IMG/VR virus record: IMGVR_UViG_2828164553_000001
Location: 1-64,000 of that record
Length of the DNA stretch: 64,000 nt
Source: a virus
Lineage: Duplodnaviria > Caudoviricetes
Strand: one strand, 5' to 3'
Of the stretch, positions 1 to 64,000 are shown in pieces. Below the pieces are notes generated by a model. That model searched no databases. It saw only the letters and a program-made list of their open reading frames with translations, and had not been told where the DNA came from. Each line of letters opens with the position of its first letter. Within the stretch, counting starts at the first letter, position 1. Both the position numbers and the translations under genes were made by a program.

Positions 1-307
1 TCAACTCAGTAGGCTTGCCAGCGAGGTGATGCTTATCGGCTTTGCGCACCGACTCACGGATGACGCCAGGCACACCGGCGCACGGCGATCCAACGGCATA
101 TTGCCCTTACTGCCCCACACGATGTATTCGGCCTGATTCCGGAAGCGCCCCATCTGTGGACGCACGCCTTCGGTCTTATCCCAGACGGTGATGCCGCGCC
201 ACTTGAAGCCGGCGATCTGCAACACATCGGTGGTCAGCGGCAGCTGCCGCCAGTTGGTGAATAGCAACACCGGCGCGCCGGCATTGAGCATGCGCGCGCG
301 CCCAGAC
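1..307 (-). pseudogene. DNA methyltransferase fragment (copy 3): 5'-truncated, frameshifted, runs off-window
   Basis: Closely similar to 3126-3827 (WDKTEGVRPQ..RFRNQAEYIVWGSKG); 1-bp deletion near 73; lacks the DPPY N-terminus. Confidence 0.9.
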
Positions 308-628
308 TGTGACGGTGCGTTACTCGCGGAAGTGCTGTCGAAGCCGGCTTCGCACTACTCTCCCCTTCGTTCCACGATGCCGCAGTTCGTGAGCAAGCAG
401 TGCGACGCCGGCCAGGCCGCCGATCATTTCAGCCTCGCAACAACACCAACGAAAGTGAAGGTAGGGGACTCCATCGTCTTGTGCGTCGATGGCAGCAAGG
501 ATGGCTATATGGCTCACCATTCGCTCCTGTCCACCTTAGGGACACCACCTAGTCTATCAATGTGCGAATGGGCCTCGCGAACCACCACTTCCCCTGATCC
601 TGACAACCCCGAGAGAACTCGATCCCTG

Positions 629-1531
629 ATGAAAACCCGACCACTGCAAAAAAAGCATGTTGCAGCCCTCGCATTTGCCATTATCGCCCCCCTCGCATCC
701 TCGGTCGCCACGGCGCAAACCCCGGGAGTCGTGGCGCCTCGAAATCCCGATCGCGCTGTACTCCCCGTCATCTCCGGCTCGAAGGTAAGTGTTCCCTTTG
801 GATCATGCACCGTAGGAGCAGTGCTGGTGCCCACGAGCATCTTCCACAGACTGACGCCGTATCAACGTGCCACCCGATGGATAGTGCTGGCCAAGCACTG
901 CGCGCCGCTGTACGCGACCATCCACGTGGGTACCGCGGCCATCGGCAACGTCGTGTGGCAGTCGGCAACCTCGGACATTGAACTAGTGCGAGTTTCACCC
1001 CAGCCGGGTCCATCGTCGCTGTACTGCGCCTCTCACGGCAGCGCGGCGTTCTGCAATCCGATCCAGTCCTACATTCCCCGGGCGAACAACCAGGTTTTCA
1101 TGCCCCGCGCCGGGCGGGAAGCGCGACTTCCTGTTATCGGATGGTCGAACGCGCCGGACGGGCAGTTCTGCACAAGCGGTTGGCGCACGGGCGTCCGATG
1201 CGTGTGGCAAGGCTTCTCTCTCACGACGGGGATTTGGAGGCCAAGTTATGAGCACATCAGCTCCGCCCACGCGTCCGAGCTCAATAGCATCGACAACGGC
1301 GACTCCGGCGGTCCAGTCGTTACCTACGACAAGCATCTGATCGGGATCGTCTCCTCCGGCGAGCCTAACGGCAGATCTATCGTCTATTACACGCCGATGC
1401 AACAGGTGCTGCACGAACTGTATAGCTACTCCCTCGCTCCGGCCGACCTGCCAACCGCTGCAGGCGAAGACAATCCTCTTTCCTCCGGCGGTGAGAACGC
1501 TGGGTGGGAACTGGCGCCGACCGACGGGTGA
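629..1531 (+). CDS. Secreted chymotrypsin-like (S1) serine protease, Pat-1/Chp-like
   Basis: Signal peptide (MKTRPLQKKHVAALAFAIIAPLASSVATA); triad motifs AKHC, SDIEL, GDSGGP; PYQRAxR and FCTSG motifs recalled from Clavibacter Pat-1. Confidence 0.85.
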   Translation: MKTRPLQKKHVAALAFAIIAPLASSVATAQTPGVVAPRNPDRAVLPVISGSKVSVPFGSCTVGAVLVPTSIFHRLTPYQRATRWIVLAKHCAPLYATIHVGTAAIGNVVWQSATSDIELVRVSPQPGPSSLYCASHGSAAFCNPIQSYIPRANNQVFMPRAGREARLPVIGWSNAPDGQFCTSGWRTGVRCVWQGFSLTTGIWRPSYEHISSAHASELNSIDNGDSGGPVVTYDKHLIGIVSSGEPNGRSIVYYTPMQQVLHELYSYSLAPADLPTAAGEDNPLSSGGENAGWELAPTDG

Positions 1532-1637
1532 GGCGTACCGCTGCGGTCCACTCTGGATGAGGGCGAACGGGTCGGCGCTCAGGTTGCTGGCCTCTGTCAT
1601 CAGCATTCCGTGTGGTACCCGGTTTAGCTCTTCACTC

Positions 1638-1669
1638 AGCAAAGCGCCGCCTCCGTGTGGCGCTTTGCT
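1638..1669. terminator. Hairpin between the convergent protease and MTase fragment
   Basis: AGCAAAGCGCC-N10-GGCGCTTTGCT, perfect 11-bp stem. Confidence 0.6.
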
Positions 1670-1697
1670 ATGTAGTTGAACAGCAAACACCGGCCTT

Positions 1698-2125
1698 TCA
1701 GTTATCGGGCCGCACCCTTGCAACATCAGAGTAATGTGAAGTCATCTCCACACCTGTAAAGCTGTAGCCCTCCACCTGCGTGGCCACCAGAGTCGTTCCA
1801 CTTCCGGCAAACGGGTATAGCACGCGTCCGCCTGACTCACAGATCCGCACCAGCTGCCGCATCAACTCTGTCGGCTTCCCGGTCAGGTGATGCTTGTCAG
1901 CCTTGCGCACAGGCTCACGGATGACACCAGGCAGCACCGGCGTGCGGCGGTCCAGCGGCATATTTCCCTTGCTGCCCCAGACGATGTATTCGGCCTGGTT
2001 GCGGAAGCGGCCCGGTTGCGGCCGCACTCCTTCGGTCTTGTCCCAGTCGGTGATGCCGCGCCAGTGAAGCCAGCGCTCTGCAGCGCGTCGGGGGTTAGCG
2101 ACAGCTGCCGCCGCCGGGCATTGCA
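1698..2125 (-). pseudogene. DNA methyltransferase fragment (copy 2), 5'-truncated
   Basis: C-terminal part of the MTase (GKPTELMRQLV, PFAGSGTT); 1-bp deletion near 2064 and an internal deletion near 2112; no DPPY. Confidence 0.9.
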
Positions 2126-2537
2126 CCACCTGAGCCGTTCCCCCGTTTCGACTGCGCGCTAGCGCAGTGTGTGATTTTGCCTATGCGCACCCCAGCGCTG
2201 AGCGCTCACGATGCGAGCTGTAGGTGCTTAAGATTCGATTTATGTACAAACACATCTATTCACCTACTAGCATCTTTTCCTAGTTTATGTACAACCAAGG
2301 GAATCATGCGTGATAAACAATAAATTCGATTTGAACAATTGTTGTTACCTAATTCAACGCGTACTTTCGCCTATGCCACTGCGCGGCCCAAGAATCCGTG
2401 TACAGCCGTAAAAAAACAAAGCGCTAAAAGCGAAGCAGAGATTTTATTTGCGAATCAATCAAGTTTTCACAGTTCACGGACGTCTCATCGGCGCCGCATA
2501 ATTTCCTCCAGTCGACGAGCGCAATTTGAGGTGTCCC

Positions 2538-2954
2538 ATGAGTGATTCAATCCCGGTGCGTTATAACAACGCTCCTCCCATGGTCGATGACTATTGCCAA
2601 TTGAGGCTGCTTGCGGGGATGAGTCCAAAAGCAAAAGAGACGGCCGAGGCATCGCTACCAAATACAGTCTTTGGCGTGTCCGGCTATCAGTGCGGCGAAC
2701 TTGTCGCCATGGGGCGGATCATTGGCGATAGTGGTTGTCACCTTCAGCTATGTGACATCGCCGTACATCCAAGACTGCAGCGGCAAGGCATGGGCAAAGA
2801 GGTAATGCGGCGGCTAAACCATTGGATGGAGCACAATCTGCTGCCAACCGCCGAAGTCAGCCTACTCGCTAGAGGCTCTAGCCATCTGCTTTATGCACAA
2901 TATGGATTCGCACCCACAGCGCCGGCCGCTATCAGTATGTGCCGCCGACGCTGA
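2538..2954 (+). CDS. GNAT family N-acetyltransferase (AttT-like), phage cargo
   Basis: GELVAMGRIIGD, DIAVHPRLQRQGMGK acetyl-CoA motif A, LYAQYGF; GAGG RBS. Confidence 0.88.
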   Translation: MSDSIPVRYNNAPPMVDDYCQLRLLAGMSPKAKETAEASLPNTVFGVSGYQCGELVAMGRIIGDSGCHLQLCDIAVHPRLQRQGMGKEVMRRLNHWMEHNLLPTAEVSLLARGSSHLLYAQYGFAPTAPAAISMCRRR

Positions 2955-3125
2955 TAGTTAAAGTAAATTACTCTGCAGGCCAAGCCTAATAAACGAGCAG
3001 TGAGGCAGCTTTAGAAATAATGGCTAAGCATTAATGAGTTCCTATGCACCACAGGCGCTTAGAATTCCGACAGCCATTGCTCTTCGAGTAAAGCTTAGCC
3101 GTCCAAGAAGACGGCCAAGTCTATT

Positions 3126-3827
3126 TTAAATTTCGGAGATTCGGCCACTGGCAACTTTTGCATAGTGCTCGGTTTTTTCCACCCCAGTCCAGCAATAACC
3201 CTCAAGTTCCGCCGCAACCAAGGTTGTCCCGCTCCCTGCAAACGGATCGAGCACCCGCCCGCCTGACTCGCATATCCGCACCAGCTGCCGCATCAATTCA
3301 GTGGGCTTGCCGGTCAGGTAATGCTTGTCAGCCTTGCGCACAGGCTCACGGATGACACCAGGGAGTACTGGCGCGCGGCGGTCCAGCGGCATGTTGCCCT
3401 TGCTGCCCCAGACGATATATTCGGCCTGGTTGCGGAAGCGTCCCAACTGCGGCCGCACGCCTTCGGTCTTGTCCCACACGGTGATGCCGCGCCAAGTGAA
3501 GCCGGCGATCTGAAGAGCGTCAGTGGTCAGCGGTAGCTGGCGCCAGTCGGTGAACAGCAGTACCGGCGCGCCGTCCTTGAGCACGCGTGCGCACTCGGAC
3601 AACCACAGATGCATCCACTTCAGGTGCGAACGCTGGTCGCGTTCATCGCCAACGAAGTCGGCGTGCCCCCCATCCCTGCAGTACTTGGTTGACGGCGGCC
3701 GCGCACGGGCAGCGGCGGTAAGGCCGCCGCTGGCATACGGCGGGTCAGTGATCAGCGCGTCGAACGCATTCGCTTCGAGCGTGGGCAGGATGGTCAGGGC
3801 GTCGCCCTGCAGGAGCTGGTTTTTCAT
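3126..3827 (-). CDS. Intact N6-A/N4-C DNA methyltransferase, beta class
   Basis: TDPPY motif IV precedes DPFAGSGTT motif I. Confidence 0.95.
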   Translation of the reverse strand: MKNQLLQGDALTILPTLEANAFDALITDPPYASGGLTAAARARPPSTKYCRDGGHADFVGDERDQRSHLKWMHLWLSECARVLKDGAPVLLFTDWRQLPLTTDALQIAGFTWRGITVWDKTEGVRPQLGRFRNQAEYIVWGSKGNMPLDRRAPVLPGVIREPVRKADKHYLTGKPTELMRQLVRICESGGRVLDPFAGSGTTLVAAELEGYCWTGVEKTEHYAKVASGRISEI

Positions 3828-3990
3828 CGTGAGAACCTTCTTGGATTCGCTCGCGGCGATCGGAGGTGAGGCTCTCGGCCTTCAGGTGATTGAGCGTGCC
3901 GCAGCGCGGGCACTTGATTTGGATTTCGTCAAAGGCGCCGGCCTTGCATAGCAGGCGGGCACATTCGCCACAACGGAGGTTCTTGAGCAT
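3745..3990 (-). CDS. com: Mu Com-like zinc-finger translational regulator
   Basis: RCGECARLL...IKCPRCGTLN; overlaps the MTase start as com does mom. Confidence 0.85.
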   Translation of the reverse strand: MLKNLRCGECARLLCKAGAFDEIQIKCPRCGTLNHLKAESLTSDRRERIQEGSHDEKPAPAGRRPDHPAHARSECVRRADH

Positions 3991-4015
3991 TGCGTGGTCT
4001 TGCGGTAGGAAAGGA

Positions 4016-5029
4016 TTACGCGGCCGCTGGCGGCGCGTAGGGGGCGAAGGCGATCACCTCATCGCCCACCCAGTCGTTGATCTTCAACATGCGCGCCTGC
4101 AGCGGCTCCAGCTCGTTGGCGGCCCACACAGCGGCGGCCTCGCGGATCGACCCGAAGCCGCCGGCGTTCTGCGGCACGATGCCCATGAGCTGCGGCGGGA
4201 TCCGCAGCGCGGCCAGCATGTCGTCGCGGGTGATGCCCTTGATGCCGCTGAACTCGTCCTTGGCCGCCACTTCGCTGACCGGGATCAGCTTCAAGCCGTC
4301 CTTGTTGCCGCCTGGCGAGTACAGGAACAGGTTGCGGAAGTTGCCTGGCCCCTTTGCGCCCTTCATGGCGGCGCGCAGCGCGTCGACGTCCTCCTGGCTT
4401 TGCTGGGGATCGGTCAGATAGAGGATGAAGCCGGCATGCGAGCCGTTGTTGTAGTACTTGCGCCGGAACAACGTGGCCGACTCATTGAGCAGCGCGGACT
4501 GCATTGCCGGCATCCATTCGGGCAGGCCGTAGAGCTCCTGATCGACATCGGCTTCGCGCAGCTGGAACACGCTGCCTGGCTCGAACACGTGCTCGTCGTG
4601 CCAGGTGCGAACCTGGAAATACTCACCCTCGGTGATGCCGCGCCGCATGTACTTGGACAGCGGCGCGGCCAGCGACAGCGAGCCACCCATACGGTTGCGA
4701 CGGCGCTCGAGGTAGCCATTGCCCAGCGTGATCCAGTCCAGCGACAGCTGCTCGAAGGCCTCGCGTGTCAGCAGCCGATGCGGCTTGAAGGTTCGCGCCA
4801 GCATGTTGCGCTTGAAGATCAACCCGGACTGCAGGAACGGATTGCTGCGGGTGGTCTTGGATAGGCCATCCAGCACCACCGGCGGCTCATACCAGCGCCC
4901 GTTCTGCCAGCACTCCAGATAGTCCAGCACGCCGCGCCCATCGAGCACCGGTGTCGGGTCGCCAAAGGTAAAGGCCTCGGCACGCGCGGGCGCTGCGGGC
5001 ACGGCGGCGGGCAGCTGGTCGGTCAACAT
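4016..5029 (-). CDS. Portal protein (P2 gpQ)
   Basis: AFTFGDPTPVLD, WYEPP, YYNNGSHAGFI; position after terminase. Confidence 0.95.
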   Translation of the reverse strand: MLTDQLPAAVPAAPARAEAFTFGDPTPVLDGRGVLDYLECWQNGRWYEPPVVLDGLSKTTRSNPFLQSGLIFKRNMLARTFKPHRLLTREAFEQLSLDWITLGNGYLERRRNRMGGSLSLAAPLSKYMRRGITEGEYFQVRTWHDEHVFEPGSVFQLREADVDQELYGLPEWMPAMQSALLNESATLFRRKYYNNGSHAGFILYLTDPQQSQEDVDALRAAMKGAKGPGNFRNLFLYSPGGNKDGLKLIPVSEVAAKDEFSGIKGITRDDMLAALRIPPQLMGIVPQNAGGFGSIREAAAVWAANELEPLQARMLKINDWVGDEVIAFAPYAPPAAA

Positions 5030-6792
5030 CAAGAGATCTCCATGAAGCCGGAGTTGCGCGCGGTGCGCCCTTCCAGCGGTTCGTTCTGCAGCGCGTGGAA
5101 CAGTGCCCACGCCAGGTCAGCGTGGCCGGTCTCTTCCGAGCGGCCAGCGGTGAAGGTGGACTGGCGGCCGCTGGCCGTCATGGTCTTGCGGATGGCCATC
5201 AACGATTGCGCCATGTCGATCCAGCCGGCGTCGAACTCCAGGCGGCCGTTGTGGATCACGTCGAACGCCTTGAGTACCAAGCGCGTTTTGACCTCGGGCG
5301 AGTAGCTGAAGGTGACTAGATTCGGGAAGAACTGCTTCACCAGCTGTGCCACACCGCTACCCATGCCGGTGGTGTCGATGCCGATATAGGTCACCCAGTA
5401 CCGTTGCGTGACGCCATGAATAAATTTGGCCTGTGCCGCGAAGTCCATGCCACGGAACTGATGCCGTTCTAGGATGCGGAACTTGCCGCCGGGGATGGAC
5501 GGTGGAGCCAGCACTACAAGGCCGGCGGTGTCGCCGGTGTCAGCCGGGTCGTAGCCGATCCACACCGCGCGATCGCCGAAGGGACGCAGGGCAAATGGTT
5601 TGTAGTCGTCGCCCCACTCCACCCAGCTGTCGACCATGCACGGCTGCAGCATCGCCAGCGGAAAGATGCTGGCGCCGTCGTCGACGAACTCGCACATCAA
5701 CAGGTTGGCGAAGGCGTCCGGGCTGTATTCCTCGCGCAGTTCCTCGATATCGAACAGGTCGCAGCCACGGCGCTGGGCGTCGAGGATATTGACGATCTGC
5801 CGCCAGGCGCGGTCCTGGCAGCGGCGCCCGCCGGCCAACGCATCATGCGAGACATCGATCTGGATGCGCTGTGCGGCCGGCTTACCCTTGTTGCGGCGCT
5901 CGCCGGTCCAGAACGTGTAGGCCTCGTGCGCCATGCTGGACGGTGTGCTGAAGTAGGTCTTGCGCCACTTTTTGTGCATCGCCATGCCGCTGGCGACCTT
6001 GTTCAATTCGTTGAACCCGTAGGTCCAGAAGAACTCGTCGAAGTAGAAATTGCCGTGGTAACCCTGGGCTGTGCGCGCATTTGTACCCAGGAAGAACAGC
6101 TCGGCGCCGTTGGGAAACACGATGCTGTCGCCACCGGAGAGCGTCTCGTCGATCGTCTCGCGCACGAATTGCTGCATGTATCCACGGAACAGATGCGCTT
6201 GCGCCTTGGAGGCGCTGAGGAAGATCTGATTGCGCCCTGTTGTGAGCGCATCGATCAATGCTTCGCGTGCAAAGTAGTACGTGGCACCGATCTGGCGCGA
6301 CTTGAGGATGATGCGGGTGCGCTCGCTGCCGGCCCGGTACCAATCGCGCTGATAGTCGAAACAGCCGTCGACGAATGCCGTGGTCAGCTGCTCGATCTGT
6401 TCCTCGCTGAAGTCGTTGCGCTTGGGCTTCTTCTTCGGCGCGGCGTTGCGATTGGCCACAGCCGGGTTCAGATCGGCCTCGTTGCCGCCACCTTGGTAGC
6501 GCTGGATGCGCGCCTGGCGCTCCAACTGCCGATGCAGCAGATCAATTTCCTTGAAGTCGCCACCGGATTTTTCCGGCTTCATGATCAACACGACAAGGCG
6601 CGCTTCCAGTGCACCACCGATGCGCTCAACGTTATCTGCGCGATCCCACTCGTCACGCGACTTCCAGCTGTGTACAGTCTTCTCGTTCTCGCCGATGGCT
6701 TGCGCAATTTCGGTCACGCGCCATCCCATCCAGTACAGGAACTTGGCCTGTCTGCGGGTGTCCATCGGAAGCTGGGTGGCAACGCTTTGCAT
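5029..6792 (-). CDS. Terminase ATPase subunit (P2 gpP)
   Basis: LKSRQIGAT Walker A, YFDEFFW Walker B, C-terminal GHADLAWA. Confidence 0.96.
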   Translation of the reverse strand: MQSVATQLPMDTRRQAKFLYWMGWRVTEIAQAIGENEKTVHSWKSRDEWDRADNVERIGGALEARLVVLIMKPEKSGGDFKEIDLLHRQLERQARIQRYQGGGNEADLNPAVANRNAAPKKKPKRNDFSEEQIEQLTTAFVDGCFDYQRDWYRAGSERTRIILKSRQIGATYYFAREALIDALTTGRNQIFLSASKAQAHLFRGYMQQFVRETIDETLSGGDSIVFPNGAELFFLGTNARTAQGYHGNFYFDEFFWTYGFNELNKVASGMAMHKKWRKTYFSTPSSMAHEAYTFWTGERRNKGKPAAQRIQIDVSHDALAGGRRCQDRAWRQIVNILDAQRRGCDLFDIEELREEYSPDAFANLLMCEFVDDGASIFPLAMLQPCMVDSWVEWGDDYKPFALRPFGDRAVWIGYDPADTGDTAGLVVLAPPSIPGGKFRILERHQFRGMDFAAQAKFIHGVTQRYWVTYIGIDTTGMGSGVAQLVKQFFPNLVTFSYSPEVKTRLVLKAFDVIHNGRLEFDAGWIDMAQSLMAIRKTMTASGRQSTFTAGRSEETGHADLAWALFHALQNEPLEGRTARNSGFMEIS

Positions 6793-6840
6793 GCCGACCA
6801 GGGTGCGGCACACCTCTTAATCCCGACAGTTGAGCGACGC

Positions 6841-6898
6841 GTAATCACCATGTTTACACGGTGATTTCGTTGCTGCGCTATGCGTCGCGTTTGACCAT
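6841..6898. promoter_or_regulatory. Ogr-type late activator box for the divergent P/O promoters
   Basis: GTAA-N9-TTAC (6841-6857); GACCAT 35 nt downstream; same geometry at 12947 and 17394. Confidence 0.65.
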
Positions 6899-6934
6899 GG
6901 GTCATCGCAAACGCATCCAGCGCAGAGGACATCC

Positions 6935-7777
6935 ATGTCGGGCAAGACCAAGAAGTTCCGTTCCAACTGGTTTCGCGTGGCCGTCGAAGGCGCCACCACC
7001 GATGGCCGCACGATTCAGCGCAGTTGGATCGACGACATGGCCGCCACCTACAACCGCGAGACCTACGGTGCGCGCATCTGGATCGAACACATGCGCAGCC
7101 TGCTGCCGGACTCGCCGTTCCGTGCGTATGGCGATGTCACCGCCGTCAAAGCCGAAGAGGTCGAGATCGACGGCACCAAGCGCCTGGCGCTGTTCGCACA
7201 GATCGAGCCGACTGCCGATCTGATCACCATCAACAAGTCCAAGCAGAAGCTCTACACCAGCATCGAGGTGCAGGAGAAGTTCGCCAACACCGGCAAGGCG
7301 TATCTGGTCGGCCTGGCGGTCACCGATTCCCCAGCCAGCCTGGGCACCTCCATGCTCAGCTTCGCCAGCCAGAACCCCGACGCCAATCCGCTGGCCGATC
7401 GCAAGCAGTCACCGGGCAACCTGTTCACCGTCGCCGAGGAAACCGCGCTGGAATTCAGCGAAGTCAGCGAAGGTCCGGTCGCCAATTTGCTTAGCCGGAT
7501 CCGCACCGCGCTCAAGAGCGAGGACGCCACCAGCATCACCGCCGAGCAGTTCGCCGATCTCGGCCAGGGCGTCGAAGAGATCGCCGAGCACGTGCGCGGC
7601 CAGGACGAACGCTTCAACCGCCTGCAGGCCGAGCACGCCGAGCAGAAGACCAAGCACGAACAGCTGGCAAACGACCTGGCGCAGCTGCGCGAGTCGCTAT
7701 CGCAGCAGCCCGATCCGGCACAGCCCGCACGCCCGGTGGTCACCGGCAGCGGCGCGGCCGTGCTGACCGACTGCTGA
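6935..7777 (+). CDS. Capsid scaffolding protein (gpO)
   Basis: FRVAVEGATTDGR, YLVGLAVTDSPASLGT. Confidence 0.95.
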   Translation: MSGKTKKFRSNWFRVAVEGATTDGRTIQRSWIDDMAATYNRETYGARIWIEHMRSLLPDSPFRAYGDVTAVKAEEVEIDGTKRLALFAQIEPTADLITINKSKQKLYTSIEVQEKFANTGKAYLVGLAVTDSPASLGTSMLSFASQNPDANPLADRKQSPGNLFTVAEETALEFSEVSEGPVANLLSRIRTALKSEDATSITAEQFADLGQGVEEIAEHVRGQDERFNRLQAEHAEQKTKHEQLANDLAQLRESLSQQPDPAQPARPVVTGSGAAVLTDC

Positions 7778-7824
7778 TCCCCCACCACAAAAAACGCCGC
7801 AGCGCCACACCCTTCGGAGCCAAC

Positions 7825-8844
7825 ATGCAAAACGCCACCCGCCTTCAGTTCAATCAGTTCGCCGAGCAGATCGCAAAGCTCAACGGCATCACCTCCGCAT
7901 TCCACTCGTTCGCTGTCGATCCGACCGTGCAGCAGAAGCTGGAAACGCGCATGCAGGAATCGAGCGAGTTCCTGTCCAAGATCAACATCATCCCGGTGGA
8001 CGAATTGTCCGGCCAGAAGGTGGGCATCGGCGTCACCGGCAGCATCGCCAGCCGCACCGACACCGGCGCTGGCAAGACCCGCACTCCGCGCAACGTGGCC
8101 GCGCTCGACAAGAACGAGTACGTCGCCAAGAAGACCGACTTCGACACCGCGATCCCGTATGCGCTGCTCGATACCTGGGCCAAGTTCCCGGACTTCCAAG
8201 CGCGCCTGCGCGACGCCATCGTCAAGCGTCAGGCGCTGGACCGTCTGCAGATCGGCTTCAACGGCACGCACGCCGCTGCCGACACCGACCGCGCCACGTT
8301 CCCGCTGCTGGAAGACGTCAACATCGGATGGATGCAGCAGTACCGCACCAATGCCGCCCAGCGCGTGCTGGCGAGCGGAAAGGCTGCAGGCAAGGTGGTC
8401 ATCGGCGGCGCCGCTGCCGGCGCCGACTACGGCAACCTCGACGCACTGGTGTTCGACGTGGTGAGCAACTTGCTCGACCCGTGGCACCGCAAGGATCCGA
8501 GCCTGGTGGTGGTGCTGGGCCGCGACCTGATGCACGACAAGTATTTCCCGATGATCAACAAGGACCAGCCGGCCAGCGAGAAGATCGCCACCGATCTGAT
8601 CTTGAGCCAGCGCCGGGTCGGCGGCCTGCAGGTGGCCGAGGTGCCGTACCTGCCGGACGGCGCGTTGATGGTCACTTCGCTGGCGAACCTGTCGATCTAC
8701 TACCAGACCGGCGGCCGTCGCCGTTACATCCAGGAAGTGCCCGCCCGCGACCGCATCGAGAACTACGAGTCCTCCAACGATGCCTACGTGGTCGAAGACT
8801 ACGGCCTGGGCTGCGTGGTCGAGCACATCGAGATCGAGGCCTAA
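7825..8844 (+). CDS. Major capsid protein (gpN)
   Basis: VDPTVQQKLE, LDRLQIGFNG, ENYESSNDAYVVEDY. Confidence 0.96.
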   Translation: MQNATRLQFNQFAEQIAKLNGITSAFHSFAVDPTVQQKLETRMQESSEFLSKINIIPVDELSGQKVGIGVTGSIASRTDTGAGKTRTPRNVAALDKNEYVAKKTDFDTAIPYALLDTWAKFPDFQARLRDAIVKRQALDRLQIGFNGTHAAADTDRATFPLLEDVNIGWMQQYRTNAAQRVLASGKAAGKVVIGGAAAGADYGNLDALVFDVVSNLLDPWHRKDPSLVVVLGRDLMHDKYFPMINKDQPASEKIATDLILSQRRVGGLQVAEVPYLPDGALMVTSLANLSIYYQTGGRRRYIQEVPARDRIENYESSNDAYVVEDYGLGCVVEHIEIEA

Positions 8845-8847
8845 GCC

Positions 8848-9567
8848 GTGGCCGACAGTCCCGCCAAGCGTCACCACAGCCGCGTGCTGGCCGAGCTGGA
8901 AGCGGCGCAGCGCGCCCCGCACCAGTTGATGGCCGGTGCCACCGCCTACGAGCAACACATGGCGCAGCTGCAGAGCGATCGCCTTCGCTTGAAGCAGATC
9001 CAGTCCACCCAGGGCAAAGCTGCGCTCAAGGTGCAGCTGCTGCCGGCCTACGTGCCGTATCTGGCCGGCGTGCTGGCCGGCGGCCAGGGCGCGCAGGACG
9101 AGATCGTCATGACATGCATGGTCTGGCGCATTGATGCCGGCGACTATGCCGGCGCGCTGGAGCTGGGCGCCTACGTGCTCAAGCACAACCTGCAGATGCC
9201 CGACCGCTTCTCGCGCACGGTGGGCTGCGTGCTGGCCGAGGAAGTGGCCGAGGCGGCGTTGTCGGCGCAGAAGACCGGCCAGCCGTTCGATGCGGCCGTG
9301 CTGGCCGACACCGCCACGCTGACCGCCGAGCAGGACATGCCCGACGAGGTGCGCGCCAAGCTGCACCTGGCGGTGGCTCGCGCATCGCTGACGGGCATCA
9401 CCGACGAGACGCCCGCCGACCAGGCGCAGCCGATCGCCGCTGCCGCTGTGGCCGACCTGCAGCGCGCCATCGCACTGCACGGCAGCTGCGGCGGCAAGAA
9501 GGATCTGGAGCGCGCCGAGCGCCTCTTGAAGAAGTTCAGCGCTGAGCCTGCGGGCACCAGCGCATAA
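8848..9567 (+). CDS. Terminase endonuclease subunit (gpM)
   Basis: MVWRIDAGDY, DMPDEVRAKL; synteny. Confidence 0.93.
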   Translation: MADSPAKRHHSRVLAELEAAQRAPHQLMAGATAYEQHMAQLQSDRLRLKQIQSTQGKAALKVQLLPAYVPYLAGVLAGGQGAQDEIVMTCMVWRIDAGDYAGALELGAYVLKHNLQMPDRFSRTVGCVLAEEVAEAALSAQKTGQPFDAAVLADTATLTAEQDMPDEVRAKLHLAVARASLTGITDETPADQAQPIAAAAVADLQRAIALHGSCGGKKDLERAERLLKKFSAEPAGTSA

Positions 9568-9665
9568 CCGAGCGTCCCCGCAACCCTCGCCGGCTCGGGG
9601 CTGATCCACAGCACTTCATCGCTGCGGTGACGCCCCGACCACCGGCGATCTTTTCCGAGCCATCC

Positions 9666-10133
9666 ATGAGCGGATTCACTGCCACCGGTACCACCAGCGC
9701 CACGCCTGATGCGATCGCCAATGCGCCGTTCTGGCCGGCGATCGCACCGGCCGATGTGCGGGCGAGCATGCGCCTGGATGGCACCGTTACCGATGCACGT
9801 CTGCGCCAGGCCATCGTCGCTGCCATGTTGGCGGTCAACGATGAACTCCAGACCTGGGCGCAGACGCAGCAGGCCGCTGGCTGGGCTGCGTTGGCCGATG
9901 TACCCAGCACCACCGTCGACGGCATCTCGCGCCGCGTGCAGCTGTATTTGCGCGCCGTTGCGTGTGCCACCGCTGTCGAGGTGGCAGAGCGTTACCGCAG
10001 CTTTGACGCCACTGACAGCGCGAACCAGCGCGCTGACGACCTGTCACCGAGCATCACCGAGCTACGCCGCGACCAACGCTGGGCCGTGCGCGATCTGCAG
10101 AACCTGCCGCGCAGCACGGTGGAGCTCATCTGA
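9666..10133 (+). CDS. Head completion protein (gpL)
   Basis: FWPAI, YLRAV, STVELI C-terminus; synteny. Confidence 0.9.
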   Translation: MSGFTATGTTSATPDAIANAPFWPAIAPADVRASMRLDGTVTDARLRQAIVAAMLAVNDELQTWAQTQQAAGWAALADVPSTTVDGISRRVQLYLRAVACATAVEVAERYRSFDATDSANQRADDLSPSITELRRDQRWAVRDLQNLPRSTVELI

Positions 10134-10342
10134 TGCGCGTGCACGCCATGCAAGGCGACACCGTCGACCTACTGTGCTGGCGCCACCTGGGCAGCACGAC
10201 CGGCCTGGTCGAGCGCACCTATCTCCTCAATCCCGGCCTGGCCGAACTGGGCGCCGTGCTGCCGCATGGCACGCCAGTGGAGTTGCCCGAGGTAACCACC
10301 ACCACAGCGGCGATGACGCCGCTTGTGCAGCTATGGGACTGA
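10133..10342 (+). CDS. Tail protein X
   Basis: AMQGDTVDLLCWRHLG...VQLWD. Confidence 0.92.
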   Translation: MRVHAMQGDTVDLLCWRHLGSTTGLVERTYLLNPGLAELGAVLPHGTPVELPEVTTTTAAMTPLVQLWD

Positions 10343-10346
10343 TCTG

Positions 10347-10703
10347 ATGACCGAACCCACCTCCGTATCGAGCGGCTTTTTGATCGCCACCGGTGTGGGC
10401 CTTGCCTCCGTGCTGCCTGGCATCGACGGCGATGCGCTGATCGGCGCGTTTGCTGGCGGCGCGCTGTTTGTCGTGTCTGCCGCCAAGCAACCGCTGCTGG
10501 CTCGGCTGATCTATTTCCCGGTGAGCGTGATCGCCGGTTACCAGCTGGCGCCGGAGATCCTGCGCTGGTTGCCCATCAAGTCCAGTGGCGTGGCCGCCTT
10601 CGCCAGCGCGGCGTGCGCCATCACGGTGACGCTGGGCCTGATCGAAAAGAGCAAGTCCTTTGACTTTTCCTTCCTACGTCGTGGAGGTCCGCCCAGTGCA
10701 TAG
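10347..10703 (+). CDS. Putative holin
   Basis: Several TM segments, LIGAFAGG; lysis cassette position. Confidence 0.75.
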   Translation: MTEPTSVSSGFLIATGVGLASVLPGIDGDALIGAFAGGALFVVSAAKQPLLARLIYFPVSVIAGYQLAPEILRWLPIKSSGVAAFASAACAITVTLGLIEKSKSFDFSFLRRGGPPSA

Positions 10704-10971
10704 CCTGGTCACCGTCCTGACGTTGATGGCCTCGCTGGCCATCTGCGTCCGCCTGCTTACCTATCACCGCCCGGTCGATGCGCGCCATCGACGCGGCGCG
10801 GGCTGGTGCGCGTGGTTGCTGATCGCCAGCACCGGCGGCCAGGCACTGCACATCCTGCTGGCCGGCGCCGGCTCGCAAGTCAGTCTTTGGCACCTGGGCA
10901 CGCTGATCGTGCTGGCGGTGCTCACCTACCGCGCCCAGGGCAATGTGGCGCGCATCCTGAAGGTCGATTGA
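10696..10971 (+). CDS. Second holin-family membrane protein
   Basis: Three hydrophobic segments; GNVARIL C-terminus. Confidence 0.75.
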   Translation: MHSLVTVLTLMASLAICVRLLTYHRPVDARHRRGAGWCAWLLIASTGGQALHILLAGAGSQVSLWHLGTLIVLAVLTYRAQGNVARILKVD

Positions 10972-11609
10972 TGTTCACCGATACCCAGCTCGCCTCGATC
11001 ATGCAGTGCTCGCCGCAACGCGCCCAGCGCTGGCACAGCCCGCTGCTTGCCGCCGCCAACCGCTTCGGCATCACCACCAAGCGCCGCGCCGCGCACTGGC
11101 TCGGCCAGGTCGGCCACGAAAGCCTGAGCCTGTCGCGCATGGAAGAAGGGCTGACCTACACCACCAGCGCACGGCTGCTGGAAGTGTTCGGCACACGCAT
11201 CACACCGGCCCAGGCGCCCAAGTTCCTGCGCAACCCGGTCGGCCTGGCCAACTTCGTCTACGCCGACCGTCTGGGCAATGGCAACGAAGCCAGCGGCGAT
11301 GGCCACCTCTTCCGGGGCCGTGGCCCGATGCAGCACACGTTCCGGGGCAACTACCGCCGCATCGGTGTGCTGATCGGGTTGCCGGTGGAAGAACAGCCCG
11401 ACCTGCTGCTGCAGATAGAGCCGAGCGCCCTGGGTGCGGCGGCGTACTGGCACGACAACGGCCTTAACGTGCTGGCCGATGCCGGCGACGTGCTGGGCCT
11501 GGGCCGCAAGATCAACTTGGGCAACGTGCGCGCCAAGCGCTTGCCCGAAGGCCATAGCGATCGCGTCATGCGCACGCAGCGCGCCCTGCAGATCCTGGGC
11601 GTGCCCTGA
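10971..11609 (+). CDS. Endolysin, glycoside hydrolase family 19
   Basis: WLGQVGHES, FRGRGPMQHTFRGNY. Confidence 0.92.
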   Translation: MFTDTQLASIMQCSPQRAQRWHSPLLAAANRFGITTKRRAAHWLGQVGHESLSLSRMEEGLTYTTSARLLEVFGTRITPAQAPKFLRNPVGLANFVYADRLGNGNEASGDGHLFRGRGPMQHTFRGNYRRIGVLIGLPVEEQPDLLLQIEPSALGAAAYWHDNGLNVLADAGDVLGLGRKINLGNVRAKRLPEGHSDRVMRTQRALQILGVP

Positions 11610-12097
11610 TGGTCACGCGCCTGATCATCTTGCTGGCGCTGATTGCAGTGCTCGTCGGCAGCTGCGTGTGGCAGGAGCAACGCGTCAGCGCAGCGCTGCA
11701 AGACCGCGATGCAGCGCTGCAGGCCAAGCGCCAGGCCGAAGCGGAACGCGACAGCGCTAGAGGTTCCACCACCGTCGTGACGCAGTACGTCGACCGCGTG
11801 CAGATCGTGCGCGAAGCCGGCGCCACCATCACCCGCGAGATCCCGATCTATGTCACCCAGAAAGCTGACGCTGCTTGCGCTATCCCTGCTGGCTTTGTCC
11901 GGCTGCATGACGCCGCCGCCACGGGCAACCCTGCCGGGCCGGCCACCGGAAATCCTGATGCGCCGGCCGCCGGCATTACGCTCTCTGGCATTGCCGGTAC
12001 CGTCGCCGACAACTACACCAGCTGTCACGCCACCGCCACGCAACTGAGCGCGCTGCAGGACTGGATCGACCTGCACGCACCGGAGCCGGCGCCATGA
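11609..12097 (+). CDS. i-spanin (Rz/LysB-like)
   Basis: N-terminal TM, coiled coil, CAIPAGFVRLHDAA. Confidence 0.8.
   Translation: MVTRLIILLALIAVLVGSCVWQEQRVSAALQDRDAALQAKRQAEAERDSARGSTTVVTQYVDRVQIVREAGATITREIPIYVTQKADAACAIPAGFVRLHDAAATGNPAGPATGNPDAPAAGITLSGIAGTVADNYTSCHATATQLSALQDWIDLHAPEPAP
11850..12047 (+). CDS. Embedded o-spanin lipoprotein (Rz1-like)
   Basis: LALSGC lipobox, Pro-rich, in another frame within the i-spanin. Confidence 0.65.
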   Translation: MSPRKLTLLALSLLALSGCMTPPPRATLPGRPPEILMRRPPALRSLALPVPSPTTTPAVTPPPRN

Positions 12098-12513
12098 TCA
12101 AGCCAGCGAGCCTGCGTGCCCATCTGGTCGCGGCATTGCCGGATCTGGCACGCGATGCCGATCGGCTGCTGGTGTTTATCGATGCAGGCAGCCTGGTCAG
12201 CACGTTCCAGCCAGGGCTGTCGTTCGAGTACCAATACACGCTCAACCTGATCTTGACCGACTACGCCGGCCATCCCGACAGCGTGATGCTGCCGCTGCTG
12301 GAATGGGTGCAGGTCAATCAATCCGAGCTGCTATCCAATCCCACACGACGCGGCGACATCGCCTTCGAGGCCGACATCCTCGCCAACGACGCGGTGGATC
12401 TGTCGATCAAGTTGCCGCTGACCGAACGCGTCGTGGTGACGGCAAAGGATGGCGGCGGCTATGACATGACCCATGCGCCCGAGCCGGTGATCGATCCGAC
12501 ATGGATGAGCTGA
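12094..12513 (+). CDS. Tail completion protein (gpR)
   Basis: KPASLRAHL, SFEYQYTL, LPLTERV. Confidence 0.92.
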   Translation: MIKPASLRAHLVAALPDLARDADRLLVFIDAGSLVSTFQPGLSFEYQYTLNLILTDYAGHPDSVMLPLLEWVQVNQSELLSNPTRRGDIAFEADILANDAVDLSIKLPLTERVVVTAKDGGGYDMTHAPEPVIDPTWMS

Positions 12514-12950
12514 CCGCGCTGGAGAACTGGGCCGCGCCCTTGCTGGCGCGCCTGCAGCCTGGCGAACGCCGCACGCTGGCACGCAAGATCGGAACGGAAC
12601 TGCGGCGCTCGCAAAGCCAGCGCATCAGTAAACAGCAGGCGCCTGACGGTTCGCCGTACGCCCCGCGCAAGCAGCAGCTGCGACAGAAGTCCGGCCGGGT
12701 CAAACGCGCCAAGATGTTTGCCAAGCTGCGGCAGGCCAAGTACTTCAAGGTCAGCGCCAGCCCCAATGCTGCAAGCGTTGGATTTGTGGGCCGCGTGTCG
12801 CGGATTGCGCGCGTGCATCAAGAGGGACTGACTGAGCAAGTGCGGCCTGGTGGCCCAAGGGCACGTTACGAGAAACGAGTGCTACTGGGAATAACTGCCA
12901 ACGACCATGAGCAGATCCGCGCCATGCTCATCGAGCATTTGAGCCGGTAA
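12501..12950 (+). CDS. Tail completion/morphogenesis protein (gpS)
   Basis: QQAPDGSPYAPRK, IARVHQEG. Confidence 0.92.
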   Translation: MDELTALENWAAPLLARLQPGERRTLARKIGTELRRSQSQRISKQQAPDGSPYAPRKQQLRQKSGRVKRAKMFAKLRQAKYFKVSASPNAASVGFVGRVSRIARVHQEGLTEQVRPGGPRARYEKRVLLGITANDHEQIRAMLIEHLSR

Positions 12951-13004
12951 GCGCGCGTCCTACGTGGCGAGTCCGTTGGCTTGCGGCCATCGCGAAGGGA
13001 CGCT
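12947..13004 (+). promoter_or_regulatory. Ogr-type late promoter for the J-I-H module
   Basis: GTAA-N9-CTAC, then GACGCT at the same 35-nt spacing. Confidence 0.55.
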
Positions 13005-13031
13005 AGACGCGTCCTCTTATCTGCTCGCCAC

Positions 13032-13922
13032 ATGGCCTCCTTCACCGCCGTCGATCTATCGAAACTTCAAGCTCCAGACCTGATCGAGGCGCTGGACTTC
13101 GAGACGATTTTTTCCGATGCGCTTGCGCAATTCCGCAGGCTGATGCCGGAGTTCTCCGCGCTCACCGAAGCCGATCCGGTCTACAAGATCCTGCAACTGT
13201 TCGCAGCTCGTGAGCTGCTGTTGCGCCAACGCGCCAACGACAAGGCCCAGCAGACGATGCTGGCCTTCGCCACCGGCACCAACCTCGATCACCTCGGCGC
13301 GCTGTTCGGAGTGGCGCGTCTGGTGCTTAATCCGGGGCAACCGGAGACCGGCGTTGCACCGACCTACGAGTCGGACGTGGACTTCCGCCGCCGGATCCAA
13401 CTGGCACCAGAGGGCTTCAGCGTCGCTGGCCCCGAGGGCGCCTACATCTACCACGCGCTCAGCGCAGCGGCCGATGTCATGGACGCCAGTGCCACCAGCC
13501 CCGCACCCGGGCAAGTGCTGGTCACTGTCCAGTCGCGCACTGGCGACGGCACGGCACCCCAGCCATTGCTGGACCAGGTCGCGGCGATCCTCACCAACGA
13601 CGACGTGCGCCCGCTGACCGACAGTGTCACGGTCCAGAGCGCCCAGATCGTCCCGTACGCCATTCGTGGGCGCGTCTACACCTACGCCGGCCCCGACTCG
13701 GCGGTCGTCATGCGCGAGGCGCTGCGCAGCCTGCAGGCGTATCTGGATGAGGCACATCGCATCGGTCGCGACGTACCGGAATCCGCCATCAAGGCCAAGC
13801 TGTTCGCCGATGGTGTGCAGCGCGTCGAGCTGGATTCGCCTGCAGCCGACATTCGGATCAGCCGCACGCAGGCTGCGTACTGCACCGCGATCGACATCGT
13901 GCACGCCGGCATCGATGAGTAA
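13032..13922 (+). CDS. Baseplate protein J
   Basis: DLSKLQAPD, SVAGPEGAYIYHA, VRPLTD. Confidence 0.94.
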   Translation: MASFTAVDLSKLQAPDLIEALDFETIFSDALAQFRRLMPEFSALTEADPVYKILQLFAARELLLRQRANDKAQQTMLAFATGTNLDHLGALFGVARLVLNPGQPETGVAPTYESDVDFRRRIQLAPEGFSVAGPEGAYIYHALSAAADVMDASATSPAPGQVLVTVQSRTGDGTAPQPLLDQVAAILTNDDVRPLTDSVTVQSAQIVPYAIRGRVYTYAGPDSAVVMREALRSLQAYLDEAHRIGRDVPESAIKAKLFADGVQRVELDSPAADIRISRTQAAYCTAIDIVHAGIDE

Positions 13923-14460
13923 CTCCCCGCTGCCGCCGAATGCCACGCCGATGGAGCGCGCCCTGGCCGCTGTCACCGAGCGCCTGGAAGCGATTCCGTT
14001 GCCGTATCCAGACCTGTGGAATCCGGACACATGCCCGGCCGGCCAGCTGCCGTGGCTGGCGTGGACGCTCTCGGTCGATGACTGGAAAGCAGACTGGAGC
14101 GACGCTGTCAAACGCTCGCGCTTGCGCAGCGCCATGGCAATTCAGCGCCGCAAAGGCACCGCCAACAGCGTCCGCATGGTCGTCCAGTCGTTCGGCGGCG
14201 CGGTGGCCATCCGCGAATGGTGGCAGATCGAGCCGCCAGGCGCGCCGCATACCTTCGAGCTCACGCTCACGCTGACCGGCACCGATGGTCAGACCGCGAC
14301 GTCGCGTTTCGTCAATGAAGTCATTGCCGAAGTCGAGCGCACCAAGCCTGTCCGTTCCCACTTCACCTTCACTCAGGGATTCCAAGCAGAAGCCCGCATC
14401 GGCGTGATCGCCGTTGCGCGTCCAGCCGTCTATCGACGGTTGCTCATGGATGCCCAGTAA
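13915..14460 (+). CDS. Tail/baseplate protein I
   Basis: LWNPDTCP..LPWLAW, RKGT, KPVRSH. Confidence 0.94.
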   Translation: MSNSPLPPNATPMERALAAVTERLEAIPLPYPDLWNPDTCPAGQLPWLAWTLSVDDWKADWSDAVKRSRLRSAMAIQRRKGTANSVRMVVQSFGGAVAIREWWQIEPPGAPHTFELTLTLTGTDGQTATSRFVNEVIAEVERTKPVRSHFTFTQGFQAEARIGVIAVARPAVYRRLLMDAQ

Positions 14461-14472
14461 CTGGACCCCGAC

Positions 14473-16272
14473 ATGCCCGGTCTCAAACTCCAAGTCACCA
14501 ATGCCGGCCGTGCCGCGCTGGTCAATGATCCCAACACCGGCACCAACCCCGTGTTGATCAGCCATGTTGGCATCACAAACGCGCCATTCACCGTTTCTGC
14601 CGCATTGACCACGCTGCCAGGCGAAATTAAACGGGTAGCGGCCGTGGGTGGGGCCGTTACTGCCGACGACACGATTCATGTGTCCATTCGTGATGAGTCC
14701 GATGCCGTGTATGACTGCTACGGGTTCGGCCTGTATCTGTCCAACGGCACGCTGTTCGCTGTCTACAGTCAGCCGACGCTTTTACTCGGCAAGGCTGCTG
14801 CCGCCATGTTGCTGCTCGCCCTGGATGCGGTCTTTGTCGACATCGACGTAAAGCAGATCGCCTTCGGCGCAACTAACTTCACCGACCCGGCCGCCACGAC
14901 CGACGTGGCCGGGATCGTCGAGCTAGCGACTGAAGAAGAAGCTGCTGCAGGCAATGACAAGATCCGCGTCATTACCGCATGGCTGTTGAAGAAGATCTTG
15001 GACGCTCGCCTGGGCGCCGGCGCTCCATCCGCGTTCATTCGAGGACTACTCGGGCTGACAAGCGCTGCGCTGCTGCGCACCGCACTCGAACTGAAGGGCG
15101 CAGCCCTTAAGGACGAAGGCGCCGGGAACAATTTGGATGCCGACAAGCTCGACGGGCAGCACGGCACCTACTACCGCGCGTGGGAGAATCTGACTGGCGT
15201 CCCTAACACAGCGACTGCGTGGCCATCGTGGGACCAAGTCGGCAACAAGCCGCAAACCTTCACACCTGCGGACCACTCACACGCCAACTACGTGACCAGA
15301 TCAGGGGACACGATGACCGGACAGCTCACCGTCACGCGTCTGGGAATCAACATCAGCAGCGGCGCACAGGGTGCATTTGACGCCATCGTCTCAAGCGCCG
15401 GCCGCGTGCTCATGCGTGACTACGGTAACGGCACGCCAGTCTTAGATTTCGTCAATAAGGATAATAACGCTTGGGTCGCGGGCCGTATTCGAACAGGCGC
15501 TAACCCGCTCTACCTCGAAACCACACAAATCGCAGTTTCGGGGGCAGGCTCCTTTGCGGGATCGGTGCAAGCAGATAGTTTAGGCTCCGCATCGGGCTAT
15601 TTCATCAGCAAAAGTAACCTCACCGTCCTCGGAGCCGAGGGTGGAGCGAGCATCTGTCTTCGTCCCAATGGCGCTTTCAATTCCACCGCAGAAGCAGTAC
15701 TGAACACGGCAGGCACCCTATCACTGCGCTCGACCGTAAGCCAACCAGGCTACGGCGTCAACAGCTTTGCGTGCCTAAGCTCAGGCAGCTTCGGCGGTGG
15801 TTTTGGGCTGATCGATGGTGGTTACAACATCGGCTTTTGGAGCGAGAACGGTCATCTGCGTATCGGCATGGCGACCAACAACGGGGCGTTGCAGCAGCGC
15901 ATGGGGTTGACCACCTCCGGTGCACTATCAGCCGTCGGGGGCTTTGACTTCGGCTCATCTCGCAAGCTCAAAAACATCATTGGCGCGTTGCCTTATGGCT
16001 TGGCCGAGGTGGAACAAGTCACCACGCTGCTGGGGCGCTACAAAGAACAGTACAACCCGGATGGACGGGTGCGCCTGTTCTTCGATGCAGAGCAGCTGCT
16101 GGAACTGATGCCCGAAACAGTGGACGCGCACGGCGTGAGCTTTGCCGGTGAACTGGTGCCATCGGTCCACATTGATCAGCTCCTGCCGGTCGCATTCAAC
16201 GCCATCAAACAACTGTCCAACGCCGTTCGGCGGCTGCAGGCTGACCTCGCTGACCTCCGACCCATCCACTGA
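14473..16272 (+). CDS. Tail fibre (gpH-like) with C-terminal S74-type intramolecular chaperone
   Basis: LDADKLDG and WDQVGNKP...HSH fibre motifs; SSRKLKNI cleavage-like motif; terminal coiled coil. Confidence 0.85.
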   Translation: MPGLKLQVTNAGRAALVNDPNTGTNPVLISHVGITNAPFTVSAALTTLPGEIKRVAAVGGAVTADDTIHVSIRDESDAVYDCYGFGLYLSNGTLFAVYSQPTLLLGKAAAAMLLLALDAVFVDIDVKQIAFGATNFTDPAATTDVAGIVELATEEEAAAGNDKIRVITAWLLKKILDARLGAGAPSAFIRGLLGLTSAALLRTALELKGAALKDEGAGNNLDADKLDGQHGTYYRAWENLTGVPNTATAWPSWDQVGNKPQTFTPADHSHANYVTRSGDTMTGQLTVTRLGINISSGAQGAFDAIVSSAGRVLMRDYGNGTPVLDFVNKDNNAWVAGRIRTGANPLYLETTQIAVSGAGSFAGSVQADSLGSASGYFISKSNLTVLGAEGGASICLRPNGAFNSTAEAVLNTAGTLSLRSTVSQPGYGVNSFACLSSGSFGGGFGLIDGGYNIGFWSENGHLRIGMATNNGALQQRMGLTTSGALSAVGGFDFGSSRKLKNIIGALPYGLAEVEQVTTLLGRYKEQYNPDGRVRLFFDAEQLLELMPETVDAHGVSFAGELVPSVHIDQLLPVAFNAIKQLSNAVRRLQADLADLRPIH

Positions 16273-16287
16273 TCCATAGGCTGCCCC

Positions 16288-16638
16288 ATGACCAATTCTC
16301 GAATTCGCACACTCGCACCAGGCGTTGACGTTGAGCGCATCGCGGTGGAGTCCCATTTCTTCTACGACCCGTTGACCGGCGTTGCAAACGTCGTTTTCCA
16401 AGGGATGGAGTTCCTGCTGCTCGATGGTGCTGTAAACAAGATGCTGGACGGCCGGGAGCCGCTTACCACCACCTCAGATGCCATCGCGACCCGCACATTT
16501 GCTGCTGGCCTTTCCGATCCTGTGACCAGCCAAGATCTGTCCAATGTCAGCGCTGCCGGCGTGGTCGTGTATCTGAAAGCTGTCTATGACCGCCTCCACA
16601 ACGAGGCAGCTGCGGTCCAGCCACCGGCGGCCGCCTAG
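16288..16638 (+). CDS. Tail-fibre-associated hypothetical protein
   Basis: Follows H in the G (assembly) position. Confidence 0.6.
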   Translation: MTNSRIRTLAPGVDVERIAVESHFFYDPLTGVANVVFQGMEFLLLDGAVNKMLDGREPLTTTSDAIATRTFAAGLSDPVTSQDLSNVSAAGVVVYLKAVYDRLHNEAAAVQPPAAA

Positions 16639-16640
16639 TC

Positions 16641-17315
16641 ATGGCAACGGGCTACCGCTCAGGTGCAGGACTCGACTTTGACGATGTCTTTGACCTCTAC
16701 GTGCAAGGCGATATTGGCGGTGTATCGGGCTACCGCTCCAGCGATGGCAACGATCTGCACCGCCGGTATGCGCCCTTGGCGTTTGGCAGCAGAGCGCCGG
16801 ACGTCGGCTACCGCGACAATGCCGGTTCGGATCTCAGCAACCGTTGGGCGAGAAAGGGAAGCGCCGTCTATTCACTCTCCAACAACGGCGTCCGCTACTA
16901 CGCGAGCAGCCAGGCACTCACGTCCGAAGGCGGTAGCCAGACGGCAAGCGTTTCGTTCTCGATTCGGGCCAATGGCACCTGGGCGATTGGCCTCTCTGGA
17001 AAATCGGTGGGCGGCTCGCCAATCTCCGGAACTTGGCTACCCAACGGGCAACCGGCGAGCAACTATTCTGTGCAGCTAGATTTTGCCGTGTCCTGGCTGC
17101 GTGGCAACCGCAATGGGTCGTCCTCCAACACGGCTGCGAACTACTCTGCGATGACCGGCGATTACAGTTGCAGCATCACGTCCACAGCGCTGTCAGGGTC
17201 TGGCAACGAGTGCTATGGAGAAGGCAAGCTGACGATTCGGATCCGCAACAACGCCACTGGCTATGTTTCTACCACTGCCATTTCCCTCGTCGCTGAAGCA
17301 GTAGGCTTCGCCTGA
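16641..17315 (+). CDS. Putative fibre-tip adhesin
   Basis: Three N-terminal GYR-x(3-4)-D(L/F)-type repeats, then a Ser/Gly/Thr-rich domain. Confidence 0.5.
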   Translation: MATGYRSGAGLDFDDVFDLYVQGDIGGVSGYRSSDGNDLHRRYAPLAFGSRAPDVGYRDNAGSDLSNRWARKGSAVYSLSNNGVRYYASSQALTSEGGSQTASVSFSIRANGTWAIGLSGKSVGGSPISGTWLPNGQPASNYSVQLDFAVSWLRGNRNGSSSNTAANYSAMTGDYSCSITSTALSGSGNECYGEGKLTIRIRNNATGYVSTTAISLVAEAVGFA

Positions 17316-17393
17316 CGCTTGGTCCACCGCATACTGGATCGCAGAGTGCGGCGCGTGCCTTCGCTTGATGGGATACACCCGGCCGCGATCCGT

Positions 17394-17451
17394 GTAGGTC
17401 CGCGTTCTACGCATCAATTCGAGTGCGCCACAGCACGCAGCCGCTGACCAT
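17394..17451 (+). promoter_or_regulatory. Ogr-type late promoter for the V operon
   Basis: TGTAG-N9-CTAC, then GACCAT at 35 nt. Confidence 0.65.
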
Positions 17452-17457
17452 GGCTGC

Positions 17458-18021
17458 ATGGGCACCGCATCCTCCGCGCTAAGTAACACCATTCGCCTTG
17501 GCACCGTCGCCGAGGTGAATCTAGCCACCGCGCGATGCCGCGTGCAGGTCGGCGACATGCTGACCGACTACCTACCCTGGGTGGTCACACTGGCCGGCAC
17601 CACCATCATCTGGTCGGCGCCGGCGATCGGCGAGCAGGTGGTCGTACTGTCACCGGCCGGCGACCTGGCCGATGGCCTGGTGCTACGCGGGCTGTATTCC
17701 GACCAATTCGCAGCGCCTGCCGCCTCTGACACGCTGCACGTGTTGCGCTTTGCCGATGGCGCGCAGCTGCAGTACGACACCGACGCGCACGCACTGCAGG
17801 CCACGTTGCCCAGCGGCGGCACCGCCACGATCACCGCCGATGGCGGCATCACCCTCAACGGTCCGCTGACGGTCAACGGCAACACGCAGATCAACGGCGA
17901 CGCCGGCATCACCGGCACGGCCAAGGTCGACACGGACGTACTCGGCGGTGGGATCAGCCTCAAGAACCACAAGACCACCGGCGTGACTGCCGGCAGCGCT
18001 CTCAGTGGTGGCCCGCAGTGA
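17458..18021 (+). CDS. Baseplate spike (gpV)
   Basis: WSAPAIGEQV, FADGA..YD, ISLKNHKT. Confidence 0.93.
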   Translation: MGTASSALSNTIRLGTVAEVNLATARCRVQVGDMLTDYLPWVVTLAGTTIIWSAPAIGEQVVVLSPAGDLADGLVLRGLYSDQFAAPAASDTLHVLRFADGAQLQYDTDAHALQATLPSGGTATITADGGITLNGPLTVNGNTQINGDAGITGTAKVDTDVLGGGISLKNHKTTGVTAGSALSGGPQ

Positions 18022-18377
18022 TCGGCGTCGATGCCTCTACCGGGCGCGTGATCGAGGGCGAGCAGCATCTGGCGCAGTCGATCGTCTGCATCCTCACCAC
18101 ACCCATCGGCACGCGCGAGCAGCGCCGCGACTTCGGCTCGCTGCTGCCCGAACTGATCGATCAGCCGTTCAACGGCGCCACCCGCACGCTGCTCTACGGC
18201 GCCACCGCCACCGCATTGATGCGCTGGGAACCTCGCCTGCGCCTGACCCACGTCGACCTGGCGCTCGGTGATGCGCCTGGCAGCTTCGTACTGACCATCG
18301 AAGGCGAACGCACCGACGTTGCCCCCGCCAATGCGCGCTCGCGCATGACCATCCCGCTCCGCTTCCGCTCGTCCTGA
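18018..18377 (+). CDS. Baseplate protein W (gp25-like)
   Basis: ILTTPIGTR..RRDFGS, RWEPR. Confidence 0.93.
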   Translation: MIGVDASTGRVIEGEQHLAQSIVCILTTPIGTREQRRDFGSLLPELIDQPFNGATRTLLYGATATALMRWEPRLRLTHVDLALGDAPGSFVLTIEGERTDVAPANARSRMTIPLRFRSS

Positions 18378-18388
18378 TCGAGGAACCT

Positions 18389-19555
18389 ATGTCCACTGCC
18401 TACCACCACGGCGTCCGCGTTATCGAAGTCAGCGCGGGCACGCGCACAATTCGCACCGTCTCCACTGCTGTCGTCGGCCTGGTCGCCACGGCATCCGACG
18501 CGGATGAGAAAGTCTTCCCACTGAACAAGGCGGTGTTGATCACCGATGTGCTCGGTGCGATCGCCAGCGCTGGCATCCAGGGCACCTTGCGCGCCACGCT
18601 GCAGGGCATCGCGGACCAGACCAACCCGGTCACCATCGTCGTACGTGTGGCCGAGGACGCTGATGCGGCCAAGACCACCAGCAACGTTATTGGCGAGGTC
18701 AAGTCCAGCGGCTACACCGGTCTGTATGCCTTGCTCGCCGCACAGGCACAGCTTGGCGTGCGCCCGCGCATCCTGGGCGCGCCGGGGCTGGACACACTGG
18801 AGGTGGCAAAGGCGCTGGCGACCATCGCCAAGAAGCTGCGCGCCATGGCATATGTGCGCCCTGTCGCCGATAACGTGGCCGATGCCATTACCTACCGTGG
18901 GCAGTTCGGCGATCGCGAGCTGATGATGATCTGGCCGGACTTCCTGGCCTTCGATACCGCCAGTAGCACCACGAAGGCGGCGTATGCCACCGCACGTGCG
19001 CTCGGCCTGCGCGCCAAGATCGACACTGAGCAGGGCTGGCACAAGAGTCTGTCCAACGTGCCGGTGGCGGGCGTCACCGGCATCTCCAAGGACGTGCACT
19101 GGGATCTGCAGGATCCGGCGACCGATGCGGGCGTGCTCAATGAGGGCGACATCACCACGTTGGTCACGTTCAACGGCCAGCGCTTCTGGGGATCGCGCAC
19201 GTGCGCGGAAGACACGATGTTCGCGTTCGAGACGGCCACCCGCACCGCGCAGATCCTGGCGGACACCATCGCCGAGGGCGTGGCGTTCTACGTCGACAAG
19301 CCGATGCACCCCTCGCTGGTCAAAGACCTGCTGGAAACGATCAACGCCAAGTTCCGCGACCTGAAGTCGTCCGGCTATCTGATCGACGCCAACGCCTGGT
19401 ACGACGGCACGGTCAACAGCGCCACCACGCTGGCCGATGGCGCGCTGCGCATCGACTACGACTACACCCCGGTGCCGCCGCTGGAGAACCTGCAGCTGTA
19501 CCAGAAGATCACCACCAGCTACCTGGCCGACTTCGCCGAACGCGTCAACGCGTAA
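18389..19555 (+). CDS. Tail sheath (FI)
   Basis: YHHGVRVIE, PRILGAPG, GWHKSLSN. Confidence 0.96.
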   Translation: MSTAYHHGVRVIEVSAGTRTIRTVSTAVVGLVATASDADEKVFPLNKAVLITDVLGAIASAGIQGTLRATLQGIADQTNPVTIVVRVAEDADAAKTTSNVIGEVKSSGYTGLYALLAAQAQLGVRPRILGAPGLDTLEVAKALATIAKKLRAMAYVRPVADNVADAITYRGQFGDRELMMIWPDFLAFDTASSTTKAAYATARALGLRAKIDTEQGWHKSLSNVPVAGVTGISKDVHWDLQDPATDAGVLNEGDITTLVTFNGQRFWGSRTCAEDTMFAFETATRTAQILADTIAEGVAFYVDKPMHPSLVKDLLETINAKFRDLKSSGYLIDANAWYDGTVNSATTLADGALRIDYDYTPVPPLENLQLYQKITTSYLADFAERVNA

Positions 19556-19584
19556 CGCACCCGATCTGATTCCCGGAGAACCAT

Positions 19585-20094
19585 ATGGCGTTGCCCAAGA
19601 AACTCAAAGCGCTCAACCTGTTCAACGACGGTGAGAGCTATCTCGGCCAAGTGGTCGAAGTGAAGCTGCCCACGCTGTCCCGCAAGATGGAGGAATATCG
19701 CGGCGGCGGCATGAATGGCCCGGTCGATATCGACTTCGGACAGGAGAAGATCGAGCTCGAATGGAAGTGCGGCGGGCTGATGCGCGGTGTGCTCAATCAG
19801 TACGGCGCCACCACGCACAACGCCGTGCAGCTGCGCTTTGCCGGCGCCTACCAGCGCGACGACAACGCCGAGGTGGATGCGGTGGAAGTGGTCGTGCGCG
19901 GCCGCCACAAGGAGATTGATCCGGGCACCGGCAAGTCCGGTGATGACACCGAGTTTTCGGTCAAGACCTCGGCCAGCTACTACAAGCTGACCATCAACGG
20001 CGCCACCGTCATCGAGATCGATCTGGTCAACATGACCGAGATCGTCAACGGCGTGGATCTGCTCGCCGCCCAACGCCGCGCCATCGGCGCCTGA
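19585..20094 (+). CDS. Tail tube (FII)
   Basis: MALPKKLK, EEYRGGGM. Confidence 0.96.
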   Translation: MALPKKLKALNLFNDGESYLGQVVEVKLPTLSRKMEEYRGGGMNGPVDIDFGQEKIELEWKCGGLMRGVLNQYGATTHNAVQLRFAGAYQRDDNAEVDAVEVVVRGRHKEIDPGTGKSGDDTEFSVKTSASYYKLTINGATVIEIDLVNMTEIVNGVDLLAAQRRAIGA

Positions 20095-20139
20095 CCCTTT
20101 CGGCCTGGCGCCGCCAGGCCACAGCCCTGAGACCTACCG

Positions 20140-20442
20140 ATGACCCCGACCTTTTCCCCAGCCATTCCCCTCGACCAGCCGATCACGCGCGGCGAACAGA
20201 CGATCACCGACCTCAAGGTGCGCAAGCCTGGTGCGGGTGAGCTGCGCGGCCTCAAGCTGACCGACGTGCTGCAGCTGGATGTCACCGCGCTGGCAACACT
20301 GCTGCCGCGCATTTCCTCGCCCACCCTGACCACCGCCGACGTCAATGCGATGGATCCGGCCGACCTGCTGGCGGTAGGCCAGGAGGTGCAGGTTTTTTTC
20401 TTGCCGAAGGCGCAGAGGGAAGCGGACTTCCCGACTGCGTAG
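20140..20442 (+). CDS. Tail assembly chaperone gpE
   Basis: RKPGAGELRG, LPRIS.P. Confidence 0.92.
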   Translation: MTPTFSPAIPLDQPITRGEQTITDLKVRKPGAGELRGLKLTDVLQLDVTALATLLPRISSPTLTTADVNAMDPADLLAVGQEVQVFFLPKAQREADFPTA

Positions 20443-20564
20443 AGGATGCGATGGCCGACATCGCGGCCATCTTCCACTGGCCGCCGTCTGAAATGGACGG
20501 CTGGTCGCTGCACGAACTCACGGCGTGGCGCGAGCGTGCCCGCCTGCGAAGCGGAGCCGAATGA
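20391..20564 (+). CDS. gpE' extension via programmed -1 frameshift at a T7 run
   Basis: GGTTTTTTTC at 20391-20400; -1 frame stays open to MADIAAIFHWPPSE...WRERA, stop at 20564, as in P2 E/E'. Confidence 0.85.
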   Translation, partial: GFFLAEGAEGSGLPDCVEDAMADIAAIFHWPPSEMDGWSLHELTAWRERARLRSGAE

Positions 20565-20593
20565 TGCCCCACCCCACGAACGAGGCCGCCTAA

Positions 20594-23464
20594 ATGGCGG
20601 CCTCCGACAATCTGCGCCTGCAGGTCATCCTGGCCGCCGTCGATCGCGCCACCGGCCCGTTCAAACGCGTACTCAGTGGCAGCCGTGGCGTTGCCACCGC
20701 ACTGCGCAACCAGCGCGATGCGCTGCGCCAACTCAACAGCCAGCACCGCGACATCGGCGCCTACCGCGAACAGGTGGCCATGGCACAGCGTGCCAAGGTT
20801 GCGCTCGATGCGCAGCGGCAATCGGTGCGCACGCTTGCTCAGCAGATCAAGGCCACCGGCACGCCCACCGCTGCCATGAATGCCGAGTTCGAGCGCGCCG
20901 TGCGCACCGCACGCGAACTCAAGACCGCGCACGGTGCGCAGGAGGCCGGCCTGCAGCGCCTGCGTGGTCGTTTGGAAACGGCCGGAATCAGCACCCGCGA
21001 GCTGGTCACGCATGAGCGCCGCCTGCGCGGCGAGATCGAGAGCACCAACACCGCGATGCGCGCCCAGCAGCAGCGCCTGGTGGCGATCGACGCTGCACAG
21101 CGTCGTAGCGCCCGGATCCAAAGCGCCGGCCTGCAGGCCAGCGCGTACGGCGCCGGCATGGCGTTTGCCGGCAAGCGCGCACTTGGCGCCGCGGTGCTGC
21201 CGATCAGCGACGCCATGGAGTTTGAGTCGGCCATGGCCGATGTGCGCAAGGTCGTGGACTTCAAAACGCCACAGCAGTTCGCGCAGATGGGACGCGATGT
21301 CGAGAACCTCTCGATGCGCCTGCCGATGCTGCCGGCCGAGATTGCCAAGATCGTCGCCGCTGCCGGCCAGGCCGCTATCCCGCGTCAGGAGCTGGTGCGC
21401 TTCGCCGAGGACGCGGCCAAGATGGGCGTGGCCTTCGACAGCAGCGCCGAGGAAGCCGGCCAGACCATGGCCACCTGGCGCACCGCTTTCCGGATGGGCC
21501 AGGACGAGGTCGTCGTGTTGGCCGACAAGATCAACTACCTCGGCAACACCGGACCGGCCAGCGTCAACAAAATCAGCGCGGTGGTGAACCGCATTGGTGC
21601 CCTGGGCGAAGTCGCCGGCCTGCAGAGCGGGCCACTGGCCGCGCTGGGCGCCACCGTCGCCGGCATGGGCATCGAGTCGGAAGTCTCGGCCACCGGTATC
21701 AAGAACATGCTGCTCACCCTGGCATCGGGCGAGTCGGCCACCAAGAGCCAGCGCGAGGCCTTTGACAAGCTGGGCATCAAGGCCACGGCCATGGCCCAGG
21801 TCATGCAGAAGGATGCCGGCGGGGCAATCATGTCAGTGCTGCGGAAGCTGCGCGCACTGCCCAAGGCTGAGCAGGCCGCGACCATGACGCAGCTGTTCGG
21901 CCGCGAGTCGATCGGTGCGATCGCGCCGCTGCTGACCAATCTGGAGCTGCTGCAGGGCAACTTCGCCAAGGTCGCCGATGCTCAGCGATACGGCGGCTCG
22001 ATGTCTGCCGAGTACGCATCGCGGGTGGCCACCTCGGCCAACTCGCTGCAGCTGCTGAAGAACACCGCCGTGGTGGTGTCCCAGTCGATCGGCCAGGCGC
22101 TGCTGCCGCAGTTCAAGGAACTGACCGAACGCACCGCCACCGTGGTCGGCCAGGTCACGACGTGGATCCGCGCCAATCCGGTGCTGGTGGGTGCGATCGC
22201 CAGGGTGGCGATCGGCGCCGCCGCATTGGTGACGATCCTGGGCGGACTGCTGGTGGCCGGCGGTGTGGCCGCGATGGCGTTCTCGCAGATCCACAGCGCC
22301 GTCGCGCTGCTGTCGGGCGGCGGCGGGTTTGGTGTGCTGATTCGCCAGGTGCTTTCGTTCGGCGGCCGCGTGCTGCCCATGCTCGCCAACGGTGCGCGCC
22401 TGCTGCTGCCGCTGCTCGGCGGCGTCAGCCTGCCGGTGCTGGCGATCGGTGCGGCAGTCGCTGCGGTGGCGCTGCTGGTGTGGAAGTACTGGGGACCGAT
22501 CAAGGCGTTCGCCATCGGCGTCTGGCAAGGCATCGTCGATGTCGCCGCGCCGGTGCTGGCCGAACTGAAGGCCGCACTCGCGCCACTGGGGCCGGTGTGG
22601 GACACCGTCGCGGCGGCGATGGGCCAGGCCTGGGCGTGGGTCAAGCAGCTGCTGACGCCGTTCGAGGCCACCACAGCGCAGTTGCACGGTGCAACTGACG
22701 CCGGTCGCGGCCTCGGGCAGATCCTGGGCGCGGTGCTGGTCACCCAGCTGCAGCTGGCCGTCAAGGCGATTGGCTGGCTGGTGCAGGCGTTTGTGTTCGT
22801 GCTGCCAGTGATCAAGCAGATCCTGGGCGGCGTGTGGCAAACCGTCCAGGGCACGTGGTCGCTCATCGTGGGCGTGTTCACCGGCAACGGCGATCGCATC
22901 CGCCAAGGACTGCTGCAGCTGTGGGCCGGCATCAACCTGCAGTTGGCTAACTGGCCGGCCAGAATGCTGCAGGCCGGCGCGGACATGATCAGCGGCCTGG
23001 TTCAGGGCATCCGCTCCAAGCTCGGCGCCGCCGGCGACGCGATCGCCAGCATCGGCAACGGTGTAGTCGATCGCTTCAAGGGCCTGCTGGGCATCCACAG
23101 CCCCTCGCGCGTTTTTGCCCAGCTGGGCGACTTCACCATGCAAGGCCTCACTGTCGGCCTGCAGCGTGGTCAGGGCGCGCCTGTGCAGGCCGTCACGGCG
23201 CTCGGCAACCGGATGCGGGCGGTGGGGGCCGGACTGGCCTTGGCGACGGCTACGGCGCCGGTGGCGGCGATCGACAGCCGGGCGCCGCTGTCGTCCCCTG
23301 TGCGCGCGACCAGCGCGCCTGCAGGCGGCAACAGCTACGTCATCCACGTCCATGCCGCACCTGGCATGGACGCCAACGCACTGGCGCGCGAAGTCGCCCG
23401 CCAGATCGAAGACCGCGAACGGCGAACGATGGCCACCCGCCGCTCCAGCCTACGCGACGACTGA
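20594..23464 (+). CDS. Tape measure protein (gpT)
   Basis: 956 aa, Ala-rich; FESAMADVRKVVDF core. Confidence 0.95.
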   Translation: MAASDNLRLQVILAAVDRATGPFKRVLSGSRGVATALRNQRDALRQLNSQHRDIGAYREQVAMAQRAKVALDAQRQSVRTLAQQIKATGTPTAAMNAEFERAVRTARELKTAHGAQEAGLQRLRGRLETAGISTRELVTHERRLRGEIESTNTAMRAQQQRLVAIDAAQRRSARIQSAGLQASAYGAGMAFAGKRALGAAVLPISDAMEFESAMADVRKVVDFKTPQQFAQMGRDVENLSMRLPMLPAEIAKIVAAAGQAAIPRQELVRFAEDAAKMGVAFDSSAEEAGQTMATWRTAFRMGQDEVVVLADKINYLGNTGPASVNKISAVVNRIGALGEVAGLQSGPLAALGATVAGMGIESEVSATGIKNMLLTLASGESATKSQREAFDKLGIKATAMAQVMQKDAGGAIMSVLRKLRALPKAEQAATMTQLFGRESIGAIAPLLTNLELLQGNFAKVADAQRYGGSMSAEYASRVATSANSLQLLKNTAVVVSQSIGQALLPQFKELTERTATVVGQVTTWIRANPVLVGAIARVAIGAAALVTILGGLLVAGGVAAMAFSQIHSAVALLSGGGGFGVLIRQVLSFGGRVLPMLANGARLLLPLLGGVSLPVLAIGAAVAAVALLVWKYWGPIKAFAIGVWQGIVDVAAPVLAELKAALAPLGPVWDTVAAAMGQAWAWVKQLLTPFEATTAQLHGATDAGRGLGQILGAVLVTQLQLAVKAIGWLVQAFVFVLPVIKQILGGVWQTVQGTWSLIVGVFTGNGDRIRQGLLQLWAGINLQLANWPARMLQAGADMISGLVQGIRSKLGAAGDAIASIGNGVVDRFKGLLGIHSPSRVFAQLGDFTMQGLTVGLQRGQGAPVQAVTALGNRMRAVGAGLALATATAPVAAIDSRAPLSSPVRATSAPAGGNSYVIHVHAAPGMDANALAREVARQIEDRERRTMATRRSSLRDD

Positions 23465-23476
23465 GGATCCGCCCCG

Positions 23477-23878
23477 ATGATGATGTCTTACGGCACGTTC
23501 GTGTTTTCCCTGGACAGCGCCGCATTCCTGCAGCTGCAGCGGCAGATGAGTTGGCGCCACGCCACCAGCGAGCGCGTAGGCGCGCGGCCGGCCAGCCAGT
23601 TCCTCGGACCAGGCGATGACAGCATCGACCTATCTGGTCTGATTGCTCCCGAACTCACCGGTACCCGCGCGTCCCTGGACACACTGCGCGAACTTGCTGC
23701 AGATGGTGAGCCGCTACCGCTGGTCGACGGCGCAGGCGTGGTCTACGGGCCGTATCTGCTGCTGTCGCTCAACGAGACCGCCTCGCTATTCTTCGAGGAC
23801 GGCACACCGCGACGGATCGAGTTCCAACTGAGCCTGCGCCGCGCAGACGACACCACGCCGGAGGCGACCGCCGCATGA
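23477..23878 (+). CDS. Tail protein U
   Basis: MMSYGTFVF, QFLGPG, PRRIEF. Confidence 0.92.
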   Translation: MMMSYGTFVFSLDSAAFLQLQRQMSWRHATSERVGARPASQFLGPGDDSIDLSGLIAPELTGTRASLDTLRELAADGEPLPLVDGAGVVYGPYLLLSLNETASLFFEDGTPRRIEFQLSLRRADDTTPEATAA

Positions 23879-24861
23879 GCTACCCGATCCCGCAGTGGCG
23901 TGTGGTGCTCGATGGCGTCAACCTTACCGAGCGCATCGCGCCGCGCCTGCTCGATCTCACTCTCACCGAATGCCGTGGCGGTGAAGCCGATCAGCTGGAT
24001 CTGCGCATCCATGACCACGACGGCAAGATGGCACTACCCAAGCGCGGCGTGCGCCTGGCCGTCGCCTTGGGCTGGAAAGCCACCGGCCTGGTCGACAAGG
24101 GCACCTTCATCGTCGACGAAGTGGAGTACAGCGGCGCGCCGGACATCATCGCCGTGCGCGCGCGCAGTGCAGATCTCACCGCCAACATGCGCATACGCCG
24201 AGAGCGCAGCTGGCACGACACGACACTGGGCGCCGTGCTCAACACGTTGGCAGGGGAACATGCCCTGACGCCGCGCGTGGCTGAGGCATTGGCGAAGATC
24301 AAACTGCCGCACCTTGACCAAGCCAACGAAAGCGACATGAATCTGCTCACCCGCTTGGGCCAGCGCTTCAATGCAGTAGCAACCGTGAAGGCAGGCGCGT
24401 TGGTGTTTGCGCCGATCGGCGCCGGCACTACGGCGACTGGCAAACCACTGCCGACTGCTACCCTGACGCGGCGCGATGGAGACCAGCACCGCTACTCGGT
24501 GGCCGACCGCGATGCCTACACCGGCGTACGTGCGTACTGGGTGGACAAGGGCAAGGCGCGGCGGCAATCGGTGCTGGTAGGCACGGACGACAACGCCAAG
24601 AGCCTGCGGGAGTCCTATGCCGATGAAGCAACGGCACGCCAGCATGCACACGCAGAGTTGGAGCGGGTGAAACGCGGAATGGCAAAGATCGATTACACGC
24701 TGGCATTGGGGCGCGCTGATCTATCTGCGGAACAGAAAATTTTCCTAGACGGCCTCAAGCCTGAAATCAGCGGAATAAGCTGGCTGATCGCCAGAGTCAC
24801 GCACACATTGAATGGATCAGGTGGCTTCTCGACTTCTATGCAACTGGAATCTAGTTCATAA
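23875..24861 (+). CDS. Late control/baseplate hub protein D
   Basis: EADQLD, DQANESD, YTGVRAYW. Confidence 0.93.
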   Translation: MSYPIPQWRVVLDGVNLTERIAPRLLDLTLTECRGGEADQLDLRIHDHDGKMALPKRGVRLAVALGWKATGLVDKGTFIVDEVEYSGAPDIIAVRARSADLTANMRIRRERSWHDTTLGAVLNTLAGEHALTPRVAEALAKIKLPHLDQANESDMNLLTRLGQRFNAVATVKAGALVFAPIGAGTTATGKPLPTATLTRRDGDQHRYSVADRDAYTGVRAYWVDKGKARRQSVLVGTDDNAKSLRESYADEATARQHAHAELERVKRGMAKIDYTLALGRADLSAEQKIFLDGLKPEISGISWLIARVTHTLNGSGGFSTSMQLESSS

Positions 24862-24948
24862 ATTTTGGCGAAATTACGCTATCTGCTTGGACAGCGAACA
24901 CCGTTGTGATATCCAGGAACAACAGGGGCTGCACAAGGAGATGCACTT

Positions 24949-25425
24949 ATGAAATTAGGAGTTCTAAGCTTGGCTCTGACTACGGCTCTGCTGGCTTCGG
25001 CTGGCGTGGGCCCAGCCAATGCCAAGGAGGCCAAAGTCACAACACTGCTGACCACTCAAAAGGTCTACAGTGCAAATGCACCTGAAGTTGGTGCGATCCG
25101 TGACTGGATCACCAAACACTCGCCCGAATATCAGCCGCTTCTTAAAGGCGGCGTAGTTACGGTCAAGCGAACCGGACCGGCGGGTTCTTCGTCGATGGCG
25201 ACGGCATCTCAAGGACCAGGCGGACCTCCAGTTCCACTCCCCGCCTCAGGTCTGCCAGGAGAGACCTTCGAAGTCACACAGACATATCCGAATGGGGGAT
25301 ACGAAACGTGGATCTATGTCTGGGGACTCCAAGACATTCCGTCTGGTCTGGGTGATTGGCAATTGCAGTCCTACAAGTTTGACAGGGGCAAGGGAGAAGT
25401 TCCAAACAACCTGCCTGAGCCCTGA
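24949..25425 (+). CDS. Secreted hypothetical protein (moron)
   Basis: AAGGAG RBS, signal peptide (..PANA/KE), lower GC than flanks. Confidence 0.75.
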   Translation: MKLGVLSLALTTALLASAGVGPANAKEAKVTTLLTTQKVYSANAPEVGAIRDWITKHSPEYQPLLKGGVVTVKRTGPAGSSSMATASQGPGGPPVPLPASGLPGETFEVTQTYPNGGYETWIYVWGLQDIPSGLGDWQLQSYKFDRGKGEVPNNLPEP

Positions 25426-25524
25426 CTCGACGCACCAATAGCGTCTCACCAGGATTCAGCGCACGCACTTACACCGTTAGGAAAGCGGTGATCGCTAGCA
25501 CGGAGCCAAGCGCGATGACCTGAG

Positions 25525-25553
25525 AAACCGCCGGCCAACACCGGCGGTTTTTT
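25525..25553. terminator. Intrinsic terminator, probably bidirectional
   Basis: AAACCGCCGG-N6-CCGGCGGTTTTTT. Confidence 0.8.
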
Positions 25554-25654
25554 GCGTCGATGCTTTGCTTTGTGACGTTCATTCCTCAACGTCAGGACCC
25601 GATTGCCGATAACGCACTCTTTTGCGAGGACCAGTTGTCCTATCTGGACTTTGA

Positions 25655-26092
25655 TCACGACTTCTTTTTTTTGCCGCCGCCCATGTTGATTTGCATGTAT
25701 CTCTGGTCGATCGGTGCGCTGGTCGAAATCACAGAACCAATTTCGCTGTTGTTGAACGACACGGCCGGGCCGCTCCCGGTCTTAGAAGACGACGCATCTG
25801 CCGACAAACCCAATGCAGCAAGCACAGCGTTGCGAGCAGCCGGTGACGCATCTTTGAACGCAGACAGCAGAAGCCTGTCGGCGGGATCCAACTGCGCCCG
25901 ATGTCCAGACAGCACGTACATGACATCGACACCACGGTCTAGCGCGGCCAGCAGATACGCTCCGCCGGGCAGGTTGATGTCTTTCTCGAAGTTCAGTTGC
26001 GCGTAGCGCGTGAGGCCGAGTTGCACGGCCATCTCCTCTTGCGTAAGACCGAGGCGCTTGCGCTCTTCCTTAAGGCGTTTCCCTACAGTCAT
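25655..26092 (-). CDS. XRE-family HTH immunity repressor (cI/C-like)
   Basis: GKRLKEERKRLGLTQEEMA...GVDVMYVLSG; divergent from the early operon. Confidence 0.9.
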   Translation of the reverse strand: MTVGKRLKEERKRLGLTQEEMAVQLGLTRYAQLNFEKDINLPGGAYLLAALDRGVDVMYVLSGHRAQLDPADRLLLSAFKDASPAARNAVLAALGLSADASSSKTGSGPAVSFNNSEIGSVISTSAPIDQRYMQINMGGGKKKKS

Positions 26093-26108
26093 ACAGGCAT
26101 TCCCTTAC

Positions 26109-26137
26109 TTGACAATGTTGAGTTAAGTCCACAAAAT
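26109..26137 (+). promoter_or_regulatory. Sigma70-like early promoter
   Basis: TTGACA-N17-CAAAAT in the cI/cro intergenic region. Confidence 0.6.
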
Positions 26138-26162
26138 TCCCAAAAGTAGACGGAACCGCCAC

Positions 26163-26420
26163 ATGCCCCCTAAGAGTCAGATGCAGCAGTTCACGCCTCG
26201 CAGCCCGGAACAGGCGCGACAGTGGCTTGAAGCAAATGGCATCACGGTCTCGGCATTCGCCAGGCAGAACGGCGTGGATCGGTCGGTCGTGCATGACCTG
26301 CTCCGTGGCCGTTCGCAAGGCAAATACGGCGAGTCCCACAAGGCGGCAATCGCCCTGGGCCTCAAAGCACCACCCAATAGTGCCACAGAAATCCCAACCG
26401 CCAAGAGCTCAAGGGGGTGA
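26163..26420 (+). CDS. Cro/Ner-like DNA-binding protein
   Basis: GITVSAFARQNG...GESHKAAIALGLK. Confidence 0.85.
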   Translation: MPPKSQMQQFTPRSPEQARQWLEANGITVSAFARQNGVDRSVVHDLLRGRSQGKYGESHKAAIALGLKAPPNSATEIPTAKSSRG

Positions 26421-26422
26421 GC

Positions 26423-26743
26423 ATGTTCGGTCGGAAAAAGATCGTTTTTCGCTGCGAGGCATGCAGTGCAAGGCTCATCAAGCGCACCAGCGTCCTTGCA
26501 CATAAGTTCCTGCGGCACGACTCGTATGTCTGTGAAAACCCGATGTGTGGCGCGACCTACACGGGCCATTCGGAGTTGACGGGAATTGCCAGCCCCAGCG
26601 GCGTACCCACCGCACACAGCGAACTTCCACCAACACCTGCCTATCAGCGCGCCCAAGCGTTGCAGGCCTACCGCGAGTCGCTGGGCGACCGCCAGCTGGA
26701 CTTGATCCCCATGGGCGGCGAGCCGTTCTTCCCTCACCTCTGA
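26423..26743 (+). CDS. ogr: Ogr/Delta-like zinc-finger late activator
   Basis: CEAC...CENPMCGATY, IASPSG. Confidence 0.85.
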   Translation: MFGRKKIVFRCEACSARLIKRTSVLAHKFLRHDSYVCENPMCGATYTGHSELTGIASPSGVPTAHSELPPTPAYQRAQALQAYRESLGDRQLDLIPMGGEPFFPHL

Positions 26744-26753
26744 GGTAACCCGA

Positions 26754-27032
26754 ATGCGAAAGACCATTGATTGGGCGGCACTGCCGCCCACGGCGAAGCT
26801 TTGCCTCGAAGTTGCGCGCATCCACGACGGATTGGTGAAGACCGAGCACGGCTACATCGGCCGCACTGCCGCGCCTGAGACAGATCAGCGCTTCGGCGCG
26901 GTTGTAGTTGCCGCGCTCATGCGCGATGAACTTGCCACCTCTGACGCCATCGATGAGCGCCTGGTCGTGCTGACCGATGCCGCCATCGCTTTATTCGACT
27001 TCGAACACACAAACACCGAGGTCGGCTCGTGA
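26754..27032 (+). CDS. Hypothetical early protein
   Basis: GAGG RBS; packed in the operon. Confidence 0.6.
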   Translation: MRKTIDWAALPPTAKLCLEVARIHDGLVKTEHGYIGRTAAPETDQRFGAVVVAALMRDELATSDAIDERLVVLTDAAIALFDFEHTNTEVGS

Positions 27033-27241
27033 GGCATGCCAACAGCTGGTTCACCGCACAGGAGCCGCGATTCGTGGATGCGGCAAGCAATGTACCGCAG
27101 CGCATCGCGCCGCACGCCAAGCACGAAGAGGCACGCCTGCTCGCTGCCGCCGTTGACGCGCACCGCCGTGCCGGCGGCGCTTATGTCGTGATCGACAACG
27201 CCCCCTCTCCGCACGCGCCTCGGCGCTGGCTCGGCGTCTAA
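27029..27241 (+). CDS. Hypothetical early protein
   Basis: GTGA coupling. Confidence 0.5.
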   Translation: MRHANSWFTAQEPRFVDAASNVPQRIAPHAKHEEARLLAAAVDAHRRAGGAYVVIDNAPSPHAPRRWLGV

Positions 27242-27250
27242 GGAAGTTCG

Positions 27251-29947
27251 ATGCAAGAGGATCTGCGGCAACAGGTGCTGTCTCGACTAGAGCGGGATTA
27301 CGGACTCAAGCACCGGAGCGGTACCGAGTACATGCGCGGCGGTAAATGCCCCTCGTGCAGCAAGAAAGAGCTGTACACCAACCATCTCAAGCCGTGGGTG
27401 GTGAAGTGCGGTCGTCAGTCCAAATGCGGTCGCGAACTGCACGTCAAGGATCTATACGACGATCTGTTCGACGACTGGTCCAAGCGCTTCCAACCAACGC
27501 CCGCGGCTCCCAATGCTGCGGCGGATGCCTACCTGCAGTTCTCCCGTGGCTTTGACCTCGCTCCGCTGAAAGGCCTCTACACCCAGGAAAGCCACTACGA
27601 CCGCAAAATCAGCGCCGGTACCGCGACTGTGCGCTTTGCGCTCGTCAAGGGCGGCTGGTGGGAGCGCCTGATCGATCGCCCGCATCGCTTCGGCAAGCAG
27701 AAGGCGCGCTTTGCGCCAGGCCAGAGCTATGCGGGCGTGTGGTGGGCCGCGCCTGCCGCGCTGACAGCCATGCAGACGGCGCGCGAAGTGTGGATCGTTG
27801 AGGGGATCTTTGATGCGATCGCGCTCCTGCAGCACAGCATGTGCGCGGTGTCGGCCATGTCTTCCAACGCGTTTCCGGAAGAATCGTTACGCGAGCTGGT
27901 CAAGGCGCGCATGGCCGATCTTCCAACGCTCGTATGGGCGCTGGACAACGAGCCGGGCGCCCGTGCGTACACGCACAAGCACATCAAGCGCGCAGCGGCG
28001 CTGGGCTTCGATTCGCGGGCCGCGCAGATCGTCCAGCGCGACGGCAAGAAAACCGACTGGAACGACCTGCATCTGCGCGCTATCGCGTCCGATGATCCCA
28101 AGCAGTGGGACAACGACGTCAGGGAAGCACGCTACCAGGGCGACCTGCTTTTGGCTCGCTCGGCGGTCGACAAAGGCCTGCTCATGTTCGAGCACGACGG
28201 CCGCAACGACTTCTGGCTGGACTACCGCTCCCGCCTGTACTGGTTCGATTTCGATACGCAGCGCTTCGACAAGCTGCGCAAGGAGAAGCTGGGCGACATC
28301 GATGCCGACGACGGCGACGAGGTTGCGGCCGAGGATTTGAAGAAGATCAAGCGCGCCGCGTGCTCCGTCCAGAAGATTGCCAACTGCTACCCGGAAGCCC
28401 TGTATTTCCAGCGCCAAGAGGTCACCGACGAAAGCTGGTACTACTTCCGCGTCGATTTTCCGCACGACGGTCCCAGCGTAAAAGGCACCTTTACCGGTGG
28501 TCATGTCGCCAGCGCGTCCGAGTTCAAGAAGCGACTGATCTCCCTGGCCGCCGGCGCCATGTTCACCGGTACCGGCCACCAGCTGGACCGCCTGATCGAA
28601 GAGCAGACCGAGGCGATCAAGACGGTCGACGCCATCGACTTCGTTGGCTACAGCAAGGAACACCGCGCCTACCTGCTCGGCGATATGGCCGTGCGCGACG
28701 GCGAGCTGGTGACGGCCAACGAAGAGGACTACTTCGAGTTCGACAAGCTGCGCTTGAAGACCACGCAGAAGTCCATCCGCTTGGAGATTCAGCGCGACGC
28801 TGAGGCGTTCCGCGTTGATTGGCTACCGTGGCTCTGGCAGTGCTTCGGCACGCACGGCATGGTCGCCATGACGTTCTGGTTTGGCTCACTGTTCGCCGAG
28901 CAGATCCGCACCGGCCACAAGAGCTTCCCATTCCTCGAAGCCACCGGTGAAGCCGGCGCCGGCAAGACCACCCTGTTGACGTTCCTGTGGAAGCTGCTGG
29001 GCCGCTCGGACTACGAGGGCTTCGACCCGGCCAAGTCATCCAAGGCTGGCCGCGCACGCGCAATGGGCCAGGTGTCCGGCATGCCCGTGGTCCTGCTGGA
29101 AGCCGATCGCAGCGAGCCAGACAAGGCGCATTCAAAGACGTTCGAGTGGGATGAGCTGAAGGACTTCTTCGGCGGCGGCACGCTGGCAACACGCGGCGTG
29201 CGCAACGGCGGCAACGAGACCTACGAGCCACCATTTCGCGGCACGATCGTCATCACCCAGAACGCTGCGGTGGACGCCAGCGAAGCGATCCTCACGCGCA
29301 TCGTGAAGCTGCACTTCAAACGCCCGCAGGTCACCACCGAGAGCCGCATCGCGGCCGACAACCTCAACGCGCTACAGGTCGAAGAAGTCAGCCACTTCCT
29401 CGTGCGTGCCATTCGCCAGGAGCGCGCCATCCTCGATCTGTTCGCCGAGCGGGTGAAGGTCTTCGAGGCCAAGCTGCGCGCGCAGCAGGATCTGCGCCTT
29501 GAACGAGTCATCAAGAACCACGCGCAGATGCTGGCGCTGTTCGACTGCCTGCGCCTGGTCATCACCATCCCTGACGATATGGTCGAGCAGACGCGGCTGG
29601 CGTTGTTGGACATGGCCCTGGAACGGCAGAAGGCGATCAGCGCCGACCACGCGATGGTCAACGAGTTCTGGGAGGTCTACGAATACCTTGAAGCCACCGG
29701 CCACGGTAAAGCCGTCGTCAACCACAGCCGCGACGGGCAGCGCATTGCGATCAATCTCAATCACTTCGCTGCGCGGGCCGCGCAGTTCAGTCAGTCGGTG
29801 CCCGACCTCAAGGTGCTGCGTGCGCTGCTCGGTGACTCCCGTCGGCACAAGTTCATCGGCGCGAACGTAGCCGTCAACAGCGCCGTTCTCAAGGACGATC
29901 TGACCGGCGTCGGCACCACCGTGAAGTGCTGGGTGTTCGCCAAATGA
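27251..29947 (+). CDS. Zn-finger/TOPRIM primase-helicase replication protein
   Basis: CPSC...C..C, IVEGIFDAIA, LDNE, DWND, GEAGAGKT Walker A. Confidence 0.9.
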   Translation: MQEDLRQQVLSRLERDYGLKHRSGTEYMRGGKCPSCSKKELYTNHLKPWVVKCGRQSKCGRELHVKDLYDDLFDDWSKRFQPTPAAPNAAADAYLQFSRGFDLAPLKGLYTQESHYDRKISAGTATVRFALVKGGWWERLIDRPHRFGKQKARFAPGQSYAGVWWAAPAALTAMQTAREVWIVEGIFDAIALLQHSMCAVSAMSSNAFPEESLRELVKARMADLPTLVWALDNEPGARAYTHKHIKRAAALGFDSRAAQIVQRDGKKTDWNDLHLRAIASDDPKQWDNDVREARYQGDLLLARSAVDKGLLMFEHDGRNDFWLDYRSRLYWFDFDTQRFDKLRKEKLGDIDADDGDEVAAEDLKKIKRAACSVQKIANCYPEALYFQRQEVTDESWYYFRVDFPHDGPSVKGTFTGGHVASASEFKKRLISLAAGAMFTGTGHQLDRLIEEQTEAIKTVDAIDFVGYSKEHRAYLLGDMAVRDGELVTANEEDYFEFDKLRLKTTQKSIRLEIQRDAEAFRVDWLPWLWQCFGTHGMVAMTFWFGSLFAEQIRTGHKSFPFLEATGEAGAGKTTLLTFLWKLLGRSDYEGFDPAKSSKAGRARAMGQVSGMPVVLLEADRSEPDKAHSKTFEWDELKDFFGGGTLATRGVRNGGNETYEPPFRGTIVITQNAAVDASEAILTRIVKLHFKRPQVTTESRIAADNLNALQVEEVSHFLVRAIRQERAILDLFAERVKVFEAKLRAQQDLRLERVIKNHAQMLALFDCLRLVITIPDDMVEQTRLALLDMALERQKAISADHAMVNEFWEVYEYLEATGHGKAVVNHSRDGQRIAINLNHFAARAAQFSQSVPDLKVLRALLGDSRRHKFIGANVAVNSAVLKDDLTGVGTTVKCWVFAK

Positions 29948-30145
29948 GCGCAATCGCACACGTGGGAAATTTTGAGAAATTTTCGTTGACTTCTACCTGG
30001 CAGCGGAGCAACTATTACCGCGTCGCCGCAAAATCGGCGGCCGGGATTGGCGTCCCGACTTCAAACGGCGCAACAGCGCCCATCGAACGATGCCCGGCGC
30101 TTTTTTCTCGCCCGGCTTCCGCTCGGGCGCGTGCCTGCCAGTTCT

Positions 30146-30222
30146 ATGGCGGGCGGTGCGTGGGGGCCGCGAGGCCCACCGGTTCCGTTTGTCCGGTACG
30201 CCAACCCGCACCGTCCGCCACC
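30146..30222 (+). ncRNA. C4/P4-CI-type antisense RNA
   Basis: 14-bp closing stem 30147-30160/30207-30220 with two internal hairpins; loops CCGTTTGT and ACGCCAA complement targets upstream (30047-30068) and downstream (30227-30263). Confidence 0.85.
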
Positions 30223-30270
30223 CCGATTGGCGTCGGGGCGGCGGACTCCAAATTACAAACGGAGTCCTGC

Positions 30271-30489
30271 ATGTCCTACGACGCTCAAGAAGCGCCGGCA
30301 AATGCCGCGCGTCAGATCGCCCACTACTTCGGCCTGATCGCCGACACCCTCGACTGGAATCACACCGCCTGGCTCGCCCTGCAGGCGAAGCTGCAGGCCA
30401 CTGGCAAAGCGCCCGAGGCGCTGACCTTGGCCGACGTTGAGGCCGCCATTTCCGGCATCAATGTCGATCTGGCCGAGGTGCGCCAGTGA
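30271..30489 (+). CDS. Small protein downstream of the C4 RNA
   Basis: GGAG RBS inside the C4 target hairpin. Confidence 0.7.
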   Translation: MSYDAQEAPANAARQIAHYFGLIADTLDWNHTAWLALQAKLQATGKAPEALTLADVEAAISGINVDLAEVRQ

Positions 30490-30773
30490 GCCGGCGCGAC
30501 ATGCATAGGACGCTGCGCGTGGCCCCCGGCGTTTACCTGCTTCTGCAAATCCGGAATACCGACGTGCTGGCCGAACTGTACGCAGATGGCCTGCATGATC
30601 GCGCGCCGGTCATGTTCGCCTGCAGCGCAATTGAAGACGCATGCGAGTTGTTCCCCATCGACGACGGCAACGGCTTGGTCATCGGCTCGTTGCACGTGGT
30701 TATGCCGGAAGCCGAGGCCACCGCCCTGCAGGAATGGGTGATCGAGCGCATGCCCGCATTGGAGGTGGCTTGA
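30486..30773 (+). CDS. Hypothetical protein
   Basis: GTGA coupling. Confidence 0.6.
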   Translation: MSRRDMHRTLRVAPGVYLLLQIRNTDVLAELYADGLHDRAPVMFACSAIEDACELFPIDDGNGLVIGSLHVVMPEAEATALQEWVIERMPALEVA

Positions 30774-31045
30774 TGGACGCCGCTCGCCCACACGCACAGC
30801 TGCCGGAAGACGCTGATTTCTCGATCAGCGAAGAAGAGCAATACCGCCTCTGGCGCGCGTACCACGCGGCCGCATTGCTTGCTGCGCTGACCAACGATAT
30901 CGCGATCGAAGCAGGCATCAATCACGACGGACCAGCAGCAGTGGCCGAGTACATCCGCCACGAGCTGCTGGATGTCCTCAATGGCGCACAGCGCATGCGC
31001 GAGCCTGACCCCAGCAATCCGCCATCTGGCGTCGACCTGATCTAA
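30773..31045 (+). CDS. Hypothetical protein (XAC0095-like)
   Basis: GGAGG RBS, TGATG coupling; family resemblance from memory. Confidence 0.6.
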   Translation: MDAARPHAQLPEDADFSISEEEQYRLWRAYHAAALLAALTNDIAIEAGINHDGPAAVAEYIRHELLDVLNGAQRMREPDPSNPPSGVDLI

Positions 31046-31120
31046 CCCGTTTCAGCGGGCCGGCGGGCGGTGCTGGAACACCGCCCCAAGGCCCTCCACC
31101 AACGCAACCTTGGAGTCGAT

Positions 31121-31546
31121 ATGCAACAGCAAACTGGAACACGTCCAGCCGCGGCAGCACGTTCGCGGGCTTTGGGCACCGGACCTAACGCGGAGGCTAG
31201 CACGCCGGCCGTCGTCTCCTATGATCGCAGCATGGGCGACTGCTCAGCGACCATCACCATGCACGTCACACATGGTGCGGTCGTGGTCACTGCCGTCCTG
31301 AACATGGGACCGCTTCGCCAGGTGCGTCAGTCCTGGGAGCCGCGTCGCGGCACTGGTACTGGCTGGAAGCTCATTGACGGGCCCCGCCTGTGGACCACGG
31401 CTGAAGACCGCATCAGCACGGAGTTGGCCGAGTTCATGGACGGCCTGGACTTCCCCTTTGACCTGGCCAACATGTTGCCCCGCAGGCCGACTGCAGCTGC
31501 TGCGGCTGCGGTTACGCAGGCCGCACGAGAGGTGGCCCATGGTTGA
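31121..31546 (+). CDS. Hypothetical protein
   Basis: GGAG RBS. Confidence 0.6.
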   Translation: MQQQTGTRPAAAARSRALGTGPNAEASTPAVVSYDRSMGDCSATITMHVTHGAVVVTAVLNMGPLRQVRQSWEPRRGTGTGWKLIDGPRLWTTAEDRISTELAEFMDGLDFPFDLANMLPRRPTAAAAAAVTQAAREVAHG

Positions 31547-31721
31547 GTTGCTTGCCCTTGTCATGATCCTGGCGCCGGCGGCCGGTGGCGCGCTGGTCTA
31601 CAAGCTGTGGTCGACGCGCCGCCCGCGCCTCACCCAGACCGGCCTGGCTGTTGGACAGGTGCCGCAGCGCCTGCGTCGCCGCACCCGCATGGCTATGAGG
31701 CGGGAGGCTGCTCATGGCTGA
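31539..31721 (+). CDS. Small membrane protein
   Basis: GAGG RBS, N-terminal TM, basic tail. Confidence 0.55.
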   Translation: MVELLALVMILAPAAGGALVYKLWSTRRPRLTQTGLAVGQVPQRLRRRTRMAMRREAAHG

Positions 31722-31986
31722 GTCGGTCATTCTTCTCGGCCCGCAGGGCAGCTGTAAATCGCTCAACGCCGAGGCTCTGTGTCAAAAGTTCGGCCTGCAG
31801 GAGGTCATCGAGCTGGACGATCTGTTGTTCGCGTTCCGGGCTGATCGCCTGGAGTCTTCCGGGCAGCTGATCCTGACCTGCAACGAGCAGCAGGCCCGCA
31901 CCTGGTCGGTGCGCTGGGGCTTGCGCCTCATGCGTGTCGAGGAAGCACGTGCCCAGCTTGGCGCCGCGTGGAGGACGCGGCCATGA
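31714..31986 (+). CDS. Small P-loop-like hypothetical protein
   Basis: VILLGPQGSCKS; GGAGG RBS. Confidence 0.6.
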   Translation: MAESVILLGPQGSCKSLNAEALCQKFGLQEVIELDDLLFAFRADRLESSGQLILTCNEQQARTWSVRWGLRLMRVEEARAQLGAAWRTRP

Positions 31987-32207
31987 ATCTGCAGCGCACA
32001 ATCGAGATTGCGCGCGCCGCAGCGCGCTTGGGAGAGCCTGGCCCCTTGTCCACCGGAGAGGCGCTCACTGCCGCTCTGGTGCTGAATCGCCACGACTGGC
32101 TGGCCGAGATGGACCACACCATTGCCGAGGCGCTGGACCGGATCGACTCCGACACCGTGCAGCATCTGCGGGATGCCGAGCGCGCATTGCGCCAGGAGGG
32201 GCCATGA
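31983..32207 (+). CDS. Hypothetical protein
   Basis: GGAGG RBS, ATGA coupling. Confidence 0.6.
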   Translation: MNLQRTIEIARAAARLGEPGPLSTGEALTAALVLNRHDWLAEMDHTIAEALDRIDSDTVQHLRDAERALRQEGP

Positions 32208-32476
32208 CGCAACGTCAGGTCAACCACGATAGTCCTTTGCCACCCTGCACGAACGGGCACTTGGCTCGCCATATGCTCGACGCCCGCCGCCCCGAGGCGG
32301 GCGGGGGGCACTTTATCGAATGTGTGTGTGGGCGCACACAAAAGCACCCCAGCTTCGAGTTGGCCATGACCGAATGGCGGCGTGCTCATCGCATCCGCCC
32401 CCCTCGCCAGCCACGTCCCTGCGCACAGAACGTCGTGCAGCTCGGCCTGCGCTTCACCGGCACGCGTCAACGATGA
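32204..32476 (+). CDS. Hypothetical Cys/His protein
   Basis: CTNGH...ECVC; AGGAGG RBS. Confidence 0.6.
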   Translation: MTQRQVNHDSPLPPCTNGHLARHMLDARRPEAGGGHFIECVCGRTQKHPSFELAMTEWRRAHRIRPPRQPRPCAQNVVQLGLRFTGTRQR

Positions 32477-32682
32477 TCGAGGGCGCAAACATGGAAGGGT
32501 TTCGCAGGGCTTGCGAGGCGCGCCACTGGCTAAGGCAGGGCTACGTGGACGCGGTCAGGGTGCGAGAACTGAGGCTCCGCATAGCCGCCCAGCGCGGCTA
32601 TGCGGCTGCTGACTTGCTCGTGGAGGAAATGCGCGAGCAATGGCGGCACAGGCGGCAGTGGATCAAGGGGAACGGCGCGTGA
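32473..32682 (+). CDS. Hypothetical protein
   Basis: CEARHWLRQGY; coupled to neighbours. Confidence 0.55.
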   Translation: MIEGANMEGFRRACEARHWLRQGYVDAVRVRELRLRIAAQRGYAAADLLVEEMREQWRHRRQWIKGNGA

Positions 32683-32900
32683 GCAGTCCGGTCATCACGT
32701 TCGAGGACCTGCGTCGCCTCTGCGCGCCGGCCGGTCCTGCCCCACGCGCATCGACGGTAGTGCGTTGGGCACGCGATCAAGGCATTCGCTACAGATACGA
32801 CGGTCGCGGCGGCATTTGGACAACTGTGGACGCACTCAACGCTGCGCTTGGCCTGCATAGCGCTCAGGGAGATACGACAAATACCATGGAGCTGATCTGA
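32679..32900 (+). CDS. Putative excisionase-like protein
   Basis: Small protein (RWARDQGIRY) coupled to int. Confidence 0.55.
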   Translation: MSSPVITFEDLRRLCAPAGPAPRASTVVRWARDQGIRYRYDGRGGIWTTVDALNAALGLHSAQGDTTNTMELI

Positions 32901-34087
32901 TGGGACGCGGTAGAAAACGGAAGTTCAACCCAGATATTCCGGCGCATATTGACCAGGCAGCACTCCCGAAGGGCATTTATTGGGAAGACAATCGCTGGTA
33001 TCTCTTAGAAGCTCATCCGGAGGGGGGCCGTCCGCGAAAGCGGACGGTCGCCCACGCTGATATCCGGCTTTCTGAACTCCACAGCATTGCTGAAGCCGCC
33101 GCGGGCAATGAGGTCCGAGGCACATTGGCTTACCTCGCGGAACGCTTCGAGGCGTCCACGGAATTTGCAGAGCTGTCCAGGGACACGCAACGGGATTACC
33201 GATGGTGCGCGGAGATAGCGACTGCATATGTGCTCAAGGATGGTTCGCTGCTCGGCAAGATGCAGATTGCGCGCATCAATGTGCCGGCGATGCAGCGCCT
33301 GGTCGAGACCCTAGCGGGAGGTCGGCCAGCAACCAAACTGCAGCCGGCAATCGAGCCGCGCCCGAGCAAAGCCAACCATGTGTTGCGGTACCTGCGCCGC
33401 ACTTTCGGGTGGGGCATTCGTATGGGCCTATGCGAGCACAACCCTGCCAAGGGTGTCCGCCAAGCGAAGGAGCGCGGCGAGCACAACATGCCCGAATCCG
33501 ATGTATTCGCCAGCGTGCTGACCTTCGCGCGCGAACGCGGCAGCCTCAAGGCCCACACACGTGGCAGCGTACCGCCCTACCTCCACGCGGTGATGTTGCT
33601 CGCCTACAACGTGCGCCTGCGCGGTATTGAGGTCACAGATCTAACTGATGCGCACGCGGAGGCTGAGGGCATACGGAGCAGTCGGCGCAAAGGCTCACGT
33701 GACACGGTTACTGCCTGGAACGATGACCTGCGCCACGCCTGGGCCTGGTTGGCGGCCTATCGGCAACGAACCATGAACGCCCATGGGCGCCCTGTGCACA
33801 TGAAACCGGGGCAGCGCCGGCTTCTGGTGAATCAGTCGGGCACCCCCTTAAGCAAGTCAGCGCTCGACAGTGCTTGGCAACGAATGATCTCGCTCGCCAT
33901 CAGGGATAGGGTCATCACAGCTGAACAGCGATTCAGCTTGCATGGACTGAAGCATCGTGGCATCACCGATACCGCAGGCACCCGCGCAGACAAGCAGGAG
34001 GCGGCCGGACACGCGACGCAACAAATGACCAACAGATACGCCCACGATGTGCCGCTCGTCCAACCCCCTCACCGCAAACCTAACTGA
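32900..34087 (+). CDS. int: Tyrosine integrase
   Basis: RLRGIEV (R), HGLKH, GH, RY catalytic motifs; adjacent to tRNA. Confidence 0.93.
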   Translation: MGRGRKRKFNPDIPAHIDQAALPKGIYWEDNRWYLLEAHPEGGRPRKRTVAHADIRLSELHSIAEAAAGNEVRGTLAYLAERFEASTEFAELSRDTQRDYRWCAEIATAYVLKDGSLLGKMQIARINVPAMQRLVETLAGGRPATKLQPAIEPRPSKANHVLRYLRRTFGWGIRMGLCEHNPAKGVRQAKERGEHNMPESDVFASVLTFARERGSLKAHTRGSVPPYLHAVMLLAYNVRLRGIEVTDLTDAHAEAEGIRSSRRKGSRDTVTAWNDDLRHAWAWLAAYRQRTMNAHGRPVHMKPGQRRLLVNQSGTPLSKSALDSAWQRMISLAIRDRVITAEQRFSLHGLKHRGITDTAGTRADKQEAAGHATQQMTNRYAHDVPLVQPPHRKPN

Positions 34088-34090
34088 CCA

Positions 34091-34429
34091 TCATTTAGTG
34101 CGATAAAGGCTGTCGAGGGGTAAGGCATCAAGCCCCTCTTCACCACACATCGACTTGTAAATCGCGTAGCACTGAGCAATTTTGCTCTTCACGAGTGGGG
34201 AGTCACGTTGGTCCAGTAGAGCGACAGCGTGGCCATCCTCATCCTGAACGCCTGTGCCGGACCGCCCAATGTCATCCCAGTCTTGCTGGTTCTCGACTTC
34301 TAATTCGGTGGCTCTTGTTCGGGTACTGCCGTTGAGAGCAACGGAGCAAGCAGCTGAAAAAAGCTTCTGATGCTCTACGAGCTCCTTGTACCCCTCTTCC
34401 TGCTCACCTATGCGAAAGTCACTCGTCAT
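34091..34429 (-). CDS. Hypothetical acidic cargo protein between int and att
   Basis: GGGAGG RBS before ATG 34429; lower GC. Confidence 0.6.
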   Translation of the reverse strand: MTSDFRIGEQEEGYKELVEHQKLFSAACSVALNGSTRTRATELEVENQQDWDDIGRSGTGVQDEDGHAVALLDQRDSPLVKSKIAQCYAIYKSMCGEEGLDALPLDSLYRTK

Positions 34430-34480
34430 AACAACTGCCTCCCGTGTAGTGACGTAATTTCCCGGCAATTTTCCCGCCAC

Positions 34481-34517
34481 AAAGAAAAACAGCCACTTCG
34501 CTTGCGCTAAGTGGCTG
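34481..34517 (-). terminator. Terminator downstream of tRNA-Lys
   Basis: CAGCCACTT/AAGTGGCTG stem followed by a T-run on the minus strand. Confidence 0.75.
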
Positions 34518-34524
34518 CTTTAAT

Positions 34525-34600
34525 TGGTGGGCCGTCAAGGATTCGAACCTTGGACCTATTGATTAAGAGTCAACTGCTCTACCAACTGAGCTAACGGCCC
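34525..34600 (-). tRNA. tRNA-Lys(CTT)
   Basis: 76 nt: GGGCCGTTAGCTCAG...GACTCTTAATC...GGTTCGAATCC...CCCACCA. Confidence 0.97.
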
Positions 34601-34615
34601 TGAAACTGGTCGCAC

Positions 34616-34644
34616 ATTGTATGTGCATTTTTGCTTCGTTGCAA
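34616..34644 (-). promoter_or_regulatory. Sigma70 promoter of tRNA-Lys
   Basis: TTGCAA-N17-TACAAT on the minus strand. Confidence 0.75.
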
Positions 34645-34693
34645 CACCCCGTGACACATCGGGTCAAACATTCCTGCAATTGCTCGTCATCAG

Positions 34694-34741
34694 TGGGGTG
34701 GCTGAGGGGACTCGAACCCCCGACATCTGGAATCACAATCC
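34694..34741 (-). repeat. att core: 3' half of tRNA-His(GTG)
   Basis: GGATTGTGATTCCAGATGTCGGGGGTTCGAGTCCCCTCAGCCACCCCA; the tRNA 5' half is absent. Confidence 0.9.
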
Positions 34742-34778
34742 CGCCCTAGCCCGTAAGCATACAACGTTTTCTCGGATT

Positions 34779-34829
34779 TGTGACGCCGCGGGTGACGTAA
34801 AGATGACATCCGTGGCGTCACAGGTGACG
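34779..34829. repeat. Clustered RTGACR repeats, likely integrase arm-type sites
   Basis: GTGACG 34780, 34792, 34824; ATGACA 34803; inverted CGTCAC 34816. Confidence 0.6.
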
Positions 34830-34833
34830 CGCC

Positions 34834-34852
34834 AATTAGTCGGGGCTATAGA
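34834..34852 (+). promoter_or_regulatory. Candidate phage-RNAP promoter (left-end copy)
   Basis: AATTAGTCGGGGCTATA/GA, 17 of 19 nt identical to 47833-47851. Confidence 0.65.
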
Positions 34853-34907
34853 CCAAACGAACTCTAAGTGGGGAGGAAGCACTCCTCCCCTCTACGCCAA
34901 GACAGTT

Positions 34908-34923
34908 ATCCCACATATGGGAT
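34908..34923. promoter_or_regulatory. Palindromic operator-like site 1
   Basis: ATCCCACATATGGGAT; recurs at 37526 with one mismatch. Confidence 0.7.
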
Positions 34924-35030
34924 ATGATCCGACCTCACTATAGAGGAGCCACTTATAGCTCTCTTCCAGTCCTACCGGAGATGCGCTTCAAGTGACATTT
35001 CCGGCCGTGCCGGTTTCAACTGTTCAGCCA

Positions 35031-35065
35031 ATACCTCCGCCTTCGGGCGGGGGCGTTTTTCGTTT
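35031..35065 (+). terminator. Intrinsic terminator upstream of the RNAP gene
   Basis: CCTCCGCC-TTCG-GGCGGGGG then CGTTTTTCGTTT. Confidence 0.75.
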
Positions 35066-35101
35066 GCCCATTCAATCTCAACTTCGGGACGCATTCCTAA
35101 T

Positions 35102-37522
35102 ATGCAATCTACCGCCCAGACGCTCCATGACCGCCAGCTCCAGCTGGAGTCCGAATCAACCTCCCTCGGCATTGCCCGCTACGAGAAGGCCCGCGCCAAT
35201 TCCGACGAGGCTGACACCGGCCCCGGCAAGAAGCTGGTCATGCAGGCGGTCGCGGCCACCGGCCAAGCCATCCGTGAGTTTGTCGAGAAGGCCAAACAGG
35301 GCGGCGGTGGCCGGAGACACACGGCGGTGAAGTGGCTGGAGCATCTCGACCCCGAGGGCTGCGCCTACCTAACTGCAGTGGTATGCGTGAACGCCCTGGC
35401 TGGTGAGCAGGCCAAGTTGACCGCCGTTGCGCGCTCTGTCGGCTCTGCCATCGCACAGGACGTGAACTACAAGAAGCTGCGGGACAACCACGCAGGCCTC
35501 TATCGAGTAATCCAGCAGCAGCTCAAGAAATCCACCTCCGCGCATCACTCGACCGGAGTGATGAACCACGCCCTCGCCAAGACCGAAACCGAAATGTTCG
35601 TGTTCACGCCGGACGAAGAGGCTCTGGTCGGCATGAAGCTGATCGACCTCTTCATCGAGGCGTCTGGACTGGCCGAAATCATCCTGACCAGACCCCGCCA
35701 GAACCAAACCGTCGCGATCCTGCAGGGCACCGCAGCGATCCGCGAGTGGCTCGCCAAGGCACACGAGAGCGCCTCGATGTTCCTGCCCGTGTGGATGCCC
35801 ATGCTGGTCCCACCCAAGGACTGGACGACACCCCGCGACGGCGGCTACCTCACCGACATCGGCGGGAGAGCGGACCTCGTGCGTACGCGCAACCGCGCCT
35901 ACAAGCGGGAGCTGGAGCAGGCCGACATGCCCAACGTCTACCGGGCGGTCAACCTCATCCAATCCACCCCCTGGAAAATCAACAAACCAATCCTGGAGGT
36001 GATGCAGGACGCATGGGCCGTGGGCGGCGGCTTTGCTGACCTTCCCGACCGCGACCTCTTGGAACTTCCAGAGCAGCCCGCCTTGCTGGTCAGCGATCCC
36101 GAGTTCTACAAGGAGCACCATGCCGATGAATTCAAGGCATGGAAGCGCAGCCGCGCCGAGGTCTACGAGGAGAACGCCCGCGGCACCTCCCGCCGCCTTT
36201 CGGCTGCACAGAAGATCGCTCTGGCCGAAAAGTTCAAAGACGAGGCGGCAATCTATTTCCCGCACAACCTGGACTTCCGCGGGCGTGTGTACCCTATTCC
36301 CTCAATCCTTACCCCACAGGGCGACGACCAAGCCAAGGCTCTGCTGACCCTGGCTGAAGGCGTGCCGCTGGGAGAGGATGGCGCGTTCTGGTTGGCAGTC
36401 CATGTCGCCAACTGCTTTGGCGTCGATAAGGTCGCCTTCGCAGAGCGCGTGTCCTGGGTGAGAGCAAATGAGGAGATGATCCTCGACTCCGCGCTTAACC
36501 CGCTCGACGGCCAGCGGGCCTGGTCCAATGCCGATTCGCCCTTTTGCGCCCTCGCCGCTTGCTTCGAGTGGCTGGGCTACTCAATCAACGGTAACGAGCA
36601 CATGTCACACCTGCCGGTCGCCCTGGACGGCTCTTGCAACGGCCTGCAGAACTTCTCGGCGATGCTCCGAGATTCCGTCGGCGGCGCAGCGACCAATCTT
36701 TTGCCGCAGGACAAGCCGGCCGACATCTACACAGCCGTGATGGACGTGGCCGCCGTGCGTGTAAGGGCAGAAGCAGAGGCAGGCAACGCTTGCGCTTTGT
36801 TCTGGGATGGCGCATTGACCCGCGGCATCGTCAAACAGCCGGTGATGACACTTCCTTACGGCGTCACCAAGTCCGGCATGCGCGGCCAAGTGCAGGCCAA
36901 CGCCAAAAAGGAGGGACTCTCGCCCTCCAACGAGCAGGCCGCTTACCTCGGCGACATTCTCTGGGACTGCATCGGCGAAGTCGTGGTGGCCGCGCGCCAA
37001 GCGATGGACTGGCTGAAGGAAGCATCGAAGGTCGCATCGGCGTCCGACCTCCCAATCGCGTGGACGACGCCGGCAGGCTTTCCTGTACTGCAGGAGTATC
37101 GGGAGGACCTCGGCAAGCGCGTCACGACGCACATCGGGGGAAAGCGCGTCGAATTAATCGTGGCTATGGACGGGAGCAAACTTGACCGCCGCCGCCAGGG
37201 TCTCGGCATCTCCCCCAACTTTGTTCACTCCTGTGATGCGAGCCACCTGATGCTGACCACCTGTCTCGCGTCAGACAACGGGATCACTAGCTTCGCGATG
37301 ATTCACGACTCCTACGGAATGCATGCCGGAAACACCGGAATCCTTGCCGCCTCGTTGCGTCACGCCTTTATTGAGCAGTACGAAAGCGACGTGCTGGGTA
37401 ACTTCAGAACCGAACTGGCCGAACAACTCCCGATAAAAAACGCTGCTGACCTTCCGAAGATTCCTCCCTTCGGTGACCTGGACCTCTCCGAAGTGTTGGA
37501 GAGCAGCTATTTCTTTGCCTAA
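35102..37522 (+). CDS. Single-subunit T7-like RNA polymerase
   Basis: DFRGRVY, DGSCNGLQ, R..VKQPVMTLPYG, PNFVHSCD, IHDSY, YFFA C-terminus. Confidence 0.98.
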   Translation: MQSTAQTLHDRQLQLESESTSLGIARYEKARANSDEADTGPGKKLVMQAVAATGQAIREFVEKAKQGGGGRRHTAVKWLEHLDPEGCAYLTAVVCVNALAGEQAKLTAVARSVGSAIAQDVNYKKLRDNHAGLYRVIQQQLKKSTSAHHSTGVMNHALAKTETEMFVFTPDEEALVGMKLIDLFIEASGLAEIILTRPRQNQTVAILQGTAAIREWLAKAHESASMFLPVWMPMLVPPKDWTTPRDGGYLTDIGGRADLVRTRNRAYKRELEQADMPNVYRAVNLIQSTPWKINKPILEVMQDAWAVGGGFADLPDRDLLELPEQPALLVSDPEFYKEHHADEFKAWKRSRAEVYEENARGTSRRLSAAQKIALAEKFKDEAAIYFPHNLDFRGRVYPIPSILTPQGDDQAKALLTLAEGVPLGEDGAFWLAVHVANCFGVDKVAFAERVSWVRANEEMILDSALNPLDGQRAWSNADSPFCALAACFEWLGYSINGNEHMSHLPVALDGSCNGLQNFSAMLRDSVGGAATNLLPQDKPADIYTAVMDVAAVRVRAEAEAGNACALFWDGALTRGIVKQPVMTLPYGVTKSGMRGQVQANAKKEGLSPSNEQAAYLGDILWDCIGEVVVAARQAMDWLKEASKVASASDLPIAWTTPAGFPVLQEYREDLGKRVTTHIGGKRVELIVAMDGSKLDRRRQGLGISPNFVHSCDASHLMLTTCLASDNGITSFAMIHDSYGMHAGNTGILAASLRHAFIEQYESDVLGNFRTELAEQLPIKNAADLPKIPPFGDLDLSEVLESSYFFA

Positions 37523-37525
37523 TAC

Positions 37526-37548
37526 ATCCCACATTTGGGATTAATCCC
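37526..37548. promoter_or_regulatory. Palindromic operator-like site 2 with an extra ATCCC half-site
   Basis: ATCCCACATTTGGGAT overlapping GGGATTAATCCC. Confidence 0.7.
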
Positions 37549-37564
37549 GAGAAAGGAACAAATC

Positions 37565-37699
37565 ATGAGCATCAATTTCAACGCAAGTCTCGGCACCTAC
37601 GTCGCACTGGATGCCTACGGCCAGGTCCTCGCGATCTACAGCCCGTCCGCTCACGGAACGGTCGAGGAGTTCCGCAACGAGATGGGCCGGGCTGAGTGA
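37565..37699 (+). CDS. 44-aa hypothetical protein (not in ORF track)
   Basis: AAAGGA RBS; MSINFNASLGTYVALDAYG...; GTGA-coupled to the next gene. Confidence 0.65.
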   Translation: MSINFNASLGTYVALDAYGQVLAIYSPSAHGTVEEFRNEMGRAE

Positions 37700-37986
37700 T
37701 CGAGCCTCGCCTCCGCTCGCACGTATTGCACTCCCGAAGCGCGCATGCAGCCTCCCGCGGCGCCTTCGCAGCACTCAGCGGCGTGCAAATGGTCGAGCAC
37801 CCCGCGGACCAGCTCATTGGGCTGGCCTGCGCTTTTCGATTCACCGCTGAGGAGTGCGGGTATGACCCGCTTTCACTCCTGGCACTCACCGAACGCATGG
37901 AAGCGGACTGCCGCTTCCGTGAACTCAACACCCTGTCGGCCGTCCGCAAGTACGCCCAGGAAGAACTGGCGAAGAAGCTCCCATGA
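37696..37986 (+). CDS. Hypothetical protein
   Basis: Coupled at both ends. Confidence 0.65.
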   Translation: MIEPRLRSHVLHSRSAHAASRGAFAALSGVQMVEHPADQLIGLACAFRFTAEECGYDPLSLLALTERMEADCRFRELNTLSAVRKYAQEELAKKLP

Positions 37987-38132
37987 CACGCGAAATCGAA
38001 CGGCTGCTGGAACAGGCCGCCTTGGAAAACGAACTGTATGGAGCGGTTTTCGCCTCCACCGATGCCCGCCTTATCGAAGCCGGCTACCTCCCCGAAGAAT
38101 CAGAATTCCATGACCCAGAAGAAAGCGAATAA
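37983..38132 (+). CDS. 49-aa acidic protein (not in ORF track)
   Basis: ATGA coupling; MTREIERLLEQ...HDPEESE. Confidence 0.55.
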   Translation: MTREIERLLEQAALENELYGAVFASTDARLIEAGYLPEESEFHDPEESE

Positions 38133-38787
38133 GCGATACGTGTCCCCGGCCGGTGCCGCCATCTGGCCGCGGCTGAATGCCCCCGACACCAAGTACAACG
38201 CGGACGGCGAGTTCTCCGCCAAGCTCGCGATGGAAGAGTCAGACGCCGACACCCAGGCGTTCATCAAGAAGCTGACCGCAATCCGCGACGAAGCCTTTGA
38301 GCAGTTCAAATCCGAGAACCCGAAACATAAGAAGGCCGCACTGGCGGACTTCTTCGCTTCGGAAACGGACGACGAGGGTGACGAAACTGGCAGGGTTACG
38401 TTCAACTTCAAGATGAAGCACAAGATCAAGGCGAAGAAGACCGGCAAGGTCTACACAATGGTTCCGACCATCGTGAACTCCAAGAAGGAAGTGCTGAAGA
38501 ATCCGCCGAACATTGGCGGCGGCAGCCTTCTCAAGGTGAGCTTCGAGGCCGTCCCCTACTTCGCGGCGGCGGACAAGAAGTTTGGCATTTCGCTGCGCAT
38601 GGTCGGCGTCCAGATCATCAAGCTGGTCGAGTTCGGCGGCGCCAGCCGTGCAGCCGACGACTTCGATGAGGAGGATGGCGACGACATCGCAGACGGCGCA
38701 GATCGTCCGAGCGATGACGACGACTCCGATGATTCGGAAGACGACAGCGACAGCGACGGAGATGATGGCGACGACGGCGACTACTAA
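38110..38787 (+). CDS. ssDNA-binding protein (gp2.5-like)
   Basis: SPAG, PDTKY, IGGGS.LKV, VQIIKLVEFGG; long acidic tail ending in an aromatic residue. Confidence 0.93.
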   Translation: MTQKKANKRYVSPAGAAIWPRLNAPDTKYNADGEFSAKLAMEESDADTQAFIKKLTAIRDEAFEQFKSENPKHKKAALADFFASETDDEGDETGRVTFNFKMKHKIKAKKTGKVYTMVPTIVNSKKEVLKNPPNIGGGSLLKVSFEAVPYFAAADKKFGISLRMVGVQIIKLVEFGGASRAADDFDEEDGDDIADGADRPSDDDDSDDSEDDSDSDGDDGDDGDY

Positions 38788-39268
38788 GCCCTCGTCCAAG
38801 GTCACGAAGGGGGCGGCGCTTGCCGCCTCTTTCATTTTTTCCATAGACCCCGTTCCGGCTTCTCGCCCCCGCGTTACGCGCTGGGGCACGTACCACCTGA
38901 AGACCTACAAGACCTGGCTTGAAGCGGCAGGCAAGTACCTCAAGGGCCTATCCCACGTCGCAGGACACGGCATCCGCCCGGATACGCCACTGATCGTTGT
39001 CGCCGAGTTCGTCTGCCGAAAGCCCAAGACGACCAAGCTGTTGACGCCGAAGGGCGACATCGACAACTACCTGAAAGCCCCGCTGGACGCGATTACACAC
39101 GCCGGCCTGTGGGGCGACGACAAGTGGATCACCACCGTCGTCGCAACCAAGCGATTCCAGGAACCCGGCGAAGAGCCGCACACCGCGTTGTCAGTGTACG
39201 AAGCTCCGCGCGAGAGCCTGTTCAATCAACTCACTCAGTTCATCCGGGGGATCTTCCGGTGCGACTGA
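38765..39268 (+). CDS. rusA: RusA-family Holliday junction resolvase
   Basis: PVPASRPR, GDIDNYLKAPLDA...WGDDKWI. Confidence 0.85.
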   Translation: MATTATTKPSSKVTKGAALAASFIFSIDPVPASRPRVTRWGTYHLKTYKTWLEAAGKYLKGLSHVAGHGIRPDTPLIVVAEFVCRKPKTTKLLTPKGDIDNYLKAPLDAITHAGLWGDDKWITTVVATKRFQEPGEEPHTALSVYEAPRESLFNQLTQFIRGIFRCD

Positions 39269-39630
39269 AAAAGATGGCCAACCCTGACCAGCTGTTCGTA
39301 ACCGCCTCAATGACGCGGCCGGACCACTCTGTCACTGGCGCCGAACTGGCGCGCATCCACCGCTCGCAGGGCTTCTCCAAGATCGCAGTCCACTACGTCA
39401 TCGAGCGCGACGGAACCGTCTTCGACGGCCGCGGTTTGGACGAGCCGGGCTGCTTGGCCGCGCGCGCAAACGACCGATCGATCCAGGCGTGTCTGGTCGG
39501 CGGTGTCGATGACGCCCTGACACCAACCAACAACTTTTCCAAGCAACAGCGAATGGCGCTGCGGCGAGTCGTGCGTAAGCACGGTCTTCCCGTGGTGTTC
39601 GACCGCGTGTGCCCACTACAGGAAATCTAG
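39259..39630 (+). CDS. T7 lysozyme (gp3.5) homologue, apparently catalytically degenerate
   Basis: HYVIERDGTV..GR, SI.ACLVGG, NFSKQQ align with T7 gp3.5; Zn/catalytic residues are substituted. Confidence 0.85.
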   Translation: MRLKKMANPDQLFVTASMTRPDHSVTGAELARIHRSQGFSKIAVHYVIERDGTVFDGRGLDEPGCLAARANDRSIQACLVGGVDDALTPTNNFSKQQRMALRRVVRKHGLPVVFDRVCPLQEI

Positions 39631-39632
39631 CA

Positions 39633-40013
39633 ATGAAACTGTCCCGTCAAGCCAACCTGATCGTCGATCACCTCTACAACAACCAGCACATCACCTCGTG
39701 GCAGGCTGAGGGCGTCTACCGCGTCCGCCGCCTGGCGTCGCGCATTACCGAACTGAATCGTGCCGGCTACGACATCCGCAAGGAGCGTTGCGAAGACGCG
39801 ACGGGGCAGTCCTACACGCGCTACTCCTTCACCCGAGCGCAAAAGCGTCGCAGCACGCCGGTGCACCCGCAGACCCCCGAGCAGCCGCGCTTTCTGCTGG
39901 ATCGCCTGATCGACCTTTACCGCACCTACTGCGCGAAGGAACTGGGCCTGGGTGGCGATGACCTGGACACCGAGACCGAAGACTTCCGCCGCTTCCTCCA
40001 GGAGGCCAAGTAA
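39633..40013 (+). CDS. Winged-HTH DNA-binding protein
   Basis: HL...ITSWQA...RLASRITEL..AGYDI. Confidence 0.75.
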   Translation: MKLSRQANLIVDHLYNNQHITSWQAEGVYRVRRLASRITELNRAGYDIRKERCEDATGQSYTRYSFTRAQKRRSTPVHPQTPEQPRFLLDRLIDLYRTYCAKELGLGGDDLDTETEDFRRFLQEAK

Positions 40014-40183
40014 TGGAAAAGGTTCAATCCGCAATGCGCCTCGCCTTCGCAAACGCCACCAAAAACGTGCTGAAGGAAGAACGCGAGCGTACCTACGCGA
40101 TGGTCCGTTCGGCTTCCAACCGCCAACTGGGCGTGACCCACCGCAAGACCATGTGGTCGGTCGAGCGTGTCAGCCGACGCTGA
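40013..40183 (+). CDS. 56-aa hypothetical protein (not in ORF track)
   Basis: GGAGG RBS, TAATG coupling. Confidence 0.55.
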   Translation: MEKVQSAMRLAFANATKNVLKEERERTYAMVRSASNRQLGVTHRKTMWSVERVSRR

Positions 40184-41801
40184 GTCTCAGTTCGTCGCCA
40201 AAGAGCCGTGCCCGAAGTGTGGTAGTCGCGACAACCTCGCGCGCTACGACGACGGGCACGGCTTCTGCTTCGGGTGCTCCCACTATGAGCCGGCAGATGG
40301 TGACGCCACACGCACGCAATCAAGGCCCCGCATGTCCGACGACTTTGCTCAGGGCGAAGCATCCGCCCTGGCCGCTCGCGGTCTGCAGGAAGAAACCTGT
40401 CGCAAGTTCTCCTATTGGGTAGGAAAGAACAAAGACGGCAAAACCTGCCAGATCGCCAACTACCGCCGCGACGGTCGCACCGTCGCTCAAAAACTCCGAT
40501 TCAAAGATAAGAAGTTCGCCTTCCTAGGCGACACCAAGGAAGCAGGACTGTTCGGCCAGCACCTCTGGCAACCCACGCGGCGATTAGTCATCACCGAAGG
40601 TGAAATCGACTGCCTTAGCGTGGCGCAAGTTCTCGGCCTGAAGTGGCCCGTAGTGTCAGTCCCGAACGGTGCGCAGGGCGCAGCCAAGGCCATCAAGCGT
40701 GAACTGGAGTGGGTCGAAAAGTTCGACGAAGTGGTCATCATGTTCGACATGGATGAGCCAGGCCAGACAGCCGCTCAGGAGGTCGCTGAAATCCTTTCGC
40801 CGGGCAAGGCACGCATCGCGCAGCTGCCGCTGAAAGATCCCAACGCGATGCTCCAAGCGGGCAACGGCGAAGCCATCGTCTCGTGCATCTACGAAGCTCA
40901 GACAGTTCGTCCAGACGGCATCGTGACCTTCGGCTCAGTACGCGAAAAAGCGCTGGCGCCAGTGGTCGTAGGGATGCCTTGGCCGTGGCCTGACCTGACC
41001 AACTACACGCTTGGACGACGCTACGGCGAAATCTATGGCCTGGGCGCAGGCACGGGCATGGGCAAGTCCGATGTGTTCGACGAAATCATCGTGTTCACGG
41101 CGACCACCTGCAACGAGAAGTGCGGCGTCCTCAAGCTGGAACAGCCACCTGCGGAAACCGCAAAGCGCCTGGCTGGCAAGTACGCATCCCGCCGCTTCCA
41201 TGTGCCCGACGCAGGCTGGACACAACAGGAGTTAGAAGACGCGTTCGACATCCTGGACAGCACCGGCAACGTCGTTCTTTACGACCACTTCGGCACCACC
41301 GACTGGGATGTCATCGCCTCCAAGATGCGGCACATGGCAGTTGCAGATGGCGTCAAACATATCTTCCTAGACCATCTGACGGCGCTCGCGGCCGACGCTG
41401 AGGACGAGAAGAAAGTGTTGGAACAGGTGATGGCTGCACTCGCCAAGTTGGCGATGGAGCTGAGCGTCTGCATCTACTTCATCTCGCACCTTACGACTCC
41501 CGAGAAGGGATCGCCCCACGAGGAAGGCGGGCGCGTGACCATCCGCCAGTTCAAGGGCAGTCGCGCTATTGGCTTCTGGTCGCACTTCATGTTCGGTCTG
41601 GAGCGCGATCAACAGGCGGCAGACATCTCCGTTCGCACCACAACGACTCTCCGCGTGCTCAAGGACCGCTACACCGGTCAAGCCGCGGGCAAGTGCATCT
41701 ACCTCCGCTACGACGAGCAAACCGGGCGACTCGTGCCATGCGCAGATCCCTACGCGGACAGCGGTGACGAGAGCTACGACGAAACACCGGGCGGCTATTG
41801 A
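40167..41801 (+). CDS. Primase/helicase (gp4-like)
   Basis: CPKCGSRD...CFGC, ITEGEIDC, FDMD, GTGMGKS, LDHL. Confidence 0.97.
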   Translation: MSADAESQFVAKEPCPKCGSRDNLARYDDGHGFCFGCSHYEPADGDATRTQSRPRMSDDFAQGEASALAARGLQEETCRKFSYWVGKNKDGKTCQIANYRRDGRTVAQKLRFKDKKFAFLGDTKEAGLFGQHLWQPTRRLVITEGEIDCLSVAQVLGLKWPVVSVPNGAQGAAKAIKRELEWVEKFDEVVIMFDMDEPGQTAAQEVAEILSPGKARIAQLPLKDPNAMLQAGNGEAIVSCIYEAQTVRPDGIVTFGSVREKALAPVVVGMPWPWPDLTNYTLGRRYGEIYGLGAGTGMGKSDVFDEIIVFTATTCNEKCGVLKLEQPPAETAKRLAGKYASRRFHVPDAGWTQQELEDAFDILDSTGNVVLYDHFGTTDWDVIASKMRHMAVADGVKHIFLDHLTALAADAEDEKKVLEQVMAALAKLAMELSVCIYFISHLTTPEKGSPHEEGGRVTIRQFKGSRAIGFWSHFMFGLERDQQAADISVRTTTTLRVLKDRYTGQAAGKCIYLRYDEQTGRLVPCADPYADSGDESYDETPGGY

Positions 41802-41833
41802 GCCGCATCCCATCTCATCCAAGGAACAACCGC

Positions 41834-42079
41834 ATGACCCTCAAGACCACACTGCTGGCAATCCACGCCTTCCTAACTCCGGCCCCGAGCGTTGACGCCA
41901 TCTGCGCTGACCTGGATCGCACCCTGGGCAAACTGGACGCAGCCGAAGGAAAGCTGCGCGACCGCGCTGCAATCGCCGAAGCAAAGGCTGCCAAGTTGGT
42001 ACAGGAAGCCGTCGGCCACCGCTCGCGCGCCTTGCGTGCCGGTCGGGTCGCCAGTCGTATCAAGGCCATCATCGAATGA
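41834..42079 (+). CDS. Hypothetical coiled-coil protein
   Basis: AAGGA RBS. Confidence 0.6.
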   Translation: MTLKTTLLAIHAFLTPAPSVDAICADLDRTLGKLDAAEGKLRDRAAIAEAKAAKLVQEAVGHRSRALRAGRVASRIKAIIE

Positions 42080-42696
42080 GCTACGGCGCCTACATCAAGG
42101 GCATCTTTCTGGACATGCCGGCCGCCGCACGCATCGTCTCCATCCTCGGTGGCGGCGCCCTGCGCTCGTTCTATGACGGCACTGCCGCCAAAGACTACGA
42201 CTTGTTCTTCCGTTCCTATCAGGACTACCTCGTTGCCTTCGCTGCGTTCGCGGACCAGGGCAACCGGTACAGGGAGCTGGCAGCGCCCAACGGCACCTCT
42301 CAGTTCCACGACCTGAGCACCGGCCGTCTCTTCAACTTGGTCGGCTTCCACTTCGACACGCCGCACGGCCATCGGGATGCATTCGATTTCCGCTGTTGCA
42401 TGTTCGTGGCGTGGCTGGAATTCAACCTTCCGACCACATCAGCGCACCCCGATGCTCCTGCAGACGCCGCGGCGAAGCGTCTCGTTGTGATGAACAACAA
42501 CGGCGACGAACGTACTTATGCTCGGATGCACCGCTACCGGGACTACGGCTACCGCCTCGACTTGGGTCTTGGTGAGGAACTCATCAAGCAGCCGGGTGAC
42601 GTTCCCCTGCCAAGTTTCGAGCGCGTCAAGCAGATCCTCAAAAGCTACCCCAAGGCAGCACGAGGAGTAGGCTCCGATGGCCTGGCTCGTCTTTGA
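42076..42696 (+). CDS. Nucleotidyltransferase-like protein (CCA/polyA-pol head domain)
   Basis: GGALRS...KDYDLFF, FDFRCC. Confidence 0.7.
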   Translation: MSYGAYIKGIFLDMPAAARIVSILGGGALRSFYDGTAAKDYDLFFRSYQDYLVAFAAFADQGNRYRELAAPNGTSQFHDLSTGRLFNLVGFHFDTPHGHRDAFDFRCCMFVAWLEFNLPTTSAHPDAPADAAAKRLVVMNNNGDERTYARMHRYRDYGYRLDLGLGEELIKQPGDVPLPSFERVKQILKSYPKAARGVGSDGLARL

Positions 42697-44590
42697 CATT
42701 GAGACCAACGGCCTACTCGACGAACTGACCACTATTCACTGCATCTCCCTCCAGGAAGTAACTCCGGAGGGAGTACCTGTGAGTGCTGTGCTCTCAGCCA
42801 ACCGCGTGAATGGGGAGCTGACCATCGAGCAGGCCTTGGAAATGCTTCAGGGCGCGGATGCCGTGGTCGGCCACAACATCGTCAACTTCGACGTGCCTAC
42901 CATCCGCAAGCTGTACCCGAAGTTCAAGATCAAGCGCGCACTGGACACGATGTTGCTGTCCACACTTCTTTGGCCTGACCTCCGCGACCGCGACTTCAAC
43001 TTCGCCAAGAAGAACCCCGGCAAGTTGCCAGGCCAGTTCATCGGCCGGCATTCGCTGGAGTCTTGGGGCTACCGCTTGGGCGAATGGAAGGGCGACTACT
43101 CCGCCGTGATGAAGGCCAAGGGCCTCGACCCGTGGGCTGAGTGGAATCAGGAGATGGACGACTACTGCGACCAGGACGTACGCGTCACGCAGAAGCTCTT
43201 CGCCCTCCAGATGACCAAGGGCCTGTCGCAAGAAGCGATTGACCTGGAGCACGGCATCGCACCCATCCTCCAGCGTCAAACCGCCTATGGCTTCCTGTTC
43301 GATCAGAAGAAGGCCGACAAGTTGCAACGCGAATTCATGGTCACAAAGGCCAGGCTCACAGACGAGCTGACCCGTGTGTTTCAGCCCTGGCGCGAGAGCC
43401 TCGGCATGTTCGTCCCGAAGGTCAACAACGCCAAGCTCGGCTACGTCAAAGGGGTACCACACGAGAAGTTTAAGTCCTACGTCTTCAATGCCGGCTCTCG
43501 CGATCACATCGCAAAGCGCCTGAAGGCCCTGCACGGGTGGAAGCCCGCTGTGTTCACGCCGGAGGGTCGCCCAAAGATCGACGAAGAGACCCTTGCGCAC
43601 CTCAAGTACCCCGAAATTCCCATGCTGTTGCGCTACCTGACTGTGGCGAAGCGCGCCGGGCAACTTTCCGAACCTCCGCCGAAGCTCAAGAAGGACGGCA
43701 CCCCAAGCAAGTCGAAGAAGAAATCCGAAGCCTGGATCACTCAGGTTAAGAAGGATGGACGCATCCACGGGCGGGTGAATCAGAACGCAGCGGTCACCGG
43801 GCGCATGACGCACTCGGGACCGAACATGGCACAGGTCCCCAAGGTCCAGAAGTGCAACGAGGGGATTCTCTTCGGCGAGGCAGGTGGCTGGGGCTATGAG
43901 TGCCGCGAGCTGTTCACCGTGCCCAAGGGCAAGAAGCTGGTGGGCGCCGACGCCTCGGGCCTGGAGCTGCGCTGCCTGGCGCACTTCATGGCCGCCTTCG
44001 ACGGCGGCGCCTACGCGACCGTACTGCTGGAAGGCGACATCCACGCCGAGAACCAGAACGCAGCCGGCCTGCCGTCGCGCGACAACGCGAAGACCTTCAT
44101 CTACGCCTTCCTCTATGGGGCCGGCGACGAGAAGATCGGGTCGATCATCGGGAAGGGCCGCAAACACGGCAAGGCGCTTAAGGAGAAGTTCCTCCAGGGT
44201 CTTCCAGCGCTCGCCAAACTGGTCAATGGCGTCAAGAAGCGCGCCAAGGCGAAGGGCTATCTCATCGGCCTGGACGGTCGGAAGCTGCACATCCGCAGCG
44301 ACCACGCTGCACTCAACACGCTCCTGCAGTCCGCAGGCGCGCTGGTCATGAAGAAGGGACTGCACATCCTGGACGTGCGCCTGCAGGAAGCCGGCCTTGC
44401 GCCGGGAGTGAACTACGAGTTCGTCGGCAACATCCACGACGAGTGGCAGATCGAGGTGGACGAGAAACATGCCGAGTTCGTCGGACGGTCAGCGGTCGCT
44501 TCGATCCGTGCGGCAGGCGATTACTTCGGCTTTCGCTGCCCACTCGATGGCGAATACAAGATCGGCAACAACTGGGCTGAAACCCACTGA
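42677..44590 (+). CDS. Family A DNA polymerase (gp5-like)
   Basis: FDIET, GHN..FD, DASGLELR, AKTFIYAFLYGAG, HDEWQ. Confidence 0.98.
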   Translation: MAWLVFDIETNGLLDELTTIHCISLQEVTPEGVPVSAVLSANRVNGELTIEQALEMLQGADAVVGHNIVNFDVPTIRKLYPKFKIKRALDTMLLSTLLWPDLRDRDFNFAKKNPGKLPGQFIGRHSLESWGYRLGEWKGDYSAVMKAKGLDPWAEWNQEMDDYCDQDVRVTQKLFALQMTKGLSQEAIDLEHGIAPILQRQTAYGFLFDQKKADKLQREFMVTKARLTDELTRVFQPWRESLGMFVPKVNNAKLGYVKGVPHEKFKSYVFNAGSRDHIAKRLKALHGWKPAVFTPEGRPKIDEETLAHLKYPEIPMLLRYLTVAKRAGQLSEPPPKLKKDGTPSKSKKKSEAWITQVKKDGRIHGRVNQNAAVTGRMTHSGPNMAQVPKVQKCNEGILFGEAGGWGYECRELFTVPKGKKLVGADASGLELRCLAHFMAAFDGGAYATVLLEGDIHAENQNAAGLPSRDNAKTFIYAFLYGAGDEKIGSIIGKGRKHGKALKEKFLQGLPALAKLVNGVKKRAKAKGYLIGLDGRKLHIRSDHAALNTLLQSAGALVMKKGLHILDVRLQEAGLAPGVNYEFVGNIHDEWQIEVDEKHAEFVGRSAVASIRAAGDYFGFRCPLDGEYKIGNNWAETH

Positions 44591-44619
44591 CCAAAGCACG
44601 CACCTCCGATCCGGCAGGT

Positions 44620-44913
44620 GTGCTCCTTCGCAGCGCCCGTAGGCGGGCACAGAAGCGCGGCCTCCCGTTCGACCTGGAAAGGGACGACATACGGATTCCG
44701 AGCTTCTGTCCCGCCCTGGGCATTCCGCTGTTCCGCTCTGTCGGACTGAAGGCGCAGGGGCCGAACTCCCCAACCTTGGATCGCATAACGCCCGAGCTGG
44801 GCTATGTGCGCGGCAACGTCCGCGTCATCTCCAGCCGCGCCAACCAAATCAAATCAGACGCCACCCCAGCAGAGCTGCTGCAGGTGGCCTGTTTCTATCA
44901 GGAGCATCAATGA
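44620..44913 (+). CDS. HNH-like endonuclease
   Basis: CPALG, SPTLDRI...GYVRGNVRVIS.RAN.IK. Confidence 0.8.
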   Translation: MLLRSARRRAQKRGLPFDLERDDIRIPSFCPALGIPLFRSVGLKAQGPNSPTLDRITPELGYVRGNVRVISSRANQIKSDATPAELLQVACFYQEHQ

Positions 44914-45248
44914 GCACCGACAAAAATCGCGAGTTCTGGTTGTCCTCCATCCAGTCCCTGGAGAACGACCTGGCGCAGGCGCGCGACCGCCTTGCCGAGT
45001 ACGACCAGGCGCCTGAGCGGTTCCAGTTCGATACCGTGGAAGACGCTTCTGGCGTACTGGGCGATGTCCTGTGGTCCCGCGCTCACGCGGACTGCGAAGG
45101 TTCGTACAACTGCGGCGACGATGAGTACCGTCAGGAGTGCTACGTGCAGGGCGTCAAGCACGTCGCCATCTTCACGGCCGACTACAACCGTCACGACAAG
45201 ACCTACTACTACATCGACTTCTGGAATTGCCGGGTCGAAGTGGTGTGA
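44910..45248 (+). CDS. Hypothetical protein
   Basis: AGGAG RBS; coupled. Confidence 0.65.
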   Translation: MSTDKNREFWLSSIQSLENDLAQARDRLAEYDQAPERFQFDTVEDASGVLGDVLWSRAHADCEGSYNCGDDEYRQECYVQGVKHVAIFTADYNRHDKTYYYIDFWNCRVEVV

Positions 45249-45625
45249 CCCCCAAGCAAATCCTCCAGACCTTCGCCGCATTGGTTGTCCTCGCCGCACT
45301 CGGCGCGGGCGGCTATGCCGCCTGGTCCTATCGCTCCATGGCGGAGCGCGTCACATCGCTTGAAGCAACGGCGCGTGACTACGAAGACCTCAAGAAATCC
45401 GTGGCGACCCTCCAGCAGGAGGCCGTTCGCCGTGCCTCTTTCGACAAAGCAATCCGGGACTTGCGCGCCGAGCGCAACCGTTCCGTGGAGACCGCCGCAA
45501 ATGAAAACCCTGTTGTTGCTGGCTACCTGCACCAGCGCATTCCTGACGAGCTGCGCAACGCGCACTTCGCTGATCGAACAGTACCTTCAGCCGTGTCAGG
45601 TCGAGGGCAAGCACAGCTCCCTTGA
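45245..45625 (+). CDS. Probable i-spanin (Rz-like)
   Basis: N-terminal TM, coiled coil, YL.QRIPDEL. Confidence 0.75.
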   Translation: MTPKQILQTFAALVVLAALGAGGYAAWSYRSMAERVTSLEATARDYEDLKKSVATLQQEAVRRASFDKAIRDLRAERNRSVETAANENPVVAGYLHQRIPDELRNAHFADRTVPSAVSGRGQAQLP

Positions 45626-45755
45626 CGCGGTGATGGCCGACCCGGCTTCCGAGACATACGACCTCTACCACTTCGGCGGCAACGCCCAGGACGCCCTTGC
45701 GCGCTGCAACGCCGACAAGGAATCCATCAAGCGCCTTCAGGAGGGCAAGCGATGA
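45501..45755 (+). CDS. Probable o-spanin lipoprotein (Rz1-like)
   Basis: FLTSC lipobox, YLQPC, ALARCNADK; overlaps the i-spanin. Confidence 0.75.
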   Translation: MKTLLLLATCTSAFLTSCATRTSLIEQYLQPCQVEGKHSSLDAVMADPASETYDLYHFGGNAQDALARCNADKESIKRLQEGKR

Positions 45756-45967
45756 GCCTCACCCCAATGCCGCGCTGGTCGAAGGACACCGAAGTGTTCG
45801 TCCGGCCGTCACATTTCCACGCCGGTCCCGGTGTCGTCGAAATCCACACGCGCTACAAGGACCTCAACAACGTCCAGCACGCACCCGTCGAGCACATCGC
45901 CGAGGCGACGGAGGCTGCGCTGCGCGAGCTGGCCTATGAAGTAGGGCGCCGGGCGGTGTTCGCATGA
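45752..45967 (+). CDS. Hypothetical protein
   Basis: GGAGG RBS; coupled. Confidence 0.6.
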   Translation: MSLTPMPRWSKDTEVFVRPSHFHAGPGVVEIHTRYKDLNNVQHAPVEHIAEATEAALRELAYEVGRRAVFA

Positions 45968-46290
45968 AGCGCCTACTGATACTCGCCGTTCTCGCCCTCA
46001 CGCTGGCCGGCTGCGACACCGACTTCCGCCCGCGCGAACCACGGGCCGATTACGGCTCGTGCCTGAGCGGCCACAACGAGACCAGCACGATGCTCACTGG
46101 CGGCGGCGTGGGTGCCTACATGGGTGGCGTCCCGCTGGGGAGCGGTATGCACATGGTCACCACGACGAGCTACGTCTGCGACAGGCATGAGTACCCCAAT
46201 GGCGACAGCCCGTCCTACTTTGCGGCCTACGACCAATACCTCGTGGACCTGGCGGCGTGGTACAAGCGGCACCCCGAGAAAGCACCTTGA
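45964..46290 (+). CDS. Lipoprotein of unknown function
   Basis: MKRLLILAVLALTLAGC lipobox. Confidence 0.75.
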   Translation: MKRLLILAVLALTLAGCDTDFRPREPRADYGSCLSGHNETSTMLTGGGVGAYMGGVPLGSGMHMVTTTSYVCDRHEYPNGDSPSYFAAYDQYLVDLAAWYKRHPEKAP

Positions 46291-47099
46291 AGAAGCGCCA
46301 GCGACCCGTCCTGCTGATCGACGCGGACGTGCTGCGGTACTACATGGCCTTCAAGAACACCAAGTGCATCGACTGGGATGGCGACGGCGACACCATGGAG
46401 GTGTATCAGCCGGAAAAGGCCAAGGTCGAGGTGGCGGAGTACATCGCGGAGCTGGTCGAGAAGTTCGACGCCGCCGACTTTGTGCTCCCTCTGTCCTGCC
46501 CGGAGCACAACTTCCGAAAGGACTTGGAGCCGACGTACAAGCAGGCACGTCACGAGAAGCCGAAGCCTGCGCTGTGGTACGCCCTGGACGAATTCATCCA
46601 CGCGGAGTACGCCGACAAGATCATCAAGCGGCACTCGCTAGAAGGCGACGACATCCTCGGAACACTAGCCACGCATCCAGAACCTAGGCGGTGCCCTGGG
46701 CCGCGCATCGTTGTGTCTATTGACAAGGATCTTCAGACGATCCCCTGCCGGCTATACAACCCCAACAAGTCGGACCTCGGCGTGCGGACCATCGACCGCT
46801 ACGACGCAGACCTGTTCTGGATGAAGCAAGCCCTGATGGGCGACACCACTGACAACTACACCGGGTGCCCCGGCATCGGCGCCAAGCGCGCTGACGACGC
46901 CCTGATGCCCGTCCACGAAGCGTACCGCGACAGCTCCCCCGAGGGGCACTTAGCGGCCCTTTGGAAGGCCGTGGTGGATGTCTACGAGAAGAAGGGACTG
47001 ACGGCGAATGACGCCCTCATCCAAGCACGTCTGGCGCGAATCCTCCGCCACGGCGACCTCAACTACAAAACGAACAAGGTGAATCTTTGGAAACCGTAA
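46287..47099 (+). CDS. 5'-3' exonuclease (gp6-like)
   Basis: LIDAD, LEGDDILG, SIDKD, GDTTDNYTGCPGIG, QARLARILR. Confidence 0.95.
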   Translation: MKKRQRPVLLIDADVLRYYMAFKNTKCIDWDGDGDTMEVYQPEKAKVEVAEYIAELVEKFDAADFVLPLSCPEHNFRKDLEPTYKQARHEKPKPALWYALDEFIHAEYADKIIKRHSLEGDDILGTLATHPEPRRCPGPRIVVSIDKDLQTIPCRLYNPNKSDLGVRTIDRYDADLFWMKQALMGDTTDNYTGCPGIGAKRADDALMPVHEAYRDSSPEGHLAALWKAVVDVYEKKGLTANDALIQARLARILRHGDLNYKTNKVNLWKP

Positions 47100-47272
47100 T
47101 GCTATTTCTGACCATCGTCGCGTGGTTCGGCGTGGCCTACTTCACGCTGGGCTGGACTGTGTTTTGGGCCTTCGTCGCTCTTGGCCTCGGGCGGCAGGTG
47201 AAGGTAAAGCTGTTCAACATCCTCGCACCCGCCATGTGCTGGTGCTGGCTGATTGCTGGATGGGTTTCTTGA
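47099..47272 (+). CDS. Small membrane protein
   Basis: Two hydrophobic segments; TAATG coupling. Confidence 0.55.
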   Translation: MLFLTIVAWFGVAYFTLGWTVFWAFVALGLGRQVKVKLFNILAPAMCWCWLIAGWVS

Positions 47273-47304
47273 ACCAGATGCCTCTGTTCCCGGCAGGTGG
47301 TCCG

Positions 47305-47838
47305 ATGAAGATCGTCGGCATCTCCGGCAAGGCTGGCTCTGGCAAGGACACCCTCGCCGGTTTTCTTGTCGAGCATCAAGGCTTCGTCCGTATCGCGCTA
47401 GCCGAACCATTGCGCCGCTTTGTGTCGGACATCACCGGCCTGAGCATGGAGGACCTGACCGCAGGCCCCCTGAAAGAAGCACCGCTCGACTGGCTGGGTG
47501 GTACTTCCCCCCGCCGCCTCATGCAGACCATCGGCACCGAATGGGGTCGAGACATGATCGACGAGAGCCTTTGGCTCAAAGTCGCCGCCCGCCGCGTTGA
47601 GGAGGCCCGTGCTTTCGGTGCTGCTGGTGTCGTCATTCCTGACGTACGTTTCGAGAATGAAGCGATGCTGGTGCGAGAACTGGGCGGCAGCGTGGTCGTC
47701 GTGGATCGACCGGGCGTCGCCTCAGTCGCAGACCATGCAAGTGAACGCCCCCTGCCCTCCGGGCTGGTGGACCACACCGTGGTCAATAGCGGGACGCTGG
47801 CGCAGCTTCGAGCGGCTGCGCAGGAATTGGCGAATTAG
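47305..47838 (+). CDS. Deoxynucleoside monophosphate kinase
   Basis: GKAGSGKDT, PRRLMQTIGTEWGR, DVRFENE, HASE. Confidence 0.92.
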   Translation: MKIVGISGKAGSGKDTLAGFLVEHQGFVRIALAEPLRRFVSDITGLSMEDLTAGPLKEAPLDWLGGTSPRRLMQTIGTEWGRDMIDESLWLKVAARRVEEARAFGAAGVVIPDVRFENEAMLVRELGGSVVVVDRPGVASVADHASERPLPSGLVDHTVVNSGTLAQLRAAAQELAN

Positions 47839-47880
47839 TCGGGCCTCTAGAGGGAAAACCCACGGTTTTCCCCTTTCTAG
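47833..47880 (+). promoter_or_regulatory. Candidate late phage-RNAP promoter with a phi10-like 5' hairpin
   Basis: AATTAGTCGGGCCTCTA/GAGGGAAAACCCACGGTTTTCCC..TCTAGA at the start of the structural cluster. Confidence 0.7.
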
Positions 47881-47907
47881 ATCCACTCTAAGTTCACCTC
47901 AAGAATC

Positions 47908-48093
47908 ATGAACATTCCCCTGACCGCCGGTGAGCTGATCGACGAGCTGGCGCGCATCTACCCCGAGGTCATTTATGACCCTGATCAGGACCGAGAGGAG
48001 TTTCTCCTCAAGTCCGGTGAGCGTCGCCTGGTGCTTCGACTTCTGGTCGCTCGCGAGCAGGAACGCGAAGAGTCCCGAGGAGGCCACCACTAA
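47908..48093 (+). CDS. gp6.5-like hypothetical protein
   Basis: Position and size; LIDEL..YP. Confidence 0.6.
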   Translation: MNIPLTAGELIDELARIYPEVIYDPDQDREEFLLKSGERRLVLRLLVAREQEREESRGGHH

Positions 48094-48260
48094 TGTGCAG
48101 CTCCAAACCCAAGACTCCGAAGACGGAAACACCGGACATTCTGGTCACCGCACGTGATGGCTCCGGCCAGTCTCAATCAGCCCAGGCCAGAAAGAAGTCT
48201 GGTCTGCGCACCGACATGAACTCGCCGCTCTACCAAGGATTGACCATTCCGCGTGGCTGA
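48093..48260 (+). CDS. gp6.7-like small virion protein (not in ORF track)
   Basis: GAGGAGG RBS; MCSSKPKTPK...; immediately before the portal. Confidence 0.7.
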   Translation: MCSSKPKTPKTETPDILVTARDGSGQSQSAQARKKSGLRTDMNSPLYQGLTIPRG

Positions 48261-49824
48261 TGCCAGCAAAACCCTCGTATCCGCCAAGGAACGCTACGAC
48301 GAGCTGAAGCCCAACCGAAATAGTGCCGAGACCCGCGCTAAGGCGTGCACCAAGGTCACCATCCCATCACTGTTCGTTGATCCGAAGCAGAAGTCACAGA
48401 CTTTCACCGCTCCCGTACAGGGCACAGGCGCGCGCTGCGCTAACGCAATCGCCAACGCGCTTCTGCTGGCGGTCCTACCGCCCAACATCACTCCCTTCAC
48501 CCTGAAGCCCGACCTGTCCGAATCGGACAAGCTCATGCAGGAAGCAGGTATCCAGAAGGGCGAACTTGAGACGGCACTTTCGGAAATCGAACGTGCCGTC
48601 ATGGATGAAATCGAGGCCGGCGCCCAGCTGCGTTCTGTCCTGGCCGAGGGCTTCAAGCACTCCGCCGCGGCAGGAAACTGGCTGCTATACGTACCGGATC
48701 AAGGGCCAGGCAAGCTCTACCCACTGACCTCTTACGTCGCTGACCGCGACGGCCTGGGCAACGTGCTGGAGATTGTCACCCTCGACCTCATCGCAATCCA
48801 GATGCTTCCCCAAGAGGCACGAGACGCGATCCTGGCGAAGGTCTCCGAGTCCGAACGGCTGAAGAAGCTGGCAGAAGACACCGAGCTTTACACCCGCGTG
48901 TACCGCGACGAGAACAACGAGAACTGGCTGTGCTACCAAGAGGTCGAAGGGGTAATCATCTCCGGGACCGAGGGCAGCTATCCAATCGATGCTCCGCCGT
49001 GGATTCCCGTTTCGATCCCTCGACCCACCAGCGAGGACTATGGCCGCGGCCTAATCGAGGATTACCGAGGCGAGTTCGAGACTCTTGAGGCGCTCCGGAA
49101 GGCGCTCCGAAAAGGTGCTGCAGCTGCCGCGAAGATTCTTTGGCTGCTGAAGCCAACCTCGGCGATGAAGCCCGATCAGTTGACCAAGGCTGAGTCGGGG
49201 GCCTTCATTCGCGGCGACAAGAACGACATTTCCTCCCTGACACTGGACAAGTTCCAGGACCTCTCGTTCGTAAAGAGCGAAGCCGACACCACCGCCCGTA
49301 ATCTGGAGCTGGTCTTCGGCGTCGGCACTGCGATTCAGCGCAGCGGCGACCGAGTCACCCGAGAGGAAATCCAGTATCTCGCCCGTGTGCTTGAAGACAA
49401 CCGCGCCGGCCTTTATTCCGTGCTCGGCCCCGAGCTGATGGTTCCACTCATCCGCCGCATCCTTTTCCGTCTGCAACAGAACGGGGCAATCCCGGAGCTG
49501 CCGGAAGGTCTCATCAAACCCCGCATCACGGTAGGCGTCGCAGCTCTGGGCCGCGGCCATGACTTCGAGAAGCTTGTGCGCTTTGGCGAGACCGCTAAGG
49601 GCGTCATGGGCGAGCAAGAAGCCAGCCGCCGCATCGATTGGGGCGAGTGGCTGTCCCGACTAGGCGCCGCATCCGACATCACCACGAAGGGCCTGGTGCT
49701 TGACCCTGAAGCGGTCCAGCAGAACGACCAGGCCTCCGCAATGAACGAGGCTGCTGTCCGCGCCGCACCGAACATGGTGAACGCAGCGATGGCGGGCAGC
49801 CTCACGAATCAGGTACCGCAATGA
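48253..49824 (+). CDS. Portal/head-tail connector (gp8-like)
   Basis: EDYGRGLIEDY.G, DRVTREEI, ALGRGHD. Confidence 0.96.
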   Translation: MADASKTLVSAKERYDELKPNRNSAETRAKACTKVTIPSLFVDPKQKSQTFTAPVQGTGARCANAIANALLLAVLPPNITPFTLKPDLSESDKLMQEAGIQKGELETALSEIERAVMDEIEAGAQLRSVLAEGFKHSAAAGNWLLYVPDQGPGKLYPLTSYVADRDGLGNVLEIVTLDLIAIQMLPQEARDAILAKVSESERLKKLAEDTELYTRVYRDENNENWLCYQEVEGVIISGTEGSYPIDAPPWIPVSIPRPTSEDYGRGLIEDYRGEFETLEALRKALRKGAAAAAKILWLLKPTSAMKPDQLTKAESGAFIRGDKNDISSLTLDKFQDLSFVKSEADTTARNLELVFGVGTAIQRSGDRVTREEIQYLARVLEDNRAGLYSVLGPELMVPLIRRILFRLQQNGAIPELPEGLIKPRITVGVAALGRGHDFEKLVRFGETAKGVMGEQEASRRIDWGEWLSRLGAASDITTKGLVLDPEAVQQNDQASAMNEAAVRAAPNMVNAAMAGSLTNQVPQ

Positions 49825-49973
49825 CCGAACAGAAGACCCCCGCAGCCGAGAAGCAGAAGACGGCGACTGCCCCCGCGAAGACGTACCCGAACGTGACCCA
49901 GAAGGGCAACGTGACGGTCACCGAATACGCTGACGGCACAACCCACTACAACGCATTGGGAACGACCAAGTGA
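49821..49973 (+). CDS. 50-aa hypothetical protein (not in ORF track)
   Basis: ATGA and GTGA overlaps with portal and scaffold. Confidence 0.55.
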   Translation: MTEQKTPAAEKQKTATAPAKTYPNVTQKGNVTVTEYADGTTHYNALGTTK

Positions 49974-50716
49974 CCGAACAGGCCACCGAGACCCAGCCGG
50001 CCCCGGTCGCCGCCGAGGGCACCGAAGGTCAGCAGACCGAACGCCTGTATGGCGGCAAGTACAAAACGGTCGAAGAGCTGGAGGCTGCCTATGCGGCTGC
50101 CGCAACTCCGGCTGACCCCGCCGGCAACGTCGGCCTGAAGGCCACGAAAGAAGCCGCGACGGTGGGAGGCGAAGGCACGGATGGCGATGCCCACGAAGCC
50201 AATACAGCCGACGCCTTAAAGGCCGCTGGCCTCGACCAGACCGTGTTCACTCAGGAGTTTGCCGAGACCGGCACCATCTCCGAAGAGAGCTTCAAGTCGC
50301 TGGAAAAGGCTGGTTTTCCGAAAGAGCTGGTGGGCGTGTATCTGGATGGCCTCAAGGCCCGCCAGTCCACTTACGAGGCTGGAATCTTCGCCCCGGCAGG
50401 CGGCAAAGATGGCTACGCGAAGCTCCTGGAGTGGGCCGGCAAGAACCTGGAGGACGCCGCCATCGACGCCTTCAATGCCGCTGTTACCTCCGGCGACGCC
50501 GCACGTGCCAAGTTGGCTGTCGCTGGCCTGGCCGCGCAAGCGAAGACCTCCGCTCCGGCTGTTCTGATTAACGGCAAGGCCTCCCCTGCCCCAGGCGTGC
50601 AGCCGTATGCCTCGCGCGCAGAGGTACAGGAAGCGATCCGCAATCCGAAGTATCGCTCCGACCCTGCATACCGCGAGCGACACATGGCGCGCCTGCGCGC
50701 CTCCGACGTGTACTGA
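49970..50716 (+). CDS. Capsid scaffolding protein (gp9-like)
   Basis: GKYKTVEELE.AY, AGG..GY...WA, PKY..DPAYR. Confidence 0.92.
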   Translation: MTEQATETQPAPVAAEGTEGQQTERLYGGKYKTVEELEAAYAAAATPADPAGNVGLKATKEAATVGGEGTDGDAHEANTADALKAAGLDQTVFTQEFAETGTISEESFKSLEKAGFPKELVGVYLDGLKARQSTYEAGIFAPAGGKDGYAKLLEWAGKNLEDAAIDAFNAAVTSGDAARAKLAVAGLAAQAKTSAPAVLINGKASPAPGVQPYASRAEVQEAIRNPKYRSDPAYRERHMARLRASDVY

Positions 50717-50792
50717 GTCAACCCTCTCTCAATCAATCAATCCAGCCTCGCCTGTTCCCAGGTGAAGCGTACCCGCACCCCAAGGAAACAAA

Positions 50793-51743
50793 ATGGCAGA
50801 TTCCAATCCCAGCCGCATCGGTCAGATCAACAAGCAGGGCGATGCCTGGGCGCTGTTCATGCAGAATTACATGGCCGAGGTCGATACCTCGTTCATCGAG
50901 AACTACAAGCTGGAAGGCCGCGTCATGACGCGCACGATTTCTTCCGGCAAGTCTGCATCGTTCCCGGCAATCGGCAAAGTCGGCTCGCGTTACCACATCC
51001 CCGGTACCGACATCCTGGGCCAGACCGTGGACCACAACGAGCGCATTCTGACGCTCGACCCGATGCTTATTTCGGATGTTTTCATTGCGAACATCGACGA
51101 GGCGATGAACCACTTCGACGTGCGTGGCGAGTACACCCGCCTGCAGGGCGCCGAGCTGGCTCTGCAACGCATGAAGAACGAACTGCGTTGCGCCATCCGT
51201 GCAGCCCGCATCACTGAGTCGGTGGTGGACGGTCAGCCGGGCGGCCTGCGCATCGTGAATGCCGCGATGCTGACCGACCCGGTTGTGATCGCCAAGGCGT
51301 TCCGCGCCGCGCGCCAGAACTTCGACGAAAAGGGCATCTCGGAGAATCCGCAGGAGTTCACGGGCGCCCTGCGTCCGGCTCAGTATTACCTGCTGACCGA
51401 GAACAAGGACTTGATCGACCGCGACATCAACACCGAGTCGAAGGGCAGCTACAACGAAGCTGTCATCTCGTCCATCGCCCGCATCCCGCTGCTGAAGGTC
51501 AACGCCCTGCCGGGCACCGACGAGTCGGCCGATGCGACCCTGCAGGCCAAGTACCGCGGTGACTATAGCGGCACGGCCGGCGTCATCTTCCATCGCTCTG
51601 CGGTTGGCACCCTGCAGCTGCTGGGCCTGTCCGTCGAGGACGTGTACCAGGGCAACAAGCAGGGCACCCTGATGCTGTCCAAGTACGCGCTGGGCCACGG
51701 CGAGCTGCGCGGTGACGGTGCGGTCGAGCTGGGCAGCAAGTAA
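50793..51743 (+). CDS. Major capsid protein (gp10-like)
   Basis: RTISSGKSASFP.IG, KYALGHG.LR. Confidence 0.97.
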   Translation: MADSNPSRIGQINKQGDAWALFMQNYMAEVDTSFIENYKLEGRVMTRTISSGKSASFPAIGKVGSRYHIPGTDILGQTVDHNERILTLDPMLISDVFIANIDEAMNHFDVRGEYTRLQGAELALQRMKNELRCAIRAARITESVVDGQPGGLRIVNAAMLTDPVVIAKAFRAARQNFDEKGISENPQEFTGALRPAQYYLLTENKDLIDRDINTESKGSYNEAVISSIARIPLLKVNALPGTDESADATLQAKYRGDYSGTAGVIFHRSAVGTLQLLGLSVEDVYQGNKQGTLMLSKYALGHGELRGDGAVELGSK

Positions 51744-51816
51744 GCAACACCCGCACCTCTCCAAGCGTAGCCGTCCCTAGCGGAAGCCGACCACGGAGAG
51801 GTGCGGTTCTCTCCCG

Positions 51817-51853
51817 ACCGGAGGTCTCTTAACGGGGACCTCCGGTTTTTTTT
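51817..51853 (+). terminator. T-phi-like terminator after the capsid gene
   Basis: ACCGGAGGTC/GACCTCCGGT stem plus T-run. Confidence 0.9.
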
Positions 51854-51874
51854 CGGCCACTTTAAGAGAACCGC

Positions 51875-52468
51875 ATGGACCTGACTCCGACCACTGAGCT
51901 TGAGGCCGTCAACGAGATGCTCGCCGTGATCGGCGAACAGCCCGTAAGCGCCCTGGAAGCGGTCGGCAACACCGACGTTGCCATTGCCATTCGCACCCTT
52001 CGCGGTGTATCGCGCGAGGTGCAGACCGCCACCTGGTGGTTCAACACCGACGAGAGCTACACGTTTGTCCTTAACGCAGAGAACCGTGCCCCGCTCCCCA
52101 AACTCATTCTGAGCATTCGGCCCTTGGGCCGGGGCTCCTCCCGGATCACCCACCGCAACGGCTTCCTCTACGACCTGACCAACGCCACCGACGTGTTCGC
52201 CGAAGACGTGGCACCGTCAGCCAAGGTGGTCTGGTTCGTGGACTTCGAGCTGCTACCAGAGACTGTCCGCCGCTACATCGCCATTCGTGCAGCCCGCATC
52301 TTCCAAAAGAACGTGCTGGGCAGCGAGTCACTCAACGGTTTCACCGAGGACCACGAAGGCGCCGCGCTGGCGCTGCTGATCGACGAGTCCCATGACTTTG
52401 AGTTCGCTGCCGGCGCCAACTTTCTCAACGACGATCCCGACACTTCCGCCATCGCGAACCGCACTTGA
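51875..52468 (+). CDS. Tail tubular protein A (gp11-like)
   Basis: TELEAVNEML..IGE.PV, WWFN, YI..RAAR.F. Confidence 0.95.
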   Translation: MDLTPTTELEAVNEMLAVIGEQPVSALEAVGNTDVAIAIRTLRGVSREVQTATWWFNTDESYTFVLNAENRAPLPKLILSIRPLGRGSSRITHRNGFLYDLTNATDVFAEDVAPSAKVVWFVDFELLPETVRRYIAIRAARIFQKNVLGSESLNGFTEDHEGAALALLIDESHDFEFAAGANFLNDDPDTSAIANRT

Positions 52469-54585
52469 GTCTGGAAACTGGCAGCTATCCGTCCTTCTTG
52501 GGCGGTGTCTCACAGCAGGACGCATCCGTCCGCAACGCAACGCAAGTCACCGACGCTCACAACACCTGGCTGCATTCTGCCATGGGCACTGGCAAGCGCC
52601 CCGCGGCGCAGTTCGTCAAAGTGCTGGGCAACGATATCGCGCCACACGCGCACTTTCATTCCATCGTCCGCGATTCCGTCGAGCACTATCTGGTGGTTGT
52701 CGAGAGCGGCAAGGTACGCGTGTTCAACCACGAGAATGGCTACGAGTACGACGTACTGATGGCCGAAGGCTCGGCCGCGTACCTGGCAACCGACAAGCAG
52801 CCTTGGTCAGTGTTCCGCACCTGCACACAGTCGGACACCACGTTCATGGTGAACACTCAGGTGACGACCAAGATGAGCACCGAAAAAGCGCCTGGTCGCA
52901 TTACCGGATCGGTGCAGACCTTCACTGATCTGCCGAAGCCCGACAAGAACGTAGCGGTGCCTTCCGGTGCCATCTACGAAGTGCTCGGTGCCAGCGGAAA
53001 CAAGTACGACAATTTCGTGGTCCAACGCGCCGGCAAGGGCGTATGGCAGGAGATTGCCCGGCCTGGTGCTTACAACACCTTCGACAAGACCACGATGCCG
53101 CATCTACTGAAGCGCGTGGTTGATCCGATTCACGGCGACGGCCTGTTCTTCAGCTTCGGCCCCATGGACTGGGATAAGCGCCTCGCTGGCGACGACACCA
53201 CCATTGGTCCGCCCAGCTTCATCGACGAGAAGATCCGCGACGTGTTCTTTCATCGCGGCCGCCTTGGCCTGATGTCCACCGAGAACACCTGCCTCTCCGA
53301 AATCGACCATCCTTTCAACTTCTGGCGCACTACGACACAGCAGCTTCTCGACTCCGACGTGATCGACTTCGCGGTCCAATCACGAGGCGTCGCTCAGCTG
53401 CAGTTTGGCGTCCCGTTCCAGTCGTCGCTCCTGATGTTCGGCGACCGTGCCAACTTCCAGATGACCGCAGATCCAATGCTGACTCCGAAGACCCCAAAGG
53501 TGGACGAGTTGGTCAACTACGAGTGCTCCCTCTACGTCCGCCCGGTTCTGTTGGGCGACACCTTGTACTTCGCGTCCGACTCAGGGGCCTTCTCCGTCCT
53601 CCGCGAATACTTCGTTGACGACGTGTCGATTACCGGCGACGCCGCTGACGTGACCGCGCATGTGCCTCGACTGATCCCCGGCAAGCTCCGCGCGATGACT
53701 GCCGTTCCGGGAGCAGACGCGTTGGTGGTGGCCCCAGTCGATTCCCCTTCGCAGCTTTACACGTACTTCGTCCGGTGGGCCGGCAACGAGAAGTCGCAAT
53801 CCTCCTGGACACGGTGGGACCTCTCCGGCATCGGCCGCGTGGTCCACCTGCACTCCACATCCGACGACCTGTACGTCACTGCCGAATCTCCGGCAGGCGG
53901 CGTTGAGTTGCTGAAGCTGAGCCTCTCGTTGGTTGCAGCGGAGGGTGACTTCACCAAGGACTACGCGTTCCTACTGGACCGCCTGGTAGTGGTTCAGCCG
54001 AACTATTACGCGTTCGGCAATTACACCGACATCAACCTCCCCTACACGCTCGCCCGCTTGGACGGCCTGGTCATCGGCAAGACCGACGACTGGGCGTCTC
54101 CCGGCGAGCTGTTGGACCTGACGGACGCAACGCTCATCAACGGCGGCATGGGCATCCGCTTCCAAGGCAACTTGGCAGCTGGGCGCCTGGCAGTGGGTGT
54201 GAGCTATGACTCTTCAGTCGAGCTAACCCGCGCCTACCTCCGCGACCAGCGGAACAACTCGATCCTCGTTGGCCGCCTCCAGGTTCGTGACATCACTGTC
54301 GCGTACAAGGATGCCGCCTACTTCGAGGTAGAGGTCATTACCCGCGGCCGCGAGAGCGACCCGCAGGCGTACCTTGCATCCCACGCAGGACTGTTCACGT
54401 CCCGCACGCTGGGCGACGAAGTGTTCCGCCTGGGCAGCCCCAATTTCCACTCCGGCGAGCGCCGATTTCCCGTGCAAGCCCGCGCCGACAACTGCCGGAT
54501 CGTCATCCGCAATCGCCTGCCGTTCCAGTGCTGGTTCCAGTCTGCGCAGTACCGCGCGCTCTTCTCTTCAAGGAGTTCCGTTTGA
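52465..54585 (+). CDS. Tail tubular protein B/nozzle (gp12-like)
   Basis: GGVSQQ, R.AGDD, PSF, DVTAHVP, QSSW. Confidence 0.95.
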   Translation: MSLETGSYPSFLGGVSQQDASVRNATQVTDAHNTWLHSAMGTGKRPAAQFVKVLGNDIAPHAHFHSIVRDSVEHYLVVVESGKVRVFNHENGYEYDVLMAEGSAAYLATDKQPWSVFRTCTQSDTTFMVNTQVTTKMSTEKAPGRITGSVQTFTDLPKPDKNVAVPSGAIYEVLGASGNKYDNFVVQRAGKGVWQEIARPGAYNTFDKTTMPHLLKRVVDPIHGDGLFFSFGPMDWDKRLAGDDTTIGPPSFIDEKIRDVFFHRGRLGLMSTENTCLSEIDHPFNFWRTTTQQLLDSDVIDFAVQSRGVAQLQFGVPFQSSLLMFGDRANFQMTADPMLTPKTPKVDELVNYECSLYVRPVLLGDTLYFASDSGAFSVLREYFVDDVSITGDAADVTAHVPRLIPGKLRAMTAVPGADALVVAPVDSPSQLYTYFVRWAGNEKSQSSWTRWDLSGIGRVVHLHSTSDDLYVTAESPAGGVELLKLSLSLVAAEGDFTKDYAFLLDRLVVVQPNYYAFGNYTDINLPYTLARLDGLVIGKTDDWASPGELLDLTDATLINGGMGIRFQGNLAAGRLAVGVSYDSSVELTRAYLRDQRNNSILVGRLQVRDITVAYKDAAYFEVEVITRGRESDPQAYLASHAGLFTSRTLGDEVFRLGSPNFHSGERRFPVQARADNCRIVIRNRLPFQCWFQSAQYRALFSSRSSV

Positions 54586-55043
54586 CCGTTCTCGAATATC
54601 GTCCGCCCAGCTCGGGGGACATCCTGAGCGTGGCCGCGCGTATGCGGGACGCCGACGTTTTGGAAGTCGCTGCTGCATGCGGCGACTCGCCTCTCGAAGC
54701 TCTCCTGAAGTCCTGCAACGACGCCGATGCGGTGTTCTGCATCGTCCTTGACGGGCACCCCGAGGGCATCTTCGGGGTCTCCTACGCGGGCGGCCTGGGA
54801 GCAACCGTATGGCTCTTGGGAACCGATGCCCTGGCAAACATCCCGCGTTTGATGGTGACCGAGACACGCCGCATCACCGATGATTGGCGCGACAGATTCG
54901 CCGTCCTGCACAACTTCGTGGACGACAGCAACGAGGTATCGAAGCGATGGCTGGCCGCCGTCGGTTTCAGTTTCTCGGAGCCAGTCCCCTATGGCCCCTC
55001 GCAGGTGCCGTTCCGCTATTTCTACAAGATCGGCCATGTGTGA
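54582..55043 (+). CDS. gp13-like (GNAT-fold) protein
   Basis: MRDADVLE, VWLLGT, NFVD..N....WL...GF. Confidence 0.8.
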   Translation: MTVLEYRPPSSGDILSVAARMRDADVLEVAAACGDSPLEALLKSCNDADAVFCIVLDGHPEGIFGVSYAGGLGATVWLLGTDALANIPRLMVTETRRITDDWRDRFAVLHNFVDDSNEVSKRWLAAVGFSFSEPVPYGPSQVPFRYFYKIGHV

Positions 55044-55500
55044 CGGCGGTGTTTTCTCCGTGCCGATCGCCATGGCAGTCATCGGAGCTGGCACCGCCGT
55101 ATACCAGGGCAAGCAACAAGCCAAAGCCATCGGCGAGCAGATGCAAGCCGAGCAGAACCAGATCGACGCGAAGGCGCAGGTGGACACGCTGCAACGCATG
55201 GCTGAAGCACGGTCCCTCCGTGCAACGGCGCGCGCATCGGCCGCAGAAGCAGCCATCGGTGGCAACTCCCTGCAGGCAATCGACAACGACATCATGGCCC
55301 AGGCAGGCCGCGACGTGGCGATGATCGAGGGCAACCGTGAGCGCGGCGTCGCCGCATCTTCCGCAGATGCCGCAGCTCGTACGCGAGTCGCCAACGCCGA
55401 GATGGTCGGCGGCGTAATCAATACAGCCGCGAGCGGCGCCACCAGCGCCTACAGCACCTATCAGATCAAGAAGCGAGGCGACACCAATGGCAAGGGTTAA
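55036..55500 (+). CDS. Internal virion protein gp14-like
   Basis: MC start, hydrophobic N-terminus, A.AAE..IGGNS. Confidence 0.8.
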   Translation: MCDGGVFSVPIAMAVIGAGTAVYQGKQQAKAIGEQMQAEQNQIDAKAQVDTLQRMAEARSLRATARASAAEAAIGGNSLQAIDNDIMAQAGRDVAMIEGNRERGVAASSADAAARTRVANAEMVGGVINTAASGATSAYSTYQIKKRGDTNGKG

Positions 55501-57679
55501 TGAGCGCGGCATTCAGCGCCGTGCCGTGATCGAGTCGCGGCAATCTGCACCCGAGCAGTACCGCATCCAGGTCAGCGGCGCAGCCGCACAAAGCTACTCT
55601 GCGGTCTCCAATATCTCCGCAGGCATCCTCGGGCGCCTGTCGGCTGCGGCCAGTGGCATTCAGCAGGACCGGCAGTTCCGCCAGAACGGCGAGGATACCC
55701 TTCAGGGCCAGCAGCAACGCACTCAAGAATCCGTCGAAGGCCAGGCCGCGCAGTCGGAAGATGCACTCGCATCTTTCACTCCGGCCTTCCGCCGCGGCTA
55801 CTTCGTGACCGAGGCGTCAAACAAGATCAACGACGCCAAGCGGGGCCTGATCGCGCGCGTCGCTGCGATGGACGTGGGTGAAGACCCGCAGGCGATCATC
55901 CAGGAAACCCTGGGTGGTCTGATGCAGCAGAAGGAGTTCCAAGACCCGCAAGTCATGGCACAGCTGCAGCCCGCGATCCAGCAGATGCGCCAACAGGCGC
56001 TCGATGTCCACTCCAAGACCGAGACAGCTGAACTTCTGGAGCGACAGACCGAGAACGTCGGCGCAATGCTGCGCACTGCAGCCCTCGACGGATCGCTACT
56101 GAAGCCAGGCGCCATCGAGAACTTCGCCAAGGCGCTTGACACCGAAGAATTCGCCTTTGTGTCCCGCAATGAGTTCTACGACCAGGCCGCTGGGCAGATC
56201 GTGGACGTGCTGGCGACCGGCGAGGGAAACATCCAGGCGCTCTCCGAGTTCGCCCGGAGGACCACCGACGAGAACGGCACCTCCCTATGGGATCGCAAGC
56301 ACGGCGAGGGGACCTGGGGCGACACTTTTACCCAAGCCGCCCGCGCTGGTGCTGCAATCCAGCAACGGATGCTGGAGGAGCGGCAGGCGTCCGTGCAGGC
56401 CGAGAAAGAGGTCACATGGCAGGACCAGGCCTATGTTGGTCGCATGACCCAGGCGAGCATCAATGCCAACGCGGATGCTCTTGGCCTGTCCGGCAAGGAT
56501 CGCCACACGTTCGTCCGCCATTGGTACGACCAGAACCAAGCCGGCATACGCCGGATGGAACAGGAAGCCAAGGAGGCGGCACGCCACAAGGAAACCATCC
56601 AAGTTCTTACAGCGGGGCAAGGACTCACGCTTGAGACTCACCAGCTGCAGAAGGCGTTCTCGAAGGAGTGGACGGATGCGGTCAAGGCTGGCAACAAGCA
56701 GGCGATGGGTACCGCCCTGGCCCGTGCTACGAGAGCCGGCGTAGTCATCCCCGCTGTGCAGGACCTCATTGGCCGCACCACTTCAACGAACCTGACGCAG
56801 AACTACGCCACCTACAAGGCTATCGCCGACATCGACCCCATTACCGCCATGCGGTACGTGTCGGAAGACAACGCGATTCTCATGAACGAATACCACGAGA
56901 ACCGAACGACATTCGGCATGAGCGAGCAAGAGGCACTTCAGCATGTCACACGTCCTGAGCAGAAAGCAGTCCGTGCTGAGGTCTCCGCGCGAATTGGCCG
57001 AGCTGCTACCGCGTACTTCAAGAAGATGGATGAGATGCCTGACGGCTCGCCTATGCCGCCGTGGCTGCATGATCGCGTCCAGCGTGAGGCGACTCGACTA
57101 GCAGTTCGCAACCCTATGGCCCCACCGGACGCCGCCGTCGCCACAGCATTCAAACGCGTTCAAGGCGACTTGGCGAACGTCAACGGTCGCTGGGTGGCCC
57201 GCGGGGGAATGCGGGCAGGAGCGGAATCGGGCGTAACGGAGTTTGTCAGGCGCGCGGCGGCAGATGCTGAAAAATCCGGGGCAATACCGAAGGGAACAGC
57301 AAGCGGAGTCTTTGCTGCACCTACAGAAGATGACCCAAACGTGTTCATTCTCCACAGCCGCGACGGCTTCCCCATTTATGGAAAGGCCAGCGACGGTACT
57401 CAGCGCCCTGTGCTGTTTGATCCCAACAAAACTGCTGCTGGCGTCAATCAGTGGAAACGCGACGAAGCGGAGAAGCAGGCCCGATTCGATGCGCAGAACA
57501 AGCCCAAGCTCACTGTAATGGGGCTCGACCCCACACAGGCGGCGGCAATGCGTACTGCCAAGGGCGACCCGTCGCTGAAGCCTACGGTACTGAAGCTGGG
57601 CGACAAACCCGCTCCAGCGGGGCCGAAGCGCACGGACGCCACCGACATGCTCGACTACCTCTCAACCTTCAAGAACTAG
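55487..57679 (+). CDS. Internal virion protein gp15-like
   Basis: 730 aa; synteny. Confidence 0.75.
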   Translation: MARVNERGIQRRAVIESRQSAPEQYRIQVSGAAAQSYSAVSNISAGILGRLSAAASGIQQDRQFRQNGEDTLQGQQQRTQESVEGQAAQSEDALASFTPAFRRGYFVTEASNKINDAKRGLIARVAAMDVGEDPQAIIQETLGGLMQQKEFQDPQVMAQLQPAIQQMRQQALDVHSKTETAELLERQTENVGAMLRTAALDGSLLKPGAIENFAKALDTEEFAFVSRNEFYDQAAGQIVDVLATGEGNIQALSEFARRTTDENGTSLWDRKHGEGTWGDTFTQAARAGAAIQQRMLEERQASVQAEKEVTWQDQAYVGRMTQASINANADALGLSGKDRHTFVRHWYDQNQAGIRRMEQEAKEAARHKETIQVLTAGQGLTLETHQLQKAFSKEWTDAVKAGNKQAMGTALARATRAGVVIPAVQDLIGRTTSTNLTQNYATYKAIADIDPITAMRYVSEDNAILMNEYHENRTTFGMSEQEALQHVTRPEQKAVRAEVSARIGRAATAYFKKMDEMPDGSPMPPWLHDRVQREATRLAVRNPMAPPDAAVATAFKRVQGDLANVNGRWVARGGMRAGAESGVTEFVRRAAADAEKSGAIPKGTASGVFAAPTEDDPNVFILHSRDGFPIYGKASDGTQRPVLFDPNKTAAGVNQWKRDEAEKQARFDAQNKPKLTVMGLDPTQAAAMRTAKGDPSLKPTVLKLGDKPAPAGPKRTDATDMLDYLSTFKN

Positions 57680-57686
57680 GAATCTA

Positions 57687-60600
57687 ATGCCGACCAGCAT
57701 CTTTGACCTCACTGCGCCTGCGAAACCGAGAGACCTCAATGAGGTTGTCGCGGAATCGACCCGCAATAACGAGGGTGGACATGTAGCCCGCGTTATGCGC
57801 CGAAAAGAAGCCGAAGCGGCCGACCAGAAGCGCAAGGACGAGACGCCGTTCGGTGAGCTGGTCGGCGCCTCCCAAGTGCAGGGTGGAATCGGCATGATCC
57901 ACCGCGCGTACCAGGAAGACTCGGTGCTTTCCCGTGCCGATCCGGAGTGGAAACTCCCCGAGAAGTTTCAGGCGGAGATGGACCAATTCGGGATCGGCAC
58001 GGATCAGTGGGAACTTTTCAGCCGCGCAACCTCGCAGGAGCATTATGAGCTTCTTCGGGAATTTGCACTTCAAAACGAGATGGCGAAGGAGACCCGTGCG
58101 TCCTTCGGCATGCTCTCAAACTTCGCGTCGGACATGACTGATCCGGTGTTCTTCGCCGCAGACGCTGCCACGGGCGGCCTCGCCCGAGGCGCACGTGCCG
58201 GACGCTTGGCGAATTCTATCCGCGCAGGCTTGGCAGCTGGTACGACCAATGCGGCGATGACGCTCGGAAACTCCAGGTTCAACTCTGAAATCGGAAGCGC
58301 GGATGTCGCTATCTCAGCGGCAGCGGGATTCGCATTAGGCAGCGCCCTCGGAGCACGACGAGGGGAGCATTTCGCGGAATCCGTGAAGGTCGAAGACCTC
58401 GCCAGAAGGGACATCACAGGATCATCCCAAAGCTTGGGCGCGGCGCGCTTGAATGGCCTTCCCGACAACCCAACCCCAGGAATCTCAGAACGCTCTCTTT
58501 CGGATGCGATGCAGGCCCAAGTTGACCGTGGCGTGGACGAGGTATCCATTCAACCTGCCTTCGCCAACATCCGCCTTGCCTTGTCGGCGCAGATGGGGAA
58601 GCTGAAAGATCCAACCGCGCGTGGCGTCGGTCGGTGGCTGTTCCGCGACGGCGTGGGCTACGCAGATCGAAACTTGGCTGTGAAGCAATCTGCAGGTGAG
58701 TACGCCAGCGTCAATCGCGCCACGCTGGAGACCCAGCTACATCGCGGCTTCAACGCAGCCTGGACGGCAGCGCGAGCGAAGCACGGACTGTCCCGCTGGG
58801 ACCGCGGCGGTGAGCTGGCGTGGAGCCGAAAGGTGGCAGATGTACTGCGAGGCGTAAAGGCCGACGACGAGACTGCAAACCAGGCCGCAGCTGCAATTCG
58901 GCCTGTACTCGATGCAACCTACGAGCTGGGCGTTCGTTCGGGCGTCTTGGAGCCAGGAAGCAAGAACCTTGACTACTTCCCGCAGATCCAGTCCAAGCAA
59001 GCGTATCAGCGCATCTTCGGAGAGATGGGCCTGAGCGAGGACCAAGGCGTCGAGCTGTATAAGCAGGCGATCATCGCCGACATGCGCAAGAACGGCGACG
59101 CCTCCAAGCTGGAGAAGTTCGACGAGATTGCTGGCGACTACGTAGGGACCTCCGACCGTGCCCTCCGGGCGCGCGAGAAGGCCGACGACCTGGGTGCGCT
59201 GACTTCCGACAAGCAGGCCGCTGTCCGCTCCGCCGAAGAGGCGCTGAAGGAGCTGGAGGGAATGCCCGGCAAGCAGGGCGACCGTCGCCGCAACGCAGCC
59301 CAGCGCCGCCTGGAGGACACCCGCCGCAAGCTGCAGCGACATAGCGAACGCTTGGACAAGGCCAAAGCTGGCCTAAAGGATGCGCTGGAGCATGAGCAGA
59401 AGACACTACACGCGAGGAATGAAGCCAAGAAGCTCGCCGACGACGGCGGCGTAGACGAGGAACTGGCCGAGCTATATGCCCGCGCACTTATCAAACGCGG
59501 CTCCAGCCTGGTAACTGGCGACACTGGCGCCCCCGTGCGTCCGCTCAACACCGAGTCATTGCAGGAACTCACCGATGCCCTGCGAGATGCTGGGGCGAGC
59601 GACGCGAAGATTACGTCGGTTCTTGGTCGGTACACCGCCCAGATGCAGGAAGGCGCCAAAGCGGGCGCGGCGAAGAAGCGTATCCGCTTCGACCCGAACA
59701 CCGAGATGACATTCACGAACCGCTACGGAGACGATGTGACCCTCAAGGTCACCGACTTCCTCGACAGCGACACCACCCGTGTCGTGTCGTCGCATATCCG
59801 TGAAGTTGTCGGCTGGTCGGCCATGGCTCAAAAGGGAAACATTCGGAACAAAGCGGAGCTGGACGCGCTTCAGCAGCTACTCCGCGAGCAAGCCATCAAG
59901 GCGGGAGATGATCCTGAGAAGACCCTGCGAATGTTGGACATCGGCGTCAAGTCAATCATGGGGCGCTCCACGGAAGTCAACCCAAACAGCACTGCGTCGC
60001 GCTGGTCGCGCGCGCTACGTGACACCCAGTTTCTCCGAGTGATGAACCAGGTTGGCTTCACGCTCTTCACAGAACTAGGGCCAACCGTGGCACACGCGGG
60101 CTTGATGAACACCGCGCGATCAATCGCCTTCATCGGAGACTTCCTCCGCCGCGGCGCGGACGGAACTCTGAAGTCTGGCGAGGCACGCTACATCGAGGAC
60201 CTCGTTGCGACTGGCACAGAGCACCTGCGCAGCCCTGCATTTATGCGGATTGAAGATGACGCTTTCATGCCATCGGTCTACGGCGACAGCAAGTTCGGCA
60301 GAACAATGGAGAATGCCACGATGCTCGGCCAGCGATTCACCAGCATCGCCTCGGGCATGGCCCCCATGAACACTGCCCTGCAGCGCATCGCAGGACGAGC
60401 AACGCTGATGAAGCTGCTTCAGCTAGCGAACGACAAGCGCGCTCTTTCGGAAGGAATGACCCGCCGGATGCGCTCCTACGGTCTCGATCAAGAGGCCCAG
60501 GACGCACTCTTCGCATCTCTCCGGGGCATCAAGAAGGTCGAAGACATCACGGAAGCTGGCCTGAGCTTGGCCGACCGTGAGCGAGTGGCGGCCTTCATGT

Positions 60601-61310
60601 TTCGCGTCACGCGTCAGCAGGTGATCGAAGGCGACGCCAGCGACTCCATCATGCTGATGCACTCGGCGGGCGGAAAGCTGGTCACGCAATTCCGTTCGTT
60701 CATGGCCTACAGCTATGAGCGGCATCTGCTGAACTCCGCCTACCACTGGAAGGACTGGAACACCTACATGATGGTCATGCTATCCAGCTCCATCGCAGCC
60801 CTGCAATGGGCCGCGCGCACGTCACTCAATACGGCGGACGATCCGGAGAAGCGCGAGAAGCAGCTTACGATGGGCAACTTCGTGGCCGCAGGAGTGTCTC
60901 AGTCCTCCTGGGGCGGCGTCATCCAGCCCATCGTGGACACTGCGCTGCCCCTCATGGGCCAAGACCCGGTGTTCGCCAACGCCCGCTCAACGGGCATGTC
61001 GACAAACATCGTGGGCGGTATCCCGGTAGTCGACTTCGCCAACCGCGTGATGGAAGCGTCCTCTATTCCGGCGCAAGCGCTCCGCGACGACCGTGAAGTG
61101 ACCCGTAAGGAGCTGGAGAGCGCAGCCAAGCTGTTCTGGTTCCAGAACCTGACAGGATGGCAGAACATCCAGCGTATGGCGCTCAAGGAGGCGGAGAGTC
61201 GCGGCTTGATAAGCGACGGCTCCGGTGAAGCTGCCGCACGTCGCGAAGACCGAGACAACAAGGAAGACTCTTGGACCGCAAAATCTCTCTTTGGCCTGGA
61301 CACTGAATGA
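57687..61310 (+). CDS. Internal virion protein gp16-like
   Basis: 1207 aa; YFPQ and QFRSF motifs; synteny. Confidence 0.8.
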   Translation: MPTSIFDLTAPAKPRDLNEVVAESTRNNEGGHVARVMRRKEAEAADQKRKDETPFGELVGASQVQGGIGMIHRAYQEDSVLSRADPEWKLPEKFQAEMDQFGIGTDQWELFSRATSQEHYELLREFALQNEMAKETRASFGMLSNFASDMTDPVFFAADAATGGLARGARAGRLANSIRAGLAAGTTNAAMTLGNSRFNSEIGSADVAISAAAGFALGSALGARRGEHFAESVKVEDLARRDITGSSQSLGAARLNGLPDNPTPGISERSLSDAMQAQVDRGVDEVSIQPAFANIRLALSAQMGKLKDPTARGVGRWLFRDGVGYADRNLAVKQSAGEYASVNRATLETQLHRGFNAAWTAARAKHGLSRWDRGGELAWSRKVADVLRGVKADDETANQAAAAIRPVLDATYELGVRSGVLEPGSKNLDYFPQIQSKQAYQRIFGEMGLSEDQGVELYKQAIIADMRKNGDASKLEKFDEIAGDYVGTSDRALRAREKADDLGALTSDKQAAVRSAEEALKELEGMPGKQGDRRRNAAQRRLEDTRRKLQRHSERLDKAKAGLKDALEHEQKTLHARNEAKKLADDGGVDEELAELYARALIKRGSSLVTGDTGAPVRPLNTESLQELTDALRDAGASDAKITSVLGRYTAQMQEGAKAGAAKKRIRFDPNTEMTFTNRYGDDVTLKVTDFLDSDTTRVVSSHIREVVGWSAMAQKGNIRNKAELDALQQLLREQAIKAGDDPEKTLRMLDIGVKSIMGRSTEVNPNSTASRWSRALRDTQFLRVMNQVGFTLFTELGPTVAHAGLMNTARSIAFIGDFLRRGADGTLKSGEARYIEDLVATGTEHLRSPAFMRIEDDAFMPSVYGDSKFGRTMENATMLGQRFTSIASGMAPMNTALQRIAGRATLMKLLQLANDKRALSEGMTRRMRSYGLDQEAQDALFASLRGIKKVEDITEAGLSLADRERVAAFMFRVTRQQVIEGDASDSIMLMHSAGGKLVTQFRSFMAYSYERHLLNSAYHWKDWNTYMMVMLSSSIAALQWAARTSLNTADDPEKREKQLTMGNFVAAGVSQSSWGGVIQPIVDTALPLMGQDPVFANARSTGMSTNIVGGIPVVDFANRVMEASSIPAQALRDDREVTRKELESAAKLFWFQNLTGWQNIQRMALKEAESRGLISDGSGEAAARREDRDNKEDSWTAKSLFGLDTE

Positions 61311-63340
61311 TTGAACAAAACCGAGGCCTGTCCTTCGTGGCTTACACCTACGAAGGCGGGCCTCGGCGCTTCACCTGCACGTTCCCGCGACTGAAGCAGG
61401 AACACGTGCGCGTGCTTGTGGGTGACCCAAAGTCACCCCGGACGGTACTCGGCAAGTGGATCAACGCCACGACCGTCGAGATTCCCGACCAATCCGAATA
61501 CCTCGCGACGCCTTACAGCGTCCTACTGCGCCGGGTTACGCCGTTCGCAGAACAGGCGATCCTCTTTCAGGACGCCGCAACACTGCCGGCAGGCCAGCTC
61601 AACACCGCCATCCGGCAGCTTCTCTTCGTACAGCAGGAGGTTGCCGAGTTTGGCGTCGGCACCGGAAGCGTGCCAGGCAGTGGGCTGCCGGGGAACGGCG
61701 GGGGCAACCTGCCGGATATCCAGACCATCGTCGACCAGGTCGTGCAGTCGCCGGCCTACCAGATTCTCCAGCAACGCATCCCAGAGATTGACGCCAACGC
61801 CGAACTCATCATGCAGGAGCTTCTCCGCTCCAATGAGTTCTTCGACACGAAGCGCGACTACGGAGACCGCATCTCCGAAGCGTCCACCCGCATCGCCCTC
61901 ATTGAAGACGGCGACAAGGTGACTGCTGAGCAGATCACCACGCTATTGGCTAGGATGGTCAGGAATGAGACCGATGTAGCGGCCAGCTTCGATCAGATCA
62001 ACCGGGCAATCGCCACGGAGACTGAAGCGCGTGTCGAATCGCTCACCGACATGCACGCGCAGATCGCCGCGGAGACCGGAACGCTTGTTGCTCAGGCGGT
62101 CGATAGTGTGGAGGTGGTAGTCAACAAGGTCGAGTCGAGAGTCACTACGGCCGAGGGCCGGCTGGCGGTCCACGGCGAATCCATCGCGGCTACCAATGAA
62201 TCATTGGAAGTCGTCGCCAATGATGCCCAGGCAAGCACCGAGTGGCGTCAGCTGTTTGCTGCGCAGTACGGCGCCCCGGGCGCTACCGGCGCATCGGTGG
62301 CCGCCGCCGTCAAGCAGCAGATCGACACCAAGGCGACACCAGCCGAAGCACGAAGCATCGCCAACACGTCAGTGACGGCGTTCGCAAACGGCACCTTCGC
62401 GGCCCTGCAGCAGTCCTATACGGCCTATGTGAGTGCGAACGACGCCAAGTGGTCCGGCACGTGGTCCCTTCGGATCAACGGAGGCGACCCTAACAACCCA
62501 GTCGTCGCAGGTATCGCACTCAGTGCGTACCCTGGCGGATCGGACTTCGTTGTCCAGTCGGATCGCTTCGCCATCACGACCCCGACCGCGGGCTATAGCG
62601 CTCGCAAGTTCCCCTTCGTGGTCGGGACCGTGGGCGGCTTGAGCACGGTAGGAATCACCGGGCAACTGTTGGTGGATGGATCGATCACCGCGAACAAGCT
62701 GACCGTGAACTCGCTGGCCGCCATCACCGCCAACATGGGCACCGTCAACGGCGGCACGTTCAAGACACACACGCTCGATGTCAACGGCAACATCGTCAAC
62801 GCGCACGAGTTTCGCGTCGAACTGTCGAACGTTGGCACATGGCCCATCTGGGTCGGGGCCGGAGACAAGAACGAGAACAATGCCGTCTTCTGGGTAGATC
62901 GCTCGGGCAACGCAGGCTTCAAAGGCCGAGTATCTGCGCCAAACATTGTCGGCAACTTCAATCGCCTGGCCCCTGTAGATTGGACCGGATCGGTGTCGAT
63001 GAATAACACCACGGGAATCGTCAACTTCACGCTACCTGCGCCTGTGCTGCTGGGCGAATCACACACCCCGCTGATCGTACTCAGTGCAGGCGTGGACCAT
63101 GCGTCTTCGGACAATGGGCGTGCCTTCATCTACATCCAGAAGCTAGTTGGTGCGGCCTGGGTGACAGTGGATACCTACTTCATCATTCAGGGCTCGGGCC
63201 ACAAGTTCAACCATGCGCTCAATTACGTCGGAGACCCGACAACGGCGGAAGCCACCTACCGTGTGGCCATCGCCGATTCTTCGCGCGGTGACCGCTTGAT
63301 CATCACCAAGGTCCGTGGATTCATCCAAGGACTCCGATAA
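61307..63340 (+). CDS. Tail fibre: gp17-type N-terminal anchor plus lambda-J/DUF1983-like region
   Basis: F..L...HVRV, LRRVTP, F.DAA.L...LN; VAGIAL, SDRFAI, DGSITANKL. Confidence 0.85.
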   Translation: MIEQNRGLSFVAYTYEGGPRRFTCTFPRLKQEHVRVLVGDPKSPRTVLGKWINATTVEIPDQSEYLATPYSVLLRRVTPFAEQAILFQDAATLPAGQLNTAIRQLLFVQQEVAEFGVGTGSVPGSGLPGNGGGNLPDIQTIVDQVVQSPAYQILQQRIPEIDANAELIMQELLRSNEFFDTKRDYGDRISEASTRIALIEDGDKVTAEQITTLLARMVRNETDVAASFDQINRAIATETEARVESLTDMHAQIAAETGTLVAQAVDSVEVVVNKVESRVTTAEGRLAVHGESIAATNESLEVVANDAQASTEWRQLFAAQYGAPGATGASVAAAVKQQIDTKATPAEARSIANTSVTAFANGTFAALQQSYTAYVSANDAKWSGTWSLRINGGDPNNPVVAGIALSAYPGGSDFVVQSDRFAITTPTAGYSARKFPFVVGTVGGLSTVGITGQLLVDGSITANKLTVNSLAAITANMGTVNGGTFKTHTLDVNGNIVNAHEFRVELSNVGTWPIWVGAGDKNENNAVFWVDRSGNAGFKGRVSAPNIVGNFNRLAPVDWTGSVSMNNTTGIVNFTLPAPVLLGESHTPLIVLSAGVDHASSDNGRAFIYIQKLVGAAWVTVDTYFIIQGSGHKFNHALNYVGDPTTAEATYRVAIADSSRGDRLIITKVRGFIQGLR

Positions 63341-63350
63341 CGAGGAACAA

Positions 63351-64000
63351 ATGGCAGAAACACCAGGCTACGTTTCCAATGCAAAGCTTGCAGAGCGCAT
63401 CTCGGCATTGGTAGACCGCTGGAACACGCGCGAAAATCAGATGATCGCGCTTCTGGCTCAACCCGAAGGATACGTAACGGTCACTGACGGCCTCGGCAAG
63501 GATCACGTCCTACCGTCCTTTCTGCAGCTCTCCAGGGATGTCTCGGAGCTTGTGGACGAACTTACGGGCGCCGTCAGCGGCGCTTCCGAGTTCGCCAATA
63601 CGGCCCGACTGTACGCTGAGGGCGCGCAGGCGTCTGCCAACGATGCACAAACGAGCGCTGAAGACGCAGCCGTGCAACTCGCAGACGCGACCGGGCGGGC
63701 AGAAGCAGCGGCTGCAAGTGCGACCGCAAGCGCCGCAAGCGCCTCCGCCTCAGAGTCGAGCAACCAATCGGCCGGACTACACGACAGCGCTGCATCCGCC
63801 AGCGCAGCCGATGCTGATGCTGATGCGATCCAAGCATCGAACTCCAAGGCCCAGGCCGTGGCCTCCGCAAGCGCAGCAGCGTCAAGTGAAGTCCAGGCGG
63901 CTTCCTACGCCCACCAGGCGGAAGATTGGAGCGACCAGGCACAGTCGTGGGCAAACGCTCCGGCTGGTACTGAGATTGAGCCAGGAGCGTTTTCAGCTAA
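63351..64000 (+). CDS. Second tail fibre/spike, partial (not in ORF track)
   Basis: GAGG RBS; MAETPGYVSN..., Ala/Ser-rich stalk, AQSWANAP..EIEPG; open to the window end. Confidence 0.8.
   Translation, partial: MAETPGYVSNAKLAERISALVDRWNTRENQMIALLAQPEGYVTVTDGLGKDHVLPSFLQLSRDVSELVDELTGAVSGASEFANTARLYAEGAQASANDAQTSAEDAAVQLADATGRAEAAAASATASAASASASESSNQSAGLHDSAASASAADADADAIQASNSKAQAVASASAAASSEVQAASYAHQAEDWSDQAQSWANAPAGTEIEPGAFSA

Follow-up and report, generated by a model that had tools for sequence, protein, structure and literature searches.

A T7-like prophage integrated at a tRNA-His gene of Xanthomonas, with candidate elements of its lysogeny control

The window analysed here (the whole stretch of 64,000 nucleotides, positions 1 to 64,000 of IMG/VR record IMGVR_UViG_2828164553_000001) contains a T7-ordered genome that continues past the window on the same contig. 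Its genes and regulatory features are listed in Table 1. As in T7, the gene order is RNA polymerase (RNAP), single-stranded DNA-binding protein (SSB), resolvase, gp3.5-like protein, primase/helicase, DNA polymerase (DNAP), exonuclease, portal, scaffold, capsid, tail tube A and B, internal proteins and fibres. This order is conserved on one strand through the terminase, which is characteristic of the Autographiviridae, and it is collinear with those of phages LUZ100 and S2B as annotated. The RNAP matches 2502 phage records over at least 80% of the protein, with a best phage identity of 43%, and its dN/dS ratio is 0.04-0.07. The true start of the RusA-like resolvase is probably later than position 38582. 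In alignment with 1aro_L, the gp3.5 homologue has neither the Zn-ligand His17 nor Tyr46, and the catalytic segment at the C-terminus is absent as well.

Table 1. Features of the prophage, in window coordinates or, where indicated, in contig coordinates
Feature	Position	Strand	Evidence or remark
attL core	34689-34741	-	exact repeat of contig 78354-78406
GTGACG(C/T) cluster, direct and inverted repeats beside the core	34780-34830	+	conserved throughout in X. arboricola copy
Phage-promoter-like element 1, upstream of RNAP gene	34835-34852	+	ATTAGTCGGGGCTATAGA
Operator-like palindrome O1 (ATCCCA-N4-TGGGAT)	34908-34923	.	kept in X. arboricola copy while flanks diverge
Intrinsic terminator-like hairpin and T-run, RNAP leader	35034-35062	+	kept in X. 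arboricola copy
Single-subunit RNAP (T7 gp1 type), 806 aa	35102-37522	+	Pfam RNA_pol 3.8e-116 and RPOL_N
Phage-promoter-like element 2, inside 3' end of RNAP gene	37153-37170	+
Operator-like palindrome O2	37526-37541	.	4 nt after RNAP stop codon
T7 gp2.5-type ssDNA-binding protein	38038-38787	+	Pfam SBB_T7 6.2e-17
RusA-like Holliday-junction resolvase	38582-39268	+	in T7 gene 3 place; phrog_140 1.1e-19
Terminator-like hairpin after SSB gene	38806-38833
T7 lysozyme (gp3.5) homologue	39109-39630	+	1aro_L 1.6e-15; Pfam Amidase_2
Primase/helicase (gp4 type)	40167-41801	+	Pfam Helic-prim_T7_N, Toprim, DnaB_C
Family A DNA polymerase (gp5 type)	42677-44590	+	Pfam DNA_pol_A 2.5e-38
Exonuclease (gp6 type)	46257-47099	+	phrog_107 1.1e-50
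dNMP kinase, after exonuclease	47122-47838	+	phrog_139 1.6e-55
Phage-promoter-like element 3, ahead of structural genes	47834-47851	+
Portal	48253-49824	+	Pfam Head-tail_con
Scaffold	49970-50716	+	phrog_1052, listed for portal-scaffold-capsid block (48253-51743)
Major capsid protein	50793-51743	+	Pfam Gp10A-like
Strong terminator-like hairpin after capsid gene	51816-51857	+	T7 Tphi position
Tail tubular A and B (nozzle), four internal virion proteins (gp13-16 types)	51875-61310	+	Pfam Phage_nozzle 3.4e-152; phrogs 446, 308, 805, 342
Tail fibre gene 1 (T7 gp17-type N-terminus)	61307-63340	+	Pfam Phage_T7_tail, Phage_Tail_Tip
Tail fibre gene 2	63315-64000	+	continues past window to contig 65375
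Holin	contig 65817-66119		late gene
TerS	contig 66116-66361		late gene
TerL	contig 66361-68040		late gene
GH24 endolysin	contig 68206-68655		late gene
Early-region palindromes	contig 70304-70318 and 70572-70586
Sigma70-like promoters	contig 70320-70348 and 70593-70622		early control
ArdA antirestriction gene	contig 71966-72676		early gene; Pfam 1.9e-33
354-aa ORF, no assigned function	contig 74604-75668	-	low GC; variable cargo slot
MarR-family regulator	contig 76645-77049		lysogeny module
Tyrosine integrase (int)	contig 77060-78322		Pfam PF00589 6.2e-17; phrog_1 2.5e-44
Palindromes in end of int	contig 78251-78265 and 78286-78300
attR	contig 78354-78406		within intact tRNA-His gene
Intact tRNA-His(gtg)	c[78359-78435]	-	shares 53-bp core

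The T7-ordered genome, about 43.7 kb in length, lies between two exact copies of a 53-bp direct repeat. The left copy, whose core is identical in X. arboricola and in IMG/VR relatives, includes an orphan tRNA-His 3' half (48 nt, 34694-34741, minus strand), and an intact tRNA-Lys(ctt) gene is located just to its left (34525-34600; identified by ARAGORN). The RNAP gene starts with its ATG 361 bp after attL, and int ends 32 bp before attR. The integrase carries the catalytic domain of the phage integrase family, and the arrangement of the repeats shows that this tyrosine recombinase recombined the 3' half of tRNA-His with the 53-bp core of attP. The gene was thereby rebuilt at attR, and its displaced 3' half remained at attL beside tRNA-Lys. 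The GTGACG(C/T) cluster, a reverse copy of which occurs on the other arm (contig 78242-78248), may represent integrase arm-type sites.

From the order of the genes, attP is placed between int and the RNAP gene, and the integrated map is therefore permuted, with the early region last: RNAP and all genes for replication, virions, packaging and lysis are oriented rightward from attL, and the end next to attR contains the sigma70-like promoters, ArdA, the variable cargo slot, the MarR-family regulator and int. An earlier, sequence-only reading of the window had recognised the 48-bp tRNA fragment and the T7-ordered genome some 360 bp past it, had placed attP directly upstream of RNAP, and had predicted a terminase, endolysin, repressor, integrase and intact tRNA-His beyond the right end. 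All of these parts (TerS/TerL, the endolysin, the MarR-family regulator, the integrase and a tRNA-His with the 53-bp core) are now found on the same contig, with int and RNAP at opposite ends of the integrated element. The further remark that nothing equivalent to T7 genes 0.3-0.7 precedes RNAP is correct for the integrated map only. In the excised form, RNAP is preceded by the early region at 70.3-77 kb, and the "missing" early genes, ArdA among them, occupy the right arm as a result of the location of attP between int and RNAP. The position of this region at the opposite end also agrees with the expectation that integration separates RNAP from the part of the circle upstream of it. From the integrated form, which alone is available, we infer that the physical genome ends probably lie within the non-coding stretch at 69.1-70.3 kb.

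All of the 30-odd genes are open, full length and collinear with those of two relatives (G2 and G3), in keeping with the initial impression that the element contains no pseudogenes. The dN/dS ratios of RNAP, DNAP, portal, capsid, TerL and Int are 0.02-0.08 over dS values of up to 1.2, which indicates long-term selection as a working phage. The element is, with near certainty, an integrated, complete T7-like prophage, and very probably a complete temperate member of the Autographiviridae, resident in a Xanthomonas chromosome. The full-length genes and the selection they have undergone, together with identical att cores and conserved operators and promoters, make it unlikely that the prophage is intact-looking but cryptic, i.e., integrated and with open reading frames, but deprived of excision, replication or particle formation, for example because it lacks an excision factor or has a defect in regulation or in an att arm. 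Such a loss would be consistent with the lack of a recognised excisionase in the prophage and with the decay of close relatives in place: an IS3 element is inserted in the RNAP gene of one relative (L031), and the copy in X. arboricola CFBP 2528 is split or truncated, with no TerL found in it, so that some relatives are clearly dead. In addition, no lysogens of LUZ100 have been obtained, and phages of its type lack stable lysogens so far (PMC10134795), which leaves the biology of the group unsettled. It is slightly more likely than not that the prophage is still inducible.

The phage-promoter-like 18-mer occurs in three plus-strand copies, only in the prophage, and all three sites are found at orthologous positions in the same two relatives (three genomes). 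The copies are fewer than the promoters of T7, and one of them lies in coding sequence; their assignment as phage-type promoters is moderately likely to be correct. A sigma70-like promoter is also evident at 34899-34928, the -35 box of which is not kept in the X. arboricola copy.

The 15-16-bp palindrome is present in six copies in the prophage and absent from the remaining 77 kb of the contig; in the window, four strand-wise matches at two sites compare with 0.27 expected. The regulator encoded upstream of int is a divergent branch of the MarR family, as shown by its pairwise homology to LUZ100 gp10 (4e-9), a PDB profile (7.8e-9) and its fold. Its AF2 model (pLDDT 93.5) displays a winged helix-turn-helix with N- and C-terminal dimerisation helices, and the top 50 Foldseek PDB matches are all MarR-family proteins (TM up to 0.65). 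The regulator itself has no Pfam MarR or MarR_2 match, and eight of 30 homologues match MarR_2. A comparison of four related prophages, made in the present analysis, reveals four covarying types: the half-site at the same positions reads ATCCCA, ATCCAC, ATCCCT or GTCCCG, and varies together with the MarR variants, whose identities are 99-100%, 35%, 61% and 42%. This covariation points to a repressor-operator immunity module, and the MarR-family protein is quite likely the repressor that acts on these palindromes.

A circuit may be proposed from these elements. Following infection, the early operon would be transcribed by the host polymerase, and the first RNAP would be produced by read-through past int and attP or from a weak local promoter. 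RNAP would subsequently amplify itself by acting on the phage-type promoter that immediately precedes the RNAP gene, and the two further promoter copies would lead to RNAP-driven expression of middle and late genes. In the lysogen, the MarR-family protein would occupy the ATCCCA-N4-TGGGAT palindromes at the early promoters, both RNAP flanks and the end of int, thereby silencing the circuit. Integration would in addition detach RNAP from the early promoters. More tentatively, and with somewhat less than even likelihood, immunity in the Xanthomonas T7-like prophages may be modular, wherein palindromic operators and the divergent MarR repressor that acts on them would be swapped jointly between phages that are otherwise 80-90% identical, with at least four specificities. 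This module would operate alongside two further locks, namely the positive feedback of the self-driven RNAP and an attP placed such that integration would sever RNAP from the early promoters.

The RNAP gene's retention of its own promoter-like element would also fit a kind of integration that has been reported for T7-like cyanophages and does not amount to true lysogeny, the integrated copy being a by-product of infection and not a maintained, repressed prophage. This is very improbable, given that the element is fixed at the same site in assembled isolate chromosomes of several strains, that its regulator/operator system diversifies like an immunity region, and that cargo genes are found in a moron-like slot. 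Finally, a misassembly in which a lytic phage contig was misjoined to the chromosome around 34.7 kb is excluded. The sole grounds for it are that the contig, which spans 121 kb, was called as a "provirus" in IMG/VR. Against it stand the duplicated 53-bp core on either side of the element, with the tRNA rebuilt at one of the ends, the tRNA-Lys/att/RNAP junction in at least five independent assemblies, and identical junctions in other assemblies, including a 962-kb contig from another strain. In addition, 40 of 41 Xanthomonas species genomes contain the empty site, in which tRNA-Lys is immediately adjacent to an intact tRNA-His.

T7 is the textbook example of a strictly lytic phage, and T7-like phages are usually assumed to be safe for biocontrol because they are lytic. 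Phage biocontrol of Xanthomonas is concerned, as relatives of this T7-like kind can lysogenise and carry cargo genes. Temperate relatives of T7 have been recognised only recently, and the way in which they keep a self-amplifying RNAP silent is still a hypothesis (PMC10134795). The present prophage is complete, under purifying selection and resident in a plant-associated genus that can be cultured. Its candidate operators, promoters and repressor can be specified at single-base resolution, and related prophages provide natural repressor/operator swaps; the switch is therefore directly testable. If modular immunity with these two locks holds true, it would be the first concretely mapped lysis-lysogeny switch of any T7-like phage, with a culturable host and natural heteroimmune variants as ready-made controls.

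The MarR-int-attP-RNAP arrangement is the known layout of temperate T7-like phages (LUZ100, Pasto and pelagiphages). Like phages of the LUZ100/Pasto/HTVC019P type, the Xanthomonas prophage has int next to RNAP in the phage map, a MarR-like regulator directly upstream of int and a tRNA-derived att site. Temperate T7-like phages with MarR-int beside RNAP have already been published, together with a working model of how lysogeny is controlled in them (PMC10134795 and its refs 14 and 15). According to the LUZ100 model, MarR represses the RNAP promoter and RNAP amplifies itself (PMC10134795). As in the prophage, the MarR-family regulator of Pseudomonas phage LUZ100 (OP329100) is located directly upstream of a tyrosine integrase; a terminator, a phage-specific promoter and the RNAP gene come next. 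The two regulators are homologues (4e-9), and the RNAPs are 40% identical. LUZ100 is known as a free phage, whereas the Xanthomonas element is seen integrated, at tRNA-His. A tRNA-Leu-like piece lies between MarR and int in LUZ100, as opposed to the tRNA piece between int and RNAP in the prophage, and LUZ100 contains endonuclease I in contrast to the RusA-like resolvase. Unlike LUZ100, the prophage possesses a gp3.5 homologue without catalytic residues and a separate GH24 endolysin.

Agrobacterium phage Pasto has an RNAP 39.6% and an integrase 30% identical to those of the prophage. For Pasto and T7-like prophages (Boeckman et al. 2022, Virology 568:86), MarR sites flanking the promoter upstream of RNAP have been proposed, as cited in PMC10134795 (ref 14). 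Among the closest sequenced phages is Caulobacter phage S2B (MN857473; RNAP 42%). Its genome of about 45 kb resembles the prophage in size and overall order; int lies upstream of RNAP and is itself preceded by the gene for a small protein, and a RusA resolvase is likewise encoded. The small protein shows marginal similarity to the prophage MarR (E 0.013). S2B, which has terminal repeats of 259 bp, was isolated in free form. Metagenomic relatives (RNAP identity 43%) show the order of the free form: int immediately precedes RNAP, separated from it by a tRNA-like piece. The pelagiphage HTVC019P group and the cyanopodoviruses P-SSP7 and S-CBP1, which are T7-like podoviruses, encode a tyrosine integrase near RNAP and have an attP derived from a tRNA. 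The prophage integrase has matches among theirs, and a MarR-family regulator is annotated beside int in S-CBP1. They are marine and distant, the RNAP-based relatives from such samples being about 28-30% identical, and lysogeny of the pelagiphage group and of cyanopodoviruses is disputed. The T7-like prophage of Pseudomonas putida KT2440, which resides in another host genus, is named in PMC10134795 as the first prophage with T7 organisation to be recognised in a bacterial genome; the same paper describes T7-like prophages as widespread in Gram-negative bacteria. The Xanthomonas prophage adds to these already known temperate T7-like phages.

IMG/VR classes the 121,172-bp contig, of which the window forms the first 64 kb, as a provirus, and two copies of an exact 53-bp direct repeat enclose approximately 43.7 kb of it. 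The 48 nt at 34694-34741, which the sequence-only reading took for the 3' half of a tRNA-His, are indeed that and form part of the left copy; the right copy lies within an intact tRNA-His. A pattern search found tRNA-Lys directly adjoining an intact tRNA-His in 40 of 41 Xanthomonas species genomes, the only exception being the prophage carrier itself, X. arboricola pv. juglandis CFBP 2528. This adjoining arrangement is the empty attB, and the host is Xanthomonas. On a 962-kb contig of CFBP 2528 the tRNA-Lys/att junction adjoins an RNAP that is 96% identical, and the junction recurs in several isolate proviruses of IMG/VR and in one metagenome provirus. A misassembly at about 34.7 kb, which that reading had named among the findings that would undo its interpretation, is excluded, since the left junction is common to independent assemblies and the empty site is present in those 40 genomes. 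A tyrosine recombinase integrated the element at a tRNA-His-derived core situated between int and RNAP. Free-form relatives (43% RNAP identity) have int immediately ahead of RNAP, separated from it by a tRNA-like piece. Among more distant relatives, a SAR92 genome (RNAP 28% identical; locus L007, 8090-8290) and a Comamonadaceae MAG (42%; locus L008, 9315-9591) also have the RNAP gene immediately after host tRNA genes, in the same relative orientation; attP sites immediately ahead of RNAP may therefore be common.

Features of the contig (contig numbering; L003, L018 and L019 are extracted pieces of the contig)
Feature	Position	Remarks
P2-like prophage	1-34524	left of tRNA-Lys, ending at it
P2-like: gpP-type terminase	5029-6813	
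P2-like: tape-measure-like protein	20594-23464	
P2-like: Toprim primase-like protein	27251-29947	
P2-like: C4 antisense RNA, its a1b1 target, isrK	30009-30225	Rfam
P2-like: own integrase	32900-34087	
tRNA-Lys(ctt), intact	34525-34600	minus strand; ARAGORN
53-bp direct repeat, left copy (attL)	34689-34741	exact
tRNA-His 3' half, 48 nt	34694-34741	within left repeat
GTGACG repeats	 	both arms, beside core; candidate integrase arm sites
18-mer, copy 1	34835	upstream of RNAP
18-mer, copy 2	37153	3' end of RNAP gene
18-mer, copy 3	47834	ahead of portal gene
Hairpin and T-run, conserved	 	between first promoter-like element and RNAP start
RNAP, gp2.5-type SSB, RusA-like resolvase, gp3.5 homologue, primase/helicase, nucleotidyltransferase-like protein, family A DNA polymerase	from 35102	in this order
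HNH/endonuclease VII-like protein, exonuclease, dNMP kinase, portal, scaffold, capsid	 	after DNA polymerase
Tail tubular A, tail tubular B, four internal virion proteins, two fibre genes	 	after capsid
gp3.5 (T7 lysozyme) homologue	39109-39630	homology from about 39259
Strong hairpin with T-run	 	after capsid gene; position as Tphi in T7
Holin, TerS, TerL, GH24 endolysin, lipoprotein	 	past the window
GH24 endolysin	68206-68655	
Sigma70-like early promoters	70320-70348; 70593-70622	early region
ArdA antirestriction gene	71966-72676 (L003 8966-9676)	several small ORFs besides
Variable slot between early genes and marR	74137-75808 (L003 11137-12808)	also in extracted loci L020 (1282-2193) and L059 (4274-6087)
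354-aa ORF	 	opposite (minus) strand, low-GC patch
Regulator, 134 aa	76645-77049	
Tyrosine integrase, 420 aa	77060-78322	ends 32 bp before attR
Palindrome	 	180 bp upstream of RNAP start
Palindrome	 	4 nt past RNAP stop
Palindromes, two	 	one just upstream of each early promoter
Palindromes, two	78251-78300 (L003 15251-15300)	last 70 bp of int
53-bp direct repeat, right copy (attR)	78354-78406	inside intact tRNA-His(gtg), c[78359-78435]
tRNA-Arg 3' fragment, 45 nt	78468-78512	directly after tRNA-His, immediately before lambda-like prophage; followed by UmuC-like gene, then lambda-like genes
Lambda-like siphovirus prophage	78468-121172 (L003, L018, L019)	beyond the window

The element is one of three prophages that lie in tandem on the contig at a tRNA cluster. 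The P2-like island to its left is missing from the X. arboricola locus. The lambda-like prophage to its right carries gpJ, a lambda-type tape measure, a ClpP-capsid fusion and a gpA terminase. Since the contig yielded no intact tRNA-Arg, this third element extends past the contig end.

The plus-strand genes follow the T7 order, and the terminase, endolysin, regulator, integrase and intact tRNA-His that had been predicted for the right end are all present. The repeats, the gene order, this right-end module and the empty site thus bear out the original observation and support its interpretation as a temperate T7-like phage. The earlier statement that nothing resembling T7 genes 0.3-0.7 precedes RNAP holds for the integrated map only, because that map is permuted: in the excised genome, an early region with ArdA, which corresponds to antirestriction gene 0.3 of T7, precedes int, attP and RNAP. 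Residues 76-116 of ArdA also resemble, weakly, zinc-finger models of the CxxCxGxG type (Anti-TRAP, DnaJ central domain), which suggests an antirestriction protein with a zinc-ribbon insert. Few plausible genes occur over the 1.2 kb that follow the lipoprotein gene (69.1-70.3 kb), where the terminal repeats of the virion DNA are predicted to lie. A search for an excisionase found no small ORF near int with a match to any PHROG family. The C-terminus of the SSB is a long acidic tail encoded by imperfect 27-28-nt repeats (38658-38775); in the relatives the gene stops earlier and the tail is shorter. Content varies in the slot that separates the early genes from marR: here it holds the 354-aa ORF, which gave no matches in Pfam, PHROGs, PADLOC or the ESM Atlas, in six relatives an ATP-dependent DNA ligase takes its place, and in one a reverse transcriptase with an HTH gene, which may be a defence system.

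In the gp3.5 homologue, the Zn-ligand His17 is replaced by Thr and Tyr46 by Val, and the protein stops short of the segment bearing His122, Lys128 and Cys130. The GH24 endolysin is encoded separately, and the homologue may be retained solely as an RNAP-binding regulator.

Two complete relatives, G2 (45.0 kb; nucleotide identity 83-93% over aligned blocks, mostly 87-93%) and G3 (44.3 kb; about 77-84%), are collinear with the prophage from attL to int, save for a few swapped cassettes, and the approximately 35 proteins tested all align with theirs over the full or nearly full length. The dN/dS ratios of RNAP, DNAP, portal, capsid, TerL and Int (0.02-0.08 at dS 0.2-1.2) mean that the lineage has evolved as a working phage. 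Its copies are not uniformly alive: in a relative with 96% RNAP identity, a 1.35-kb IS3-family element (rve transposase; locus L031, 7710-9063) has inserted into the RNAP gene and inactivated that copy. The CFBP 2528 copy (genome G001; loci L014, L017) is divided between two contigs. The large one (C3, 267545-282536) runs from attL to the scaffold gene, in which homology ends abruptly, and the second (C7, 91916-97461) holds marR, int, attR and tRNA-His, all at its end; a search with one query found no TerL in this genome. Either the copy is a remnant left by rearrangement or the draft assembly is broken at this point.

Three copies of the 18-mer ATTAGTCGGGGCTATAGA, all on the plus strand, are confined to the prophage, and each is conserved at the corresponding site in both G2 and G3. 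We read them as candidate phage-RNAP promoters, the first of which, by analogy, would be a self-promoter like phi1 of LUZ100. A T7-consensus look-alike at 34933-34948 (CCTCACTATAGAGGAG) was rejected as the phage promoter, being a single copy that is not kept in the X. arboricola copy. A sigma70-like promoter at 34899-34928, with a palindrome in its spacer, has a -35 box that is not conserved and is left as a weak possibility only.

The 134-aa regulator has no Pfam match of its own, and a word-index search retrieved only its own cluster. It is homologous to LUZ100 gp10, a MarR-family protein (4e-9), and a profile built from 30 homologues, which an exhaustive search had retrieved, matches MarR proteins of solved structure (3bpv, 7.8e-9). 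An AlphaFold model built from the exhaustive-search alignment reached a pLDDT of 93.5, compared with 42 for a single-sequence model, and its structural matches all belong to the MarR family.

The palindrome ATCCCA-N4-TGGGA(T), designated type A, is found six times in the prophage and nowhere in the remaining 77 kb of the contig; the window alone contains four strand-wise matches at two sites, against 0.27 expected. Excision brings the pair in int to within a few hundred bp of the RNAP leader, on its upstream side. The X. arboricola copy keeps the palindrome at all four available orthologous sites, and the sequence flanking the one in its RNAP leader diverges. In G3, most proteins are 77-90% identical to those of the prophage, yet MarR is only 35% identical; type A is absent there, and ATCCAC-N2-GTGGAT occupies the same four kinds of position. 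A prophage with a 61%-identical MarR has ATCCCT-N4-AGGGAT, and one with a 42%-identical MarR has GTCCCG-N4-CGGGAC. Such covariation looks like that of a repressor-operator immunity module and is the best evidence in this analysis from which we infer that MarR acts as the prophage repressor. The int palindromes fall within the last 24 codons of the gene, and a change of operator type therefore also alters the C-terminal tail of Int.

In the circuit we propose, host polymerase would initiate at the early promoters, ArdA would shield the incoming DNA, and marR and int would then be expressed. Part of the transcription would reach RNAP, which would amplify its own expression and switch on the middle and late genes. 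In lysogeny, MarR would occupy the palindromes, and integration would additionally put RNAP out of reach of the early promoters.

LUZ100 shows the same layout, in the order MarR, int, terminator, phage promoter and RNAP, and both layout and model have already been published for temperate T7-like phages (PMC10134795). That source credits Boeckman et al. 2022 with proposing MarR repression and with reporting T7-like prophages to be widespread, and cites demonstrated lysogeny for Pasto and the pelagiphage HTVC019P. A literature search whose coverage did not extend to Boeckman et al. 2022 found no description of a T7-like prophage in Xanthomonas. RNAP was placed by ranked identities among its 25 best matches. 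The highest identity among sequenced phages is only 43%, which makes this a distinct lineage, and the records of 17 of these 25 recur in the integrase matches listed. Relative to the known temperate T7-like phages, the chief value added by the Xanthomonas prophage is that the components of its switch can be named precisely, together with natural, covarying variants.

Follow-up and report, generated by a model that had tools for sequence, protein, structure and literature searches.

To our knowledge, the silencing of the self-amplifying polymerase in temperate T7-like phages is without experimental demonstration, and T7-like phages were long regarded as strictly lytic. The stretch of DNA analysed here (the window, 64,000 nt of a 121-kb record) raises this question. 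It holds the start of a 43.7 kb T7-like prophage with an integrase, integrated in tRNA-His, and the gene for its T7-type RNA polymerase (RNAP) has a palindrome on either side. A first-pass annotation, made from the letters alone, had taken the two palindromes for repressor operators, possibly derived from a phage promoter, and for part of an undescribed system. Here we ask what the palindromes are, which protein is likely to read them, and whether the arrangement is new.

Setting of the palindromes in the prophage

The features located around the RNAP gene and elsewhere in the prophage are given in Table 1. The 42-nt att core at the prophage start is repeated exactly within an intact tRNA-His in L007 (14365-14406), and the integrase (Pfam, 6.2e-17) adjoins the intact tRNA-His of the record. 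A direct repeat, GTGACG, is present in 5 copies at about 34781-34830. The best relatives of the RNAP among isolated phages are 40-43% identical, and a blastn search of the leader against isolated phages gave no match. The RNA runs gave four contigs, all of another strain, which extend over no more than 34519-35481, have unlike sequence at the 35481 end and indicate neither expression nor silence of the RNAP gene. In the prophage G003, which is compared below, a terminator is found at the equivalent place of the leader with a different sequence.

Table 1. Predicted and observed features of the prophage (window positions unless marked as record)
Feature	Position	Strand	Remark
attL, 3′ half of tRNA-His, duplicated att core	34697..34750	-	prophage start; other end is the intact tRNA-His, record 78359-78435
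phi1, candidate promoter of the phage RNAP (AATTAGTCGGGGCTATAGA)	34834..34852	+	predicted start G at 34851
Stem-loop (GGAGG/CCTCC)	34870..34890	+	5′ end of phi1 transcript; in relatives stem kept, loop varies
Weak sigma70-like promoter AAGACA-18-TATGAT	34899..34928	+	scan 9/12
O1, predicted operator ATCCCA-CATA-TGGGAT	34908..34923		+58 to +73 of phi1; inside sigma70-like promoter spacer
Intrinsic terminator in leader	35034..35060	+	42 nt 5′ of RNAP start; conserved in relatives
Possible weak operator ATCTCA-ACTT-CGGGAC	35075..35090		3 mismatches; 12 nt 5′ of RNAP ATG
T7-type single-subunit RNAP gene, 806 aa	35102..37522	+	Pfam RNA_pol 3.8e-116, RPOL_N 7.8e-22
Candidate internal phage promoter	37152..37170	+	3 mismatches to phi1; in RNAP 3′ end, 358 nt before O2
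O2, predicted operator ATCCCA-CATT-TGGGAT	37526..37541		in 42-nt gap 3′ of RNAP gene
Extra half-site ATCCCG	37544..37549		18 nt past first half-site; extends into RBS of next gene
First gene 3′ of RNAP, 44 aa	37565..37699	+	without known family; 73-95% identical in relatives
wHTH (HTH_39) protein	39609..40013	+	Pfam 1.5e-12
Late copy of phage-promoter motif	47833..47851	+	before structural genes; no operator close by
Predicted operators at early region	record 69153, 70304, 70572, 70607, 71054		first four beside or inside three host-type early promoters, phage left end
MarR-like regulator gene	record 76600-77049		off window; directly upstream of integrase
Predicted operators in integrase gene 3′ end	record 78251 and 78286		two copies

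Recurrence of the palindrome in the record

Both 16-mers, ATCCCACATATGGGAT before the RNAP gene (O1) and ATCCCACATTTGGGAT after it (O2), were found where the first-pass annotation had placed them, together with the third half-site that it had seen at the second copy. The centres of the half-sites ATCCCA and TGGGAT are 10 bp apart. O2 begins at the fourth base past the RNAP stop codon (37520-37522). O1 and O2, between which the first-pass annotation had suggested that looping may occur, are spaced by 2618 bp in this prophage and by 2451 bp in G003. On searching the 64-kb window for ATCCCACATWTGGGAT with at most 3 mismatches, only two places were found, each on both strands (4 matches against 0.29 expected), and none of 100 shuffles gave as many as 4 matches. 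For ATCCCA-N4-TGGGAT, the whole 121-kb record has 10 sites with at most 2 mismatches (3.5 expected) and 4 sites with at most 1 mismatch (0.25 expected). Nine of these 10 sites lie within the prophage, which makes up 36% of the record. With the same limit of 2 mismatches none is present in the record from 37.6 to 70.3 kb, in keeping with the earlier statement that the late region holds no copy.

Six or seven of the copies are present past the end of the window, and the total of predicted sites comes to about 8-9, all symmetric and restricted to the early/lysogeny region and the flanks of the RNAP gene. The best of the early promoters, TTGACA-18-TAGGAT (10/12), has an operator site within the spacer and a second one immediately upstream, and the module of operator, half-site and RBS seen at O2 recurs at record 71054. 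No clear operator was found 5′ of the regulator gene of this prophage, in contrast to G003. Two further sites with 2 mismatches were set aside as chance: the one at 29953 of the window is outside the prophage, and the one at record 74995 is probably accidental, being part of an ORF on the minus strand, in an island richer in AT.

In the order of the excised phage, the sites at 78251 and 78286 come upstream of phi1 (34834) and O1 (34908) downstream, and they lie on the two sides of the att core, about 320 bp apart. This placement would also suit sites of a recombination protein around attP (integrase arm sites, an excisionase or an architectural factor). We hold such a function to be highly improbable, since attP is 2.6-8 kb from O2 and from the sites at the early promoters, the GTGACG direct repeat fits arm-type sites better, and palindromes within promoter spacers point to transcription.

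Promoter motifs around the polymerase gene

The promoter scan returned the sigma70-like promoter in whose spacer the first copy had been said to lie; in relatives its -10-like hexamer is conserved and its -35 is not. The ungapped likeness of the second copy to the T7 promoter was likewise recovered, as 37520-37540, which include the stop codon, match it in 15 of 21 positions, the best match of the window. It may be noted that in phages LUZ100 and S2B a phage promoter comes after the polymerase gene, so that O2 could be taken for such a promoter or the relic of one. Yet the sites are symmetric, no copy of the palindrome is found before the late genes, and the part of O2 that corresponds to TAATAC varies in relatives (TAGCAC, TAGTAC, TAATGC, TGATAC). 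Moreover, the record carries a different, asymmetric motif, that of phi1, in three copies where none is expected. All three syntenic places are conserved in four prophages including G003, in which the motif is unchanged while the palindromes change. The candidate at 37152 is found at the same place in G001-G003, where coding constraint confounds its conservation. T7-type promoters follow an asymmetric consensus, about 19-23 bp long, that recurs ahead of the middle and late genes and goes with the polymerase; the palindromes do not show this pattern. It is therefore extremely improbable that the sites are promoters or promoter relics of the phage polymerase, and the supposed derivation from a phage promoter is not supported, as the part of O2 that resembles TAATAC is not kept among relatives and the phage's own motif is another sequence, unaltered where the palindromes differ. 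Judged by their sequences, the palindromes are most likely operators. A T7-like CTCACTATAG at 34934-34943 was also considered and rejected, as it is not conserved in relatives.

Conservation in close relatives

Conservation in related prophages had been proposed as a check by the first-pass annotation, and the half-sites were found to be kept at the same places with a free spacer. Seven relatives whose RNAP is 95-96% identical retain the half-sites but differ in the 4 central nt and in the flanking sequence. A prophage whose RNAP is 96% identical is present in X. arboricola pv. juglandis CFBP 2528. For O1, all 12 half-site bases are invariant (4 lineages), so that it stands out as conserved within the stretch of the leader that varies most. 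O2 is kept in 8 relatives with an invariant right half, single uncompensated changes in the left half and a varying spacer. The extra half-site reads ATCCC in 4 lineages (the window, L008, L009 and L013) and CTCCC in 3 (L010-L012). In G001 and G002, too, the sites are in syntenic positions.

An inverted repeat of 6 bp around an unconstrained centre of 4 nt would also be expected of a small RNA hairpin (AUCCCA-loop-UGGGAU). In T7, gene 1 is flanked by the RNase III sites R1 and R1.1 and followed by the promoters phi1.1A and phi1.1B, so that control elements stand directly before and after the polymerase gene as they do here. With the stem kept, the loop free and both sites transcribed on either side of the gene, the palindromes might serve to stabilise the ends of the polymerase mRNA, or to mark them. 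However, it is the same sequence and not mere pairing that recurs, at no fewer than 8 places, and these include the integrase coding region and spacers of host-type promoters that are untranscribed in that register. The left-half changes of L010 and L012 break the pairing and are uncompensated. An RNase III hairpin has a long imperfect stem with compensating changes; the present stem is of 6 bp, far below the length of an RNase III substrate. We consider the hairpin function very unlikely. The T7 elements are RNA processing sites and promoters, and the present sites fail the tests for both.

Change of the sites together with the regulator

The prophage G003 is almost the same as the present one (G000) in most of the proteins compared (RNAP 87%, DNA polymerase 91%, wHTH 82% and integrase 76% identical), while the MarR-like protein shares no more than 35% identity and has SSRNVTSWT as its recognition helix in place of ASRHIMDWS. 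G003 has 7 sites of the form ATCCA-N4-TGGAT (0.67 expected), located 5′ and 3′ of the RNAP gene, in an early-promoter spacer, 5′ of the regulator gene and within the 3′ end of the integrase gene, all syntenic sites being of this form, and no excess of ATCCCA-type sites (1 match at 2 mismatches against 1.35 expected). At the place of O2 it carries ATCCA-CTTA-TGGAT. The exact place of O1 is not kept, the G003 site being about 170 nt nearer to the ATG. A further G003-type site with 1 mismatch (at 1771) ends 13 nt before the ATG and is equivalent to the possible weak operator of Table 1. In G002 the regulator is 58-62% identical and both its recognition helix and its operators are the same as in G000. 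Recognition helix and site type are shared by G000, G001 and G002, and G003 differs in both. By this comparison of sequences the palindromes track the repressor and not the polymerase, because in G003 the sites and the regulator differ while the phage-promoter motif is unchanged.

G000 and G003 are unlike in further early genes as well, several of them ORFs without a family, so that the change of sites does not by itself single out the MarR-like protein. The sites could then be operators of another protein, namely an early (Cro-like) protein, the wHTH protein or a host factor. We regard this as unlikely. Among the 20 far-end and early ORFs scanned, the MarR-like protein is the only one with a DNA-binding family, and it is the only DNA-binding fold found among the differing early genes. 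The wHTH protein, which the first-pass annotation had offered as one of two binders, shows only 4 changes in residues 1-82 against its G003 orthologue; its DNA-binding half is thus about 96% identical in a prophage with different operators, and on this ground it was rejected as the binder. The specificity of a host factor would not be expected to shift between two prophages of related hosts, and the agreement of helix and site across the four prophages also speaks for the MarR-like protein.

The assignment of this regulator rests on profile and structure comparisons. Taken alone it stays below every Pfam threshold, and 9 of the 26 members of its family reach Pfam MarR_2. It matches a PHROG transcriptional regulator (1.1e-6) and, as a profile, solved MarR proteins (E 9e-9), and the AF2 model (pLDDT 91.9) has top hits to the MarR family only. 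It is homologous to gp10 of LUZ100 (hhalign 99.8%). A tblastn search against isolated phages gave no match, a word-indexed protein search returned one near-identical cluster only, and a search for related loci with the 4-member regulator alignment returned only lineages already known.

The other binder proposed at first, a repressor encoded off the window, is therefore likely to be the MarR-like gene next to the integrase, whose sites appear to change with it. Conserved half-sites with a free spacer, the same places and the co-change with the repressor together support the original reading of the palindromes as operators, and we think it probable that O1 and O2 are operators of the prophage's own MarR-type repressor. 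We infer that the repressor binds both. A dimer would read the half-sites ATCCCA and TGGGAT, and in the lysogen it would shut the early promoters. On O1 it would cover the weak host-type promoter and stand 58 nt downstream of phi1, and synthesis of the self-amplifying polymerase could then not start, be it by roadblock or by occlusion; on O2 it may halt read-through transcripts into the DNA-metabolism genes.

Relation to known systems

For temperate T7-like phages it has been proposed that a MarR-like regulator with sites around the promoter of the RNAP gene keeps the polymerase off (PMC10134795, citing Boeckman et al. 2022, Virology 568:86). The suggestion of an undescribed system is therefore not supported, as a published model already has a MarR-like protein repressing the RNAP gene through promoter-flanking sites. 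LUZ100, whose gp10 is of the same protein family as the present regulator, has the same gene order (early promoters, regulator, integrase, attP, phage promoter, RNAP) and the same proposed logic, with repressor sites around the promoter 5′ of the RNAP gene (PMC10134795). That paper names no binding sites, whereas the present ones are specified in sequence and supported by comparison with relatives; beyond the scheme as described there, the present prophage has a site right after the RNAP stop codon and sites in the coding end of the integrase. A T7-type RNAP occurs here with an integrase at a tRNA and a MarR-like gene directly upstream of the integrase, the palindromes lie around the promoter upstream of RNAP, and the sites and the repressor specificity appear to go together. 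The prophage is a clear example of a known scheme and not a new principle.

More tentatively, the site after the stop codon could be a component of the switch that is conserved and has so far gone undescribed, whereby the same repressor site fences the polymerase gene on both sides as a doubly gated cassette in several distant temperate T7-like lineages. Such a reading covers two Xanthomonas immunity types, LUZ100, Caulobacter phage S2B, Rhizobium phage Pasto, one metagenomic lineage and a Comamonadaceae prophage; we find it possible, though doubtful. If true, integration at attP would split the operators surrounding phi1, on account of the sites at the integrase end, and the control geometry would differ between free phage and prophage.

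Stoperators of cluster A mycobacteriophages (L5 gp71) are repressor sites in transcribed and intergenic DNA that are thought to stop elongation. The present sites share with them the location inside transcribed regions and between genes, but stoperators are asymmetric, oriented and number 20-30 genome-wide, and the sites described here, symmetric, few and missing from the late region, do not belong to that class. In T7lac vectors a repressor (dimer/tetramer) on a palindrome downstream of a T7 promoter restrains a T7-type polymerase. That arrangement is man-made and its operator is a few bases past the start, whereas O1 is at +58 and O2 at +358, which makes a block of the polymerase less certain here. 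The present prophage and G003 form a natural pair, with almost the same genomes and differing repressors and operators; swaps between them would put the published MarR model directly to the test, and the two prophages provide two predicted orthogonal repressor/operator pairs beside a T7-type polymerase.

Palindromes flanking the RNAP gene

The ORF between the two palindromes encodes a T7-type single-subunit RNAP (Pfam 3.8e-116), and the 16-mers reported in the first-pass annotation, ATCCCACATATGGGAT (O1) and ATCCCACATTTGGGAT (O2), were recovered where it had placed them. At ≤3 mismatches the 64-kb window has no match to the pattern outside these two places, with 0.29 matches expected. It had also correctly placed O1 between the two hexamers of a sigma70-like AAGACA-18-TATGAT (9/12), with an intrinsic leader terminator downstream, and O2 from the 4th base past the RNAP stop, with one more half-site, ATCCC(G), behind it. 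The claimed lack of a late-region copy holds as well, as zero sites were found from 37.6 to 69 kb. Scanning the whole 121-kb record for ATCCCA-N4-TGGGAT gave 10 sites at ≤2 mismatches (3.5 expected) and 4 at ≤1 mismatch (0.25 expected), and 9 of the 10 lie inside the prophage, which makes up 36% of the record. Site 70572 adjoins the early promoter TTGACA-18-TAGGAT, the top sigma70-like match of the region (10/12), and 70607 falls within its spacer, while a TTGAC box directly follows both 70304 and 69153. Site 71054 repeats the O2 layout of operator, extra half-site and ribosome-binding site, and 78251 and 78286 lie within the final codons of the integrase gene. The pairs 70572/70607 and 78251/78286 share a 35-bp spacing; operator and extra half-site are 18 bp apart at O2 (37526/37544) and at 71054/71072, and an 18-bp operator pair also precedes the regulator gene of the related record G003.

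Coordinates of the features discussed (numbering of the whole record unless G003 or a locus is named)
Feature	Position	Remark
tRNA-His, 3′ half	34697-34750	
GTGACG repeats (five)	34781-34830	between att core and phi1; also in G003
AATTAGTCGGGGCTATAGA motif	34834, 47833; 37152	last copy weaker
O1	34908-34923	
Leader terminator	35034-35060	G003 counterpart at L014 ~1720-1755
RNAP ORF	35102-37522	
O2	37526-37541	
Extra half-site	37544-37549	
wHTH gene	39609-40013	plus strand
Other sites (≤2 mismatches)	70304, 70572, 70607, 71054, 78251, 78286; 74995	last doubtful
Weaker copies	69153, 35075	
ArdA gene	71966-72676	L007 (stretch after 64 kb) 7966-8676
354-aa ORF	74604-75668	minus strand; L007 10604-11668
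Regulator gene (149 aa)	76600-77049	far end of prophage; start probably Met16
Tyrosine integrase gene	77060-78322	far end of prophage
Intact tRNA-His	78359-78435	
G003 site	1771	ends 13 nt upstream of RNAP ATG
G003 site	4222	4 nt past RNAP stop
G003 sites	36661, 36932	at and within spacer of early promoter TTGACA-17-TAGATT
G003 site pair	42376, 42394	upstream of regulator gene
G003 site	44238	integrase 3′ end

Site type and regulator in related proviruses

On the proposed check for conservation, seven related proviruses with 95-96% identical RNAP retain the half-sites on either side of the RNAP gene. The four bases between the half-sites differ among them (CATA, GATT, GATA, TATG, CATC, TATT), the flanks are also variable, and the leader alignment shows O1 as a block of identity amid its most variable stretch. 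The left half of O2 carries single, uncompensated changes in L009, L010 and L012, which speaks for recognition of the sequence and against a mere RNA stem. In L013 (3001-6790, record G002) an insertion seems to split the RNAP gene, since the match stops at residue 570 (residues 1-570 only) and O2 lies ~1.35 kb farther than expected.

G003, the record holding L014, is the decisive case in this comparison. Its RNAP (87% identical), DNA polymerase (91%), wHTH (82%) and integrase (76%) are closer than its MarR-like protein, which is just 35% identical to our regulator, with a predicted recognition helix SSRNVTSWT vs ASRHIMDWS. The window's site type shows no excess in G003 (1 match at 2 mismatches vs 1.35 expected), and ATCCA-N4-TGGAT occurs at seven sites there vs 0.67 expected. 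The regulator of G002 (58-62% identical) keeps the recognition helix unchanged, and G002 retains the window's site type. With half-sites kept and sites changing with the repressor, the reading of the palindromes as operators is well supported by these comparisons. The terminator before the RNAP gene of G003 is a hairpin of different sequence at the same place, thus its structure and not its sequence is conserved.

The palindromes are very unlikely to be promoters of the phage polymerase. The candidate for that promoter is the AATTAGTCGGGGCTATAGA-type motif, distinct in sequence from the palindromes and unaltered at all three places in G003, so it is the repressor, not the polymerase, that the palindromes track. 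The noted 15/21 likeness of O2 to the T7 promoter is real, but promoter ancestry is not borne out, as the ‘TAATAC’ part takes in the RNAP stop codon and differs between relatives. The wHTH suggested earlier as binder cannot account for the site change either, because its DNA-binding half is almost unaltered in G003. The regulator alone falls below Pfam thresholds; its family is small, with 31 clusters among 1.84 billion representatives, with MarR_2 matched by 9 of 26 members, and its profile matches solved MarR proteins at E 9e-9. The AF2 model (pLDDT 91.9) combines a winged helix with long helices at the termini, its top structure matches are of the MarR family only, and gp10 of Pseudomonas phage LUZ100, annotated as MarR family, is homologous (hhalign 99.8%).

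Proposed mechanism

A MarR dimer would read half-sites whose centres lie 10 bp apart, and would close the host-type early promoters. At O1 it would mask the weak host-type promoter and sit at +58 to +73 of phi1, the candidate phage-polymerase promoter, such that neither host polymerase nor trace phage polymerase could set off the self-amplifying loop, and a second barrier would come from the leader terminator. At O2 it would keep transcription that runs out of the RNAP gene, also when begun at the internal promoter candidate 37152, from entering the class II (DNA-metabolism) genes. It may act through occlusion, as a roadblock or by looping. The O1-O2 distance varies by lineage (2618 vs 2451 bp), and MarR proteins are not known to carry a looping domain.

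Temperate T7-like phages and prophage layout

The claim of an undescribed system does not stand, as Boeckman et al. 2022, as cited in PMC10134795, are credited with the hypothesis that a MarR regulator represses RNAP via sites flanking the phage promoter. In LUZ100 that promoter directly precedes the RNAP gene and the MarR-like gene is co-transcribed with the integrase (PMC10134795). The paper does not name repressor sites, nor does it mention TATCCAC-N2-GCGCATA or the ATCCAC-N2-GTGGAT palindromes (PMC10134795). Copies of the former motif occupy the spacers of the mapped host promoters P1 and P2, two more stand between integrase and RNAP gene, one is 4 nt past the RNAP stop and others are in several middle and late intergenic gaps; two perfect copies of the latter are at 13197 and 14661 (OP329100.1). 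Caulobacter phage S2B, Rhizobium phage Pasto, a metagenomic lineage and a Comamonadaceae prophage each carry one short element on both sides of the RNAP gene, so, with LUZ100, such fencing of the polymerase gene may be general in temperate T7-like phages.

The window covers positions 1 to 64,000 of a provirus record 121 kb long. The tRNA-His 3′ half is repeated within an intact tRNA-His, which delimits a T7-like prophage of ~43.7 kb that has the RNAP gene at the far left. Excised, the order would be early promoters, early genes including ardA, regulator, integrase, attP, phage promoter, RNAP and class II genes, the same as in LUZ100. The host is probably a Xanthomonas, since X. arboricola pv. 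juglandis CFBP 2528 carries a prophage with 96% identical RNAP. The integrase may use the GTGACG repeats as arm-type sites. The ArdA anti-restriction gene (Pfam 1.9e-33), among the early genes, holds the position of gene 0.3 in T7. The 354-aa ORF, which has no Pfam or PHROG match and lies in an early-region island of higher AT content, may be a cargo gene. Contigs from four RNA-library runs of another strain hold a 95% identical copy of 34694-35481 (the att core, the leader and the RNAP gene up to nt 380), with unlike sequence from 35481, where the break-off may reflect a prophage remnant or an insertion.
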